Origin: Eledone cirrhosa
Lineage: Eukaryota
Length of the DNA stretch: 64,000 nt
NCBI GenBank assembly: GCA_964016885.1
Contig: OZ024742.1
Coordinates: 173,352,001-173,416,000 of the forward strand
Direction: 5' to 3'
The notes under the pieces were generated by a model that saw only the letters and a list, made by a program, of their open reading frames with translations, ran no database searches and had not been told where the DNA came from. Below are positions 1 through 64,000 of this stretch, piece after piece. Position numbers and translations under genes: made by a program. Numbering within the stretch: position 1 is the first letter of the stretch; each line of letters opens with the position of its first letter.

Positions 1-452
1 TGAATGTATGGTTACATAACCACCGGTGATTTCATCACCCCCAGTGATTTTAGCGTGGCACCATCATGCCGTAGACGAACATAAATATATAGATAAAAAC
101 TTTCAAAAATAAACATAAGTTTCATTGTAATATTTGTTTGTTTGTTTTTTTCCTTTGCCTTTTTCGTGGTAGAGGTGACGGTGGCGGCGGCGGTGGTGGT
201 GAAGTTATTTGGCTGTTGTTTTTTATCCATTTTCTTTATTGACTATAAAATTTCTGATACAAAATTAAATATTAAATAGTGGAGCCCTATGCCATAATGT
301 AAGGCGTTGTCACTTCCTGAGAGGAAAAAAATGATATCTTATGTTCCATTTGTAATAAGAATTATTCTATCACAATTGTTTTAAATATGTAAAAAATCAA
401 AATTTACGGGAGCGATTCCATAAAACTCTATCCACCATGTGCGTATATTCAC
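1..452 (-). mobile_element. 5' UTR of an R4/Dong-like RLE non-LTR retrotransposon (body lies left of the window)
   Basis: Colinear blocks shared with the 5' UTR at 13619-14620: gaatgtatggttacata, cataagtttcattgtaa, ttacgggagcgatt, gtgcgt; ends at the (TAT)n tract as that copy does. Confidence 0.8.
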
Positions 453-477
453 TATTATTATTATTATTATTATTATT
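453..477. repeat. (TAT)n microsatellite, insertion target
   Basis: Perfect TAT repeats between two element 5' ends. Confidence 0.95.
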
Positions 478-690
478 GAATGCCATGGTTGACGGAGGCT
501 CGGCTCTGTAAGGTATAGTAATTTTTAACCGTTAAAACAATTGTAAATTGTTTAAAACTTGAACCAAATTGTTGATAAAGACACCCTCCTCCTCGTGAGA
601 GGGGTCTTTCTGTCCGTTATTTGGCCCTTCGGGGTTAAATAACCAGTTATTGGGGTTTTGTACCCAAAATTTCATTTTAAACAAAAAAAC

Positions 691-2787
691 ATGGCTACGA
701 AAAAGAAATTTCATACGTCACTCCCACTCATTCCGTCTTCTTCTTCCTCAATCATCACTACAGCAGAGAGAAGATTGTCTCTCTCCCTCCCTTCTTTAAA
801 TGTGTCTCTCTCCCTCCCTTCTCTTTCGCAAGCGATGAAAGAAAAGAAAAGTCTCGTGCAAAGCGTGCAAGGTTTCTCCACGACGACGACGACAGCGACG
901 AAACAGGTGTGCGGGAAATACGAAAACCCAGTTCATTCGTCTGACGTCAGGAATAATAGCAGTAGCAGCCGTAATAACAACAGCAACAGTGACAATGAAA
1001 ACAACAGTAGCAGCCGCAACAGCATCACCAGCAGCATAAACAACAACAGCATTAACAGCAGCAACACCAACAACAACCACAGCAACAGCGGCGGAGGCAG
1101 TAGTCGTAGTACCTGCAGCAACAACAAAAGTACCAGCAGCTCTGACGACAACAACAACAGCAGAGAAAAACCAATCTCATTTGCAGGTATTGCGAAAAAC
1201 TTGGAAACAATCCTCATAACAAATGAGGAATTAGAGGAAGCGAAGAAGATGGTGACAAAGAACGGACACCGAGCAATCTGCAAGGCAGCGAAAAATTTTT
1301 TCGAAACCCAAGAGCACTGTACGGTCACGTACCGTACAGTAAGTACAAAATCCCGTAGGGTGGAAAGAGCCACAGAGGCCCAAATACAAAAAGCCTTGGG
1401 GTCTGTGTGGCAGAGGAAAACGCACATCACCCGAGGCAAAAAATACGCCACCGTAGACGTACTTTTTGCCACACCCCAGGAGGCAAAGGCCCAATCAGTA
1501 GTGACACTAAGGAGCGAGGAAATGGTGTTGGTGCCCTCCTACTGCGGGCAAAAAATTGTGAGGGTCAAACTGACCCACGTCCCCCCCGGAATGACCCCTT
1601 CTTGGCTGGCCGCGTCTGTCCTCGTCGGAATCGAGGACAAAACAACTGTACTGCAAGTACAGAAAAAAGTAAGAGAAGATTGGGTCGGCTCCTCCATTGA
1701 GATGCTAATCCAAACCAACCAGGAGTGCATCGAAGCTATCCCGGATGTGATAGACTTCGATAACGGCACTCAACTGCCCATAAGTGTTGAGGGCAAACGC
1801 CCGAAATGCTTTCGCTGTGGATCGAAGACTCACCTCAGGGCCTTCTGCAACGAGAAGACCCTGAGAAAGGAGAAAACCCCCCTCCTTCCGAATCCGGCTC
1901 CACGGCTACCAGCAACAGGACAAGCAGCAACCAGGAACGATAGGTCCGTGGCACCCATACCCACTCCACGGAAATCAAAGACAGCAGCAGCAGTGGAAAT
2001 ATTAACAACAACAACAGCAATACCAAATGCAGCTGCAACAGAGACTCCAGTGCAAACATCACCAACAACAACAAGTGAAAGAGTGGAGCTGGTACCCCTC
2101 CCCGACCTTACAGAATCAGACATGGAGTGTGAGGTGGGAGAGGGATGGCAAAAGGTCGCAAGAAGGCACAAACGCAGAAGCAGCGCATCGTCGCCTTTGA
2201 AAAGGGAGGAAAGAAATGAGAAAAGGGTAAAGTCTACTGCAAAGAGACCCACAGCAGCAACACCACCAACACCATCACCACCCACACCAGCACCACCATC
2301 ACCACCGGCGACAACCCCACCGCCAACAACACCTTCAACACCACCACCACAAGCACCAACATCGCAAACACAACAACAAAACACACACACCCAGCAACAA
2401 CGACAAGAAAATAGCAGAACCACACCCCACCCCCAGAAAAACAAATGCACGGCAATAAACACACACAACAAGAAACTAATGACTTACATAATTGAACACA
2501 CAGACATTTCACAACAGGACTACATAATACCAGCACCAATCAAAACGCCAACTAACATAAGACTGCTAAAAATAGCACAGAAACAATACACAAACATTAA
2601 AACGAAATTCCCCAACGCAGTTGGTGATTTCTGGGACCTAGGAGGAACCATCAATCGAAGAGTATATTCAGACATTCTCTTAGAAGAGCCGACGACCAGC
2701 CGAAGGGACGATTCAACGGTCCCTTCACCAGACGATCAAGTGAAAAGGGATGTAAAAACCATCCCTCCTCTACCAAAAGTACGGTAA
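691..2787 (+). CDS. Tx1-like ORF1 (gag-like nucleic-acid-binding protein)
   Basis: Zinc knuckle CFRCGSKTHLRAFC, N/S-rich and P/T-rich low-complexity tracts, EGWQKVARR motif; first ATG at 691 (ORF track starts at TTG 658). Confidence 0.85.
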   Translation: MATKKKFHTSLPLIPSSSSSIITTAERRLSLSLPSLNVSLSLPSLSQAMKEKKSLVQSVQGFSTTTTTATKQVCGKYENPVHSSDVRNNSSSSRNNNSNSDNENNSSSRNSITSSINNNSINSSNTNNNHSNSGGGSSRSTCSNNKSTSSSDDNNNSREKPISFAGIAKNLETILITNEELEEAKKMVTKNGHRAICKAAKNFFETQEHCTVTYRTVSTKSRRVERATEAQIQKALGSVWQRKTHITRGKKYATVDVLFATPQEAKAQSVVTLRSEEMVLVPSYCGQKIVRVKLTHVPPGMTPSWLAASVLVGIEDKTTVLQVQKKVREDWVGSSIEMLIQTNQECIEAIPDVIDFDNGTQLPISVEGKRPKCFRCGSKTHLRAFCNEKTLRKEKTPLLPNPAPRLPATGQAATRNDRSVAPIPTPRKSKTAAAVEILTTTTAIPNAAATETPVQTSPTTTSERVELVPLPDLTESDMECEVGEGWQKVARRHKRRSSASSPLKREERNEKRVKSTAKRPTAATPPTPSPPTPAPPSPPATTPPPTTPSTPPPQAPTSQTQQQNTHTQQQRQENSRTTPHPQKNKCTAINTHNKKLMTYIIEHTDISQQDYIIPAPIKTPTNIRLLKIAQKQYTNIKTKFPNAVGDFWDLGGTINRRVYSDILLEEPTTSRRDDSTVPSPDDQVKRDVKTIPPLPKVR

Positions 2788-2822
2788 GTGGTCTTTCCCA
2801 TCTTTTCCACTCTATTTTAAAC

Positions 2823-5800
2823 ATGACCTCACTCAGAATAGGCAGCATAAATGCGCGTGGCTTGGGGTCGTCATGGAAGCAGGGTCAGCTGCTCAACGAC
2901 CTCAGGTCACTAAACATAGATGTAGTGGCCATCAGCGAGACCAGAATCTCCGAAGCACGGGCCTTCGCACCGATCTTCGGCGGCTACGATGTGTACGCAT
3001 CTCCCAGCCGTCCTGGATCGGGTGGAGGAGTTGCTGTGCTTTTTCGGAGAGGTTTGGATCTCGCCATACGGGCTATCTTCCTGGACCCAGAGGGTAAGCT
3101 GGTGGTGCTGGACGTGACCAGCGGAGACGGGCAAGCTTTCAGGCTAGTGGCCGTCTATGCCCCGACAGGAGCAGGGCGGCCTGATTTCTTCCGGCGTCTG
3201 GAGACCTTCCTTGGAACGTCCCGCTCTTTAGTGTTAGTGGGCGACTGGAACGGGATCTTAGATGCACGCTGGGACTGTGTGGGATTAGCGGATAGGGGTG
3301 GAGGGTGCAAGAGCCTCACCAACCTGCTCAGGCGTTTTGAACTGTCTGACAGGTACCGATTGGATTTCCCGAATGTGCCAATGTGGACTTGGACAAACCG
3401 CATAGGGTCATCCAGATCATATCTAGATAGAGTATTTTGTAGGGAAATAGATAGGTCTAGCATAGGCTGTCCACAATTCAAGATAGTCAGCTACACGGAC
3501 CACAAATTCGTGACCTGTGTGCTTGACTTAGATAGGCTTCATAGACGAGGACCCGGCTACTGGAAGCTAAACGCGTCCTTACCAGCGCGCAAGGCCTACA
3601 GAGACCGGATTAGCGAACTAGTTAAGCGGGCGTTGACGGGGGCCATCGTCAACAACAAGTGGTGGTTTGCTCTGAAAAGAGCGATTAGAATAGAATCGAT
3701 TAGGTTTAGTAAGGCTTTAGCAATAGAGAAAAATAGAGCAGAGGGAGAACTAGTTAGAAAATTAGACGAGGCGCTTAGCAAAGGCATTGCGACCGACGTG
3801 CTTGCGGCGAAATTGGCCCTTGACCAATTCTTCAATGCAAAGCACGAAGGCTGCGTTGTCAGAGCTAGGGTGCGTGCTCTCAGACACGAGGGGACGAAAG
3901 CCGTTCAATGGGCCAGAGTGGCGGAGGCGCGTCGTGGCAACAAAGCCACGATCCGGTCTTTGGTGGACCACGACGGGCGCATGCTACTCGATCCCGGGCA
4001 AATGTGTGAAGCTTTTCAGCGACACTTCGCTCAGCTGTTCGGGGGAAGTGGGGGGCCGGGTAGAGGGATGGACTTTAGTGTCTACCTCGACGGACTGCCG
4101 CGGCTCTCGGCCACTGAGGCGAAGTGTTGCGAAAAGCCGATAACAGCCGCTGAAGTACGGGAGGCAATGACTGGCTGCACAAGGGGTAAATCGCCTGGTT
4201 TGGATGGTCTGCCCTATGAACTTTACGTACAGATGCCAGACTTGTTCGGAGGCCTATTGGCGGACGTCTACTGCAACTGGCAACAGAACGGGAGAATTCC
4301 CAGTTCTGTGAGCCGAGGAGCGTTGGCACTGCTGAGAAAGGATCCGAACAAGGGGGATAACATAGACAATTTCCGGCCCATAACTCTGCTAAACACAGAG
4401 TTTAAGATTTTGGCCAAGGTGCTAGCAAAGAGGTTGGCGCTTGTCGTTGGTGGTCTGGTGGGAGAGGCGCAGACATGCGCCATTCCCGACATATCCATCC
4501 ACGACAACCTCCACCTCATGCGATACATCGTAGAGAGGGTAGCTAGGGAACCTGGCACGGGTGGGTCCTTGATCAATTTAGATCAGTCGAAAGCTTTCGA
4601 TAGGGTCGACCATCGTTACCTAGCGGCAGTCCTGAGGGCGGCTGGCTTTGGGCCCGTCTTCAGAGGCTGGATCGCTGCCATGCACAGCGACATCTGCTCT
4701 GTGGTGAGAGTGAACGGTCACCTGTCGGAACCGTTCAACATCATGCGCTCGGTCCGCCAAGGATGTCCCCTCTCGTCCCTCTTGTACGTATTGACTCTCG
4801 AGCCATTACTGCACAAACTGGAGACGTTGAGGGGAGTCCCGCGCGAACTAGGATGCGGAAGATCCGTGTCAGCATATGCGGACGATGTCACCGTAGTGGT
4901 GTCGAACGCCAAACACATCGAGGCGATCGGCACTACACTAAGAGAATACGAAGCGGTGACAGGAGCAATGATCAACCAGGAAAAGTCAGTGGGCCTGCAG
5001 CTCGGCACCTGGAGAGGCAGGTCCATGCCGTCCAACAGCGTCGTCGGGCGCTGGACGGACGGACCGGTTAAATTGCTAGGGGTCTGGTTCGGTCCGGACC
5101 TCCAGACGGACAAAAACTGGGACGAGGTGACGAGCAGGGTGGCTTCTCTCACCCAGAAATGGGCGGAGAGGAAGCTATCCCTGAAAGGTCGAGCGGAGGT
5201 GGCTAACGCGTACATCGCGTCTGTCATCTGCTACCGCCTAACCGTCGTACCTTGTCCTAAGCCTCGCCTGACTGCGCTGGAGCGTTTGCTCTTTCGCTTT
5301 TTGTGGAAGGGACGTGCTCCGATGGTCAGGCGGTCCATCTGTTGTCAACACCCGCTACGTGGAGGGCTGGGCATGCCGTGGCTGATGATGCGCAGGCACG
5401 CGCTCAGGCTACGACATCTCCACCTTTTCCTCGACGGTGATCAGGTGTGGTCGCCGTTTGCTAGACGCGTTTTTCCCCAGCTCGTTTCCTTGACGGAGCT
5501 GCAGTCCTGGGTCAAGCGAAGACCGAGAGGGAGCGCCTGGAGACTGGAATGTCTTCAGGCGCTCACAGCCCTCGACCAATCGGGCAATGTGATCGGTGGA
5601 AACTCCACCTCGGCGTTCTATAGAGGATTAGTGGAGGGGAAGAGCGACGACGTACTTGGGGAAACTCTAGGCGTCGACGAAAATCAACTAGCCAATCTCT
5701 TCGGAAGAACTTTCGGGCCAGGGCCTATGGACAACTTCCAGAAATCTCTGGCCTGGCAGTGCTACCGAGGAGCCTTGCCAGTTCGGGATAAACTCTACAG

Positions 5801-6242
5801 GCATGGAGGTGCCGTCAGCCGGGCATGTCCGAGATGCGCGCAGGGCGACGAAACCGTCCTGCACGCACTCGTCCAGTGTCCGAAAATTGCTGACTTGTGG
5901 GTTTATGTCGAACACCTGCTGTCGCGTTTAGGACGGATCCAGCTATCATCTGAGTCTATCGTGAGGATTGCCCCGCCCTCCTCCTTTAGCCGGGAAGGGC
6001 AGGCAGTTTTTATCTGTCTGGTGGCCATGGCGAAAGAGATAGTATGGTGGACACGTTTGAAAGGGCTGAAGACGAGCACTTACCTCTTCGGTGATGCTCT
6101 GATTGACTTTTTCAAATTTCATTTGAAAAGGAAAATCAGAGTAGAGAAGGAAGTGCTCTCTTCCCAGCATTTTGTTGAAAGATGGGTGAGAGAAGCAAGA
6201 ATGGCCCGAGTGAATGGGCCGACTCTGAGTATATATCTGTAA
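2823..6242 (+). CDS. Tx1-like ORF2: AP endonuclease + reverse transcriptase + C-terminal zinc finger
   Basis: APE motifs SINARGL, ISETR, VYAP, GDWN, YLD, TDH; RT motifs KSPGLDG, FRPITLLN, DQSKAFD, VRQGCPLS, YADD; C-terminal CPRC-x8-H-x4-C. Confidence 0.95.
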   Translation: MTSLRIGSINARGLGSSWKQGQLLNDLRSLNIDVVAISETRISEARAFAPIFGGYDVYASPSRPGSGGGVAVLFRRGLDLAIRAIFLDPEGKLVVLDVTSGDGQAFRLVAVYAPTGAGRPDFFRRLETFLGTSRSLVLVGDWNGILDARWDCVGLADRGGGCKSLTNLLRRFELSDRYRLDFPNVPMWTWTNRIGSSRSYLDRVFCREIDRSSIGCPQFKIVSYTDHKFVTCVLDLDRLHRRGPGYWKLNASLPARKAYRDRISELVKRALTGAIVNNKWWFALKRAIRIESIRFSKALAIEKNRAEGELVRKLDEALSKGIATDVLAAKLALDQFFNAKHEGCVVRARVRALRHEGTKAVQWARVAEARRGNKATIRSLVDHDGRMLLDPGQMCEAFQRHFAQLFGGSGGPGRGMDFSVYLDGLPRLSATEAKCCEKPITAAEVREAMTGCTRGKSPGLDGLPYELYVQMPDLFGGLLADVYCNWQQNGRIPSSVSRGALALLRKDPNKGDNIDNFRPITLLNTEFKILAKVLAKRLALVVGGLVGEAQTCAIPDISIHDNLHLMRYIVERVAREPGTGGSLINLDQSKAFDRVDHRYLAAVLRAAGFGPVFRGWIAAMHSDICSVVRVNGHLSEPFNIMRSVRQGCPLSSLLYVLTLEPLLHKLETLRGVPRELGCGRSVSAYADDVTVVVSNAKHIEAIGTTLREYEAVTGAMINQEKSVGLQLGTWRGRSMPSNSVVGRWTDGPVKLLGVWFGPDLQTDKNWDEVTSRVASLTQKWAERKLSLKGRAEVANAYIASVICYRLTVVPCPKPRLTALERLLFRFLWKGRAPMVRRSICCQHPLRGGLGMPWLMMRRHALRLRHLHLFLDGDQVWSPFARRVFPQLVSLTELQSWVKRRPRGSAWRLECLQALTALDQSGNVIGGNSTSAFYRGLVEGKSDDVLGETLGVDENQLANLFGRTFGPGPMDNFQKSLAWQCYRGALPVRDKLYRHGGAVSRACPRCAQGDETVLHALVQCPKIADLWVYVEHLLSRLGRIQLSSESIVRIAPPSSFSREGQAVFICLVAMAKEIVWWTRLKGLKTSTYLFGDALIDFFKFHLKRKIRVEKEVLSSQHFVERWVREARMARVNGPTLSIYL

Positions 6243-6502
6243 ACTAAAGGTGGAAAACTGGGAGAGGGCACTTGCCTTGGTGGTCAGGGTCATTGTGGCT
6301 TTTTACTTGGCTTTCTCCACAAATGTCCCTCCGAAGTCTCCCCCCTATTGGGGAATTTTTCATTGTTATTTTCATTGTTATTTTTGTTACATCCTCTGTT
6401 TTTGTTTTTTTACACGCAGAAATGCCCATTTGTACCGTCCTGCATTGTCCTGCACTGTCCTTAATGTCTACTTTATATAAACCCTTGTGGTTAATAAAGA
6501 AA

Positions 6503-6504
<2 letters not shown>

Positions 6505-6537
<33 letters not shown>

Positions 6538-6549
6538 GTTATTGTTATT
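6505..6549. repeat. (ATT)n microsatellite between two element 3' ends
   Basis: ATT repeats with GTT variants. Confidence 0.95.
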
Positions 6550-9500
6550 CCTTGAATCTCAGTCATTGATGTTGGTTAACTGGAAAGTCCGTTGGATTGA
6601 ATATCAAGCCACTACCTGCAGCCTCAGATATTCAGGACGTATCGGAGGGTTCTTGCCGTTCCAAGCAAGCATGCCTTTTGAAGCGTTCCAAAAAGCGTGA
6701 AGGGGCCGATTTTCTTTAACCATCCCTGGAAACCTTTGGAGATAGTCCCCAGTGCGCCTATGACAATCGGGATCACTTTGACTTCATGGCAGTTCCAAAT
6801 CCTTTTCACCTCCCACTTTAGGTCCTGGTATCGGTCAATTTTCTCCCTCTCCTTCTCTTGCACTCTCGTGTCGAACGGGCAGGCCACATCCACAATCAGG
6901 CACGATCTTTTTTCTTTGTCCACAACCACCAGGTCAGGTCTATTGTGTTCCAGTTTTTTGTCCGTCTGTATCCTAAAATCCCACAGCACCTTCACCTGAT
7001 TGTTCTCCATCACCGCCTCTGGCCTATGCTCATACCATTTCTCAGAATGTGGTAGATTGTTTACTTTGCACAGGTGCCAGTGGATCACCCTGCCCATCAC
7101 ATCGTGTCTCCAGCCCTTATAGTGGGTCTGGGCTAGGTGTTTACACTCGGACACAATGTGAGCCACAGTCTCCTCTCTCTCTCCACAGATCCTGCACAGT
7201 GGGCTAGCCTCCTCCTTGTAGATATGGTGCTTCAACCACTTCGTTTTGAGGGCCTGCTCCTGCGCAGCCATTAGCATTCCTTCTGTAGCCTTTTTGAGGT
7301 CTCCTCTTCTCAACCAGTTCCATGTCTGTGGATCTCTAAATTCAGTTTTCTCAAAGAAGGTACTATGAAGGGATTTTCCCTTAAGGCTGCTCTTCCTCCT
7401 TGATGTTATTTCCTCCTTGGGTATCCCCTGGCCTACTGTCCCCTCCTTCAGTACAGCTCTGAGCATTGGCTCCTTACTATAGGTCACGTATTTGTATAGG
7501 TTGTTTTTCTCCATCTGAACACAGTCCTCTATGCTGATAAGACCTCTTCCACCCTCAGATCTCCTTAGGTAGAGTCTATCGACATCACTCCTCTTGTGGA
7601 ACATGTTGTAGATAGTCAATAGCTTCCTAGTCTTCCTATCCATTTCTTTTTGTTCAGCAACATTCCATCTCAGAATTCCCGCACTGTACCTAATAATAGA
7701 CACAGCTCGGGAATTTACTGCGCTTATGGCATTTCTGCTGTTCAGATGTGACTTCAATACGCTCCTTACTCTCCGAATGTATTCAGTTCTTAACAATTCC
7801 TTCATTTTTTTGTTCTTTATGCCATCAGCCTCCAGAACGCCCAAATACTTGTATCCTTCCTCAGAGTCAATTTCCTTTATCATCTCACCTGTTGGTATCT
7901 GGATCCCGTTACTTCTGCTCAACCTACCCCTCCTCATCACAATGACTCCACATTTACCAATACCAAACTGCATACATATATCACTGCTGAAAATACGGAC
8001 AGTGTCAACAAGCACATCCAACTCCTTCTCACTTTTCCCGAAGAGCTTAAGGTCGTCCATGAAGAGGAGGTGATTGATGGTAAGCTCTCCCCTTCCCAAC
8101 TTGTATCCTGCTCTCACTTTTCGCAGCATAATGGTCAAGGGCATCAGGGCAAGGACAAACAACAGAGGGGACAGGCTATCTCCCTGGAAGATACCTCTCT
8201 TGATCTTCACGCTTCCCAAGGATACTCCAGTTGATGTCAACTCTGTCTCCCAGGACCCCATACTCCTGCCCAGCAACTGTCTGATGTTATCTGCCACCCT
8301 GAAGATCTCCAGGCTTTTGGTGATCCAGGAATGAGGCACCATGTCAAATGCCTTTCTGTAGTCTATCCATCCCATGGCAAGATCAGTGTGTCTCCTCCTG
8401 CAATTCCCCATTACCATCTTATCAATAAGCAACTGGTCCTTTGTACCACGTGACTTCTTTCGGCATCCTTTCTGTTCGTCCGGCAACAAGTTGTTTGTGT
8501 GGAGGTGATGGCAGATTTCCTCAGACACAATGCTCGTCAACAGTTTCCACATTACGGGCAGACATGTGATAGGTCTATAGTTGGTGACATCATTACCCTT
8601 GATTTGGTCTTTCATTATCAGAACTGTGGTACCTTTTGTCAACCACTCTGGCACCTCACCCGACACCAAGCAGTCATTGAACATGGCCGTCAGCTTCGGG
8701 TGGAGGGATGTTAAATGTTTAATCCAATACCCCTGCACACCATCTGGGCCTGGTGATTTCCAGTTGGTTAGTTTTTTGGCTTGCCCCTTAAGAGTTTCAA
8801 CTGTGATACTCAAATCAGTCTGTTGCTGTGCCTGCTCACCGATCTCCCTCTGTACTGTCTCAATCCACCCTGCCTGGGCATTGTGTCTAACATCCCGCTC
8901 CCATATTCCTCTCCAGAATGTTTTAGCTTGTTCCGCCCCAGGGATCAAGTCGGTGCCTCTTTCTTTCCCCTCAAGCTGTCCAAACAGCATCTTCTGGTTG
9001 TTGTCGAACATGCGGTTCTGTTTATACTGACTGACTCTGTTCTCGTATCGCCTGATTTTGGCACTCTTTGCTACAATGCGTTGCTTCAATTCCTCTATGA
9101 TAATATTTAGCTTTTTACTCCTAGTTTTGTATTTTATTTCCAGTCTATTTTTAGTGCCTATGTTTTTTAGTGTCCCATTCAGTAGTGACTCAAGCTTTCC
9201 TATGTCATTTCTCATTTCCCCGATTTGCCCACTCAGTCGCTTCTTCCACCACGGCTCTGCTCTTTCTTGTCTGTTGTTTCCTCTCGCTTTTATACCAAGT
9301 AGTTTCCTCACCGTATTTGCTGTTGCTTTGAGGATATTGTTGCACTGGTGAAGACTCCTCGCCTCAAGGTATGGGATGACTTTGTTTACCTTAGCTGTTG
9401 TTTCTTTTAACTTTTTCCTGTCTACAAATCTTAGGTTCATAGGTCTCCCACTATCATTGTTCAACTCATCTACCACTAAATTTAGGATGTCAACCGAATC

Positions 9501-10063
9501 TTGTCCTAGCCCGTCAGCATTCATCTCCTCAGTGGCCGTATCTCTGTTCCAGGTATTATTTATCTCAGTATTCAGATCATTGTCTGCTTCGGGTGGTTCC
9601 TTCGCTCTCAGGACCTCCTCACCTTCATTTCCCGCCGGCTCGCTTGTCTGGCATACTACACCCGCCATCTCCAAGCCATTCTCTCTGCTCAGTTCCTCCA
9701 GTTCCAGCTCGCTTATCCACCCATTAGTTCTTATTACCCGAGCCTGCCCGGCCAATTTTTGTTCATCTAATTTAAATAAACCAATCTCGTTCCAGATGTT
9801 ATGCATCCGTCTCCTGTAGCCCCTCTCCTTGGGGTTACTTTTCAGGTAGCATTGCATAACAGTTCTATTCAATTCTTTCGTCCAGTTGGTTCTGGCCCCT
9901 TTCCTTCTTCTTCTTCCTCCAACATCAGCAGTATTTCGTTGACAGTCAGGTTCCTGCTGCTGAGCCAGGGGGCACCTGTTGGGTGAGAGTCTGTCACATG
10001 ACGTTCTAGTCTCCATTTCACCGTTATTCGAACTGTTTATGTTCGATATTTAAACACTCTTAT
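6550..10063 (-). mobile_element. R4/Dong-like RLE retrotransposon, copy 1 (intact ORF, 5' UTR truncated)
   Basis: Single ORF; short 3' UTR; near-identical to copy 2 but homology stops about 45 nt upstream of the ATG, at (TAT)n. Confidence 0.9.
6624..10016 (-). CDS. RT + restriction-like endonuclease (R4/Dong-like), 1130 aa
   Basis: N-terminal WTKELNRTVMQCY; RT WKSPGPDG, NYRPITCL, DYRKAFD, GIFQGDSLSP, FMDDLK; CCHC CRICGEREETVAHIVSEC; RHD; RLE RPDLVVVD..IVDV..K..RY. Confidence 0.95.
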   Translation of the reverse strand: METRTSCDRLSPNRCPLAQQQEPDCQRNTADVGGRRRRKGARTNWTKELNRTVMQCYLKSNPKERGYRRRMHNIWNEIGLFKLDEQKLAGQARVIRTNGWISELELEELSRENGLEMAGVVCQTSEPAGNEGEEVLRAKEPPEADNDLNTEINNTWNRDTATEEMNADGLGQDSVDILNLVVDELNNDSGRPMNLRFVDRKKLKETTAKVNKVIPYLEARSLHQCNNILKATANTVRKLLGIKARGNNRQERAEPWWKKRLSGQIGEMRNDIGKLESLLNGTLKNIGTKNRLEIKYKTRSKKLNIIIEELKQRIVAKSAKIRRYENRVSQYKQNRMFDNNQKMLFGQLEGKERGTDLIPGAEQAKTFWRGIWERDVRHNAQAGWIETVQREIGEQAQQQTDLSITVETLKGQAKKLTNWKSPGPDGVQGYWIKHLTSLHPKLTAMFNDCLVSGEVPEWLTKGTTVLIMKDQIKGNDVTNYRPITCLPVMWKLLTSIVSEEICHHLHTNNLLPDEQKGCRKKSRGTKDQLLIDKMVMGNCRRRHTDLAMGWIDYRKAFDMVPHSWITKSLEIFRVADNIRQLLGRSMGSWETELTSTGVSLGSVKIKRGIFQGDSLSPLLFVLALMPLTIMLRKVRAGYKLGRGELTINHLLFMDDLKLFGKSEKELDVLVDTVRIFSSDICMQFGIGKCGVIVMRRGRLSRSNGIQIPTGEMIKEIDSEEGYKYLGVLEADGIKNKKMKELLRTEYIRRVRSVLKSHLNSRNAISAVNSRAVSIIRYSAGILRWNVAEQKEMDRKTRKLLTIYNMFHKRSDVDRLYLRRSEGGRGLISIEDCVQMEKNNLYKYVTYSKEPMLRAVLKEGTVGQGIPKEEITSRRKSSLKGKSLHSTFFEKTEFRDPQTWNWLRRGDLKKATEGMLMAAQEQALKTKWLKHHIYKEEASPLCRICGEREETVAHIVSECKHLAQTHYKGWRHDVMGRVIHWHLCKVNNLPHSEKWYEHRPEAVMENNQVKVLWDFRIQTDKKLEHNRPDLVVVDKEKRSCLIVDVACPFDTRVQEKEREKIDRYQDLKWEVKRIWNCHEVKVIPIVIGALGTISKGFQGWLKKIGPFTLFGTLQKACLLGTARTLRYVLNI

Positions 10064-10094
10064 TATTATTATTATTATTATTATTGTTGTTATT
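10061..10094. repeat. (TAT)n microsatellite spacer
   Basis: TAT repeats between R4/Dong copies 1 and 2. Confidence 0.95.
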
Positions 10095-13000
10095 CCTTGA
10101 ATCTCAGTCATTGTTGTTGGTTAACTGGAAAGTCCGTTGGATTGAATATCAAGCCACTACCTGCAGCCTCAGATATTCAGGACGTATCGGAGGGTTCTTG
10201 CTGTTCCAAGCAAGCATGCCTTTTGAAGCGTTCCAAAAAGCGTGAAGGGGCCGATTTTCTTTAACCATCCCTGGAAACCTTTGGAGATAGTCCCCAGTGC
10301 GCCTATGACAATCGGGATCACTTTGACTTCATGGCAGTTCCAAATCCTTTTCACCTCCCACTTTAGGTCCTGGTATCGGTTAATTTTCTCCCTCTCCTTC
10401 TCTTGCACTCTCGTGTCGAACGGGCAGGCCACATCCACAATCAGACACGATCTTTTTTCTTTGTCCACAACCACCAGGTCAGGTCTATTGTGTTCCAGTT
10501 TTTTGTCCGTCTGTATCCTAAAATCCCACAGCACCTTCACCTGATTGTTCTCCATCACCGCCTCTGGCCTATGCTCATACCATTTCTCAGATTGTGGTAA
10601 ATTGTTTACTTTGCACAGGTGCCAGTGGATCACCCTGCCCATCACATCGTGTCTCCAGCCCTTATAGTGGGTCTGGGCTAGGTGTTTACACTCGGACACA
10701 ATGTGAGCCACAGTCTCCTCTCTCTCTCCACAGATCCTGCACAGTGGGCTAGCCTCCTCCGTGTAGATATAGTGCTTCAACCACTTCGTTTTGAGGGCTT
10801 GCTCCTGCGCAGCCATTAGCATTCCTTCTGTAGCCTTTTTGAGGTCTCCTCTTCTCAACCAATTCCATGTCTGTGGATCTCTAAATTCAGTTTTCTCAAA
10901 GAAGGTTCTATGAAGGGATTTTCCCTTAAGGCTGCTCTTCCTCCTTGATGTTATTTCCTCCTTGGACATCCCCTGGCCTACTGTCCCCTCCTTCAGTACA
11001 GTTCTGAGCATTGGCTCCTTACTATAGGTCACGTATTTGTATAGGTTGTTTTTCTCCATCTGAACACAGTCCTCTATGCTGATAAGACCTCTTCCACCCT
11101 CAGATCTCCTTAGGTAGAGTCTATCGACATCACTCCTCTTGTGGAACATGTTGTAGATAGTCAATAGCTTCCTAGTCTTCCTATCCATTTCTTTTTGTTC
11201 AGCAACATTCCATCTCAGAATTCCCGCACTGTACCTAATAATAGACACAGCTCGGGAATTTACTGCGCTTATGGCATTTCTGCTGTTCAGATGTGACTTC
11301 AATACTTCCTTACTCTCCGAATGTATTCAGTTCTTAACAATTCCTTCATTGTTTTGTTCTTTATGCCATCAGCCTCCAGAACTCCCAAATACTTGTATCC
11401 TTCCTCAGAGTCAATTTCCTTTATCATCTCACCTGTTGGTATCTGGATCCCGTTACTTCTGCTCAACCTACCCCTCTTCATCACAATGACTCCACATTTA
11501 CCAATACCAAACTGCATACATATATCACTGCTGAAAATACGGACAGTGTCAACAAGCACATCCAACTCCTTCTCACTTTTCCCGAAGAGCTTAAGATCGT
11601 CCATGAAGAGGAGGTGATTGATGGTAAGCTCTCCCCTTCCCAACTTGTATCCTGTTCTCACTTTTCGCAGCATAATGGTCAAGGGCATCAGGGCAAGGAC
11701 AAACAACAGAGGGGACAGGCTATCTCCCTGGAAGATACCTCTCTTGATCTTCACGCTTCCCAAGGATACTCCAGTTGATGTCAACTCTGTCTCCCAGGAC
11801 CCCATACTCCTGCCTAGCAACTGTCTGATGTTATCTGCCACCCTGAAGATCTCCAGGCTTTTGGTGATCCAGGAATGAGGCACCATGTCAAATGCCTTTC
11901 TGTAGTCTATCCCTCCCATGGCAAGATCAGTGTGTCTCCTCCTGCAATTCCCCATTACCATCTTATCAATAAGTAACTGGTCCTTTGTACCACGTGACTT
12001 CTTTCGGCATCCTTTCTGTTCGTCCGCTAACAAGTTGTTTGTGTGGAGGTGATGGTAGATTTCCTCAGACACAATGCTCGTCAACAGTTTCCACATTACG
12101 GACAGACATGTGATAGGTCTATAGTTGGTAACATCATTACCCTTGATTCGGTCTTTCATTATCAGAACTGTGGTACCTTTTGTCAACCACTCTGGCACCT
12201 CACCCGACACCAAGCAGTCATTGAACATGGCCGACAGCTTCGGGTGGAGGGATGTTAAATGTTTAATCCAATACCCCTGCACACCATCTGGGCCTGGTGA
12301 TTTCCAGTTGGTTAGTTTTTTGGCCTGCCCCTTAAGAGTTTCAACTGTGATACTCAAATCAGTTTGTTGTTGTGCCTGCTCACCGATCTCCCTCTGTACT
12401 GTCTCAATCCACCCTGCCCGGGCATTGTGTCTAACATCCTGCTCCCATATTCCTCTCCAGAATGTTTTAGTTTGCTCCGCCCCAGGGATCAAGTCGTTGC
12501 CTCTTTCTTTCCCCTCAAGCTGTCCAAACAGCATCTTCTGGTTGTTGTCGAACATGCGGTTCAGTTTATACTGACTGACTCTGTTCTCGTATCGCCTGAT
12601 TTTTGCACTCTTTGCTACAATGCGTTGCTTCAGTTTCTCTATGATAATATTTAGCTTTTTCCTCCTAGTTTTGTATTTTATTTCCAGTCTATTTTTAGTG
12701 CCTATGTTTTTTAGTGTCCCATTCAGTAGTGACTAAAGCTTTCCTATGTCATTTCTCATTTCCCCGATTTGCCCACTCAGTGGTTTCTTCCACCACGGCT
12801 CTGCTCTTTCTTGTCTGTTGTTTCCTCTCGCTTTTATACCAAGTAGTTTCCTCACCGTATTTGCTGTTGCTTTGAGGATATTGTTGCACTGGTGAAGGCT
12901 CCTCGCCTCAAGGTATGGGATGACTTTGTTTACCTTAGCTGTTGTTTCTTTTAACTTTTTCCTGTCTACAAATCTTAGGTTCATAGGTCTCCCACTATCA

Positions 13001-13882
13001 TTGTTCAATTCATCTACCACTAAATTTAAGATGTCAACCGAATCTTGTCCTAGCCCGTCAGCTTTCATCTCCTCAGTAGCCGTATCTCTGTTCCAGGTAT
13101 TATTTATCTCAGTATTCAGATCATTGTCTGCTTCGGGTGGTTCCTCCGTTCTCAGGACCTCTTCACCTTCATTTCCCACTGGCTCGCTTGTCTGACATAC
13201 TACACCCGCCATCTCCAAGCCATTCTCTCTGCTCAGTTCCTCCAGTTCCAGCTCGCTTATCCATCCATTAGTTCTTATTACCCGAGCCTGCCCGGCCAAT
13301 TTGTGTTCATCTAATTTAAATAAACCAATCTCGTTCCAGATGTTATGCATCCGTCTCCTGTAGCCGCTCTCCTTGGGGTTACTTTTCAGGTAACATTGCA
13401 TAACAGTTCTATTCAATTCTTTCGTCCAGTTGGTTCTGGCCCCTTTCCTTCTTCTCCTTCCTCCAACATCAGCAGTATTTGTTTGACAGTCAGGTTCCTG
13501 CTGCTGAGCCAGGGGGCACCTGTTGGGTGAGAGTCTGTCACATGACGTTCTAGTCTCCATTTCACCGTTATTCGAACTGTTTATGTTCGATATTTAAACA
13601 CTCTTATCGAGGATTGGCGAATGTATGGTTACATATCCATCTGTGGATCCGCCATTCCACTTGGCCCTTGTGTGGCATTATCACCACGCTGTATACGAAC
13701 ACACGTAAACAAACAAACACACAGGCAGAAAGGGCCCCAAAAATGAATAAGCATAAGTTTCATTGTAACGTAGTGTTCGAATGTCTGACTTAGTTTTTGT
13801 TTTTTAAGTTTTAGTTTCCCCCCCCCTCTTCTCTGTCCGTCCGCCTGCTTCTCTCTTCATTCTTATTTTCTTTACGTTTTGG

Positions 13883-13918
<36 letters not shown>

Positions 13919-14620
13919 TTTTTCTCTGTTTGTTTTTCTCGTTTTTTGCTGTTATTGCTGTGTTGCTTTGGTTTTGTTGTTTGTTTTTTCTTTTTTCTTT
14001 TGAGTCTATCTATATATTTTGATGCCTTCCTCTTTTTTTAGCAGTAGGGATACTATAATGTGGTGGCAGCAGCCACCTGAAAGAAGTGGGAGACTGGCGG
14101 CGGCAGCGATACTGAGACAGTGGTGGTGGTGATGTCGATACCGATGCAGTGGTGGTGGTGATGTGGCCGTATTACTGTAGTGATGGTGCTGTAGCGGTGG
14201 TAGCAGTGAAGGAGTGAAGGGGTGGTGGCGGCGGTGATGGGATAATGGTTGTAATGATGGCCGTAGTGAGCGGTGGTGGTTTAGTGTACACAGGTGATAG
14301 GGTGGGCGGTGTATCTAGTTTCTGGTGTTGGTGAGTTTGGCTTTTCTATATAGTGTAGACAGAGGAGGGGGGGGTTCTTCTTCCATTTATAGCCATTTTC
14401 TTTTTTGGATATACAGTGTACAATACAAAGTTGAATATTTGAATATTTGAGCCTTATAACAATATATTTTGGGTCCGAATTTTTTGGGGCTCAAGCCGGG
14501 TGCTTTACGTAGCATTTGTACTAAGAGTTGTTATTTCACAAATGATTTAAATATGTTAAAAATTCAAAACTTACGGGAGCGATTTCATGACCTCCGTCAC
14601 CTCGTGCGTCTTCTTCCCTA
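10095..14620 (-). mobile_element. R4/Dong-like retrotransposon, copy 2 (full length, about 1.06 kb 5' UTR, ORF disrupted)
   Basis: Near-identical to copy 1 over the ORF and 3' UTR; extends to 14620 where (TAT)n resumes. Confidence 0.9.
10169..13560 (-). pseudogene. Disrupted RT-RLE ORF of copy 2
   Basis: GAG->TAG stop at 12733-12735 and a 1-nt deletion near 11306 (aatacttcc vs aatacgctcc in copy 1) split it into 275, 418 and 377 aa ORFs. Confidence 0.9.

Positions 14621-14662
<42 letters not shown>
14621..14662. repeat. (ATT)n microsatellite
   Basis: Perfect ATT repeats. Confidence 0.95.
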
Positions 14663-14664
<2 letters not shown>

Positions 14665-14674
14665 AATAATAAAC

Positions 14675-14774
14675 ATATTTACACGCACAAAACCGACATC
14701 GTACATTCCTGTACCGTCCTGTGCCGTCTGTAATGTTTTTCTTGATGTCAGCCCTTGTGGCCAATAAAGAAATC
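14675..14774 (+). mobile_element. Severely 5'-truncated Tx1-like element (3' UTR only)
   Basis: Aligns with 6408-6504: tttacacgca, tgtaccgtcctg, taatgt, cccttgtgg, aataaagaaatc, followed by (ATT)n. Confidence 0.85.
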
Positions 14775-14790
14775 ATTATTGTTATTATTA

Positions 14791-14856
<66 letters not shown>
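14775..14856. repeat. (ATT)n microsatellite
   Basis: About 27 ATT units with few variants. Confidence 0.95.
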
Positions 14857-14857
<1 letters not shown>

Positions 14858-17800
14858 AGTTGCATTTATCTTGCTTTATGTTCATACGAGTTATCACCAA
14901 GTCACAACCAGTGACCTCAAGAGACAACAAGGTCCGCCATGTTCAAGAAAGAACATACATACTCACACATGCATCTTTAGTGTTTAGACTTGTGATGTAC
15001 CTATATTGACAGAATCTTCCTTAGTATATGGGCAGTTCCCATTAGTACTATCTTTTGTATTTCTCCTATACGCGGGTTTCCTGGGATTTGCGATAAGTAA
15101 TCATTAGACCCCTTAGGTATCATTCCCAGAGCGCCTACAACCGCTGGTATTGTTTTAGTTCTCAATTTCCACATTTTTCCAATTTCTATCTCCAGGTCCT
15201 TATACTTGCTCAATTTTTCAAATGTTTTTATAGATACATTCTTGTCTATTGGAACAGACATATCAATTAGCAGGCATACCCTCTTTTTAAAGTCCTTCAA
15301 TATTATATCAGGTCTATTTGCATTTATTTTTCGGTCTGTTTGGATGCTAAAGTTCCACAAGATTGAGATGTGATCTTTTTCAAGTATGGAAGGTGTTTGA
15401 TGCTCCCACCAATTCTTTTGATGGGGCAGGTCAAAATGCTTACACATTATCCAATGTATGTATTGTGCAGCTCTGTCATGCCTGTTTAGGTATTCGGTTG
15501 GAGCTATAGGATTGCACATTGAAATTATATGGTCAATGGTCTCTGGTTGTTTTTTGCATTCACGGCATAATGCGCTGCATCCATTTTTTATTATGTTGGC
15601 TTGGTAATATTTTGTTGGCAGACACTGATCTTGTGCTGATATAATCAGTCCTTCAATCTCCGATTTCAGTCCAGAGGATGCCAACCACTGATGGGTTGAA
15701 GTTTTGTCAACATCAGGATTGTTAGCTCGCTCTGGGTATTTTCCACACAGAGGCTTTTCTTGCCATTTCTTAACCAGTTTCTGTAGCAGTTCTTTCTTTG
15801 CAGTTACTTTTACCTGCTTTGCTTTTTCTGTGTTTTCCATTTCAGCAGTAAATGGGACTTCTGAAATTTGTAGTCCATTATTGTATCTTTGTGCATCTTT
15901 TGTAATGGAATATGATCTTTTGATGCTTTCGTGTTTCAAAACGAGTTTGATCATCCAATCATGTGATTCCCTTAGATATGTAGATAATCCAATTGTTGCA
16001 GTTTTCAACGCAATGTCTAACTGGATTAACCCACGTCCTCCTTCTTTCCTAGGGAGATATATTCTATCTATATCTGCCTTAGGGTGATGCATTCTGTGCA
16101 TGGTTAAGAATTTTCGAATTTTTGTATCGAGCCTACCGATCTCTGTGCTTGACCAGTTGATGACATTGTAACTGTAGGTTACTACTGGTATGGCAAGCGT
16201 GTTTATGGCATCGATCCTATTCCTTGCATTCAATTCCGTTCTTAAGATTGCTCTTAGTCTGCGGTAACATTCCTTCCTTATCCTTTCCCTCATTGTCGAG
16301 TACTTGATTCCGTCTCCTTCACAAACACCTAGATATTTGTAAGTTGTTTCTTGATCAAGTTCTCTTATCACGTTCCCCCGATCAAGATTAATGTCTGAAC
16401 TCTTCAGCAGCTTTCTTCTGGTGAACGTTGCTTTGGCGCATTTATCTAGTCCAAACTCTATTTTAATGCTATCACTGAACTGCTCCAGAGTGGATAATAG
16501 CCCTTGCAATTGTTCATCATTTTTTGCAAATAGTTTCAGATCATCCATGTAGAACAAGTGATTAATGGTTTTGTCATAGACTTTATATCCATGTTTTGTT
16601 TCATTGAGCATTTTACTTAATGGTATAAGTGCGATGCAGAATAAAAGCGGTGATAAAGAGTCACCCTGAACAATTCCACAATTAATATTAACTTCTCCAG
16701 CTTCCAGTGATTTTTTTCCACTATTCAAAAGGAGTGTCGTTTTCCATGTCTTCATACTGAATGACAAAAACCTCCTGACAACGGGGGATATTTTGAAAAT
16801 CTCTAAACATTTTTCAATCCAACTGTGTGGCAAACTATCGAATGCTTTTTTATAATCTATCCAAGCAATCGATAGATTTTTGTGTCTATTATGACAATCT
16901 TCCAGTATCATTTTGTTAACCAGAAGCTGATCCTTACAGCCATATGAGCCTCGTTTACACCCCTTCTGCTCAATGGGAAATAGGTCATTTGTTATCAGGT
17001 GGTCATATGTGTATTCAGTTAGGACTGATGTTAAAATGTTATACATTGTGGTCAAGCAAGTTATCGGTCTGTAATTTTGGGGATTGTTTGTCTCATGATA
17101 CTTCGGAAGCAGGAATGTAATGCTGTTAAATAGCCATGATGGTATCTTTTCTGGCTCCTTAACTATTTCATTGTAAAGTTGGGCTAACAGCTCATGAGAC
17201 TCTGTGAAGGCATTTATCCTAAAGTTTTGTATTTTGTCTTTTCCTGGGGATTTCCATTTGCTGGTTTTTCTTAGAGCCAAGCGCAACTGTTCAACTGTTA
17301 TGTTTTACCATATTTGTTCCTCAAGGTGAGCTGTATCTTTCATTTGTCTGTCTATCCATGGGCATGTATGTTATGAACCTTTTCTCCGGCCCAGATCTTT
17401 TCCCAGAATTCTTGCACTTCCTCCTTGGGTGGTATTGATTTAGCAGTTATTGTTGACTTACCAAGTTTTCTGTAGAAGTTTCTTTGGTTGTTTTTGAACA
17501 TATTATTGTCCTTATAGAATCTAGATCGTTTTTCAAAGCGCCTTATACGAGCAGCTTTGGCCGACACTTTTTGCTTGATTATTTCTATCAGCATGTCTAT
17601 GTCACATGTTGATTTTATACTGTACTTTTTTTTCAATTTTTTCAATTTAGTTTGTTTAACATGTTCACGTACTTTATAGTTTGTTAAAATTTATATGTCA
17701 GATCGGAGAAGGTTTATTTGGCGATTGATGTTCTCTTGCCAATTAGATTTCTTATGGGAATTCCTTTGTTTTCTCATCTTCACTCTACATAAGTGAGTGG

Positions 17801-18815
17801 TGACTTTAGCCGATGCATAACAGAGATGATTTAAATCAGTAATGCTTAGTTTGTTTGTGATGATAATGTGTTTGAGAATTATGTTAGTCTTGTGTATTAT
17901 CTTTTGGTTCTGTTTGGAGTTCTGGATCTTAGGGAGGGTGTCTGGTTGCCCCATGTCAGATTCTTTCATTTTCATCCATTCGATCATAATTTCATCCTTC
18001 AAGTTGGCAAGTTCATTCTCATTCATTTCTTTATCATTTACGATCTCATTATTTTCATTTGGAGTTTCATCTTGAGCATGCACTCCCTCCACTTTTTCGA
18101 TCCTTTCTTTAATTTGTTCTGTTGCCAGTGATTCCGTCCCAACCCTGGGATTCGAAGTGTTACAATTTACCTCGTTTTCACTGACACGTGTTTCATTTTC
18201 CCTTCGCTGACTTTGTGCTAATAGCTTGATCTGATCAATTTCTATATCAGTTAGTAACTTTTTTCTTACAATATTTCTTCGTATATTGGCTAGTTTGTTA
18301 CTGTCAATATAGCCTCTGTTTTCGGGATGTTTCTTTTTCCAGTTAATATATGTCTGTTCTGTATTCGATGTATTTGATGGGTAGTACATGGCAGTGTAGA
18401 AAGCCTCAAGGACTTCTTTATTATCTTCCCTTGACCATTTTTCTCTCTTTTTCTTTGGATTTCTTGGTGGTGAGCATGGAGGGCCAACAGTAGGAGTATT
18501 CCGGTTATGGGAGGTCTCCAGCTCCGAAGTGATGGGAAGGTTAGAACCATTAGCTGATTTTTCGACCCCAGTCTGGTTCCTCTCTGAGGGACGCGGCCCT
18601 TTTTTACCCGGGTGACGGCAGATCCGGTATGAGATTTTATCATTAGACATTTACTTTATTTTGTCGCGTGTTATCCTTATCCGCCAAGGGGTTATCATTT
18701 CGTGTTACCACTTCTAGAACGAGTGTCAACCAAGACTAGCGGGGTCGTTCTCCCCTAGAGACACGGCTATTCCCCGCCGGCCGCCATCCCGGTATTTCTT
18801 GGTCACGGGGTTTTA
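14857..18815 (-). mobile_element. Divergent R4/Dong-like retrotransposon, copy 3 (decayed; 5' boundary uncertain, may reach about 19545)
   Basis: Same domain order as copies 1 and 2; 3' UTR abuts (ATT)n; 19482-19545 resembles the copy-2 5' UTR at 14308-14360. Confidence 0.85.
15001..18650 (-). pseudogene. Frameshifted RT-RLE ORF of copy 3
   Basis: 319 + 97 + 761 aa pieces: WSREDNKEVLEAFY, WKSPGKD, DYKKAFD, QGDSLSP, YMDDLK, CRECKKQPETIDHIISMC, RHD, RPDIILKD. Confidence 0.9.
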
Positions 18816-18890
18816 TTTATTTATTTTTTATTGTTATTATCATGAGTGGTTCCTTAATGTGAGCATTGCGTGGCTTAAGAATGAAATTAT

Positions 18891-18942
18891 TAATAATTGT
18901 CTCCACTCCAGGCACAAGGCCAGCAATCACCCAGTGCATTAC
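18891..18942 (-). mobile_element. 3' tail fragment of the tRNA-derived SINE
   Basis: taataattgtctccactccaggcacaaggccagcaatcacccagtgcattac matches the SINE tail at 23500-23551. Confidence 0.75.
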
Positions 18943-20068
18943 AATAATATAATATACTTTTTGCTGAAGTTGCCTGTTATTGTTGTTGGCTATGTCGGTG
19001 GTGGTGCCGGGGCTTTTTATATTGTTGGTGAGGAAGGGGTGAGCCAGCAGTCCCATAGTTGTTGATGTTGACGTTTGGCCGGTGGCCAGGTCACTAAGTG
19101 AATCTATTTATATCTTTTGCTAGCCTCTCCCTTGTCTAGTGATACCGCCACCTTCCCCTTTCTCTCTCAAGTTAACAGGGGAATAGTGGTGGTAGCAATG
19201 AAGGAGTGGTGGCGGCGGTGATGGGATAGTGGAAGCAATGATGGATGGAGTGGTGGCGGCGGTGGCGTTGTCGTTACTGAGTTTTGTGATATGTAGTATA
19301 TGAGTTTGTGTTCGTATGTTTTATATATATTGTGTTGACATATTCCCGTAAAATTGGAATTAAACATTTTTTTAAAACTTGAGACAATAATAATAGTAAT
19401 TATTATTATGATGCTGGGATTGGTGGTGGTGGTGGTGAAATTGCCGTTATCTGGCTGTTATATTTAGTGTGTTGGGGTAGGTGGTGTATCAAGTTTCTGG
19501 TGTTGGTGAAATTGCTGTTATTTGGCTGTTCTATATAGTGTTGACGATAGCTAATACGCTTGAAACTAGTACAGCGTTCCTTTGTCAGTGTTGAACTAAC
19601 GAGCAACGACGGTTGCTCGACACTACGGCTTGATACGGGATGTTTGTTTACAAACACACCGAGCATTATAATAAATGTTCGGTGAATCCATACTTACATT
19701 TATATATATATGTGTGCATGTATGTATATATATATACATACTACTGTACGTCTGTTACAAATATGTATGTACGTCTACATACTTATATTTAAGTAACAGT
19801 CGTACTAAGAGTGGGAAATTAAATTTCGTTTGTTTTTTCCCGTTTATATATATATATAAACCTAGCGTGGAAGTTGTTTGTTATATGTGATGTATATTGT
19901 ATGCTATACGTTATGCGTTATGTGTTACATTCGATGTCCACGTTATGGTCCAGGTCAGTCAAAATCTTTTCCTGAGTTCAGTTTTTTTCGTTGCTATGGC
20001 AATGCGGCTGACTGTCGGTCGCTATATTTGACTTGCAAAGCTCTCTAAACGTATTGTTATGACTCTGG

Positions 20069-20520
20069 GGTATTATTCTCCATCGAGTGCTACGCTGTAT
20101 TCCGAATCTGCATTTGTTAGCTTAGCCGCAGCCAAACGCTTCGTTAATGCGGTACTAACATTTGTATTTTTAACTCCTAGAATTTGTATTTTTAACTCCT
20201 AGAATTAACGATTAACTGATTAATATAATTAGACAATTCTATTGATTGATTAATTGTTTATGTTTGTTTGATAATTTCTGGTTGAGTGCTTAATTCGGTT
20301 TGTCTAAGGGAATTTCATTCCTTTGTCCCAAATTTCGAATTGACCGCCAAAACGGGGGTTACTTACCTTTGAGAAAACCACGTGTCTATAGCGAAAGTTA
20401 CTGCTAGAAAACACACCCGCCGGTATTATTCTCCATCATGTGCTAAGCTGCATTCCGAATCTACATTCGTTAGCTTAGCCGCAGCCAAAAGCTTCGTTAA
20501 TGTTGTACTAAAATTTGTAT
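20069..20520. repeat. Diverged ~99 bp direct repeat (20069-20167 and 20422-20520)
   Basis: ggtattattctccatc...ttccgaatct...gttagcttagccgcagccaaa.gcttcgttaatg..gtactaa.atttgtat in both copies. Confidence 0.85.
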
Positions 20521-20527
20521 ATATATA

Positions 20528-21091
20528 CAGTAATACTCCGCTCTATCGCTGCTCACTTTTTGGAGCCCACGACGCTGCAGGATTTTCGTTAGAACATATC
20601 TATGTTCTTATCGCGGTACATATGTCTAAAGAAAAAGTGTTTAAAATTTAAACTTATTAAATAGGTTTCGATGTGATTGAAGTGTATATCGTAAGGAAGG
20701 TGCATCTTAAAGCTTTAACTATTAAAACATGCTTATATTTTTCATTCCATTACTGTTTTACTGATTGTGTTTCTCTCTAATCCGCAACAAACGCTTGATA
20801 GATTGACGGGAGGTGTGCAGTGTATTTCCAAATGGCTACCATAGCAGGTAATGGTATCTAGTGGTACGATGGTTGGTGGTTGTTTCTATACGATCGGTAC
20901 TTGCTGCTTTTGGTGTTTAAATACAAAAGTGTGTTTTAATGAGTTTATATGTACTTAAAGAATGTATGAGAGGTACTTTAAGGCTTAAACTATCAAACAA
21001 CCGTTGTTATTAGGGTCTCTCTATATCGCGGGTTTTCATTCATCACGGTTAGTTCTGGAACGTATCCCATGCGATAAACGGTGGAGTACTG
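20528..21091. mobile_element. Tigger/pogo-like non-autonomous DNA transposon (MITE)
   Basis: Imperfect TIRs cagtaatactccgctctatcgc / gcgataaacggtggagtactg, each flanked by TA. Confidence 0.7.
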
Positions 21092-22229
21092 TATATACTT
21101 TAAGATCCTGCAGTTTGGTGCTGTTGTTGTTGTTGTTCTGGTGGTGGTGGTGGTGGTGGTGGTGGTAGTAGTGATGGGACGGGTGACATAATATTTCATA
21201 ATCTGGCTATGTATTTGTATAGTGTACTACATAATTAAAATGATACTGGCTGTAAAGTTTAACATTTCCCTCCAGTACCGGAAGTAAAACAGCAAACTTA
21301 CACTGGACGTGTCACCGATCCGTTACATCCACATTTCAGAATGTTATTCGACTTGTACGGCTTTTATATATCGATATGCACACCAAACTACAAATGAATC
21401 CTTAGTATGATAAGATTTTGATTGTAAAAATTTACATAAGAAATCAATGTGATCTGTAATACTTGAATTAAGATGTTACATGTTGCCTAAAGGCAAATAC
21501 ACTATTGTGTCAACTTATTTTTAAAATCGATAGATCTCAATGATTATTTATCAATAAAATATTAATGTAGGACAACATTTACTGCTGTTGGGCTCTGAAT
21601 TCACAATTCCTCGTTTCTACTGAAATTGTCATTACCACAGTAGAAATGTCCTCCAATCTTTCCTGTATTGTGTACAGCATTTGACAGAGTATTACTATAT
21701 GGTAACCTAAATAGTTATTTATTTTCCTACTGGCATTCTTTATACCATACAAAAACGTGTTTTTCATACAAATGAGATAAAACATATTCCCCCCATTTCT
21801 TTTTATTTCCATGAATAAAATTAAATCATTAAATTAAGCAAGAACATTTCAATTGATTTTCATTTCTAATTAAAAACGACAGGAAAGTAATTAACTTTAT
21901 CGACTGAAATTTAGTATTCTAGGCAACAACCACCCTGTGTAATCAAGGATAGCATGAAATGATAAGTAGTTTTATTTTTAGGGATTAGTAAGAAGAAAGC
22001 TTTAGAACAGAAGATATACGAATTGCGATATTTTCCCTATTTTGACGTTTAAGTGTTAAAACTGATTCTGACATAATGGTTCAGATTTGCATCGAAATTT
22101 AAAAACATCAAAGCTCAGTGCAGGTTAGGTTCAGGACTTCAGATACAAGGAAGAAGGACTAAATATTTTCAGGAACTATTCATGCTGTATTGTTTGATAG
22201 GATCTTACATCTCATTACATAATATAGAT

Positions 22230-22560
22230 AATGGATTTTCCATCAGTTCCGACGATGGAAATTCAGTTCTTTTTCCACCTTAACGTATAACTCGTGAATG
22301 AAGGCGCAAACGCTTGAGTATCCTATAGATAGGTGTAATCATGACATAAATTCTAAACCGAATCAGCATGACATAGTGTGTGATATGTTTGACCTTATCA
22401 ATTACAGTTATAATATATTGGACGGGCTTCCATAAAGTTACAGGTTACCCAATTTTTCTTTCAAGCATTGTTTTAAGCAGGGATTACGGTAAAGCACTTG
22501 CTCAATATGCGAAATATTAGGCTCAGTCCCTGGAACGCATATTTGTGAAGTGAATTTCTC
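22230..22560 (-). mobile_element. Old dispersed SINE-like repeat, second family
   Basis: Loose similarity to 28380-28740 and 47060-47470 (gacgat.., aattaacgt, attacag, cacttgc); the 47 kb copy has a reverse B-box gggatcgaacccgg. Confidence 0.45.
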
Positions 22561-22914
22561 ATTCATTCAACTATGCTGACGTCCATCTGATATATAATAA
22601 ACGAATAGCTTACATTCTAACATGAATCATGCTTATATGTTCGGTTTCCCTTTAACCAAAGATTTATTGTTAGTTGAGTGTTGCATTACGTGACATCATG
22701 TGGCAATTTGTTCTTTAAATATTTTGAAATGTGACGTAAGTTATAAAGCGATACTTTATTTCATTAAGGTAAAAACCTGATATTAAACGATTTTGAATTA
22801 TAATTATCGGATAGCAAATACTGTCATGTAATTTCTCATCGTTGTTAGAGAAGTGAAAACAAGACACATCATCCTTAATAACGGTTTCTACTATAGGAAC
22901 GAGACCATACATTT

Positions 22915-23695
22915 GAAGGGCATGGGAAAGTCGATTAAATCGACCCAGTGCATTACTGGTGCTTTATTTTATCAACTCCGTAAGGATAAATAGCAAAGCT
23001 AACGTCATACATAAAGGGCCTAACTCTATGCTGCAAAGCATGATTTTCGACGCTCCACTGATTCTGCCAACCCAACGTTAATAATGATTTCCAGTATAGG
23101 CACAAGGCTAGTTATTTGCGGGGAGGGGAAAGTCGATTAAATCGACCTCAGTGTGTTACTGGTACTTTATTTTATCGACCCCGTAAGGATGAAAGATAAA
23201 GTTAACCTCGGCGGGATTTGAACTCAGATCATAAAGGGCTGCAACTCTATGCTGCAAAGCATAGTGTCCGTCTCTCTACTGATACTGCCAATCCACCGCC
23301 CTAACCCATCCTTAATAATGATTTCTTCTATAGGCACAAGGCCAGCATATTTTGAGGGAGGTGAAAATCGATTAAATTGAACTCAGTTCGTTATTGGTAC
23401 TTTATTTAATTGACCACGTAAGGATCAAAGGCAAAGCTAACGTCGGCGGGAATGGTACTCAGAACGTAAGGCGCCCGCAATTCTATGTTGACCCATTCTT
23501 AATAATTGTTTCTACTTCAGGCACAAGGCCAGCAATACCCAGTGCATTACTGGTACTTTATTTTATCGACCCAGTAAGGATGAAAGGCAGAGTTAACCTC
23601 GACGGGATTTGAACTCAGATCATAAAGGGACGTAACTATGCTGGAAAGCATGGCGTCCGACCCTCTACCGCTACTGCCAATCCATTCTTAATAAT
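22915..23695 (-). mobile_element. Cluster of four head-to-tail tRNA-derived SINEs
   Basis: On - strand: A-box-like TGGCAGTATCGG, B-box GAGTTCAAATCC, core gcctttcatccttacggggtcgataaaataaagtacc, tail ggccttgtgcc..gaaa(t/c)(c/a)attatt; units at about 22915-23075, 23080-23301, 23314-23490 and 23507-23681. Confidence 0.85.
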
Positions 23696-24954
23696 ACGAA
23701 ATATTTTGTGAAACATTACACATTTTGTTTCGTTTTCGTGTGTCCTAGTCATGTATTTTATATCATTGGTCATGAGATAATTCGGAATCTTACAAAAGAC
23801 GTGTACCAGTAGAGGAAAGTTATACCGAAATACGATTATTCTCTTGAATGCTGGCCAAAGATAGGACTCCCTTAGCTTAACTTAAGGATTGAATACTGGT
23901 GTTAAATCAGGCAATGGGTTTAGTTCTATAACCCTTGTCGAAACATACACTAAAATGTTGATATTATCAAAGCATCATTTTCCCCAATTTATCGTGAATC
24001 GGAGAATTTAAACAAAGAATATTATTTTTAATAATGTTATCAAATGAAATATTTTGAAATTAATAATAAAACTTGATGCTACTATGAATTCGTTAAGTGA
24101 TGTTTACTGTAACATTTCCGTTTGTTTGTGTATCAATCAATTACAAACAATTGTAGTCATATGATATTTGAACATATCACAAATTAAAATGTTAAATGTA
24201 TTCCAATATCAAGACTTAGCGGCAAGCAATTAAGTGAATTGTAATCTTATGAAAATACTCGAATATTTATTCTTTCGCAAATTCTTTTCGTCATTTCTTC
24301 TGTTATCCTATTTTAATATAGTTATGCTAATAGAACTCCATCGGCTTCGACGATTCCAGATAATCGACAAACAGAACGGCCTGCTCATGAAATTAATGGT
24401 TGAGCGTTCCGAAGAGAACTGTAATCATAATATATTTCTCGGTGATATTTAGCGTGCCATGCTCTGTGCCAATTATGAATCTTGGATCAAAGGTACATTC
24501 CGTCAACCCAACCTCACTATAAGGAATGAATCAATCTGAGACTATGGTAAATCACACTTGCTCAAGACATCACGCAGTGCGGTCATGATGTGTGTGATAG
24601 AAAAAGTCACATACAATATGTAGGCTGGTAAATTCAACACAGTTTTCATAGAAATGGCAGAGAGCGCTATAGGCTAAAATAAATAGTTATTAGGTAAAAT
24701 ATGTCCCACATCTTACAGAGTTAATTAGCCGTTTTGAAACCAACCCACGTGAAAGTATTCGGTTTTCTGATATAAAATAGTTTATTGAATAGTTTTCTCA
24801 TCAAAACCCTCCAAAACAATTTCATTTAATAGATTTATGCTAAGTAATATTTCAAACACAATTTTTCTAACACAAACAGTTTTTATCGCGTTAATTGATA
24901 CACATAGGCAGTGTACTACATTGGAAATACCGAAACAAATTAATAGTTTATAAT

Positions 24955-25420
24955 TCAAGCAAGATACCAGTAATGGTGAGAGGCAAAGTTATCCTCGACT
25001 GCATTTGAACTCACAATGTATAACACCGATATAAATGCTGCAAAATGTGTAACGCCGATATAAATGCTGCAAAATTTGTTCTCAGACACTAACGATGGTG
25101 CCAATCTATCTTTCTCTATGGTATGGTGGAGTCGTAAGGTCGCTGTGGTGGCATACATCGTTTCGTCGGCATTTAAACGCTTGTGGAGCTCATCAATCAC
25201 AGCAGATTTCTTCAAGAGAAAGATACAATGTGAGAGAGAGGAAGAGAAAAAGAGATATACAGGAAGAATCGACTCCAGTACTAGACTGGTACTTTTTTCA
25301 TAGACCTCGAAAGGATGAAAGGCAAAGCTCACCTCGGAACAATAAGAACTCAGAATATAAAACGCCTGTATAAATGCCGCAAAACAGTTTCTCAGATACA
25401 GTAAGGATTCCACTAAACTC
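24955..25420 (-). mobile_element. Two degenerate SINE copies
   Basis: ggcaaagtt..cctcg..atttgaactca at about 24982-25013; ctggtact..aaggatgaaaggcaaag..cctcgg..gaactcagaa at about 25286-25355. Confidence 0.6.
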
Positions 25421-25486
25421 TCTTTCTATATGGTAGTTATTAATTATTATCAGATGAGTCATGCCTCTATTATGATTTCAAATACT

Positions 25487-25672
25487 TGTTTCTACTTTAG
25501 GCACAAGGCCAGCATATACCCAGTGCATTACTAGTACTTTATTTTATCGACCCCGTAAGGATGAAAGGCAAAGTCAACCTCGGCGGGATTTGAACTCAGA
25601 TCGTAAAGGGACGTAACTATGCTTGAAAGCATGGCGTCCGACCCTCTACCGATACTGCCAATCCACCACCCT
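25487..25672 (-). mobile_element. Full-length tRNA-derived SINE with 18-bp TSD
   Basis: A/B boxes, core and tail present; TSD attatgatttcaaatact at 25469-25486 and 25678-25695. Confidence 0.9.
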
Positions 25673-26574
25673 TTTTGATTATGATTTCAAATACTGCTGA
25701 GTAAACATTGAATTTCATTCCTTGAAGGTCAATAAAATGTGTGACGGCAATCCATTCCAACCCCACTAAATGATCGATCTGAATTAAATCTAAGAATTTA
25801 TTATTAAAGCAAACCGGAAGATTAGTTTGCTTCTGGTGTTTTTTGTTTGTTTTAGTTTTAAGAGTGCCATTGTATTTGCGTGTATGTATTACTTCATATT
25901 GTTTGAACCTTGTGTCTCTTTTTCTACACATCGACTTTGATTTATATATTCATGCCTCTAAGGTATTTGTCTGCAACTCTTTACTTTAATATTTTATAAA
26001 TGTGTTGCTCTTGTGATAAGTAACTACATCTTTATATTTATAGTTGTTATATCTTGTTATTAGTGCTGTCGTTGTCTCATATGTTTGCTTAAATCATTAT
26101 TCGTGTGGCTTCTGTTGTTATTGTTGCGTTTGGTTGTTATGGTTTCAAGTATTGTTGTGAGTACTGTTGCTGTTGTTTTCTTTATTTACATGTATTACTT
26201 TTCATGTTGTTGTTGCTAATGATTTGTGGTTGTTGTTACTTTGGTTATATATTCTATGAATTATTCATGTTATTATTGTTGTTGTTGATTTATAATTTTT
26301 ATCTATTCTGATTCAGATCGCTGTTTTCTCATAGGTATATCCTTGTGTTAAATTCTTAAAGATTAGGTGTCCTTTGTATTGTGGTGAATTTATCCACTGA
26401 GTTCGTCTCAAAAGCGGTGAATTGGTAGAGTGACTAGAACATCGAATTCAACGCCTCATTTTATATTCCGGAACAATGCGATCTACATCCAAATCGCTGG
26501 ATCTATTCATAATTGTCTTTTTCAATGATTGAATATTCTTCCATTATACCATTTCGGTGAGCTAAAATTCCCAC

Positions 26575-26960
26575 TGAATACAAAATAAACACTTCTTCTT
26601 TCCAGATACATTCTAATGACATGTCCGTAATGTCAGAGCTGTGATCTCTCAATTCGGTGGGGTAGGACTCCAACTGGACCGATTATCTCATCTCCATGCT
26701 ACGCAGTCTATCAAGTAACGCAACTCCAAAGACCCTTCGGAAGAACCCCATTTCATCCACTTGTATTCGTGATCGTATTAGTTCGGCCATTACCCAAGAT
26801 TCATAGTCATGGAATAAGGGTTTGCACACATACCGAATTAAAGATATCGAGTTTGGCTATATTACATAACTCATTTCTTCTGATGACCGAATGCTGATGC
26901 TCACACCCAGCTCCTGCAATTTTTGCACTTAATTCAGCCTCCTATCTTTGATTACTCGTG
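26575..26960 (-). pseudogene. RTE-clade LINE RT C-terminal fragment
   Basis: Manual translation of the - strand gives YESWVMAELIRSRIQVDEMGFFRRVFGVALLDRLRSMEMR, typical of RTE post-RT regions. Confidence 0.7.
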
Positions 26961-27974
26961 AAATTACTTGAACTTGGAAGCGAAGGCGAGTCGAAAAGTC
27001 ATACATTGAGTCTAGGATATTTAAATCTTAGTGGAGCCAGTCTTCTCTAGGACTTTACTCAGCCGATTTCACCCATAGAGAGAAAGAGAGAAGTGAGAAA
27101 GATGTACACACATCGACAGGGTACTTCATTCAAAACTTTAATTATCGACCGCAAAATGATTGCGACAAAGTTGACAACGGTTGGAATTGATGTGAGAACC
27201 GGAGGAATAACTTGTATTTTTCTGTAGAATGTTCTAACCACTCTACCAATTCACACACTTTAGATAATTATAAATACCATAAAACGAACCGTTTTGAATC
27301 ACAAGACCAAGCGCAGGATCAGGCCTTTTTCTATCCAAAGAGTTAAAGTTTAAGGAATTTAAAAATAACAATGTGAATTGGAGGAAAGTCTTCACACTTT
27401 TTTACTTCCTTACTTCTTGCTTCTTACTACGTGACTGTGTGACTTAGTGGTTTGGCTGTTCTCTCACGCTTCTAAAGATGTGGGTTCCTTTACTGGTGGA
27501 AGATGTGTTCTTGACCAAGTCACTTTATTTCACGTGGCTTCATTCTACTCAGCTGAAAACCATTTAATTTACCTCTAATTAAGAGTGGTAAACATGTCAG
27601 ATATTGTGCCATGCAGAATCTACCTGAAACATACGTTATCGTTCTAAGTACATGTGAAATGCTAAAATACTTACTCTCACTTTCTTTACCAGGCTGTTCT
27701 GTCCTTCGACACTTGTATCACTCGTGCTCGGGGTATTCGAACAGTCAAAACACATTTAACTGTAACCTCGAAATAGAAGAGCAAGAACATGTGATTATGC
27801 ATATATGGATATCATCATATTTGATCATGCTTGATAGGGGAGCAATGCGGTGCAGTTTACAGGATGAAAGTAACTAATAACAAGAAATCGTGATGAACCT
27901 TCTTGCTGAAGAAAAGAATATAATGCTTTTAAATCCAAATGATAAATGGTGTAAGCAGTTTGCTTTTGTAAGTA

Positions 27975-28032
<58 letters not shown>

Positions 28033-28379
28033 GTGTGTATTTACGTTTGTGACGATATTTCTGATTATGTCACGCACCTAGAACTGTTCGATGACATGAG
28101 TTCCACTCTAGGAAATATACGTTCTATAGTCGATATGATCCAATACAAGCGATGCCTCAGCATGACCTCAGTCGTGTGACTAGAAACATTAAATCAATTA
28201 ACGAGTACTGATGTTTGAGTTATTGATAATTGGAAGTTAGTAGTTTGACACCTGCTCATAATTCTGTTTGGAGTTAGATCTTCATTTCCATATAGCCATG
28301 TTTCTTTTACGCTTAAGTTGGCTTATGCATCATAATAAACTGGACTTCGATAATACTGATAGTATCAGTTGTGGAGTGG

Positions 28380-28740
28380 ATGTGCAATGGATCTCCATCG
28401 GTTTTGACGATGAGCGTTTCATTTGTTCGATCAATTGAACAGTCTGCTTGTGAAATTAACGTGAACATTGATCAGCATTCAAAACAGGTGTACCCTTAAT
28501 GTAAGCCACAGCCTGATTCAGTGTGAATGAGTGACATGCCTGGCCCTTTACACACAAGGTAACGTCCATCCAATGTGCTTCCAAACATCTTCTGTGCATC
28601 CTATTTAACCCATAACACTTAGAGCAATCCGAGGCTATGTTATGTGAAATATAGCCTAGATTACATGCTGTGAGGTACAACTCGACTAATGGTTATGAAG
28701 CGAAACCCCTAACCATCCAGCTATGCTGCGTCCATGCACG
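28380..28740 (-). mobile_element. Old dispersed SINE-like repeat, second family
   Basis: Similar to 22230-22560 and 47060-47470 (cgatcaa..aacag.ctgct..aattaacgt). Confidence 0.45.
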
Positions 28741-29238
28741 CTACATAGTGTAGATCTTGACATAGTAACATACAAATGTGTTACGCAAACGAATTTATTT
28801 GGAATACCACACCTAGTATATTCAATCTTTGACATTGAGATTTATTGACTGTCAAAGCGAAAGCTACTCAAACTAGAAGGAAACTGTAATTACATATGAA
28901 TGAATGGCATAATGATAGGAGAATATCTCAGCTGATTTCATGACACAATGACATGTTTTTCATATTTATCATATTCAGTACCACTGGCGTCTTTAATCAT
29001 TTGTACATGGAAATTGATTATTAGAATTGTTATTTAATAGCTCTTATATCAGTATTACAATGGTATTACATAAGCATCGTTATAACAACGGTTATAATGT
29101 TTGCAGTATTTATTACCGCGTTCTGTATTCTCTGAGTTCAAATCACATCTAGATTAGTATTGGATTTCATCACTTTCAGGAAGATAAATATAATACCAAT
29201 CCAGTACCGGGATCAATTCTTCCCCATTCCTCTTTCTC

Positions 29239-29600
<362 letters not shown>

Positions 29601-29756
29601 TATAATATATAAGATCAAAAGATGGTTAAAGGAGTTCCATGTATTTTATTATGCGCATTTCAAAAACAAACATTATCATGCAATAATATTTGTGTTTTCA
29701 TCAGATAAAACAGGAGAACATGATATGAAGGCTAAAAAACACTTGTGGATAGTGCA

Positions 29757-29800
<44 letters not shown>

Positions 29801-30279
29801 GGGGGGGGGCGTGTGTGTATCTGTGTGTGTGTATATGTGTGTGCGTTTCTCTCTCCATATTCGCTCTCAGTGACTCTCGGAGAAATAGCTAATGATAAGG
29901 TCTAGAGAGGAATAGAAGTAGCAGCCATAAAATGTCTCAACGGCATCCATATTTATACACGGATGGTAACATACGTTACACTATATCTTTTTACCAGTTA
30001 AAGTTTTGAGAGTGTGCTGCTACTACACTGAAGTTGTAAGGTTTAGTCTCTTCATTCTATAGTTATTGATATCGTCATCACAATCGCGGGGATCAATAGT
30101 GTTGTGATTATTTTCACTCAGGTAAGTTGACTCTCCTCTATTACCATATCAACAATATACGGCGAATTGGCAGGCTAGTAAGCGCGTAATCACAGACACA
30201 TTCTGACAACCACATGCACACAAATGCACATACATATTTATATGTGGATACACGTGTGTATGCATACACACATATATAC

Positions 30280-30369
<90 letters not shown>

Positions 30370-30374
<5 letters not shown>

Positions 30375-32583
30375 TATACACCTATATGATAAAACTATAA
30401 ACATATATGAAGTTAATAATAATTTACACGACCAACTATTAATAGATAATATCACCTCTAAATACCAAATAGCTAATATAAATACGTACCATAATATAAA
30501 TAAGGAAGCTAAAGAATTAGCTGTTTCTTTAAAAATAGATAATAGGACAGAAAAACTTGCTAAACGTTCTGCGTATATCACCCATAAAGATCATAAACCC
30601 GACTTTATTAATCGTCCTAGTTGTAGATTAATCAACCCTGCTAAGACTGATATTGGTCTTGCCAGCAAAAACATTTTAAATAAATTAAATATACACATTA
30701 GAAGTAAGTCTAATTAACTCCAATGGATAAATAGCTCTTCTGTAGTATATTGGTTTAATAATATTAAAAACAAAATCAGTTCTAGATTCACCCAATTTGA
30801 CATTGTAGATTTCTTCCCATCTATTACTCAGACCCTTTTAGTGAAAGCTTTAAATTTCGCTAGAGGGTTTACTAATATCTCCGATATTGAAGAGAATGTC
30901 ATCTTACATGCTAGGAACACTCTACTTTTTAATGATAATGACACTTGGGTAAAAATATCTAACCCAGAGAACCCATTCGATGTCTCAATGGGCTCTTACG
31001 ACAGTGCTGATGTTTGTGATCTGGTCGGCCTATTCCTCTTACATACACTTAAAGAAAAATTTCCTAACTATATTTTTGGGCTTTATTGCGACGATGGTCT
31101 AATACTTTCCCATACCACTATAGGCCATAACTTAGATAGATTAAGGAAAGACTTAATAAAAACCTTCGCTAGTCTTAATCTTAAAATTACTATTGACACT
31201 AACCTTTCCAACGTAGATTTCCTAGATATAAACCTAGATTTGCCTACTGCTTCTTATAAACCATACCATAAACCTAATGAAAACTTAAAATATATAAATA
31301 AAGGATTTTGCCCGCCACCTATAGTTTTTAAAAACCTTATCCCTAATATTAGCCGTAGGATCTCCACCCTCTCTTCCTCAGAAGCTATGTTTAATAAGGC
31401 ATCCCCCTACTATAATAAAGCCCTCCAAAATAGCGGTTTTAGCGAACCTATTAAATACATACCTAACTATACTAACTCTATTAAACATAAAAATAGGAAA
31501 AGAAAAATAATCTGGTTCACACCCCCTACTCTCTAGCAGTTAAAACTAATGTAGGCAAACATTCCTTGAGCTCCTAGATAAACATTTCCCTAGAACACAT
31601 AGATACTATAAGATCTTTAACAGAAACTGTGTTAAAATTAGCTATTCCTGCGGTCCCCCTATTAAGTCCTATATCCTCAACAAAATATCACCTAGAGAAA
31701 ATCAAACTTGCTCCTGTAGAATCAAAAGTGAATGCCCATTACAAGGTAAATGCAACACCAAAGCCATTGTATATGCGGCTAAAGTGACAACCATCAGCAA
31801 CAACCATCCAGCCACCAGTGAACGATATGTGGGTATGACGCAAGACAAATTCAAAACGCGTTATTACTCACATGTCGCATCCTTTCGCCATCCAGAAAAA
31901 AGATTTACAACAGCTCTGGCTAGCAGAATTTGGGATTTGAAAGACCAAGGCATCCAATATAAATTAGATTGGCCAATTTTGAACCAATCTAAAGAATATG
32001 CTAGAGGAACAAGAAAATGCACGCTCTGCATAAATGAAAAATATTGGATATTGCAAAATCAAAATCACCAAAGACCTGCCTGAACACAAAGAAGGAAATG
32101 TTCACCAGTTGCACACACATGAAATCACACCTGCTTTCCAGCTCATATAAACTTAACACACTTTCAGATACTTATCCTCCATAAACTCTTATTATTCTTT
32201 TTAATTACCCTTTCTGACTAACTTTCATTTTTATCCTTGTCAATAATTTCATTTATTTTTATTCTTATTTTTTTATTTTTACTTCACCCCCCCCCCCCCC
32301 CATTTATTCTCCGATTCACTTTCCATGTTTTACTTCCCCTTTTTTTTACTTCATTTTTTCCTCCACTAACTGATTATACTTGTCTTTTGTGTTTTTCAAT
32401 CCAGATATATTTTTCATTTTTATTTTTATTTTTTATTTTTGCGCAGCCAATCTTACAATTTTATATTTGTACTTACTTATCCACAAGTTTTTTACACCCT
32501 GTATCAATATGGCTGAACGCCTTAATGTGGGTATACTTTTATATATGTACATGAGTGACTACGTATGTGCTCGCGCGTGCGTG

Positions 32584-32650
<67 letters not shown>

Positions 32651-33580
32651 ATATGTATGTGTGTGTGTGTATGTATATATTATGCGTATGTGTATATGTC
32701 TTTATATCCGTGTTTTTGACATCTCGGTGTTATGTTTTGTTCCTTTTTTCTCCCCCTCCCCTTTTTTTACTTACTCATTTTTATGCGTGTGCATGCAAAC
32801 ATGGCAATATGCGTGTGTGTAAGTATGTGTGTGTGTGTATGTACGTATCGTACGTATGGATGTGTAATTGCGCGTGTGTATATAAGCATGTATATTTTTG
32901 CGTTTCTTTTGTGAGACATGCGTGTCGGTGTATGTATGTACCCTTTTTTTGTCTTCTTTTCTTTAATTTTTTCTTTCTAAAATTTTGTCTTTCTAATTTA
33001 TTGTTACATTTTATAAATATATCGAGATTGATACTTCCCTTTAATTATTACACTCCCTTACCTCTTTTGCTACGCATCTAAGTGTACGTGTGTGTAGGTG
33101 TGTTTATGCGCGCGCCTTCATATTCATATACTTATGATGTAACTATTCTGTCTGTACATTACAGACATACAGATACATTTGCCCTAAATTTTAGATTTAC
33201 ACACACTTTTTCACTATACGTATACATATGTGCATACACATATATGCACATCTGTGAGCGTATATACATACATATACACACACCTAACTATATTTCTTGA
33301 TAGATTTTTATATATTTCAATTTCTAATTCATTTGTCTATACCTTTTCTTTTGATTTTCTTGATGAGTTTTTCTAAGTATTTACCCATGTTTTATATTGC
33401 CTCGTCTGACGAACGAATGAAGTCGTTTCTTTCGTATTCGTCTCATTCGGGAAACCTCTGGTAATGAGGTAATTATATTGTATTTATTTTTATACATTAA
33501 ATTTTGCTGTGATACTTACATAGTGCACTCTTCACTTCTATGACCTTTTCTGTTTCCAACGGAAATTTCAATACTTATAT
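30370..33580 (+). mobile_element. Penelope-like element (Naiad-type), 5'-truncated and decayed, between (TA)n tracts
   Basis: KDHKPDF..RLINPAK, FDIVDFFPSI, MGSYDSADVCDLVG, LYCDDG, FLD, IIWF.PP, KISYSC, CSC..CPLQGKC, GIY-YIG YVGMT..FKTRY, CTLC; stops and frameshifts; long 3' region with a hammerhead. Confidence 0.85.
33396..33473 (+). ncRNA. Type I hammerhead ribozyme in the Penelope-like 3' region
   Basis: Stem I attgcctcgt/atgaggtaat (10 bp, two GU); core CUGACGA; stem II cgaatga/tcattcg; GAAA; stem III ACC-ucu-GGU; GUA cleavage after 33463; first stem II pair is A-G (mismatch). Confidence 0.8.
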
Positions 33581-33596
33581 ATATATACATACAGAG

Positions 33597-33639
<43 letters not shown>

Positions 33640-33645
33640 ATATAT

Positions 33646-33712
<67 letters not shown>

Positions 33713-33846
33713 CATACATACATACATATATATATATATATATTTATTCAGAATAATAATAACTCCAGAAAAATCTCTGTAGAGTGCTTTTCATCTATTG
33801 TAAAACTATTTTCATTGAGTAATCAATGAGCCATATTAATATTTCG

Positions 33847-34439
<593 letters not shown>

Positions 34440-34914
34440 CTAGCAGATTTACCCGGCGTTGCCCAGGGTTTGAAATTATGCTAAGAATATACAGCTAGGA
34501 AGTAAAAGAAGAAAATGATTTGTCCCCAACCTATCAAAATAAGCGGAAGTCTTCAATAAATAACGCAAACGAATATTTAGTGCAATCTTTGTACACATGA
34601 AACTAAGCTGGTATTGAAGGAAAACACTGAACTGGATGTAGTTATACAAATAATTAATGATAATACACGTTGCAAATCTGTAAAAAAACAGGCAGTTTTG
34701 CTAAAGTACAACAAGTTGTAATGAAAGCAGAGTGGTATACAAACAAAAAACAATGAGAGTAGAATAAGAGAAAATGTTTTCTTTGAGAGCATCTTTGGCT
34801 GTGTATGGTTAAATTTTGAACTTATAATCCAAAATATCTTCGCATGACATATTCATTGGTATGTTTTGTAATGAGTCAGGTAAAGTCAAGGCAGAGCTGT
34901 AATAAGTGTTTTTG

Positions 34915-37900
34915 TTAACAATAAAGCACTTCAGGATAGACGATATTCTTTGTTTTTCTTTTTGGAACAAACGCAAAGAGATTATCTCTACTGCCAACTC
35001 GTGAGCCATCAACGTAGAATTGTCCGTGCGAAAAGCAAGGTTCATCCAAGTGAATTCCAGTGACGGACAGAGTTTGACCTTGCGACTTGTTTATGGACAT
35101 CGCAAAGGCAACACGAAAGTGAAATTGGGTTCGGTGTAAGGAGAAGGGAGTATCCACACCTGATGTAGTCAGACTAATTTTTGTTATCACATCCTCGCCT
35201 TTTCCACATCTGGATAGAATGGTAGCGTCAATACTAAGTGGAGACAGTTTTTTAACCACAAGGCGTGTACCATTGCTTAGTTTTGGAGGAGTGATATTTC
35301 TCAGCAAAATAACTGGCGTTCCCTCTTTCAGAACCAATGTACTAAGAGGTAAACCAGGAGGACTTAAAGAATTTGGAAATTCAACTGGATAATTGACCGC
35401 ATCCTGTGCATCACATACAGTATCAATAGATTTATATATCCGTGGACATCCAGGAAGAAGCTAAAGAAGCTGATCGTTAATACAGCTAAGCTTTACATTT
35501 TTGGGTGAAAGAATGGCTCTTTCGCATAGCCAATCAAGATTCATATAGTTATCACTCAAGTTCGGGAATACACTCGCCTTGAGATCATCGAGTGTTTCAA
35601 CTACATTGCAGATGTGATCCATTGCTATGTCTCAATCTGTATCCGGAGGTAGGTTACCATCTTCTATTGTAAGAATGTCTCCAGAAAATGTTGATGACAG
35701 AGGGTCCCCATGTAACCTTGCACGCATTATGGTAGTTAGTCTTAATGATGTAACTTGTCGCCTCAATGGTGAAAACTTAAGACATGTATTTACCGCATCT
35801 GCCCTTGTTCCTTTTGGTATTATAAGAAGAGTATGTCTGAAGTCTCCTGATAGCGAAAGGGTGACGCCCCCCATAACATCACTGCAATCCCGTATGTCTT
35901 GCAAAGACCTGTCAAGTGCCTCAAGAGCACCATTGTGCGCCATTGTGCACTCATCCCAAACAATAAGGTGACACATTCGCAGCAGATGAGCCCTTTCGGA
36001 GTCTTGGGTGATATGACAAGTAGGTGTTTCCAATTTTGCCAAATCAAGGAGCAATTTAAAAACTGAATGTGGTTCCCTTCCACCAGGGAGAAAGGTTGCT
36101 GCGATTCCAGAGGACGCAACTGCTATTGCTATGTCCTTATTCTGTCTAACCTTTGCAAGAAGTTTAGTAACCAAAGTTTTTCCTGTCCCTCCTGGATCAT
36201 CGAGGAAAAATATCCCACCTCTTCTTTGAAATACCGATTCAGTAATGGTGGTATAAGCCAGTCGCTGATCAGCTAGAAGTTTTGGCTCATTATCTGTGAC
36301 GTAGAGGCCGAGATCATGGATGTCATAAGATGTCTCCTGTATGATATATGTGGGAAGTTTTTTTGAGTCCGTGCGATGAGTTTCAGATAAACCGTAGTCA
36401 CGTAAAAACTTTCCTCCAATCAGAGCTAACTTATCCTCAATATCAATGGGAGCTCTGTTGTATAATTCATTACTAAAGTCGACCTCTATTTCTGGAAGCA
36501 GCAATTGTGCTTGGTGTCTGTAGTCGTCTGTTAGTTCATTCCTATATTTCATCCACAAGGACAGAGGATCAGATAAGTTGCACGAGTGCAAAAGTACCGC
36601 AAATAAATTTCTTAGGCTGGCAGGTGAATGTGAAAGAGCAACTTCCGCCATCGTTGCATCCCACTGCGAACCACCTTCCAGCAATCCATGCCTCAAACAT
36701 GCCTTTGTGTATGTTGAAAGAACTTGTCCGTCTAACCTTCGGAGATCATCAAAGCAGGTAGGCCCCCTGACCTCATGTAGTAGCATGCGAATATGGAAGC
36801 ACTCGTGTTGGTTTGGGGACGCAGTATAAACTCTGCCCAAGCACTCGTTGAACTTGATGCCTGGATAACCTTCGACACACTGTCCTGTTTTTCTTCGCTT
36901 CCATGTATTTTTGTCCCAGGTATAGTAAGATAGGACTTGTGGATATAGTAAGGTTTTAGCAAATTGATCTTCTTGACATAGTTTAAAGAAAGCGGTAACA
37001 GTAGTATCCTTTGGTTCTTGTGCTAAGTGAGCAGCTGATGCATTTGTAAAATATATTCTCTGACCGTTCTCCAGGTGCACTTGAAGTTTTGAACAGCAGA
37101 ATGCCGTTGATGTATAAAAACTCCGAAAATCCGCCAGAAAGCTTCATTAGAGTTAATGTACCTTCCAGTTTAGTACTGGGCCACTTCATCTCGGCTGTTT
37201 TCCCGAAGTAATCCAAACGTAGCCGCATCACAGCCTTTATTAATGTACTTACAAATGTATTGTATAGATTTAATCGAATTACAGTATTCTACTTTGATGT
37301 GTGCAACAAAAAGCTTTATAAGGAGTGGATTATATGGAACAACCCATCTGTTGTCAACCTCATGTTTGCCAACCCTTGCTGTGAATCCACCATCTTCGGG
37401 TCTTCTCCAGCGATATAGTGGTTATCCGTCATGGCCAGTCTCAGTGTCCTTAAGGTACTGTCGGGGAAATGTCTCTGAGCACCTAGACTTGTCCTTAACA
37501 CACAGTAGGTTGTTGTGAAATCCATGTCCACATGGGCCATTCACCATGTGTGCTGTAACTTTTTGGTAAAGGTCCCTGTCGATTGCCGGATCCGGAATCT
37601 CAGCAGGAATGACATTGTCAATTTCATCTGATCTAAGTTTTGTCTTTGACCAGATCAGAATGTGGGCATGTGGCAAGTCTCGTTTTTGCCACTCAATAGT
37701 AAGCATGTCACATTGTACTGGGCCAAAGATTTCACCTGTTTTGATAAGTTCCATAAGATTAATTAACTTAAGATGGAAAACTCTGGCAATAGGATCCCGC
37801 TTGTCTGTGGCATTTTGACCTGAAAAGAGTTCTTTCTGAATCTCTTCTCATTTTGGGTTTGAAATGAAAGTAATAAACAAATCTGGTTTACCGAAAAGGC

Positions 37901-39500
37901 GCACAAAAGTTAAAGCATCTTGAATTTTTTCGAAAAAGAACCGAGGACTTGCTGTAAAAGATGAAGGCAGGATGCACAACAGTCCAATACTATCAGGATC
38001 TGCATCATTGTTCATTCCATCACGAAGGTGAATGTAAGTGTCAGAACGAACTTATTTCTGATTAATTCGAATGAAGCCTAATCTCTCGGACTCCATTTTT
38101 GCAAACATGTCAACTGCAAATTGATTGAAGAGATATTGTGATCGGTGCAGCTGGTTGAAGCAGTTGTCACAGATCATGAATCGGAAAGCGTAAAAATCCA
38201 TACACGTGACAAATTTTGTGGTATGTTCATCTTGGTTTGTGGAATTAATTTGATGAATTCCGAAATGGTATCCATCCTCACCATAAACAAATATTAGCGG
38301 ATACTGGAGTGCGTCGTAAGATCGATGGCTTTCACTTATTCTGTTAAGGCTGTTGTCTCGTCGCTTGATAATAATGTCTCTCTGGTTGTGCTCCTCTCCA
38401 CTAATAACGATGGCTACCTCATTACAAGTAAGTGCATTATACCGGCCCGCATGTTCCCCAGATGGTCTCTCATCAGCGTAAATGACGATATCGTAATTTG
38501 GCGAAGGTGCTTCTTCTAAAGCATACTTGAAGCTTTGAATGTAGCTATTGTTAGAGTGAAGCATGTCTTGGAGGTCAATCAAGAGTCCAGTTTAGTGTCT
38601 GAAGTGTACGATTGCCGTAGATCTGTTTGCTGATGACAGTTAACAATAAAGTAAACCTGTACAAATTGTGGCTCTTCTGTAGGCAACGGTTGCAGTGATC
38701 CAATGAGATGATACAGCTGGCCCTGTACTTTGAAAGTCGGCATAAATCCATCTTCCTTCAGACGTTTTGCACCGAAAGAGGTCATTTGAAACGCAATATT
38801 GTACTGTCGGATATGCTTCATAAAATCACGTGATTGTGAATGCTTACCTGTTAGAAGCATCTGGAGAGGTTGCGGTGGTTCCCTAAGGGTGGGGAAATTA
38901 ACCTTACCACTGGAGCAGCACATTCCAGCCGATTCTACCGCCCACTTTTTAGCTTTACAATGTTGGCAAGTATTTGACATGGGATATATTTGAATATCAG
39001 GATGGATTTGATAATTTACATTAGGGTCATAATTAACTGCTTATGGTACCATCATGAGCGTGATGCCTTTGAAATACGCCGCGATAAAGCTCTACGTTGA
39101 GCGTTACCCTCCAACCTAATAGCTCGGCTTGTCACAGTCTCTACAGCTCGTACCGTAGCAGTAGCTGAAGCATTTCTCAATTGGCGACTTTGATGTTCTT
39201 GCTCAGTCTCAATTGCTCTTGCTGCAACATTAGCTGAAGCATTACGCGCCCGGCGTGTTTCTTATTTTTGTACTGTCTCTGCAGATCTTGCTGCAGCAGT
39301 AACTGTAGCATCCATAGCAAGGCGTGTTTCACGTTGCTCTCTAGTCTCTTCAGCTCGTGCTGCAGCTGTTGCTTTAGCATTATGGGTTCGCCGCACTAAC
39401 CGACGCTCAGCGGTGGACAAAGATGTTGCAATAACTGTACTCACCGCATTTTGTGATTGTCTATTTTCGGTTATCGGCGGAGCGTCATTTACACGCATTG
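34915..39500 (-). pseudogene. Helitron Rep/PIF1 helicase, fragmented
   Basis: N-terminal ETREQRETRL-type repeats; CQHC..CC..GK; YDALQYP; HUH motif EWQKRDLPHAHIL; Walker A PGGTGKT; IVWDEC; AMSINKSQGQT; FSHGQFYV..SRV; KNIVYPEVL. Confidence 0.9.
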
Positions 39501-39753
39501 TTTTCTTCGACCGAGAGGTCAAATTCCGAGAGCCAATATGTGCATATTTCCTTTTATATTTGGTGAAAAATTGTAAAGTCAAAATGTATGGATTGAAGCT
39601 TTACAGTAAAATTAAAAATATACTGGCAAAACTTAAAAATCCTTTGAATAACTACATCCTGTTCAGTATGTTCCTCATTGTCAAAAAGGTTTGATGTGTA
39701 CGAATACAGCTGGAAGCATAGATAATGCCTGCCTCAAATGTGGACGAAATTAC

Positions 39754-40225
39754 TTTAAAAATGTAAAAGTTGTGGGTCCTAATGTTTTGAATGGAGAGTC
39801 CCATAAGGATTGTTCTAAAATGAAACAAACCATCATCAAAATATCGTCAATTCGAGACTGCTGCAAGATTAGGCCCTTGCCGCGAAAATTAACACTTAAT
39901 ATAGTGAAACAAGTTAAAACAACAAGTGTTCTTTTAACTTTGAAAGAGCAACACATTTTTTTTTGTATCAATATGGCTTATGAAAGTTTTAAAAATGTAA
40001 AAGTTGTAGGTCCTAATGGTTTGAATGGAAAGACCCATAAGGATTGTTCTAAGAATAAATAAACCATCATCAAAATCTCGTCAATTCGAGACTGCTGCGA
40101 GATTAGGCCCTTACAGCGAAAATTAACACTTAATATAGTGAAACAAGTTAAAACAACAAGTGTTTTTTTAACTTTGAAAGTGAAACAAATTTTTTTTTTT
40201 CTGTATCAACATGGCTTATGAAAGT
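39754..40225. repeat. Tandem duplication, two units of about 234 bp
   Basis: tttaaaaatgtaaaagttgt...atggcttatgaaagt repeated twice with scattered differences. Confidence 0.9.
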
Positions 40226-40421
40226 AGCGATACCGACATTGAAGGTTTTACACACAACGACACTCAGAGTAAACAAGAAACAAACGATAATATTAGTGAT
40301 TTCTCTTCAAATGAATCTGATGTTTGTATTTCTGAAATTACGTCCGACGATGATTCTTGTTTTGAAAGTGAAAACGAACGTCTCCCCCCTCTCACTCACT
40401 TTATAATGATTGTCAATAATT

Positions 40422-41990
<1,569 letters not shown>

Positions 41991-42062
41991 ACTGGGTGTA
42001 ATATATATCGTTTCTGAATTTGATTAGCAAGATTTTCTATCTGAAAACGTGTGTTGAAACCG

Positions 42063-42838
42063 ATATTGTTATGCTTTGGGAGGGTCATGTTGCCAACAAG
42101 AACAGATGCACCAATGCTTTCACTCCAATTTATTATAAATTAAAGCAAAAGATGTAATGAAGGACAATGTAAAGATAAGGATATAGTGTACAGAGGTGAG
42201 GCAGCTCGTAGCATAGGAGAAAGGTTAAATGACCACTGGCGAGAACTTCAAGATAAAAAAGAATCATCAATACTCCACCAACATGCAAAAATAGAACATA
42301 AGGGCAAATTAGAGAACATAGAAATAAAAATAGAATCTACACACAGAAAAGACGCAATGTTTAAACAAATCACAGATTCAATAAACATAAATGAACACCA
42401 ACCAAAATTAAATAGAAAACATGAATGGTGTAGCAACATCAGAACTTACAGTTGAGGACAAAATAAAAACACACATAGAACAAACAACTAAGTAGTAACA
42501 TGTAAAGAAACAAATAAATAAACAAATAAAAACACACACAGACACCCGGATGTAACACATGCGCAAACTAAGCACACAACACACACAAAAACAAGTTGGC
42601 GTAGGACAAAACAAAGGAGAGTTACAAAGCAAAGAAAAGAATCCCCAGTCACTGATGAGGGCACATAATGTGTGACGAAAGAACTTTGACAATATATGAA
42701 CAACCGTCCGGTTATGGAACCAACCAACCAACCGGTAATTTATAGATTCTTAAATTCATAAATTTAATTTATAATAAAATGGAGTGAAAGCAATTGGTGC
42801 ATGTGTTTCTTATTGGCAACCTGACCCTCCCAAAGCAT

Positions 42839-42846
<8 letters not shown>
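42063..42846 (+). mobile_element. Penelope-like 3' fragment with inverted terminal duplication
   Basis: GIY-YIG remnant YRGEAARSIGERLNDH..SILHQH (42186-42455); hammerhead; ~82 bp inverted repeats at 42063-42144 and 42762-42846; abuts (TA)n. Confidence 0.8.
42648..42690 (+). ncRNA. Minimal type I hammerhead ribozyme
   Basis: gtca CUGAUGA gg gcaca-uaa-ugugu gac GAAA g aa c UU ugac: 4-bp stem I, intact core, imperfect stem II, 2-bp stem III. Confidence 0.65.
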
Positions 42847-42910
<64 letters not shown>

Positions 42911-44791
42911 CCAAATATTAATATGGTTCATTGATTACTCAATGAATATAGTTTTACAATAGATGAAAAGCACTAAAACAGCACGTGCTGTGACCAGTCG
43001 CGGGAATGGCGCCCACAGACTGGTCGGTCAAGGTGATCAAGGAGATATGTATATATATATTTATATATATGTATATATATATATATATGTATGTGTGTGC
43101 GTGTGTGTGCGTGTGTGTGCGTGTGTGTGTGTATGTGTGTGTGCGTGCGCGCAAGCGTGTGTGTGTATGTAAATAGGGAGACAATGTGACCGAGAGTGGA
43201 GAGTAATGCTTAGAAGATTTGTTCCCCATTTTTTGTCTTAGAACTATTTCTTTTTTATCAATACAACGTAAAAACTATTACGTTTTTGAAAGAGTGTAGT
43301 ATTTGTCTGTGACAGTCGGATAATAAGCCTATGTAGCTATTGTAATATAGATTTTGCTCCTATTGTTATATTTCTACAACCTGTAAACCAATGACCTTTT
43401 CCCCAGCTAATATCACCTACATGCAAAACTAGTTCCACTAATAAAAAAAAGTAATCCCATATCCGTCATTGTTTATACTAGATTGGGCTCTTTAACAGTA
43501 TAACAATACCGCGCAAATCTTCCTTATGCGTGATTACCGACTACTTGTTTTATAGAAGATTCAGCCGTATGCCATTATCTATTTTCCCATTTCCACAAGC
43601 ATTTTTTTTTCGAGAATAATAATTATTGTTCCACTGTTTATGCTATCGTTATTAATGTGTATATTTATTCTTGAATCTGTGGCTCATATCAATGAGTTGT
43701 AGGGTTTTCCTGCTGTCGTTCTCCTCCTTAATGCTGTTATTTTCGCTGCTTTTTTTTCTCTAGCATCACCATCCTAGTTGTTATTTTTGTTGTTGTTATA
43801 GCCATTATAATAAATGTTTACATTACTATTATATATTTTCGTTTTTTAATAGTGTCATTATCTTTCATGTCCATGTTTTTATCGCTACTGCTGTTAATGT
43901 TACAATAGTTGCTGTTATTTAGGCTAATGTTTATAATACACACGCTAACAGTTCTATCTTTCTCTCCCTGGAAACCTGGCGTTGCCAGACACTGTTATGG
44001 TGGTAACCCCCTCCTAATATGACGATCACAGCCTTTAGGAAAGGGATTACATTCTTAAATGCCAAAAACATCATTAATTGATCTTTCCTCAGCTTTTTAG
44101 ATGTAATTATTTCTTTACGTATTTTTAATATAATAATAATGTGATAAGGACACACAAATCGAATTCATGCAAGCTATATGTGCAAGAAACCTCTTTGTAG
44201 ATGAGCTGAGACACATCAACAAATGATGTGACTTGTCTCTGGGTGCCTCGATTTTTTTTTTAATATGACAGCAACAAAACATATACAATGAAATACACCG
44301 TACGTTATCTAACATATATATTATAATAATCAAAGTAAACTATTTAGGACAACCTTATCTATGTTGTTAAATCCCACAGCAACAATAATAATTCCTAACA
44401 TGAGTATACGTCCAAATGGAAACATAGTTTGATCCCTTAAAACCAACATTCGTAATGTATCGTTGTTACGGATTACTCCTTTGGGTGACGGTGTCTTATC
44501 AGGAGGCGAGATCTCAAGCAGGAAAGAGCAGATACAAATAGATATACTTTGATATAAAACTCCACCAATAACAACAATGGTATGTTAGTTGTCGACCCTC
44601 GAAACTACGAAAGCCAATGATGACACGAATTGAAACTATAAGTGACGAGAACAGGAAAAAATACAGCAAATAATTTATATATATATATATATACATACAT
44701 ATATATATGAAAATTAGAGCTAAAACTCAATTGGAACCCTGCAACTATTAAGCTCTAAGTATAAAGTATAAATAAATACTGAGCCGATTAA

Positions 44792-44979
44792 TAATATATA
44801 GTAAGAAACACAGTAAACCGTGTGTCTAAAATTACAAGGGTTGAAATATTTAACCATATGTGGTTAAATATTTGGTTAAATATTTGGTTAAATATTTGGT
44901 TAAATATTTCAAACATATGTGGTTTTTCAACCCTTGTAATTTTAGACACACGGTTTACTGTGTTTCTTACTATATATTA
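44792..44979. repeat. Long palindrome: 55-bp perfect arms around a 12-bp tandem repeat
   Basis: Arms 44792-44846 and 44925-44979; spacer contains (tggttaaatatt)x4. Confidence 0.9.
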
Positions 44980-45158
44980 CATACATATATATATATATAT
45001 ACGTACATACATACGTATCTAAATTTGCGCATGCAATATATTCTACAAATCCTACCTATGTTACACGTGTCGTTTCTCACTTACTCTCACTCCACGTCTG
45101 TATTTACATGTAACTGTATTCACATATATAGAGAGAGCAAATCTTCACTCATTATCAT

Positions 45159-45264
45159 CCGTCCACGGTTAACTTTGCCTTTTATCATTACGGGGTCGAT
45201 AAAATAAGTACCAGTAACACACTGGAATAATTGCTGGCCTTGTGCCAAATGTAGAAACAATTAT
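45159..45264 (+). mobile_element. 5'-truncated SINE
   Basis: Core actttgcctt..tacggggtcgataaaataagtaccag and tail ggccttgtgccaaatgtagaaacaatt; attatcat on both sides. Confidence 0.8.
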
Positions 45265-46041
45265 CATATAGAGTAAGTGAACTTTTAGTTGAAGCAGCTT
45301 CATCGCTTACTATATAATTATTCTAAATCAATTTGCAACATTTCGACCTTCTAATTAGTTTCGACATCTCAATTTATTCAAATGCCTGTAGAATAATATT
45401 CCTGCAATATAATACCTTCATGGGATCCCTTTCAAATATTATATTTCTACTAATTACCAAGATGCCGTAATTAGGCAAAAAATGTGTATTCTTAATGTGA
45501 CCTTATATTAGTAGAAATTTCTCACGAGTAAATGTTTGCTTAACACATTTTGCTCTCATTGCAATGTATCCAATATTTCAACAGTTGCTTGCCAATATTT
45601 CTACATGACATTCAACAGAAATTTATCGAGATCAATATGTGGGATACAAGGAAGCTACATCTGGGTTATTGTTTCTTGCTATGAATTTAACTCAAGCCAT
45701 GTGTTTCTAACTGGGATAGTTATCTTTTTATTATAACTCAAATGAGTAATATCTATGTTGATATTTCAGGGAGACAAAGATCCTCAAATAACGTTGTATA
45801 TCTTTGCAAAACACATTACATAATGTAGAAGGAAATGCCAAGGCTCGAATACCCAAGAAATTCAATAATAGATCTGTTCACTGAGGACTGAACTTGGTCT
45901 AAAGTACAACGGAGCTAATGACTACCATATTATATTGTTATTTTTGCTCTGTGTTTAAATGTTTATACATATATATACAGTCCATTTTACATTCTATCGC
46001 CTTCTATCGCTTTCGACGTTATGTATATAATAGAATATAAT

Positions 46042-46226
46042 TGTTTCTACGTTTGTCACAAGGCCAGCAATTAACCAGTGTATTACTGGTACTTTATTTT
46101 ATCGACACCGTACGGATGAAAGGTAAAGTTAACCTCGGCGGGATTTGAACTCAGAATAGTAAGGGCCGTAACTATGCTAGAAACATGGCGTCCAACCCTC
46201 TTCTGATACTGCCAATTCACCGCCCT
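46042..46226 (-). mobile_element. Full-length tRNA-derived SINE with 14-bp TSD
   Basis: TSD taatagaatataat at 46028-46041 and 46228-46241. Confidence 0.9.
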
Positions 46227-46281
46227 TTAATAGAATATAATATAATATTAGTTATAACTATTTTATACATAACTACTCAAT

Positions 46282-46744
<463 letters not shown>

Positions 46745-47059
46745 ATATATATCTCTATATATATATATATATATAATAACTAGAAATTGATTAACATATA
46801 AATAAATTGTGATTATTTATTTTTATTTATGTTAATCAATTTATAGTTATTATAAAATGCTCGGACCTACTCGTTAGAATCTTAAAGCTTATTTTGCAGG
46901 TGATATGGCGCATGTCTTTCTGGCATGACACCCATAATTTTGATTTAGATTAAATTCGTTTGAGTTATCGTAATTTTGGATATAAATATATATATATATA
47001 TAAGAGTATGCCATGAACGTAATATTAAGAGAGTATATATAGTATGGACCACCTTTCGT

Positions 47060-47470
47060 TTCGACGATATGTGTTCCATTTACTCGATCAACGAAACAAC
47101 CTGCTAATTAACGTACGTGGCTGAGAAATCCCCACACATTTGGATACACACACACACACCCACACACACATACATCCCACCCCCACACACATACATACAC
47201 ACACGCATGCATACACATACACACACACACATGCAATTTTAATGTAATTCTTAGGGATATTCTGCGTAGCATTGTTTATGTTAAAACTGGCATTTTGTAT
47301 TACAGCTACAGTCTATCCGACGGGCTCTCAAACAGTTTCCGTCTACCCACTTTCACAAGCCATTAATTGATTCGGGACTATGATAAATGACATTAGTCGA
47401 AATGCCACGCACTGGGATCGAACCCGGAGTCTAATGAGTTCGAAGCCAGCTTCTTACTAATTCGATCATA
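47060..47470 (-). mobile_element. Old SINE-like repeat, second family, with internal (CA)n
   Basis: Reverse B-box gccacgcactgggatcgaacccgg at about 47404-47427; body similar to 28380-28740. Confidence 0.5.
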
Positions 47471-48329
47471 CGATGACCACTAAGCGATTTTACAATTTTA
47501 AATAATGTATTAGGGGACGTTGAAAATGTCCGGCGGTGTCCTGAATAGAAAGGATCGGTAAATACACGCTTAGAACGTACCGTAAGGCAAGACTTTCATC
47601 ATGATCGATAAAAACTAAAAAGCTTATTAACCGAACTGGGGTGAAAATTATCCCCCACCATCAAACTCTCAGGTAATATGTGTAACATCGACAATTCCAT
47701 TTAGTCACGAAAAGTTGGATTTCTTTTGCAATAATTATTTGTGGGGTGTGTAGTTATTTATCGTATCAGGAAAAATAATATTTCCATATCAAATGTTCAC
47801 CAGTATCTACGAACTAACCACAGACCCTCTGCGGGTTCCCTGGATGCAATAATCATTGCTATTTCACGAAATATGTGTTTGGAGACGGTTTTAAATCGGA
47901 TTCAGAATGGTTAATTCCATTTTCGTAAAATATGTGGTATACAATATGTGATATAGTCAGTGGTACTTCTAAAAGGAAGAGGGTTACACCTAAAAGATAT
48001 TCTATGATACATGAGTACAATAGGATTTGAGCATGGGCTAATCCAAATTAATAACAGCTCCTCCCTCATACATATTTTTGCAACATTAAGTGCAATCTGA
48101 TGTAGAGTCAACTTTGTGTTGCAATCTGGTCTGTGGCGATAAATCTCTGTGAATAATTAAACTGTGCACAATGTTTCAGATATATGGAGCTATTATTGCA
48201 TGTATGAATGGTCCTGTAACTCATGAGCAACTCGTAGGGGTGACGTATTGATATACAGCGTGTCTAGGGCATTTAGAATCCTATCTCAATCAGAAGAGGA
48301 ATATTCGAAGAGCAATCCATTCCACCTCC

Positions 48330-48419
<90 letters not shown>

Positions 48420-49195
48420 CTTTACTGTCATGCATTAATGGAACGCGGTAAATACAGCTCAGCATTAGGTAACAACACGCGATAACGACAACATTTATTT
48501 TTTCTCATTTTGTCGTTGAGATAGCAAATTCTATGAATATTAATACTTATATGGAAGGTATTGTTATAGTAGAAACCTCAACGTGCAAGAACTTAATATA
48601 CTTCATTGAATTGATATTCTCCTTTAGTATAACAATTAAATTTACGAATATTGACGAATTCCTGTGGGATTGTATCAGGAAAAAATAATTAAATCAATAA
48701 AATTCAAGGAAAAATTTCAACTATATGTAGCACATTATGCACACTTTAAAGTACAAATTACCCCCAGACGTGAAGTATTGATACTAAGGCTTTTTCATTG
48801 GTGCGCATGCGCAACGTGTAATACACTTATCATTTTTATTTTTGCTGATCAAATATTTTATTTTCATTTTCCTCGGTGGCATGTCGAATATATACATACG
48901 ATTGCTACAACAATTATGGCGGATGCATTCGGCGATATTGGTAGCACTACCAGAACATCGAATTTCACGAGGAGGTAGTTCTGTTGATTGAGTCAACTGG
49001 AGGACTTGTAATCCAAAACAACGGTTAGACGCAGCAGAAATTAGTAAAATTGTATTGCGCGTTTGTGTTTGTGTGTGTGTGCGTGTGTGTGTGTGTATGT
49101 GTGTGTGTTTATCTCTCCGTTATAATATACGAGCAGTTACGGAAAGATCTTTCTAGAAATAACAAGTTTAAATTTGATAATTTGTTTACTAGAAT

Positions 49196-49396
49196 GGTTT
49201 CTGATTTAGGCACAGCGCCAATAATTTTGAGGGAAGGGAAGTCAATTAAATCGACCCCAGTGTATTACTGGTGCTTTATGTTATCGACCACGTAAGGATA
49301 AAAGGCAAAGCTAACATCGGGTAGATTTGAACTCAGAACGTAAGCGCCGTAAAGCATGCTGGTCGACGCTCTACCGATACTGCCAAGCCACCACCC
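49196..49396 (-). mobile_element. tRNA-derived SINE with degenerate TSD
   Basis: Core and A/B boxes present; ttactagaat at 49186-49195 and 49406-49415. Confidence 0.85.
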
Positions 49397-52396
49397 TAAA
49401 ATCGCTTACTAGAATAAGACGACGCTTTGGTTTTACCTACCCTGCACTGTTTATGCGGAGGGAAGTTATTTGTCCGAAGATATACTATGTTATAGATTTC
49501 ATATTCATATGTTCTTATTTGCTTTTTCTAAATTGATAAACAGAAGATATTTTGCTAGTATTGAAGATAAGTTGTCCTTTATGCAGGCCGCTTGATTTTC
49601 ATTCTAAAGATACTAGTTCAGGTCAATTTTATTACATCTTTCTTTCATAATTGTTTTTAATACATTACTTTACACATCCCTGTATCAGAGCTAATATTGT
49701 ATTTGAACCAATAATACTTTCGCGGCTAATGTAATTAACCAATTTCAAACATTGCAGTGTCTCTTCTTGCAATGTTTGTTATTCAATACATATACATTGT
49801 AAATAGTAACGGATCACTAGAACGGAAAAGGAAGGCGGGTGAAGGAAACAAATAAAAATATCGACAAAACTGAAAACTAAGAAATAAAATAAAATTGGAA
49901 AAGTTGGAAAAGATGGAAAATAGGAGTAAGTGGCAATTTGAGAATCCCAATTGAAAAAAACTACATGCTTGTAATGTTATTGTCAAATGATGGGATTTGC
50001 AAAGGAACAAGTATTCTGATAACCGATTTATATAAACACATGATTGAAGGCGACATTGTAACGATCGGTGAATATTATGGAAAACATGTCTTTGAGCCAA
50101 TAATTAAAGCGAGAACTTTTGACATCTCTGTGTTATTCACCCTCATGCCTTTGAATTTTCCAGTTCGAGTGGATTTCAGAATGACAGTCGATAAATCTCA
50201 CTGTCAGTAATTGAGGAAAAATATGGCAGTTCCTCCAAACCGATATATTTTCCACATAGACAATTGTATGTAGTTCTGTCAAATAATACACAGTTGAGCG
50301 AAGTATTGTAATAATATAAAAAAAGAAGCTACCAACATTTCGTACATTACAATTTTCTATTATTGAAATATTCTAGGGTTGTTAATTGGGGAAATCGTTA
50401 GAGGCGTCTGAGAAAATATATTTAGTTACTGATTTTTTGCCTTTTGAGTTCAAGTCTCGTCGACGTCAACGTTACCGAACTTTTTTTTATTTTTCGGGCT
50501 CGGTAAAATAAAATAGCAGATTTGTAAGCTAATATTTTCCAAGTATTGAAAGCACTTAGAAATATACAGCTAATAAATGAAGTGCAGGGAAAATTATCCC
50601 TTTAATTTCCGTCTCTTCCTGTGTCTCTCTTAGATTTGGTGAAAGATTCCTCGCTGTTAAGTATGTGTGAGACCGCCAGATATGGGAGACGATCTGATGA
50701 AAATCTGAAATGTCAGTTGATTGAAACTCCAGCACTTATTTAAAGAAATGACCTCATTCTGTTTGTTTTATTTCCAACAGGAATAACCTATCATCTCAAG
50801 GAAAACACTTAAACCACTCTTTCCTGTTTCGACTTTAAGTTGATTTTTGTTTTTATCTGTGAAGCTTCCTTCCTTGCTAGAATGATGATTCAAAATAATT
50901 ACGGGTAGCAGTCCTAAAGACTGGATGATGATATGAGAATGTCAGCCCTCTGAAATAAGACCCGAGATGCCATGAGACATAAACAGGCACATGTTTCCAA
51001 TTAATATAATAATGAAAGAATTTGTATTCCTTCATAGTTTTAATTTAATATGTTGTCTTATACAAGTTATACATATTAAAGACACATGACTTAATGGTTA
51101 GAATGTGTGACACAGGATCGCTGGTTCGATTCTAAGGGAGGATGGAATGTTGTGCTCTTGGCACAAATATTTGATTTTGTTGCAACTCACAGATAGTATC
51201 AGCAATATGTAATAACAGTAGAAACATTGTTTCCTTCGATCGATCAAAGAATCGGCGGCTTACTTTCTTGTATACACTGTGTAAATAGATAACTACAACA
51301 TTGTTTTCTTTATACACAACGATATGAGTGATATTACTTCATACACAATTTTATAACGCTAGACTGTTAGTTCTCGTAGTTTCATTGAATAGATTAAAAT
51401 ATATACAGAACATTGTACTTACAACAATACTGCTGGTGCGACAATGCAATGCCATAAAATCTTTGCACTTACACAGCTTTATCCCTGTAATATATGTACA
51501 CACTTTGTGAGTGAAATTAATGTTTACAGCGATCCGAGCTGCACGTTAATATTCCAAAAGACCAAGGCGTTGCATGTGTATTATTTGTCAAGATGCTATA
51601 CAAGCACCCATCACTATCGGAAACCAAATCCATTACTAGCTTCCTGTTATAGAAAGAATCCCACATAAAACATGCCTGAAATGCTGTGATAATTTATTCT
51701 GTGAGCCGGGTATAGAAAACAGAAGATGGAAGGTGTTAGCAAAGTCAATATTTGAGGATATGCAGCCATATACAAACTATTGAAGTAGGTGCTGTACATT
51801 ACATCGCTTAGAACATTCTCGATGGAATACATATCTGTAGAGATGATAGACTGTTGTATGTTGGACGTACATACAAACGTCACGCGTTAACTCCAGTATG
51901 TGCAATACAAGATGTTCAGGGGTGATTTCCACAACTGATGAAATAATAATCTATATAATTATATTTGTACATCATTTTTGTTCATCTGTCAGAAGAACGC
52001 TATAGTCTATCAACAACGTTCTAATATTTTTATTTAGAATTTATGAAACCCAAATGTAAGATATAACTAGGCCAAATGTTTCAGGTTGTTTCTACTAACA
52101 TCAGAAATGTGTAATTTGTGTAGCTCACTCCATTTATTTCTCTCTCTCTCTCTCTAGCTCTCTCCCCCTCTCTCTCTCTCTCTTTCTCTCTGTCTCACTC
52201 TCCCTCTCTCTCTTTCTATCTATCAGTCTATCTCTCTCACTCTCTCTCTAACTACCAACTTACATATACATACATATATACATACGTACTTATATACAGA
52301 AATACATATATAAGTGTGTGTGTGTATGCATACATGTATTTATGCATGTGCATATCTATTTATGTATATATGTAAGTATATATATATGTATGTAAG

Positions 52397-52455
<59 letters not shown>

Positions 52456-54789
52456 ACTTTGGGTGTTTCTAAAGTTATCGGGGCGAATCTTGAGTATATT
52501 TGTAATTCAATGAAAAATATGTTTTGTTTTCATCACGCATGTATCATACCCGCAGAAATGTTTATTTATTTTCTGCTGCACGAACTTGTATACAATTATT
52601 AGTCCTCTCATATAACAGTGCCAACCTACAAATCAGTTAATAGCTGATGAGGTCATAGGCGTGTCTGTGATTGTGTTTCTTCTTGTAATGTTTAATCTCG
52701 TCTCTTATCATAACATTAGTCTCCACTTGTTTTCCAATCTTCTGTACTCATCACTTCTATGTGACAACCCATTCCTATCAAGCTCATCTACATTTCATTC
52801 ATCTCGCACATTCTCCTTCTCCATAGCGATCATTACCCATTGTCTGCTGACCTGAGGTTTGTTTTAGCCTCCTTCCCTACGGGATGAAATACAAGACCGG
52901 GCAAAGTTAACAGCTATCCAAATAGAACTCTTTTTTTATCACCTGGGTGTGAAAGGCCCCCAGTTGTTGTCACAACACCTTTCTATGAGAGGGAAACTCT
53001 GAGAAAAAGATCCTGCGGCTTCGGAAGCATCCGATGATTTTGACAAGTTCTCCTTTTCAGGTAATGTTTGAGATGCTCAGAGAGTGGGGTTGGTTGAGTG
53101 CAAGGCCTTTCCCTACTTAAAAAACCTTCGAAGCACAAGCATTGCTTGTTCGGGGATTGTCGCAAGTACGTGTAACTGGCCGTAGCTTAAAGGTGGACCA
53201 AATTCTATGACCTGACAAGCGATTGCAGGACACTTAGCAGAGTTTGCAGCCATCATGTATGTATGTATGTCAGGTCACTCTTAATTCTACTGGCAACATG
53301 CACCCCATTAAAACCTGCCCATGGTCGGGTCGTCGGTGACTAAACCAGCAATCCCACCAAGCTTTCTTTGAGAACAAGGTTGTTTTGGACACGATGCGGA
53401 ATGGAAAAACAAATCCTGTCAAAGGGCGGAGGAGCTCAGGTGGGCCAAAGGTGTTTTGTGAGAGACCTCTAGTCTTTATTAAGACTCTCATGTGAAGGTC
53501 ACTCTGATATAAAACCTGCATCTTCGTTTGCATCCAATTATGTAGACCAGTTCATCTATTGGGGCAAATGCATTCGATATTCAGAGAGTGGGATTGGCCC
53601 CGTGCAAGCCTTTCTTCAAGAACAGACATCGCTTGGTTTGTGGCAATTCTTGCGATCTATGGTATTGCTGGTCATACTGAGGACTAAAAAGCCACGTCAG
53701 TGATGCCCATGCTTAAGTATATTTCTTACATAATCCGTCCGTAAGAAATAAGGTAGTGTAGTAATGATAAATAGTGATCTTGAACGTAAAGTTGTATTTA
53801 GCTAACTCCAAATTAATAATTAATTAGTTCACATTGTTCACTAAATTAATTGTGCATTTTATATAGGTGTGTGTGTGTGTGCCCGCGTGTGCGTCTGTGT
53901 GTATCTATATTTTAATATTCTTCTCTATATTCTTCTATCACTCTATTAATTTGTTATCTTCACTTATTTTACTTTTTTCTATTCTTTTTTCGTACATTTT
54001 CTCATATTACATTCACTACGTAGGTCTTTTCTGATATTACATACCCCATATTATTTATTCTCTATTTTTAAATTCCTTACCGCTCAAATTTAATTTATGA
54101 ATTTGTTTATTCATTAATACATTTATTTTCTTTATCAATATATGCGTGTGCGTTCAGTGGTGTGACATCCGTTGTGTTGCTGGACATCAGTTGTGGTGTA
54201 TGGGTCACATCCTACCACTCCACTCTTACTGTGCTGCTACTGGGGATATCGCAGCTGTTGACGGCCGCGAGATCATATGCTTCCAGTAAAGATATTCTTT
54301 TCAACTAAATAAAACAATGGGGCCATCATATCAAAGACGAAATACTATGCCATCTCTGAATGGGAAATGACTTTGAAATATGACTAGAAGGCTTGTCATG
54401 AAAACAATTATCAATTTGAAAACTAAGTACGAGCACGTGTACCATGAGGACCAACATCGAACTTGTTCGTCTTCCTATGGATAGATTGTATTGCATTGGA
54501 AATGTTACATAACCCTATTACTTGAGATATTGTTTGATGACATCGTGCTGGGTGTTGTTTGATAGCCGCATTATGTAATCATTACTCTCCGCACCCATAT
54601 TATAAATATACTGAAAAATGAATATTTACATCTGATCTTTGCAACTATCGTTATTGCATGTAAAATCAGTCGTAGATTAACAATTCAGATTTGGAAAGGT
54701 ACAACGACGTTGAGTACTTGAACCTAGTTGCAACATCGTTTACTGATTAGGGAGTTGTATATGCAACCAGGGTTAATTAACATCTTATA

Positions 54790-54830
<41 letters not shown>

Positions 54831-55559
54831 GTAATAATAATAATTTTGAAGACTAAAATCCAAAGAGGGATCGATAAGGTATGTGTGTGCGCTTGTTATA
54901 TACGTATTTATTTATTTATATACGTTTATATAATTATTTATTTATTTGTATACACGCATACACACACACATATTTATATGTGTGTAGTTTTGTATACCTA
55001 TGGTAAGTGTATTGCGTATGATTGTGTATGTACGCATTTGTTTGCATGTATGTATTTATTAATTTCTACTACTTCTGTATTGTATTTATTTACTTTGTTC
55101 TTAACTCTGTAGCGGAGATTCATTTGGTCTCCTTGTTAGAATTTTAGTCTATGACTTCCGCTATACCATTTACGTGGTTTTCTCTTTGCGTGCTATTGTT
55201 CTCCACGCGCCACAGATGATGTATTATCTTCGTTTTTTCGTTCATTGCCAGAGAACGCATCTATGCACCACCTAAGAGAACATTAGTCTACGACCTCATT
55301 TATACCATAAACGCGGTTCTGCCTTTGGGCGTAAATGTTTTTCACCGCTCCTATTAATGACGTATTATTCGTTTTTTCCTGTTCTTCGCCAGCGAACTTT
55401 GCCACGAACCAAAGTATCGTCTTCCTGTCTTCCTCCGGTTGCAACGGTTTTTGAAATATCCAGTTCTGCGTTTACATATTGACTTTGTTAGTTTCAGAAG
55501 ATCCCGTTAAGGGTGAAAGCAGCGATTCTTTGCTTAAACTTTAATCTGTTATTTAGTAA

Positions 55560-55627
<68 letters not shown>

Positions 55628-55631
<4 letters not shown>

Positions 55632-55854
55632 AAAGAGATGAAATCGAAAATGCAACTGGAGTCTTATTTTTAAAAAAAATATATATATTTATTTGGTTCC
55701 TTTACCGGATGTGAGAAAAACCACAGACCCTCCATCTCAACTCACCTTTTTGAAAAGCAGAAGAACTGCGAAACCGGTAAAGGAACCAAATAAATATATA
55801 TATTTTTTTTAAAAATAAGACTCCAGTTGCATTTTCGATTTCATCTCTTTTTCT
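55628..55854. repeat. ~81 bp inverted repeat with a degenerate hammerhead in the spacer, between (TA)n tracts (Penelope-like remnant)
   Basis: Arms 55628-55708 and 55774-55854. Confidence 0.85.
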
Positions 55855-55914
55855 TTATACTTTCACTCGTGTAGGACACCTCAGTTATTTTTCATTTTGT
55901 AAAATAAACCTCAC

Positions 55915-55996
<82 letters not shown>

Positions 55997-56033
55997 GGCA
56001 GCTCCAACTTCGATTCATATTCAATATTATGTG

Positions 56034-56079
<46 letters not shown>

Positions 56080-57232
56080 AGTGTGTGTGTATAATACATA
56101 TATAACCTACATATGAGTAGAAAATGTTTATTTTGTTTGCAAGCAACATACTAAAAAAAGGACAGCATGATCGAATGTCAAATATATTTTGATGACACAA
56201 ATATGATTAAGTTCAACTATTGCTTAGTCCTTTACATATTTGTCATAGGCTGCGTCTAATAACGTGAATTGTATAAATTATATATCTTTCAAACGACAGT
56301 TTATCGCCAATATTACTGATATATAGAGGTCCCTGAGGTTAATGAACAATTTGGGACTCAGTACTTGAAATTCCTCCGATGACATATGTCAGATATTAAA
56401 GCTTTGTGAAGTCTGTCAATAAAATGGTAGACTAAATGATAGTAATGCACGAAAAGTATCAGGTTCAAATATATTTAACACCTGATCTCTGTTTGCACAT
56501 ACATTTAAGTATAACAATGAGAATACATTCATTAAAATCTGTGATTTACTGCGGTTTCATATGAGATATTATTAGCCGCATGAGAAACTATTAGCCGCAT
56601 AACATTTTAATATATATAAGTGACAACTAGTGACGAAGATATTCGAATTAAGAATAACATTCATGCTAAAAAGAATTTTTGTCAAGTATTAAGATGACCA
56701 TTACAACTTTTCTCCTGAGCCTGGTCCCAGTAAACTGATGGTGTGTTGCTCATTTCTACTAGCTTTCATATCATTGTCTGTAACGATGTATCACTGCCCT
56801 CTGTGTTCAAATACCAGTATCGGTATTAAACTGTTTTTTCCAGTAATCTTATTCATTTTTGGCAGCAGAATTCCCTCTTTATCACTTACCTCATCGCTCT
56901 TTATTTCTCTCACCCTTTTTTTCTATCTAGCAGAAAGTGTTTGCTGTTTTTAAAATGACCTAAGACTCGCACTGTGTTAGAACGTTCCGCTTATAAACAA
57001 AAGAACTTCAGGTTTTAAAGGTATTTTGTTTATATCGAACAAAATGTCTCATACAGCAACAATCATATAGCAATAAATAACATTTACGACTACTTTTAAA
57101 AAATGAAATCATGAGCCAACAACAAGGCTATGCACTGTTTAAAGCATCGTTGCATTTAATGAAAGTTAATATTTCTATAAAACCTATTAAACATCTGAGG
57201 ATACAATGCATACAAAATTTACATATTTAATT

Positions 57233-58000
57233 GAAACAGGCTCTGGTCTGCTTGACACGTGAAGGCCTCTCCATCCCCCAGTATACTGCGGTTCAACGTA
57301 GCTGGGAAGACATCAATTGCAGATCTTCTGTCAGGCAGATCGATTCTGGCTTGGACCTACACCGCCTGCCACCGCTCTGTTTCTCAGCCCGACAGCGGCG
57401 GGTGGCTCAGTTCGGTGTCCTCCTCATCAACCGATACTTATCTTGATGATGAGTGCACTCGCATGGGAGTAGTCCAACGTTTTGGCCTCCGCGTTTGTGA
57501 GCCACATGAAAGCCGCTGCGGCGCGGTTGTTGACAAGCTCGGCCTGCATCCACTGTCTTGCCGTCAGAGCCCATGCCGGTTCCCCCAGACACGCCGCTCT
57601 AATGACAGACTGAGAAGGAGCCAGGACGAGGCTGGCTTTCCATATCAAATGGAGCCAACTAGCCTGGACCTCGGAATGGCAAGTTCCCCGATGGAATCAC
57701 CTTCTTCCCATTCGAAGGGGGTAGATCCTTCATCTGGGACGCAACCTGCTGCAACACGTCATCGGGGTGCACTGCGAGGAAGAACGTAAAATAAACAAAT
57801 GCCGGGGTTTTTCAAGCCACTTCCTCTTCGCATCGGTCGCGGTCGAGACCTCAGGCGTACTTGGACCCCATACAGCCGAGCTCCTCCACGTGATCGGAAA
57901 GTAGACGGCCCATCTGAGGTTGGGTGGCTGTTGCAGCGGGTGTCTCTAGCCATTGTCCGCGAGAATGCTTTTGCACTCTTGTTCGGGAGGCAGGCACAAA
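57233..58000 (+). pseudogene. CRE-clade non-LTR retrotransposon 3' fragment (zinc knuckle + RLE)
   Basis: SGGWL, LDDECTRMGVVQRFGLRVCEPH..RCGAVVDKLGLHPLSC, MEPTSL, frameshifted PDGIT..WDAT, WLLQRVSLAIVRENA; T-rich tail follows. Confidence 0.75.
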
Positions 58001-59545
58001 GCCCAATCACCCTCTTCCTTCACCCTCCCCTATTTTCTGCGACACCAGTGTTCTTGCTATCCCTTTCACTTCTCGTTCCATTTTTTTTTCTTTTTCTCTC
58101 TTTACTCTATATTTTCCTATTCTCTTTCTCTTTTGTTTCCTTCCCTTTTTTTATTATTGCTGTTATTATTGTCGTCCTTATTATGTATATATTATTGCTT
58201 GTGCTGTTAATATTTAAATAACTATAATATTTTCCTTAATAAAATATTTAAATTAAAATATAACATTCACCTGCACAATCTTGAAAATACATTATTTTGT
58301 AATACCACATATCTACATCAGTGATTCTCAAACGGGAGATCCTTGGCCACTTGGGAAGTAATTTCAAATCACATTGGAAGAGGTTTAGCCATGAAAAGAA
58401 TTGTTGAGTGTTATTAGTCAAGAAAGAACGCCAAAATAGAAATGAATAATTTATATTTTCTATATGTCGCATGAAATACCAACATAACTAACTCTAGGTC
58501 ACTTTACGAAATGGTGCTTTAATGATTATCCAGTTTAAGAGACTTTATAATTATTGAAGTTTGAAATACTCGTGGGAAAAGTGTTTAAATGACATTATCA
58601 TCATTACTATTGCTGTAAAATAAAAATGCATGCGAGAATATATCACATAAGATGGAGTAGACTTTTTAAAAGGCGCTTGAAAATAAGTTTACTGCCATTT
58701 TAAACAATATGGCAACGCTATTAAACGATGTTATTTAATAAATATGATGAAATACTTGCTTTTACTCAAATGTGGGATTAAATGAGGACGCCTATGATTG
58801 TAAGAGAGAGGAAATGTGACCTAGGATTTTGAGAACAATTATTGAGAAATTAATAATGTGCTCATATTAATACGATGCTCGAGTGAAATCTTAGTAGATA
58901 ACAGTTACGAATGAAAGGGAAATAGTGTAAGCCTGGGATTGCAAAGTGAGGAATATGACATGGGTCTCTGAGAAGCACTGCCCTAGATTTAACCAGGCTA
59001 CATGAATAGAACTTATTTTATATGAGGATAATATTAAACTTTTTATTCCAACTATCTTATTTATTTTTCGCTGCAGAATTCCGTTTTATCGTCCATTGAT
59101 TTTAGTAGAGAACATTCAGTTCAATTTATTTGTGTAGTAGATCATTCTCAATCTTAATATCACTTAAAATTTTCATTTCCTGCATAGTTTATTTGTAATA
59201 TATTTTTTGTGACACTTTTTATTGACCTAGTCAATAGTATTGCCGTCATCGTTGCTCTTGTTAATATTCCATCAAGAGCAGTAATCCAATTTTCAGCACT
59301 TACATTCATAGATAGGTGAAGGAAGGAGGAACTAAAGTTTGACGTTAACGAAATCACATCAACATTACATTGTATGTTATTTCTTATTTAATTAATTATT
59401 CAATTCTTATATATATATATATATGTTCACAGGTACATACATTTATACACACAAACATACATACACACACGCACATACATACATTCTTACATGCATACAT
59501 ACATATATATATAGATACATACATACATAGATACATACATACATG

Positions 59546-59619
<74 letters not shown>

Positions 59620-59626
59620 AGTAAAT

Positions 59627-60332
59627 ATTCAGCCAGAATCGCATTTCGGCGGGCAGGAAAGGCGAAGCGAAACACAAAATCAGAAATGATACTGGCAAAG
59701 TTCTCAATAGTTAAAAACCAGACCTAAACAATGTGGTAAGAAGCCATACAAAACTGAAAAGTTGGTCAAGAAGGCATTAACCACCCAAGCCAAAAATCAA
59801 ATCAAGCTAAACAGGTCAAAACAAAATAAATGATGAAAAATAAATGATAACCAGACCTGGACGCCCGGAATTGCTGTTAAAATACGATGTAGAGTCTCTG
59901 TGACACCTAAATCAAGATACAGTCTGTTTAAAAATATAAACTAATGATCGAACAAGAATATCACGTTATCAACACGTATTTCGCTCTGTACCAAATAAGT
60001 GAATGACACGGTGGTAAGTTAAACCACGTGTGGAAATCACAAGGGCAATAACACCAGATTTTTTCAAAGTAATTCAGTATGTGTATATCAAGCCAAAAAT
60101 AACATAAATAGCACAAATCAAATAGGTTCTCAACCGGGTGGTTTTAAAATAAACTTATACAATTAACCTGTCAATAGAAATTATTAACAATTTAATTGTA
60201 AGACACGGGAGATTAATACAAATAAAGATTCAGCGAGAATCTCATTTCGGCGGGCAGGAAAGGCGAAGCGAAACGCAAAAATCAGAAACGATACTGGCAA
60301 AGTGCTCAATAGTTAAAAGCCAGAGCTAAACA
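59627..60332. repeat. ~104 bp direct repeats about 600 bp apart
   Basis: attcagc.agaatc.catttcggcgggcaggaaaggcgaagcgaaac..gatactggcaaagt.ctcaatagttaaaa at 59627-59730 and 60228-60332. Confidence 0.9.
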
Positions 60333-61649
60333 GTGAGTGTGCCTTCTGCCAACGAGGTTCAGTATGACTGAATTCACTTTAGTTTAGTTTTATGGAATAA
60401 AAGTAGAAACCACATTATGTGTATGTATGCACAACCAGAACCACACACACACACACACACACACACAGGCACACACACACACACACGCGCGCACACACAC
60501 ACACGCACACACAAACATAGACATTCATACGTACGCTTACATATAATCCTTTTTCCACGCGAATCGTCACCGACTTAATGTCATCACAAGATAAAATAAT
60601 ATTATTTATTCATTTATGTTATAGATAGAATAGAAGAGAAATCGAATAAAGTATATCTGAACAATGTTTCTTTTTCATCCTAATGAAGCGTTATTATATT
60701 CCTTTGACTCGGATTATTTTAATTGAACAATTGAAAACGAAAACCAAAAACAGTATATCTGAATGACATATCTGTTTATGTTGTTGTCAAGTAATATATA
60801 AAGAATTATCTGTGATGGCACAACAACACTATATTACAAGGTGGTATGATCGTAGATACACTACACTCGATGTCATATATAATTGGATCAGACAAACGCC
60901 CTTTGTTTTCTAACATATTTTTTAATTATATTTCCTGAAATGGTAACTACTTTGATCTGTGTCAAATGTCTCCTGAAATTATAATTAAACAATTTCTAGT
61001 CAGAATATTTATTTTACTTTTCACATATACCTGATTGTTTATTTTTCTTGTATCAACTTACAAATATATAGTTCTTTAGAAATAGAAATACTCACAGAAT
61101 AGTTGACATCTATTGAAACACAGGTGAGGGTGGTGTGATTTCGTTAAATGGAATTCTGTTTTTGAGACTTTTCTTTCATATTCTCACAGCTAGAAACAAA
61201 AAGTACGCATTTAGAAACGCTATCTTTTTTATGTAAGATAACTTGTAACGTACATGAAGAATATTATTTTCGTCATCGCGTATTGTCACATCTGTCATGT
61301 GTCTTGTTTTGAGATAAAAAAAAGATTAACCGTTGCATAACAATATTTCTTATGAAAGACATCGTGTAATATTTTCAAATATTTTTGATAATATTCAAGA
61401 ATCTGGAGGGATCTGGTAATAACATTAAGTTTCCCATTATTAAACTGCTTACATAATTTATAGTAGAATGTTTTAGACATATGTAAACAATGTAAAACAA
61501 GCACATTTGTATCATAGGAACACGCATAATTTTATGCGGTGTGATAACAATAATAACAGTTGAACACCTTTTCTGTCTCAAGGGCTATTTGGCTCAATTC
61601 TCAGAAATACTTCTTAAATAACCACCTTGTCTTCTTTACATAGAGAGCT

Positions 61650-62990
61650 AAAAGAAGGCATATCCATAAAGAAGCCTGCAGAACAAAGTCTAAAATCTAC
61701 ACGCCAGTTTTCCAGACCTAGCATATCAGTAAGGTAATGGAACGAATTATCAGAAAGAAACTGTTCGGGTTCCTCGGGAAAAATGATCTCCGGCCGTCGC
61801 TAGGTAAGAAACTGTCTTACACAGCGTTTACAACATCACGACTGGGTACTGAAATAGCTGCTTGTCAGCTCAAATGTGGACTTGATATATCTTTACTTTG
61901 TGAAGGCCTTTGACAACTTCGACCATGGAATGATATGTCACAAATTATACCGATTCGCCATAATTGGAAAATTAGATGAGTGGCTTCATGACGTCTAAAT
62001 AGAGAGACGCCATACTGTTACAGTCAACGGGGCCTTCTCACATGAAGCATCAATAACAAGCACAGGCATCCCAGTACATATAACATCCCTATCCTGAACC
62101 CAGCTGATGCAATTCTTTTACAACAAGATCTGGATGCGATGTATAAACGGGCTGATGACAGCAACATTCATTTTAATGCTGGAAAATCTCAAGCCCTACG
62201 ATATCAGCTTGCAAACACAAGGACAGTACAACACAGCTACACCGGGCCAGAAGGGATTAAAATCCCCGTGTCGAAACCGATACGAGACCTGAGTACAGAC
62301 ATGAAGATAATGCATCGTTTCATTGACACATCATGAACATGCCGATAATGTGCAGACGGCTCGCTAGCTGGATCTTGAGGCTGTTCAAGACAAGAGACCG
62401 AGACACCAGTTGATATATGGAGGACATTTGTCCTAATACACTATTGCTCCCAGCTGTGACCCCACATAGTGGCAAACTGACAATTAAGTTTGTAGCAATG
62501 CAACGAAGCTACAAGAAGATTAGCACGACGAAACAGATGAGCTACTAGGAGGGCCAAACGAATTAAAACTCTACTCCTTGGAACGAAGGCAGGTGAGGTA
62601 CGCAGTATTATGGATATGAAAGATACTGAAAGGAGTAGTACCAAACGTAGGCATTGAGAGCTGGAACACCCCTCGAACAGGACGTCACTGTGGCGAGCAA
62701 AAGATCCCGTCTTTCATATCTAGAGTAAGGATCAGATACTGCATTATTCCAGGGTTCAAAAACCCCAAAACTGTCAGGAAAATTGAGAAATCTGCATTGT
62801 GTGGACATGGAAGTTTTCAAGGAACATCTTGACACTCTGCTGTCCAGGATCCCAGATGAACCCACAGCACGGAATGAATGTAACGTAAGGGTACTCTAAC
62901 GAACCACCCTCTTACATCAATGGCCAGCCAACGCAGACTGGATATGTAAAGTGAAGTATCAAGGTCAGTGCCCCAGAATGGTCTCAGCTG
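61650..62990 (+). pseudogene. Decayed CR1/L2-group LINE RT and 3' region
   Basis: Manual translation of + fragments: KVMERII, DLIYL(D)FVKAFDNFDHG, QDLDA.YK.A....FN..K, YCS.L.PH, RAKRIKTLLLERR-like 3' motif. Confidence 0.65.
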
Positions 62991-64000
62991 GATAGCAAAT
63001 GAGTAAATGATATATATATATATATATATATCAATATTTCATTAGTAAGAAATCATCATGCGAATGAAACAGTTTTAGTACTGTAGAAGCAATTTCTATA
63101 CGTCTATATCACATTTTGTATATACTCCACTAATGTATTTGAGCATTACACTTACTATGGTTACCCCCCACATACACACACACACTGAACCCGGGGCTCA
63201 CATATATGCATATATATATCAATTATTTGCCTGCTGACCTTCTTTTACGCCAAACGCCTTGGAAAGAACATCGCTTATACATTGCATTTCTTCCCTTTCT
63301 ATGTTTCTATGCTTTCTTCTTCTTATGTGTATATTTGATGGTCAGATTGGAGTCATGAGGACTGTGGATTAACCTCTGGTCGGCCCTGGTGATGATTATC
63401 TTTCGACATCCAATGTAGCAAGCAATGACCCAGAACTTACCAGAGATAATTGTGTGTTGAAGTGATTCTGCAATCACCTTTCTTTGAGTAGACTGCAATC
63501 ACAGAGAACATTAATGTAGAATTCTCGCTCGTCGTGTATAATATTCATTTGTGGCACTCTACCTTTGGGGTTAATCACCATAATAAGAACACCTTCAGCA
63601 CAACTTAATAGACTACTCTATAGTTAAAACAATTTAAATTTTTTAAATTTTTTTAGAATTGGCGCATAACCATATAAGTTAGGGTCTATTTTGAGACCCA
63701 ATTTAATAGTTAGTAATAGAAACCAATGAGTTACCTCCCCTCATGCATTAACTCCCCTTAGCCACACACACACTTCCGGGTAGTATTTCGATGTCGATTC
63801 TCGCAACGTAACATCCTCCTGTATTGAGCCAAAGAACATCAGAATACGATTCTCTAACTGGATTGTCAAACGCCCAATATCAAATCGTCGTGGATTATGT
63901 GAGGGGCATATAATCTGAAAAATACGCTCCCCAGACTATGAAAATGTCGCAGTGCATGAATTCCATATCATCGCTTCGCTACGCATTTCCAATATTTTAG

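Follow-up and report, generated by a model that had tools for sequence, protein, structure and literature searches.

The 5' leader of two Dong/R4 retrotransposon families in Eledone cirrhosa is homologous to the 5' UTR of Tx1-type elements

Elements at the locus

The window, by which we mean the whole 64,000-nt stretch that was analysed, carries in its first 19.5 kb one Tx1-type element on the forward strand (478-6504) and RLE elements that all lie on the reverse strand. The features are listed below.

1-227, reverse: remainder of the Dong copy 0 leader, with an internal deletion; its ORF lies beyond the left edge of the window
228-452, reverse: Dong copy 0 (Dong A, subfamily D0), Tx1-type module, with the donor (GTAAAT) at 407, an AG that ends at 234, and the leader ATG at 230
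453-477, no strand: (ATT/AAT)n target tract separating the head-to-head Dong copy 0 and Tx1
478-693, forward: shared leader module, comprising the Tx1-a 5' UTR and the ORF1 ATG (691), with donor-like GTs (508 and 513), an AG that ends at 580, hairpins, and an A-run that precedes the ATG
691-2787, forward: Tx1 ORF1, with an N-terminus of low complexity and a CCHC knuckle
2823-6242, forward: Tx1 ORF2, with APE endonuclease, RT, and zinc finger
to about 6504, forward: Tx1 3' UTR, followed by (ATT)n
6550-10059, reverse: tandem Dong A copy that has lost its leader; its open frame of 1141 aa carries RT, CCHC, and RLE-type motifs
10095-13606, reverse: Dong copy 2, Dong A ORF (one stop, one frameshift) and 3' UTR
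13607-14393, reverse: remainder of the D2 leader, consisting of C/A-rich low complexity, an A-tract, and an ORF-proximal segment
14394-14619, reverse: Dong copy 2 (Dong A, subfamily D2), Tx1-type module, with the donor GTAAGT at 14574, one AG that ends at 14503, a second, ATG-proximal AG that ends at 14400, and the leader ATG at 14396
14857-19545, reverse: Dong B copy; 18650-19545 is the downstream portion of the same leader type, and the 5' module is missing in this copy

The leader of copy 0 (window 1-230) has lost about 550 nt, and owing to this loss a 72-codon frame starts at its leader ATG. A short 3'-end fragment of another Tx1 family (14664-14774) is flanked by two ATT tracts and is 78% like the 3' end at 6409-6549. 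A cassette-like antisense stretch at 19335-19385 lies inside the Dong B leader and is put down to chance. Further along the window are a fragment of a PIF1-like helicase, probably a Helitron remnant (35632-37143, reverse), and a 234-nt unit in two tandem copies that are 91% alike (39754-40225). An Rfam search of window positions 1-21000 returned nine weak matches, every one far under the gathering threshold.

The Tx1 element has two ORFs, the second of which combines an N-terminal APE, an RT, and a C-terminal zinc finger, the architecture of the L1/Tx1 group. The best solved relative of this protein is human L1 ORF2p (E 9e-53, match from residue 5). Its putative assignment to the Tx1 rather than the L1 clade rests on target specificity, with 12 of 12 loci located behind ATT tracts. 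The Dong elements have the single ORF of R4/Dong, encoding an RT, a CCHC motif, and a C-terminal PD-(D/E)xK-type endonuclease, and lack an APE; the CCHC and RLE endonuclease motifs were read from the sequence. The Dong protein is closer to R2 than to L1, and RT identity between the Tx1-type element and Dong is about 24%. AAT tracts precede 30 of 30 D2 loci and 23 of 30 D0 loci, consistent with the TAA/AAT target of R4/Dong. Dong-R4 and L1-Tx1 are described as recently active elements in Octopus vulgaris (PMC13282606), and an octopus Dong with a full ORF is mentioned in passages that do not describe its leader (PMC9115989).

A common leader from the 5' end to the ATG

An earlier note on this DNA had described a colinear cassette of exact 9-, 10-, and 13-nt blocks within about 80 nt of the 5' ends of Tx1, Dong copy 0, and Dong copy 2. 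The quoted blocks are present at all three ends (Tx1 forward from 478, copy 0 reverse from 452, copy 2 reverse from 14619), but they are divided between two Dong subfamilies, the 9- and 10-mers being common to Tx1 and D2 and the 13-mer to Tx1 and D0. The GTAA donor block is likewise GTAAGT in D2 but GTAAAT in copy 0. The blocks do lie within the first 80 nt, but the homology is not confined there and continues to an ATG at about +215 to +225, so that it takes in the entire 213-nt Tx1 5' UTR, as far as the ORF1 ATG, and the initial ~225 nt of the ~1-kb leaders of Dong/R4 A and B. Between the donor-like GT and the ATG, the leaders of Tx1 families b, c, e, and f and of Dong align over ~190 nt nearly without gaps, and the donor, a T-rich run, TTAAA, a fixed AAG, a hairpin region, and an A-run with ATGG fall into register. 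At one corresponding stretch Tx1-e reads TCGCTCCCAGTAAGT and Dong reads TCGCTCCCGTAAGT.

These heads are fixed features of whole families. In searches of the 3.0-Gb genome the best 40 candidates were scored for each head, giving at least 40 copies each: 40 of 40 were 100% identical to the Tx1 5' 243 nt, 40 of 40 were 100% identical to the D2 5' 241 nt, and 40 of 40 were 90-100% identical to the D0 head. When the sequence downstream of the matches was classified, each head remained with its own element, the first ORF being Tx1 ORF1 at 12 of 12 Tx1 loci and a Dong ORF at 30 of 30 D2 loci and 29 of 30 D0 loci. A local inverted duplication, which the earlier note had considered, is ruled out by the family-wide heads and the consistent downstream ORFs. 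A separate SINE or MITE in place of the 5' segments is ruled out as well, since the Dong ORF follows them.

The pairwise alignments were compared with 3000 shuffles each, dinucleotide or local-window, under 5/-4 or BLASTN-like 2/-3 scoring. Over the first 90 nt, the 5/-4 score was reached by 0, 0, and 2 dinucleotide shuffles and by 5, 22, and 5 local-window shuffles, and the 2/-3 score by 35, 12, and 3 of 3000. Over 250 nt, it was reached by 0 of 3000 shuffles with 5/-4, but D2 with 2/-3 was matched by 480 of 3000 and is not significant. The pairwise likeness on which the earlier note relied is thus a real signal, but a moderate one that depends on scoring; the strong evidence comes from a profile.

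The 5' ends of six further Tx1-like families (b-g) were taken from fetched flanks; their ORF1 pieces are about 28-59% identical to that of the window's family, Tx1-a. A profile built from the leaders of Tx1 b, c, e, and f only was run on 1.14 Mb (204 sequences). At E<0.01 it matched 34 of 34 D0 leaders (best 2e-14), 37 of 37 D2 leaders (best 6e-5), 5 of 8 D3, and 2 of 3 DB, although these matches are AT-rich copies of a few families with high bias scores and are therefore not independent. The best matches span model positions 28-29 to 220-224, and a reversed decoy database gave no match at E<=10. Ten matches were unlabelled, of which one is a truncated b copy, four are antisense to a palindrome in c, and five have E>=0.14. 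The same profile recognised just 1 of 17 Tx1-a matches at E<0.01. When each family was left out of the model in turn, all 7 models recognised the one D0 leader included, at 17-47 bits, and the left-out Tx1-a scored 18.5; D2 (2.7-22 bits) and DB (-1.4 to 15.6 bits) varied with the model, and Tx1-d and Tx1-g were not recovered when left out. By these scores the Dong head belongs to the Tx1-leader group no less than the true members do.

The module is common to at least five diverged Tx1 families, and since a profile from four other families finds the Dong leaders, it is an old Tx1 feature and not a private swap between two neighbours. Over the whole leader, D0 is 50-54% identical to Tx1 e, f, and c and 45% identical to the window's family. 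Only in the 45 nt that follow the donor is Tx1-a the best match, and there it is so for 4 of 4 Dong types (p 0.001-0.005). The segment before the donor is weak: its 9-mer has p 0.035 before correction for 44 comparisons and is missing in D0, D3, and DB.

An independent origin of the likeness would require that both clades, under the same host machinery, separately evolved an AT-rich leader with a U1 site near the promoter, an acceptor, and an ATG in an A-rich context. Dong G gives this idea some substance, because its unrelated-looking leader carries GTAAGT at +54 and, some 210 nt into the second module, an ATGG, and pairwise significance does fall with stringent scoring. However, the near gap-free alignment of ~190 nt, profile E-values down to 2e-14 with a clean decoy, and the failure of the Dong G modules to score despite their similar make-up all argue against convergence, which we regard as improbable.

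Direction of transfer

In Tx1 the leader ATG starts ORF1. In Dong it lies ~800 nt ahead of the real Dong ORF and opens frames of 14-72 codons that vary between copies. Tx1-leader profiles did not detect the module in Dong E (9 5' ends) or Dong G (25 loci; best E 0.23). The short, unstable Dong frames and the two Dong families without the module make capture by Dong most likely, and a Tx1-to-Dong direction is the likely one. The exchange of a leader between clades proposed in the earlier note is accordingly supported, but a special tie to the window's Tx1 family is not, because at least five families carry the module and D0 is nearer to e, f, and c.

The two Dong families that lack the module differ in other respects. 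Dong E (L184-L203) is R4-like, with an RT 34-38% identical to those of other Dongs; it resides in CATA tracts and has a fixed 5' start, CAGTCAACGCG, and its own short UTR. Dong G has an RT 58% identical to that of Dong B and a different, long leader. In four loci (L209, L213, L227, and L228) the Dong G leaders exceed 1.5 kb and contain a tandem pair of ~200-nt modules with an ATT remnant at their junction; the GTAAGT is in the first and ATAAGT in the second, and the two modules are interrelated (z 14) and hardly related to Tx1 or Dong A/B leaders. An internal AAT tract of Dong leaders often contains a common SINE-like repeat (L044, L056, and L205-L208). Among the Tx1-like heads, one family (L109:4690-4950) lies behind a CTTT-type rather than an ATT tract, and its ORF1 is 29% identical to that of the window.

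Tx1 could instead have taken the module from Dong, or both could have taken it from the first exon and intron of a host gene. This would fit the closest Tx1 match to a Dong leader being only 54%; none of the Tx1 families examined, and thus no candidate donor, is more than 55% like a Dong leader. It would also fit the missing ORF1 remnant behind the Dong ATG, where D0, D2, D3, and DB all gave z<2 and the likeness seen was compositional only. On the other hand, Tx1 leaders are far more diverse (39-55% between families) than Dong leaders (61-84% between subfamilies), and the module is in register with an ORF1 in Tx1 only and missing from Dong E and G. We consider a reverse transfer or a third source rather unlikely, if slightly more plausible than convergence, and favour capture from Tx1.

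Within Dong, the history of the 5' region differs from that of the ORF. The leaders of D2 and B are 84% alike and their RTs 47%, whereas the leaders of D2 and D0 are 68% alike and their RTs 92%. The simplest history has a single capture from Tx1 and then a swap between Dong A and B; which of the two had the leader first does not emerge from the weakly resolved RT tree (56 and 77).

Bombyx Dong and Ascaris R4 begin with HDV-like ribozymes (PMC3774820). An HDV-like fold was searched for with our own descriptor, which had no positive control, and gave no match in six Dong regions including Dong E, and the Rfam search of window positions 1-21000 gave none either; six relaxed descriptor matches in Tx1-a are put down to chance. 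The ORF-proximal segment of Dong B folds no better than its shuffles (z 0.87).

Genomic copies joined at the splice donor

A genome-wide pattern search for departures from the GT at the D2/B donor found 4 Dong copies, against 1508 copies of one leader motif with the GT. All four rejoin 3 or 8 nt before the leader ATG and have B-type leaders, and three are followed by a B ORF. In two of them (L231 and L232) precisely the GT..AG segment, 168 nt long in most relatives, is missing, the deletion pattern of a SpIRE. The other two, a tandem pair (L229/L230), rejoin 5 nt before the AG, within the A-run, where none of 29 close relatives has an AG. Among these relatives the donor motif is present in 26, with GT in 26 of 26 and GTAAGT in 24, and an AG lies three nt before the ATG in 28. 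Each of three joined copies (L230, L231, and L232) is 96.1-99.0% identical to unspliced copies, a closer match in every case than the 93.9-96.9% found among the three, so three independent events are represented. The exactness of the 5' side is inherent in the search pattern; at the two control positions tried, 5 nt upstream and downstream, there were 0 and 2 matches (a small change and a small duplication) and no long deletion. A wider joint pattern returned the same four copies and no others.

The same B-type donor joint is carried by a contig of run X4, which is of unrecorded kind and may be DNA. In other contigs of unrecorded kind there were two non-GT-AG skips in D2 and no joint on Tx1. 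Five pattern searches in Tx1 a, b, c, and e, whose patterns have blind spots, gave 21 matches and no spliced Tx1 copy, and none was found for D2-type leaders. A short-intron joint (~66-72 nt) gave no D0 match and did not appear with the general patterns, which miss joints that begin with G or have T second. The D0/D3 joint pattern had two matches, one a 1-nt deletion and one a long join of ambiguous type. At L245:1460-1760, a D0-type first exon runs from the donor straight into the ORF-proximal part of the Dong B leader, and the join lies ~9 nt past an acceptor-like TTAAG; this is possibly an A/B swap intermediate or a distal splice. Seven of 10 Tx1-a variant matches (L234-L242) have a common 1-nt deletion that creates a perfect GTAAGT donor.

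The GTAAGT donor thus appears to be used in Dong, judging from the joints themselves, and a spliceosomal origin of the joined copies is the reading we favour. The suggestion in the earlier note that GTAAG is a splice donor is supported for Dong by these four copies, but finds no counterpart among the Tx1 matches.

Even with a captured leader, the joined copies could have formed when the RT skipped from the A-run to the end of the 5' hairpin, with GTAAGT kept as a DNA promoter element comparable to the RUNX3 site of human L1. One of the three events is not at an AG, the 21 Tx1 matches include no spliced copy, and there is a precedent in L1 (PMC5860796). Yet two independent joints are exactly GT-AG without microhomology, and the two control positions showed no long deletion. 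We consider this account unlikely, though it is the strongest of the competing ones, and retain rare splicing as the explanation of the joints.

The Sm-binding consensus is RAU4-6GR. The earlier note had also raised, as a speculative alternative, a splicing-related leader, from the GTAAG followed by an AU5 run that resembles an Sm site. The cassette would then be a unit like a spliced-leader RNA that acts in trans; the Tx1-a donor does lie inside a predicted stem. However, the run behind the donor ends in AAC or AC and not in GR, Tx1 b, c, and e have not conserved it, Rfam gave no match, and the observed joints are in cis. Trans-splicing is therefore very improbable.

A model for the Dong A/B head

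Taken together, these data make it probable that the head of Dong A and B is a captured Tx1 leader, a candidate promoter, that later moved between A and B and of which spliced copies were rarely retrotransposed. In this model, the Dong reverse transcriptase, while copying Dong RNA, would have jumped at the shared AAT/ATT tract to the 5' portion of a Tx1 RNA; alternatively, a Tx1 head may have landed upstream of a Dong. The captured piece would have extended at least to the ORF1 ATG, now vestigial, and would have replaced a ribozyme or co-transcription start of the Bombyx Dong/Ascaris R4 type before the leader moved between Dong A and Dong B. Unspliced full-length RNA would normally be copied, and RNA spliced from the donor to the ATG-proximal AG would be copied only rarely, giving rise to the shortened copies.

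The module is most likely the internal promoter of Tx1 together with a first exon and intron, which Dong would have acquired by a template switch at shared arrays, by analogy with mouse L1 (PMC3600994) and L1 chimeras (10.1101/2025.02.02.635956); its promoter role is putative. U1 binding aids transcription. The donor may be retained for such binding or as an overlapping DNA element, as described for human L1 (PMC5860796).

A broader reading is possible but more doubtful. It holds that acquisition of a promoter-and-splice module by an RLE element from an APE element with the same microsatellite target was a change of lifestyle, that the tandem Dong G modules record a second, older capture, that arrays at shared targets may serve as sites where regulatory heads are exchanged across the deepest LINE split, and that the U1-binding donor would drive or protect the transcript and yield spliced copies as dead ends.

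Comparison with known retrotransposons

Promoter replacement is called frequent in LINEs (PMC2881922), and 11 replacements of the 5' UTR and promoter are described for mouse L1 (PMC3600994). Mammalian L1 and Dong are alike in that a lineage acquires a 5' end which then passes between families, plausibly by template switching (PMC3600994, PMC2881922). The exchanges described there are within L1 or from unknown sources, whereas here an APE element with two ORFs is the likely donor and an RLE element with a single ORF the recipient. Human L1 SpIREs resemble the joined Dong copies in having a conserved donor near the 5' end and rare genomic copies that miss a segment within the UTR (PMC5860796). 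The Dong case differs in that the element is of the RLE type, the module is borrowed, 4 of ~1500 copies are affected, and one event is non-canonical.

Bombyx Dong and Ascaris R4 share the RLE-type protein with the elements described here, and Dong the TAA-repeat target (PMC3774820). They have a self-cleaving HDV-like ribozyme at the 5' end, in contrast to the Tx1-type leader ~1 kb before the ORF in Dong A and B, where a ribozyme was not detected. Chimeras of L1 with other RNAs, and co-option of their promoters, have been described, in which foreign 5' RNA is joined in sense to the LINE body via ligation, splicing, or a template switch (10.1101/2025.02.02.635956). Most of those chimeras are individual insertions that involve cellular or Alu RNA, whereas the one described here gave rise to families with more than 1000 copies. 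The literature covered, which did not include Repbase reports and most subscription papers, yielded no description of an APE-element leader on an RLE element.

The transcription of RLE (R2-type) elements outside rDNA is poorly understood, and the sources of new LINE promoters are mostly unknown. Here the likely source of the new LINE head is a different LINE clade that inserts at the same target. Because these families are young and abundant, with at least 40 identical copies each and 1508 copies of one leader motif, the start site, the promoter, and the donor are directly testable. Repeat libraries of octopods may mislabel Dong heads as Tx1.

Follow-up and report, generated by a model that had tools for sequence, protein, structure and literature searches.

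A single (TAA)n/(TTA)n microsatellite in Eledone cirrhosa has probably been hit repeatedly by two unrelated LINE lineages via TPRT, and a non-coding module found in the resulting array, here called module X, is most likely a Tx1-derived 5' region of the Dong1/Dong2 lineage. At positions 1 to 18,815 of the window, i.e., the whole stretch of 64,000 nucleotides that was analysed, the RLE elements (Dong/R4-type) all lie on the minus strand and the APE elements (L1/Tx1-type) all on the plus strand, with five (TTA)n tracts of 24-82 bp separating them (Table 1). The order, strands and tracts are as written in an earlier note on this DNA; the polarity it called strict is that of two APE and three coding RLE insertions. 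Downstream of the array follow ~45 kb of ordinary repeat-rich DNA.

Table 1. Features of the array and its right-hand surroundings (positions in the window)
Feature	Position	Strand	Description
Module X0	1..452	-	Non-coding 5' module, incomplete at the edge of the window; recognised by likeness to X2
Tract	453..476	.	(TAT)8, 24 bp; between the 5' ends of X0 and Tx1
Tx1	477..6504	+	Full-length L1-group/Tx1-type APE retrotransposon; ends AATAAAGAAATC-(ATT)n
Tx1 5' UTR	478..690	+	Aligns over its full length with the 5' parts of X0 and X2 at ~64% identity
Tx1 ORF1	691..2787	+	698 aa; low-complexity ends, central RNA-binding/CCHC-like region
Tx1 ORF2	2823..6242	+	1139 aa, frame open; APE endonuclease, RT, CCHC zinc domain (Pfam PF03372, PF00078, PF13966)
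Tract	6505..6549	.	45 bp; between the 3' ends of Tx1 and Dong1
Dong1	6550..10059	-	RLE element; open 1130-aa ORF (10016 to 6624) with RT, CCHC, PD..D-type motif
Tract	10060..10094	.	35 bp; Dong1 5' end to Dong2 3' end
Dong2 body	10095..13603	-	98.1% to Dong1; one frameshift and one premature stop
Module X2	13608..14620	-	1013 bp; Tx1-like 5' UTR with the ATG in register, a decayed stretch of low complexity, poly(A) and a 3' block common to X0
Tract	14621..14663	.	(ATT)14, 43 bp; between the 5' ends of X2 and the Tx1 stub
Tx1 stub	14664..14774	+	~97 bp from the 3' UTR of another Tx1 subfamily, preceded by 14 unmatched bases
Tract	14775..14856	.	82 bp; between the 3' ends of the stub and Dong3
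Dong3	14857..18812	-	Older broken RLE element with stops and frameshifts; separate lineage, 26-39% aa to Dong1
Right outer flank	18813..18845	.	Degenerate, (TTA)n-like
Third piece of module X	19098..19545	-	Decayed, middle part only; identity to X2 77% over 90 and 77 nt

The two head-to-head junctions (453-476 and 14621-14663) consist of repeat. Since these tracts are flanked by two 5' ends, they cannot be 3' tails, and thus the Tx1-type APE family landed in the repeat twice, which bears out the earlier claim that the repeat is a target and not a mere tail. Beyond the array, (TAA)≥4 runs cover only 12 of 45,100 bases of the window (<0.03%); therefore, the clustering of insertions in the tract is not a matter of chance. 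An untargeted Tx1 family, with (ATT)n as a tail only and its location reflecting a general AT preference or survival at a harmless site, is an unlikely explanation. L1-group enzymes do prefer AT-rich T/A steps, the locus was chosen for its striking look, and with only two Tx1 insertions, both would lie opposite to Dong by chance in one case out of four, which also counts against the explanation that we favor. Furthermore, the Tx1 relatives have no TAA flanks: a (TAA)≥4 run was present at none of 95 loci, and the closest retrievable relatives (41-42% identity) form head-to-tail arrays with unique flanks. However, 24-43 bp of pure repeat adjoin both Tx1 5' ends, which no tail explains, such tracts are as scarce in the remaining window as stated above, and two different subfamilies inserted in this way. 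A telomeric nature of the arrays in G001, a second host represented by host-like DNA, was considered and found unsupported, as the loci examined lack telomere repeats and at least one array has host DNA on both sides.

The full-length APE element has two ORFs, of which ORF2 carries an N-terminal APE domain, an RT and a C-terminal CCHC motif, and it shows L1-group affinity, as expected of the Tx1 clade. The label itself is that of the earlier note and fits the layout of ORF1 and ORF2; named Tx1 proteins were absent from the matches of the protein searches. The top PDB match of ORF2 is human L1 ORF2p (E 9e-53). ORF1 is 22-27% identical to the ORF1 of relatives, and its look-alikes in Atlas have zf-CCHC/ZCCHC3-type domains at 0.90-0.93, which is a lead. 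The stub is indeed a plus-strand Tx1 3' UTR (72% over 98 nt), except for its leading bases, and the terminal 12-mer and the ATT phase are common to both subfamilies. Exact scans for the Tx1 3' junction gave no match in metagenome and viral contigs. A match of the Tx1 5' UTR to an HDV-like descriptor was rejected, as equal scores were reached by 18 of the 376 tiles of the window and by 15 of 200 shuffled sequences.

Dong1 has a single ORF in which RT, CCHC and a restriction-like endonuclease follow each other, as in Dong/R4 elements. Profiles identified RVT_1 (E 1e-22) and zf-RVT, CCHC and RPD..VD..K-type motifs are seen in the translation, and a REase match was weak (E 0.27). Also as in Dong/R4 elements, (TAA)n is read on the sense strand at both ends: at both ends of Dong1, at the 3' end of Dong2 and, via X2, at its 5' end, and at the 3' end of Dong3, the 5' repeat of which is degenerate. 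In an RT tree, Dong1 and Dong3 fall into one clade of 15 rows (100/100), separate from the rows of the APE elements; the tree includes no named Dong/R4 element. Dong3 has its own 160-nt 5' UTR, unrelated to the others. A home-made descriptor, used without a positive control, found no HDV-like ribozyme in the four Dong/X 5' regions. Rfam on positions 1-20000 gave nothing at gathering level, with sub-threshold microRNA-type matches only, and the 5' and 3' ends folded no better than shuffles (z -1.7 to +1.0). In viral scans with the Dong and Tx1 proteins, 0 of 32 and 0 of 85 candidates, respectively, were confirmed.

The earlier note had described the ORFs as intact and proposed both elements as integration tools. 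The frames of Tx1 and Dong1 are open, but Dong2 and Dong3 carry the lesions listed in Table 1, and Tx1 ORF2 deviates at 12 columns that are at least 90% conserved among 14 aligned relatives. Together with these lesions at conserved sites and the decay of the copies, the mere 43 nt that precede the ATG of Dong1 and the dispersed TAA tracts, which offer no unique address, leave little value as a tool.

Dong1 and Dong2 are 98.1% identical over 3549 bp, with both limits in the repeat. This would also be seen if part of the array had been misassembled or duplicated locally in tandem, with Dong1 copied from Dong2, and no public contig from four sequencing runs bridged the stretch examined (1-10110). 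Nevertheless, such an origin is very improbable: 29 of the 63 substitutions are silent vs. 17.5 expected (P 0.0006-0.001; dN/dS 0.32), an excess that neither duplication nor alleles nor read errors after insertion would be expected to produce. Because the differences are mostly silent, the sequence comparison shows that Dong1 and Dong2 derived from separate source elements by independent insertions. The four runs were used for coverage of 1-10110 with the repeat flanks skipped, and run X22 matched a low-complexity patch only. In run X1, read depth over this stretch climbs to the own 3' end of each element, in opposite directions, resembling multicopy 5'-truncating families. The run search yielded 20 matching holders in 15 studies, none of them RNA, and carries no weight either way.

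How could two lineages come to read one repeat in opposite senses? Dong RNA ending in (UAA)n would prime on the nicked (TTA)n strand, and Dong would then always read (TAA)n, whilst RNA of the Tx1 family in the window, ending in AAUAAAGAAAUC(AUU)n, would prime on the (TAA)n strand nicked at a T/A step and read (ATT)n. Each insertion would split the tract and add a tail, leaving a target for the next one, which may make the array self-extending, as the earlier note proposed. The polarity of Dong in TAA also holds in G001, where six Dong regions contain 12 tracts, all reading TAA in the Dong sense, and a tract lies at most 125 bp from the 5' break in five of the six; several Dong fragments in G001 have no tract at the break. 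For Tx1, the preference probably stems from L1-type T/A nicking and tail pairing that were tuned in this lineage, and a newly strict endonuclease would not be required. Pairing between RNA tail and target, instead of convergence of endonucleases, may set the polarity. The alternative, i.e., that both endonucleases are sequence-specific, have each evolved to nick a different strand of (TAA)n and themselves set the polarity, is rather doubtful. According to the part of the source available, the APE domain of a target-specific LINE can cleave the repeat in which the element inserts, as the TRAS1 endonuclease does, but this enzyme cut both strands and had an equal EC50 on repeat and non-repeat plasmids (PMC2868851). 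Likewise, Tx1 families specific for TC, TTC and TTCC/TTTC are described in the portion consulted of PMC4494074, and two Tx1 insertions sit in one repeat here, but the Tx1 relatives show no use of TAA, and tail-target pairing predicts the identical polarity.

A Tx1-like 5' module on the Dong strand was overlooked in the earlier note. What it called Dong0 is a minus-strand segment, but without Dong coding sequence inside the window, its downstream part lying beyond the edge. X0 is collinear with X2 up to the window edge, with identities of 83% (84 nt) and 75% (72 nt), and shows homology to the Tx1 5' UTR in its first ~232 nt. The identities of X to this UTR amount to 137/212 and 134/209, with the ATG in register. 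In a global alignment test, devised after the likeness had been seen, none of 2000 shuffles reached the joint score (z 6.6-7.8), and the match was the best non-self one of 5104 windows; against 1797 controls anchored at an ATG, it scored 146.5, the best non-overlapping control reaching 87. A local-alignment test was marginal (z 3.5-4.5), with an AT-rich segment at 63.6 kb scoring 41 vs. 38.5. The likeness stops at the ATG, as 10-28 of 200 shuffles match the score further on. It points to either cross-clade capture of a 5' region or a separate non-coding element. The third piece of module X lies beyond the range of the earlier note.

We favor the former: module X would most likely be the 5' region of the Dong1/Dong2 lineage, taken from a Tx1-type 5' UTR, perhaps when Dong landed in sense within a Tx1 5' region or by template switching. 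It would give Dong a promoter, replacing the self-cleaving ribozyme of silkworm Dong, and Dong1 would subsequently have been 5'-truncated at an ATAA microhomology. The joint of X2 and Dong2 falls exactly where Dong1 ends. Here, the statement in the earlier note that every internal junction is the repeat, which holds for the five tracts, does not apply, as the joint comprises only four repeat bases (TTAT, 13604-13607) vs. 24-82 at the other junctions. If module X were instead a non-autonomous element of its own, with a head derived from Tx1 and integrated in the polarity of Dong, then Dong1 and Dong2 would be full length with a 43-nt 5' UTR, the array would hold at least seven insertions, and Tx1-derived DNA would lie on both strands. 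Several observations fit such an element, which we nevertheless judge to be the weaker candidate and rather improbable: the point ATAA|GAGTG is common to Dong1 and Dong2, X0 (452+ bp) and X2 (1013 bp), with 75-83% identity in their conserved blocks, are far more diverged than Dong1 and Dong2 (98%), the third piece of X stands away from any Dong body, and the UTR of Dong3 is short and unrelated. However, truncation at microhomology is ordinary, the joint is almost devoid of repeat, and the 3' end common to a partner LINE that marks SIDE/SINE pairs was found for neither Dong nor Tx1. The 3' block of X does not match the Dong 3' UTRs (67-253 of 300 shuffles reach the score), and its signal with the Tx1 3' UTR (1/300 in whole shuffle) is gone in composition-keeping shuffles (30-123/500). 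An internally deleted Tx1 was rejected as the identity of X on account of this 3' end. Searches for X in G001 and G002 gave low-complexity matches only. UTRs from G001 align with neither X nor the Tx1 of the window, and the direction of the exchange between X and Tx1 is therefore not polarised.

The combination seen here has partial precedents. TAA is the target of Dong according to the accessible part of PMC3812793, and the LINEs with recent activity in Octopus vulgaris include Dong-R4 (PMC13282606 Table 1). The single ORF with RT, CCHC and an RLE-type motif and the TAA target are shared with the R4-clade elements Dong of Bombyx mori, DongAg and DongBg. In silkworm, an HDV-like ribozyme forms the start of Dong and, in the section of PMC3774820 available, cuts at the 5' junction; this start is not known to be universal. 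Dong2 carries the 1-kb module and its Tx1-like UTR in that place. Microsatellite-specific Tx1 families (Kibi, Koshi, crocodilian TTCC/TTTC families and Tx1-1_ACar) resemble the Tx1 of the window in having two ORFs, APE-RT-CCHC and simple repeat on both sides, as far as described in the excerpts of PMC4494074 and PMC10088271 at hand. In contrast to TAA/ATT here, the targets reported in these excerpts are TC, TTC, TTCC/TTTC and telomere repeats, and none is mentioned there with an RLE co-tenant. Two of two Tx1 copies are flanked by the repeat, a count confined to the window, where PMC4494074 applies a criterion of >20% of copies. A TAA-targeting Tx1 was not found in the literature searched. Thus, TAA targeting is known for Dong and appears new for Tx1, and a Tx1-like 5' module in Dong orientation is new here.

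SART and TRAS, two LINE families stacked in opposite orientations in the (TTAGG)n telomere repeats of silkworm, form a similar array in the available text of PMC10088271. However, both are R1-clade APE elements at telomeres, whereas here RLE and APE clades share an interstitial TAA microsatellite, away from telomere repeats and chromosome ends. R1 and R2 in 28S rDNA combine an APE and an RLE element at one multicopy locus, but, unlike in this array, they occupy separate sites in the gene, in the same orientation and without a repeat target. L1 lineages are known to have replaced their 5' UTR by a 5' region from elsewhere; here, the 5' region would cross the RLE/APE divide between elements with a common target. 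A more far-reaching scenario can be offered only tentatively, and the chances are somewhat against it: an octopod Tx1 would have newly taken up the long-used TAA microsatellite of Dong in the opposite direction, the common target would have let Dong capture the Tx1 5' UTR and promoter, and an RLE element using read-through and a ribozyme would have gained a promoter from the APE clade.

If the favored reading is true, TAA is added to the targets of Tx1-type elements, and SART/TRAS gain a counterpart that is interstitial and spans two clades. With a single 3-bp repeat serving two endonucleases of unrelated chemistry, the array would offer a clean test of whether the nuclease or RNA-tail pairing determines site and orientation. 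If X is a captured Tx1 5' region, common targets would be a route for promoter swaps between unrelated LINEs. Repeat libraries may also merge or mislabel the 5' ends of Dong and Tx1. Intron-like GTAAG motifs were also seen close to several of the 5' ends.

The earlier note had described elements of opposite polarity in one TAA repeat, and this array is real: five (TTA)n tracts of 24, 45, 35, 43, and 82 bp separate the Dong-type (RLE) and Tx1-type (APE) elements in the first 18.8 kb, the remaining 45,100 bases of the window containing 12 bases of (TTA)n-type tract.

Elements of the TAA-repeat array, in window coordinates
Element	Position	Strand	Description
Module X0	1-452	minus	non-coding
Tx1	477-6504	plus	two-ORF element, 6.0 kb
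Dong1	6550-10059	minus	between tracts
Dong2 with upstream module (X2)	10095-14620	minus	1-kb upstream module
Tx1 stub	14664-14774, between Dong2/X2 and Dong3	plus	110 bp
Dong3	14857-18812	minus	

A domain search found APE, RT and zinc domains in Tx1 ORF2, the closest solved structure is human L1 ORF2p (E 9e-53), and the best named match of the RT region is from Argonauta hians (73%). In Dong1, one open ORF of 1130 aa encodes an RT, a CCHC and a restriction-like motif. The Dong2 coding sequence carries one frameshift and one stop, and Dong3, which shares 26-39% identity with Dong1, is broken; as the most decayed, Dong3 is probably the oldest element of the array. In an RT tree of 34 rows, which include no named Dong or Tx1, the Dong and Tx1 groups are apart (100/100), and Dong1 and Dong3 fall into different subclades. 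Recent activity of both Dong-R4 and L1-Tx1 is reported for Octopus vulgaris (PMC13282606); together with the Argonauta match, this makes an octopod host probable. The ORFs had been called intact; the frames are open in Dong1 and Tx1 but not in Dong2 or Dong3, and Tx1 ORF2 shows 12 departures from columns at least 90% conserved in 14 relatives. Because of these departures, and because most of the upstream module is missing from Dong1, the suggested use as integration tools is weak.

Dong1 and Dong2 are 98.1% identical over 3549 bp, a likeness that could stem from duplication or an assembly error. However, silent changes are in excess among their ORF substitutions (29 of 63, where an identical mutation spectrum predicts 17.5, P 0.0006; P 0.001 with trinucleotide context), and dN/dS is 0.32. 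Thus, they derive from different source elements under selection.

The tracts at 453-476 and 14621-14663 are each flanked by two 5' ends, those of X0 and Tx1 and of X2 and the Tx1 stub, respectively. Since a 3' tail cannot make such tracts, two APE-family insertions entered pre-existing repeat, which locally bears out the proposal that the repeat is a target and not a tail only (n = 2 Tx1 insertions). Although Tx1 and the stub represent separate subfamilies (72% across 98 nt of 3' UTR), their terminal 12-mer and ATT phase are identical. A preference of Tx1 for the TAA repeat is probable, on evidence that is good locally but limited to n = 2; the opposite orientation of both insertions has a 1-in-4 probability by chance alone. 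When four public sequencing runs were aligned to 1-10110 outside the repeat flanks, summed contig depth giving no copy number, depth in one run (X1) climbed toward the own 3' end of each element, in opposite directions; no contig among the four runs spans this interval. Contigs of two runs (X4, X6) both start at 581, at a hairpin in the Tx1 5' UTR, perhaps a branch between Tx1 subfamilies.

The Dong half of the array is known biology, TAA being the published Dong target (PMC3812793). Tracts from a second host, in G001, a bacterial bin with animal-like contigs that are contamination, agree: in six regions with Dong-like remnants (one of three tandem copies on contig C16 taken, two weak matches excluded), 12 of 12 TAA/TTA tracts read TAA in Dong sense, and in 5 of 6 a tract lies at most 125 bp from the 5' alignment break. 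Several other Dong fragments in G001 have no tract at the break.

Target-specific elements are placed within the RLE, Tx1 and R1 groups (PMC4640811). The Tx1 half probably represents a new target, on thin numbers. Reported Tx1 targets are TC, TTC, TTCC/TTTC, snRNA genes, transposons and telomere repeats (PMC4494074, PMC10088271), whereas the window's Tx1 sits in TAA/ATT. The literature searched contains no TAA-targeting Tx1, although Repbase, Dfam and the octopus repeat library, outside that scope, may hold one; the available portions of PMC3747384 and PMC9115989 add nothing further on TAA targeting. The closest Tx1 relatives retrieved are in G001 (41-42% in ORF2), a sister group at 94/99 in the 34-row tree, with 86 matches on 16 contigs, each contig in a single orientation, arranged head to tail between unique outer flanks. 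Tx1 relatives were examined at 95 loci, 38 of them in G001, and not one contains a (TAA) run of at least four units; therefore, TAA use was not inherited from the G001-type group and, if real, would be particular to the window's Tx1 lineage. The G001 arrays (C3-C15, C17-C19; loci L056-L091, L094, L095, L104-L115) are purely head-to-tail, with units of ~6.4-6.8 kb in several subfamilies, some 5'-truncated, and most full-length matches are without stops. The arrays are embedded in host DNA, the junctions seen contain no microsatellite or telomere repeat, and the elements are perhaps self-targeting. A distant Tx1-type ORF2 (28%) at L092 of G002 lies between U1 snRNA matches at 3036-3199 and 9961-10137, both above the Rfam gathering level, and is possibly of a U1-associated family.

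Target-primed reverse transcription is established for LINEs and is most likely used by both elements here. A Dong RNA ending in (UAA)n would prime on a nicked (TTA)n strand, and a Tx1 RNA ending in (AUU)n on a nicked (TAA)n strand. The opposite polarity, earlier ascribed to two endonucleases converging on opposite strands, is equally compatible with strand-selective nicking or tail pairing. As the TRAS1 endonuclease reportedly cuts both strands of its own repeat, with weak selectivity on plasmids (PMC2868851), we lean to tail pairing with a relaxed T/A preference. SART and TRAS similarly are two families described as entering one repeat in opposite orientations (PMC10088271). Each insertion would leave repeat on both flanks, so that the array could keep growing.

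The earlier account overlooked the likeness of the 5' parts of X0 and X2 to the Tx1 5' UTR; this shared 5' module is the most novel point of the locus. Their first ~232 nt align end to end with the UTR, ATG in register, with 137/212 and 134/209 identical columns. The joint score is reached by 0 of 2000 shuffles (z 7.8 dinucleotide, 6.6 block), and X versus the UTR gives the top non-self score among 5104 windows (142.5 vs 100). Among 1797 ATG-anchored, GC-matched controls, the best non-X control scores 87 versus 146.5 for X, and four higher or near scores all overlap X itself. This global test was devised after the likeness was noticed, and a local-alignment test is marginal. No likeness was found beyond the ATG, comparison with G001 UTRs gives no polarity, and the literature searched, with the same scope limit, contains no 5' UTR common to RLE and APE elements.

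The X2-Dong2 joint consists of four repeat bases, exactly at the Dong1 end point. X could be a separate element, but this is the less likely reading: its 3' block has no match to Dong 3' UTRs, and the likeness of that block to the Tx1 3' UTR is compositional. For these reasons we favor, with reasonable though not strong confidence, the reading that X forms the 5' region of Dong1/2-lineage elements, with Dong1 truncated at microhomology. In Tx1 the in-register ATG opens ORF1, but in X it starts no more than a low-complexity frame of 16 or 72 codons, which suggests Tx1 as the donor of the shared region. Three TAA-like runs in Tx1 ORF1, short and each in sense orientation, would allow a Dong to land there in sense, a possible capture route.

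A 6-bp inverted repeat across the X2/Dong2 joint (13585-13611, minus) weakly hints that both sides belong to one RNA. A decayed third X piece lies beyond Dong3 (19098-19545, minus), adjoining a fragment (18886-18942) of the dispersed SINE-like repeat described below. GTAAG(T)-like splice-donor motifs are found at 508-513 (plus), 14575-14570 (minus), 2782-2789 (plus) and in G001 UTRs; for Tx1, X0 and X2 the distance to the 5' end is 30-45 nt, and one motif follows the ORF1 stop. The middle part of X, which varies, may represent an intron. Whereas silkworm Dong is reported to start with a self-cleaving HDV-like ribozyme (PMC3774820), a self-made descriptor, used without a positive control, found none in the Dong/X 5' regions; the single match it gave, in the Tx1 UTR, is no better than chance.

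Elsewhere in the window, open frames at 30718-32083 (plus), one of which was scanned and has no Pfam match, resemble a decayed Penelope-type RT. A dispersed, SINE-like repeat of ~190 bp (22870-23684, 25267-25674, 45159-45264, 46037-46228, 49193-49399) is partly tandem, with 70-94% identity between copies. At 34918-39040 (minus) lies a Helitron-like element, broken, in which PIF1 helicase domains were recognised; it is followed by a 234-bp tandem pair (39754-40225).

Follow-up and report, generated by a model that had tools for sequence, protein, structure and literature searches.

Features of the locus

The analysed stretch of DNA (64,000 nt; Eledone cirrhosa, assembly GCA_964016885.1, contig OZ024742.1, positions 173,352,001 to 173,416,000, forward strand) is referred to here as the window. 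It carries a full-length LINE of the L1/Tx1 group set between ATT runs, the 5′-truncated stub of a second subfamily of this group, LINEs which resemble Dong/R4, and nine copies of a SINE family, four of them arranged head to tail (Table 1).

Table 1. Elements of the window and their parts (positions are those of the 64,000 nt)
Positions	Strand	Feature	Remarks
1-477, 6550-14620, 14858-18650	-	Dong/R4-like LINEs	limits approximate
454-477	+	(ATT)8 run, 5′ junction of the full-length Tx1 LINE	target DNA
478-6504	+	full-length L1/Tx1-group LINE, subfamily A	ORF1 and ORF2 open
691-2787	+	ORF1, 698 aa	single CX2CX4HX4C knuckle
2823-6242	+	ORF2, 1139 aa: AP-endonuclease, RT, C-terminal CCHC finger	Pfam PF03372, PF00078, PF13966
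6480-6492	+	predicted Tx1-A terminal hairpin AACC-CTTGT-GGTT	minimum-energy fold; pair probability ~0.9 in 3′ UTR context
6493-6504	+	AATAAA hexamer and true element end GAAATC	end set by duplications in unique-site copies
6505-6549	+	(ATT)11 and degenerate units, target microsatellite	common to the 3′ end of an opposite-strand Dong/R4-like RLE-type LINE
14663-14774	+	5′-truncated Tx1 stub, subfamily B, between ATT runs	5′ limit approximate
14751-14761	+	hairpin GCC-CTTGT-GGC of the subfamily B stub	
18898-18942	-	SINE 3′ stub	
22883-23077	-	degenerate long-type SINE	last copy of the array
23086-23305	-	long-type SINE in the tandem array	stem broken (AGC/GCC)
23320-23490	-	long-type SINE quoted in the initial annotation	second of four head-to-tail copies; hairpin GGC-CTTGT-GCC, end AGAAATC
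23507-23684	-	short-type SINE	duplication ATTATTAAGAATGG on both sides
25487-25677	-	short-type SINE, A-box-like and B-box motifs	18-nt duplication AGTATTTGAAATCATAAT on both sides
45167-45259	+	5′-truncated SINE	ATTATCAT on both sides
46042-46228	-	short-type SINE	duplication ATTATATTCTATTA; stem broken (GGC/GAC)
49196-49399	-	old long-type SINE	duplication ATTCTAGTAA

The Dong/R4-like LINEs, which are of the RLE type, share the ATT/AAT runs of the Tx1 element in opposite orientation, and two of their copies (6515-10063 and 10060-13607) lie in tandem and are 98% identical. Broken ORFs were found at 34915-39040 (-), 30718-32083 (+), 41667-42455 (+), and 57256-58221 (+). By eye, these four resemble Helitron Rep/helicase pieces, Penelope-like RT/GIY-YIG pieces, and a fragment of another LINE; a Pfam search with the ORF at 30718 gave no match. 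Comparison of the window with itself revealed inverted self-complementary segments at 44792-44979 and 55623-55859.

The Tx1 LINE and its relatives in the genome

The full-length LINE has the organization of the L1/Tx1 group, with two ORFs of which the second codes for an AP-endonuclease, an RT, and a C-terminal zinc finger. A Pfam search with ORF1 gave no match. ORF2 scores 328 bits against Xenopus Tx1 and 182 bits against LINE-1 ORF2p (PDB), and the nearest named homologue of the protein is from Argonauta hians (69%). In an RT tree computed without mammalian L1, the element falls into the L1/Tx1 group, the split from RTE, CR1, and Dong being supported by 96/97, and into a 100/100 clade made up of copies from its own genome (the label L301 may also denote a neighbouring array copy), Argonauta, and one further protein. 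The tree did not recover a branching order relative to Xenopus Tx1, and "Tx1" here stands for the L1/Tx1 group.

The end pattern of the window type, with ATTATT next, has 4,993 exact matches in the 3.0-Gb genome, and a pattern with a different sixth base, not otherwise identical to the first, has 263. All 30 retrieved loci with Tx1 ends align with the window element, one of them over merely 50 nt. Copies often reside in long ATT runs and in head-to-tail arrays. In array L295 (C1:56169500-56179400), near-identical full-length copies of subfamily A follow each other in units of 6,036 nt with 8-9 ATT units between them, and the 5′ junction of the window element, (ATT)n-GAATGCCATGG, recurs twice. 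Spacings which resemble those of this array were seen at C1:55.42-55.45 Mb.

A sister clade ends at (TATC)n, and its end pattern has 11,253 matches (e.g., L236, L251, L252, L256, L260, and L263, with the match near base 1500 of each locus). When 29 such ends were checked, a Tx1 ORF2 end was found directly upstream of 15, another 12 had the same tail, and two had neither. In the RT tree, the clade is monophyletic (100/99) and sister to the ATT-type subfamily C. Because the TATC clade nests in this position, the ATT target looks ancestral. A further tree, which is based on partial C-terminal projections and in which some array labels possibly belong to a neighbouring copy, served for coarse grouping only. 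The TATC-clade endonuclease differs from that of the ATT families at the segment WTWxNRxG, which is presumably near the specificity loop.

The SINE family

The SINE copies are non-coding, about 190-225 nt long, and flanked by duplications. Their copy number is high: genome-wide, 193,136 sites match the SINE end plus ATTAT exactly. The head carries A-box-like and B-box motifs, judged by consensus patterns, and its tRNA-like look makes it a candidate tRNA-type head; an Rfam search with the SINE region gave no match at E values up to 1. The central domain may resemble Nin/Inv. 

The additional window copies listed in the initial annotation do exist. The copy that it quoted is a best-case minority form, as AGAAATC followed by ATTATT is found at 3 of 168 SINE ends and in one of the nine window copies, the majority end being AGAAACA. 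Three SINE probes had no match in four supplement files of PMC4758252, this being the portion of that source which was covered.

A LINE of the CR1 group (L265-L294; L119:4475-5950) has a hairpin-like end of its own, and its ATT tails have served as landing sites for the SINE (L272, L287, L290, and L291).

Insertion footprint

The three ends on which the initial annotation was built (6481-6510 and 14751-14780 on the plus strand, 23314-23343 on the minus strand) are exactly as quoted there. They had been described as sharing a 13-nt terminus. The letters match indeed, but only 7 nt belong to the elements and 6 nt are target DNA, with the duplication starting at ATTAT.

This follows from the position of the target-site duplications. 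Among random SINE copies, 25/55 have a duplication of 9-27 nt which begins immediately past GAAANN (null: mean 4.9 and maximum 10, n = 500). Where such copies deviate from ATTATT, the upstream copy of the duplication deviates identically in 10/13 cases (e.g., GTTAT, ACTAT, and AGTAT). In a larger, non-random set, a complex duplication was found for 50/169 copies (null 9-15), at offset 0 in 34, at offset 1 in 6, and at offsets 2-7 in 10; a pyrimidine precedes it in 31 of the 34 copies with offset 0. The window itself has an example in the SINE at 25487, where the duplication AGTATTTGAAATCATAAT begins directly after AGAAACA, so that the letters past this end are target DNA.

Tx1 junctions behave alike. 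At loci picked for a non-T sixth base, the duplication is in register in 9/19 (null 5.4; equalled in 1/500 shuffles), and in a cleaned set, from which junctions judged to be internal had been removed and which overlaps with the former, in 21/35 (null 14.6, maximum 19). Copy-specific Tx1 duplications of 13-18 nt are found at L206, L208, L214, L219, and L221.

ATTAT follows 45/61 random SINE copies, and 58/61 when one mismatch is allowed (0.28% expected per position), a count which is unbiased because ATT was left out of the search pattern. It is also found upstream, in 27/57 SINE copies and, within 25 nt, at 20/35 Tx1 junctions, against a background of 5.7%. Together with the ATT-spaced arrays, this marks the Tx1 insertions as target-specific.

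Thus, both the SINE and Tx1 stop at (A)GAAANN, in most insertions without a tail that belongs to the element, and are followed directly by a duplication of about 9-22 bases, the boundary lying between a pyrimidine and ATTAT. As the target-site duplication starts right after AGAAANN, ATTATT is target DNA rather than an RNA tail. Since the duplications include ATTATT, the shared end is confined to about 26 nt, and ATTATT becomes independent evidence of a common nick. This shared insertion footprint is the best evidence for a SINE-Tx1 partnership. SINEs and Tx1 stubs were also found stacked at each other's ends in the same orientation (L068, L077).

Target strictness differs, with Tx1 nearly always preceding ATTATT and the SINE being looser. 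The proposal of a "microsatellite-targeting pair" is supported in part: Tx1 sits in ATT runs, but the sites of the SINE are mostly short. ATTATT follows in 32/61 SINE copies and four ATT units in 5/61, the share of four-unit sites among all ATTAT sites being 5.5%. The difference could reflect longer pairing of Tx1 transcripts with DNA, or the loss of long insertions outside of repeat nests.

Likeness of the 3′ ends

Random SINE copies (n = 57) came from evenly spaced genome samples of 590 kb in total, and a profile of their terminal 26 nt was used to score 26 LINE ends. All ten Tx1 ends (-0.2 to 13.6) score above all 16 CR1, RTE, and Dong/Hero-like ends (-24.9 to -2.7), which were delimited by eye; shuffle means are near -19. 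The non-Tx1 end L045 (-4.8) is slightly above its own shuffles, yet is devoid of the hairpin. A LINE family with a better match than Tx1, which the initial annotation had named as evidence against the pair, is not among the 16 ends scored.

Subfamilies B and C are identical to the SINE majority at 17/26 positions, above all of 150 shuffles. The window end of subfamily A, which had been presented as a match, is the worst among the Tx1 ends (14/26), and its score of -0.2 is below the maximum of 150 shuffles (3.6). The likeness between SINE and Tx1 exceeds chance. A shared 3′ terminus, as in stringent SINE-LINE pairs, is present, and the homology is limited to these ~26 nt, with 14-17 of 26 identical.

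The TATC-type Tx1 ends score 1.3-9.5, as good as the ATT-type ends, so the choice of partner is not determined by the tail alone. The same follows from the genome-wide distribution of the SINE, as 193,136 ends precede ATTAT and none precedes (TATC)3 despite the likeness to the TATC-type tail.

A fuzzy motif search of the 590 kb resulted in 77 matches, 60 of them to the SINE, 5 to Tx1, and 12 to other sequences, which by eye proved to be one Tx1, four SINE remnants, and seven unrelated singles. No third family which shares the tail is among these matches, the 590 kb being 0.02% of the genome, in which rare families may be missed. Among 54 distant metagenome loci, mostly 21-33% identical, the tail was absent in 10/54 3′ ends inspected by eye.

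The terminal hairpin

The Tx1 stems are AACC/GGTT in subfamily A, GCC/GGC in B, and GGCC/GGCC or GGCT in C. The TATC sister clade has GCC/GGC or TGCC/GGCA with the loops CCTGT, CTTGT, CTAGT, and CTGGT, and the SINE has (T)GGC/GCC(A or T). Over 17 representative ends, which were hand-picked and are related to each other, 85% of the cells are paired, more than in 500/500 shuffles and in all six slid controls. Three stem pairs carry two-sided changes, counted as 2-3 independent changes, and RNAalifold recovers the same inner three pairs. Conservation of a 3-bp stem across the Tx1 families and the SINE, as suggested by the alignment, rests on just these 2-3 independent changes. The initial annotation had stated that its three stems keep their pairing and had proposed that covariation be checked. 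Pairing is indeed kept across families, on the basis of these few independent events; within the window, however, the stem is broken in 3/9 SINE copies (46042, 23086, and 22883).

In the Tx1 3′ UTR, the hairpin has a computed probability of 0.67-0.99 in copies of A and A′ and in one copy each of B and C, of 0.3-0.8 in a second B copy, and of ~0 in L058 and L071. From such folding, the terminal hairpin is well supported in the LINE; for the SINE, it is a hypothesis. 

In most Tx1 families, the terminal hairpin is predicted to extend (6455-6504 in the window), with a U-rich segment pairing to AAUAAAGAAA. The extended stem would mask the poly(A) hexamer; its z-score is only -1.3.

Proposed mechanism and alternative explanations

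It is likely that the SINE is copied by the ORF2 protein of an ATT-seeking Tx1 LINE, considering the common end of ~26 bases and the common footprint, and that copying takes the course outlined below. This agrees with the initial annotation, which had named a LINE of this group as the mobiliser, and is based on the tail likeness, the insertion signature, the exclusion of the CR1 group, and overlapping periods of activity. Divergence from the majority sequence has a median of 5.8% for the short SINE (n = 42) and 10.8% for the long SINE (n = 12). The medians of the Tx1 sets are 1.5% for young A, 3.4% for B, 4.5% for C, and 4.7% for older A; selection of these sets by exact patterns favours young copies, and medians are used because a few outliers (32-48%) are misaligned rows. 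The activity of the short SINE overlaps mostly with older A, B, and C. While the Tx1 lineage named previously is thus the likely one, these subfamilies, rather than the young A copy of the window, would be the more probable drivers. With this partnership, the probable driver of a SINE that exceeds 190,000 copies in this genome would be identified.

The Tx1 endonuclease would nick the bottom strand at 5′-ATAAT^R-3′, and ORF2 would grip the RNA via the short hairpin and a GAAA box located 6-8 bases downstream. SINE and Tx1 RNAs would run into their own flank, so that AUUAU past the end could pair with the nicked primer. Copying would begin at the fixed last base, excluding poly(A) or read-through from the new copy. 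An older ATT-type Tx1 may have been the source of the SINE tail, in which one stem pair would then have been inverted from C-G to G-C.

The avoidance of TATC sites is unexplained by the tail, and pairing of the read-through AUUAU with the nick would therefore be the simplest extra step. A two-key system, in which a hairpin of 3-4 bp and the GAAA box set the start while the target read-through must pair with the nick, is a plausible but tentative extension of this scheme. If true, it would imply that the elements leave no tail but inherit their target, and it would explain why a SINE of such abundance is found at ATT-type sites only, although the TATC families have nearly the same hairpin. Stringent recognition without a tail would then also have an example among the L1-clade elements of animals.

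Among the alternatives, one retains Tx1 as the mobiliser but has it recognise the SINE by the linear motif CUUGUG...GAAA together with the AUUAU read-through, the stem being of importance in the LINE RNA only. This accords with the predicted folds of whole SINE RNAs, in which the hairpin probability exceeds 0.5 in just 2/29 full copies (median ~0.03), and with the weak consensus stem (-2.5 kcal/mol). The hairpin is disfavoured because a conserved upstream helix, CCAGUAAU:AUUGCUGG, competes for its 5′ arm (e.g., 25487-25560 on the minus strand of the window; 73/119 short copies have this form of the helix). The helix is seen in both SINE types, even though the short type lacks ~25 nt between the arms, and its common variants ATTACTGG and ATTGTTGG still pair; helix and terminal hairpin could form a switch, according to these models. 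Nevertheless, we consider linear recognition unlikely, because the sole fixed stem difference between SINE and Tx1 is two-sided and preserves the pair, and because in the TATC families the loop bases vary while the stem pairing stays.

Still less likely, in our view, is a partner outside the sampled families, either a Tx1 family that is extinct or was not sampled or another LINE with a closer end, to which the sampled families would be mere relatives. Neither the stem GGC/GCC nor the spacer AAAGT of the SINE occurs in any sampled Tx1 family, the long SINE is older than most sampled Tx1 copies, and rare families would escape a sample of 590 kb. We reject a still existing, abundant Tx1 family with the exact SINE stem, as none was found genome-wide with a pattern lacking the G of the second pair; 404 Tx1-type ends have a non-G at this position, and the ones listed resemble point mutants. 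On the other hand, ATT-type Tx1 ends with the same footprint, several thousand to some tens of thousands in number, were active in the age range of the short SINE.

We regard it as very improbable that the SINE is mobilised by an ATT-tailed LINE of the CR1 group or by a Dong/R4-like LINE and that its likeness to Tx1 is due to chance or is a relic. For the CR1-group LINE, 8,509 exact ends with adjoining ATT units were counted, and Dong-like elements occupy the same ATT runs in the window. However, the ATT tail of the CR1-group LINE is element-encoded: a first-base duplication was found at 0/17 of its junctions and an upstream ATTAT at 1/17, far from the frequencies in the SINE and Tx1. Its tail score (-15.8) is at shuffle level, as are those of three Dong ends (-13 to -18.5), which in addition have the opposite orientation. 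Both were therefore rejected as partners.

That Tx1 and the SINE carry an RNA-encoded AUU repeat tail in place of poly(A), as proposed in the initial annotation, is scarcely credible, despite the ~97% of Tx1 ends followed by ATTATT and the one extra ATT unit before the duplication in a few SINE copies (offsets 3-4, 5/50), because 40/50 duplications begin at offset 0 or 1, deviating units are mirrored upstream, and Tx1 copies at unique sites behave alike.

Comparison with known systems

That SINEs borrow LINE tails and that Tx1 elements target microsatellites was known already. Octopus SINEs of the tRNA-derived type, OK, OR1, and OR2, were reportedly described by Ohshima and Okada in 1994. They are abundant and of tRNA type, and the present SINE is abundant as well, with a candidate tRNA-type head; in the passages considered, the literature citing them names no partner LINE. 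SINEs are reported to be among the major repeat classes in octopus genomes (PMC8967140, PMC13282606). A partner LINE of an octopus SINE, or a 3′ hairpin shared between a SINE and Tx1, was not found in the portions of the literature covered, and Repbase/Dfam or older SINE papers might name either. 

The Tx1 elements Kibi at (TC)n, Koshi at (TTC)n, and those of crocodilians at (TTCC)n/(TTTC)n insert into microsatellites, as does the present one, and no SINE partner is given for them in the relevant passages (PMC4494074, PMC3812793). The targets (ATT)n and (TATC)n are not among the Tx1 targets given there, where TAA is assigned to Dong.

SINE-LINE pairs with a shared 3′ end are reported for the L1 clade from maize and sorghum (ZmSINE2/3 and LINE1-1_ZM) and from an alga (SINEX-3_CR and L1-1_CR) (PMC3472496, PMC3747384). 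The monocot pair has a hairpin in which compensatory changes occur and the loop is conserved, followed 3′ of the stem by a conserved box; the candidate hairpin of the present pair is similar in these respects. The differences are that these pairs are from plants and algae, that the algal one ends with poly(A), and that target specificity is not described in the passages cited. According to the part of a review consulted here, just three SINEs have L1-clade tails, all from plants or algae, and it does not decide between a stringent and a relaxed enzyme at the base of the L1 clade (PMC3747384). The present genome would provide an animal test system, with a copy having intact ORF1 and ORF2, sister families with two targets and near-identical hairpins, and a natural passenger.

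The UnaL2/UnaSINE and ZfL2-1/ZfL2-2 systems, in which ORF2 recognises a 3′ stem-loop of the RNA (PMC4176376), may serve as a model for the proposed hairpin grip. They belong to the L2 clade, recognition was shown by experiment, and the repeat tail of UnaL2 is element-encoded, according to the passages cited (PMC3747384). No encoded 3′ repeat of this type is found here, the duplication beginning at the first base after the end; the present pair also differs in its stem of 3-4 bp, and by analogy only may its recognition be thought similar. For the read-through step, R1Bm and SART1Bm may be the model, where target-like sequence in the RNA may pair with the nicked strand and thereby determine where reverse transcription begins; unlike the present pair, these are of the R1 clade, have insect rDNA or telomere targets, and SART1Bm requires poly(A), as far as described in the cited part of PMC7265360.

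A further parallel is SINEU and Tx1-Mar of crocodilians, where mobilisation of a SINE by a target-specific Tx1 was inferred from shared targets and ages and where the target preference is weaker in some SINEU families (13-90%), as in the present SINE (PMC4494074). This single published Tx1-SINE link which we found rests on shared targets and not on a shared end: SINEU elements combine snRNA heads with poly(A) tails, and the passages cited report no LINE which shares the 3′ terminus of SINEU-1. In contrast, the present SINE has a tRNA-like-looking head, shares its 3′ end with Tx1, is tail-less, and has ATTAT as its target; shared insertion signature and overlapping activity, as in a stringent pair, are found together with the shared terminus.
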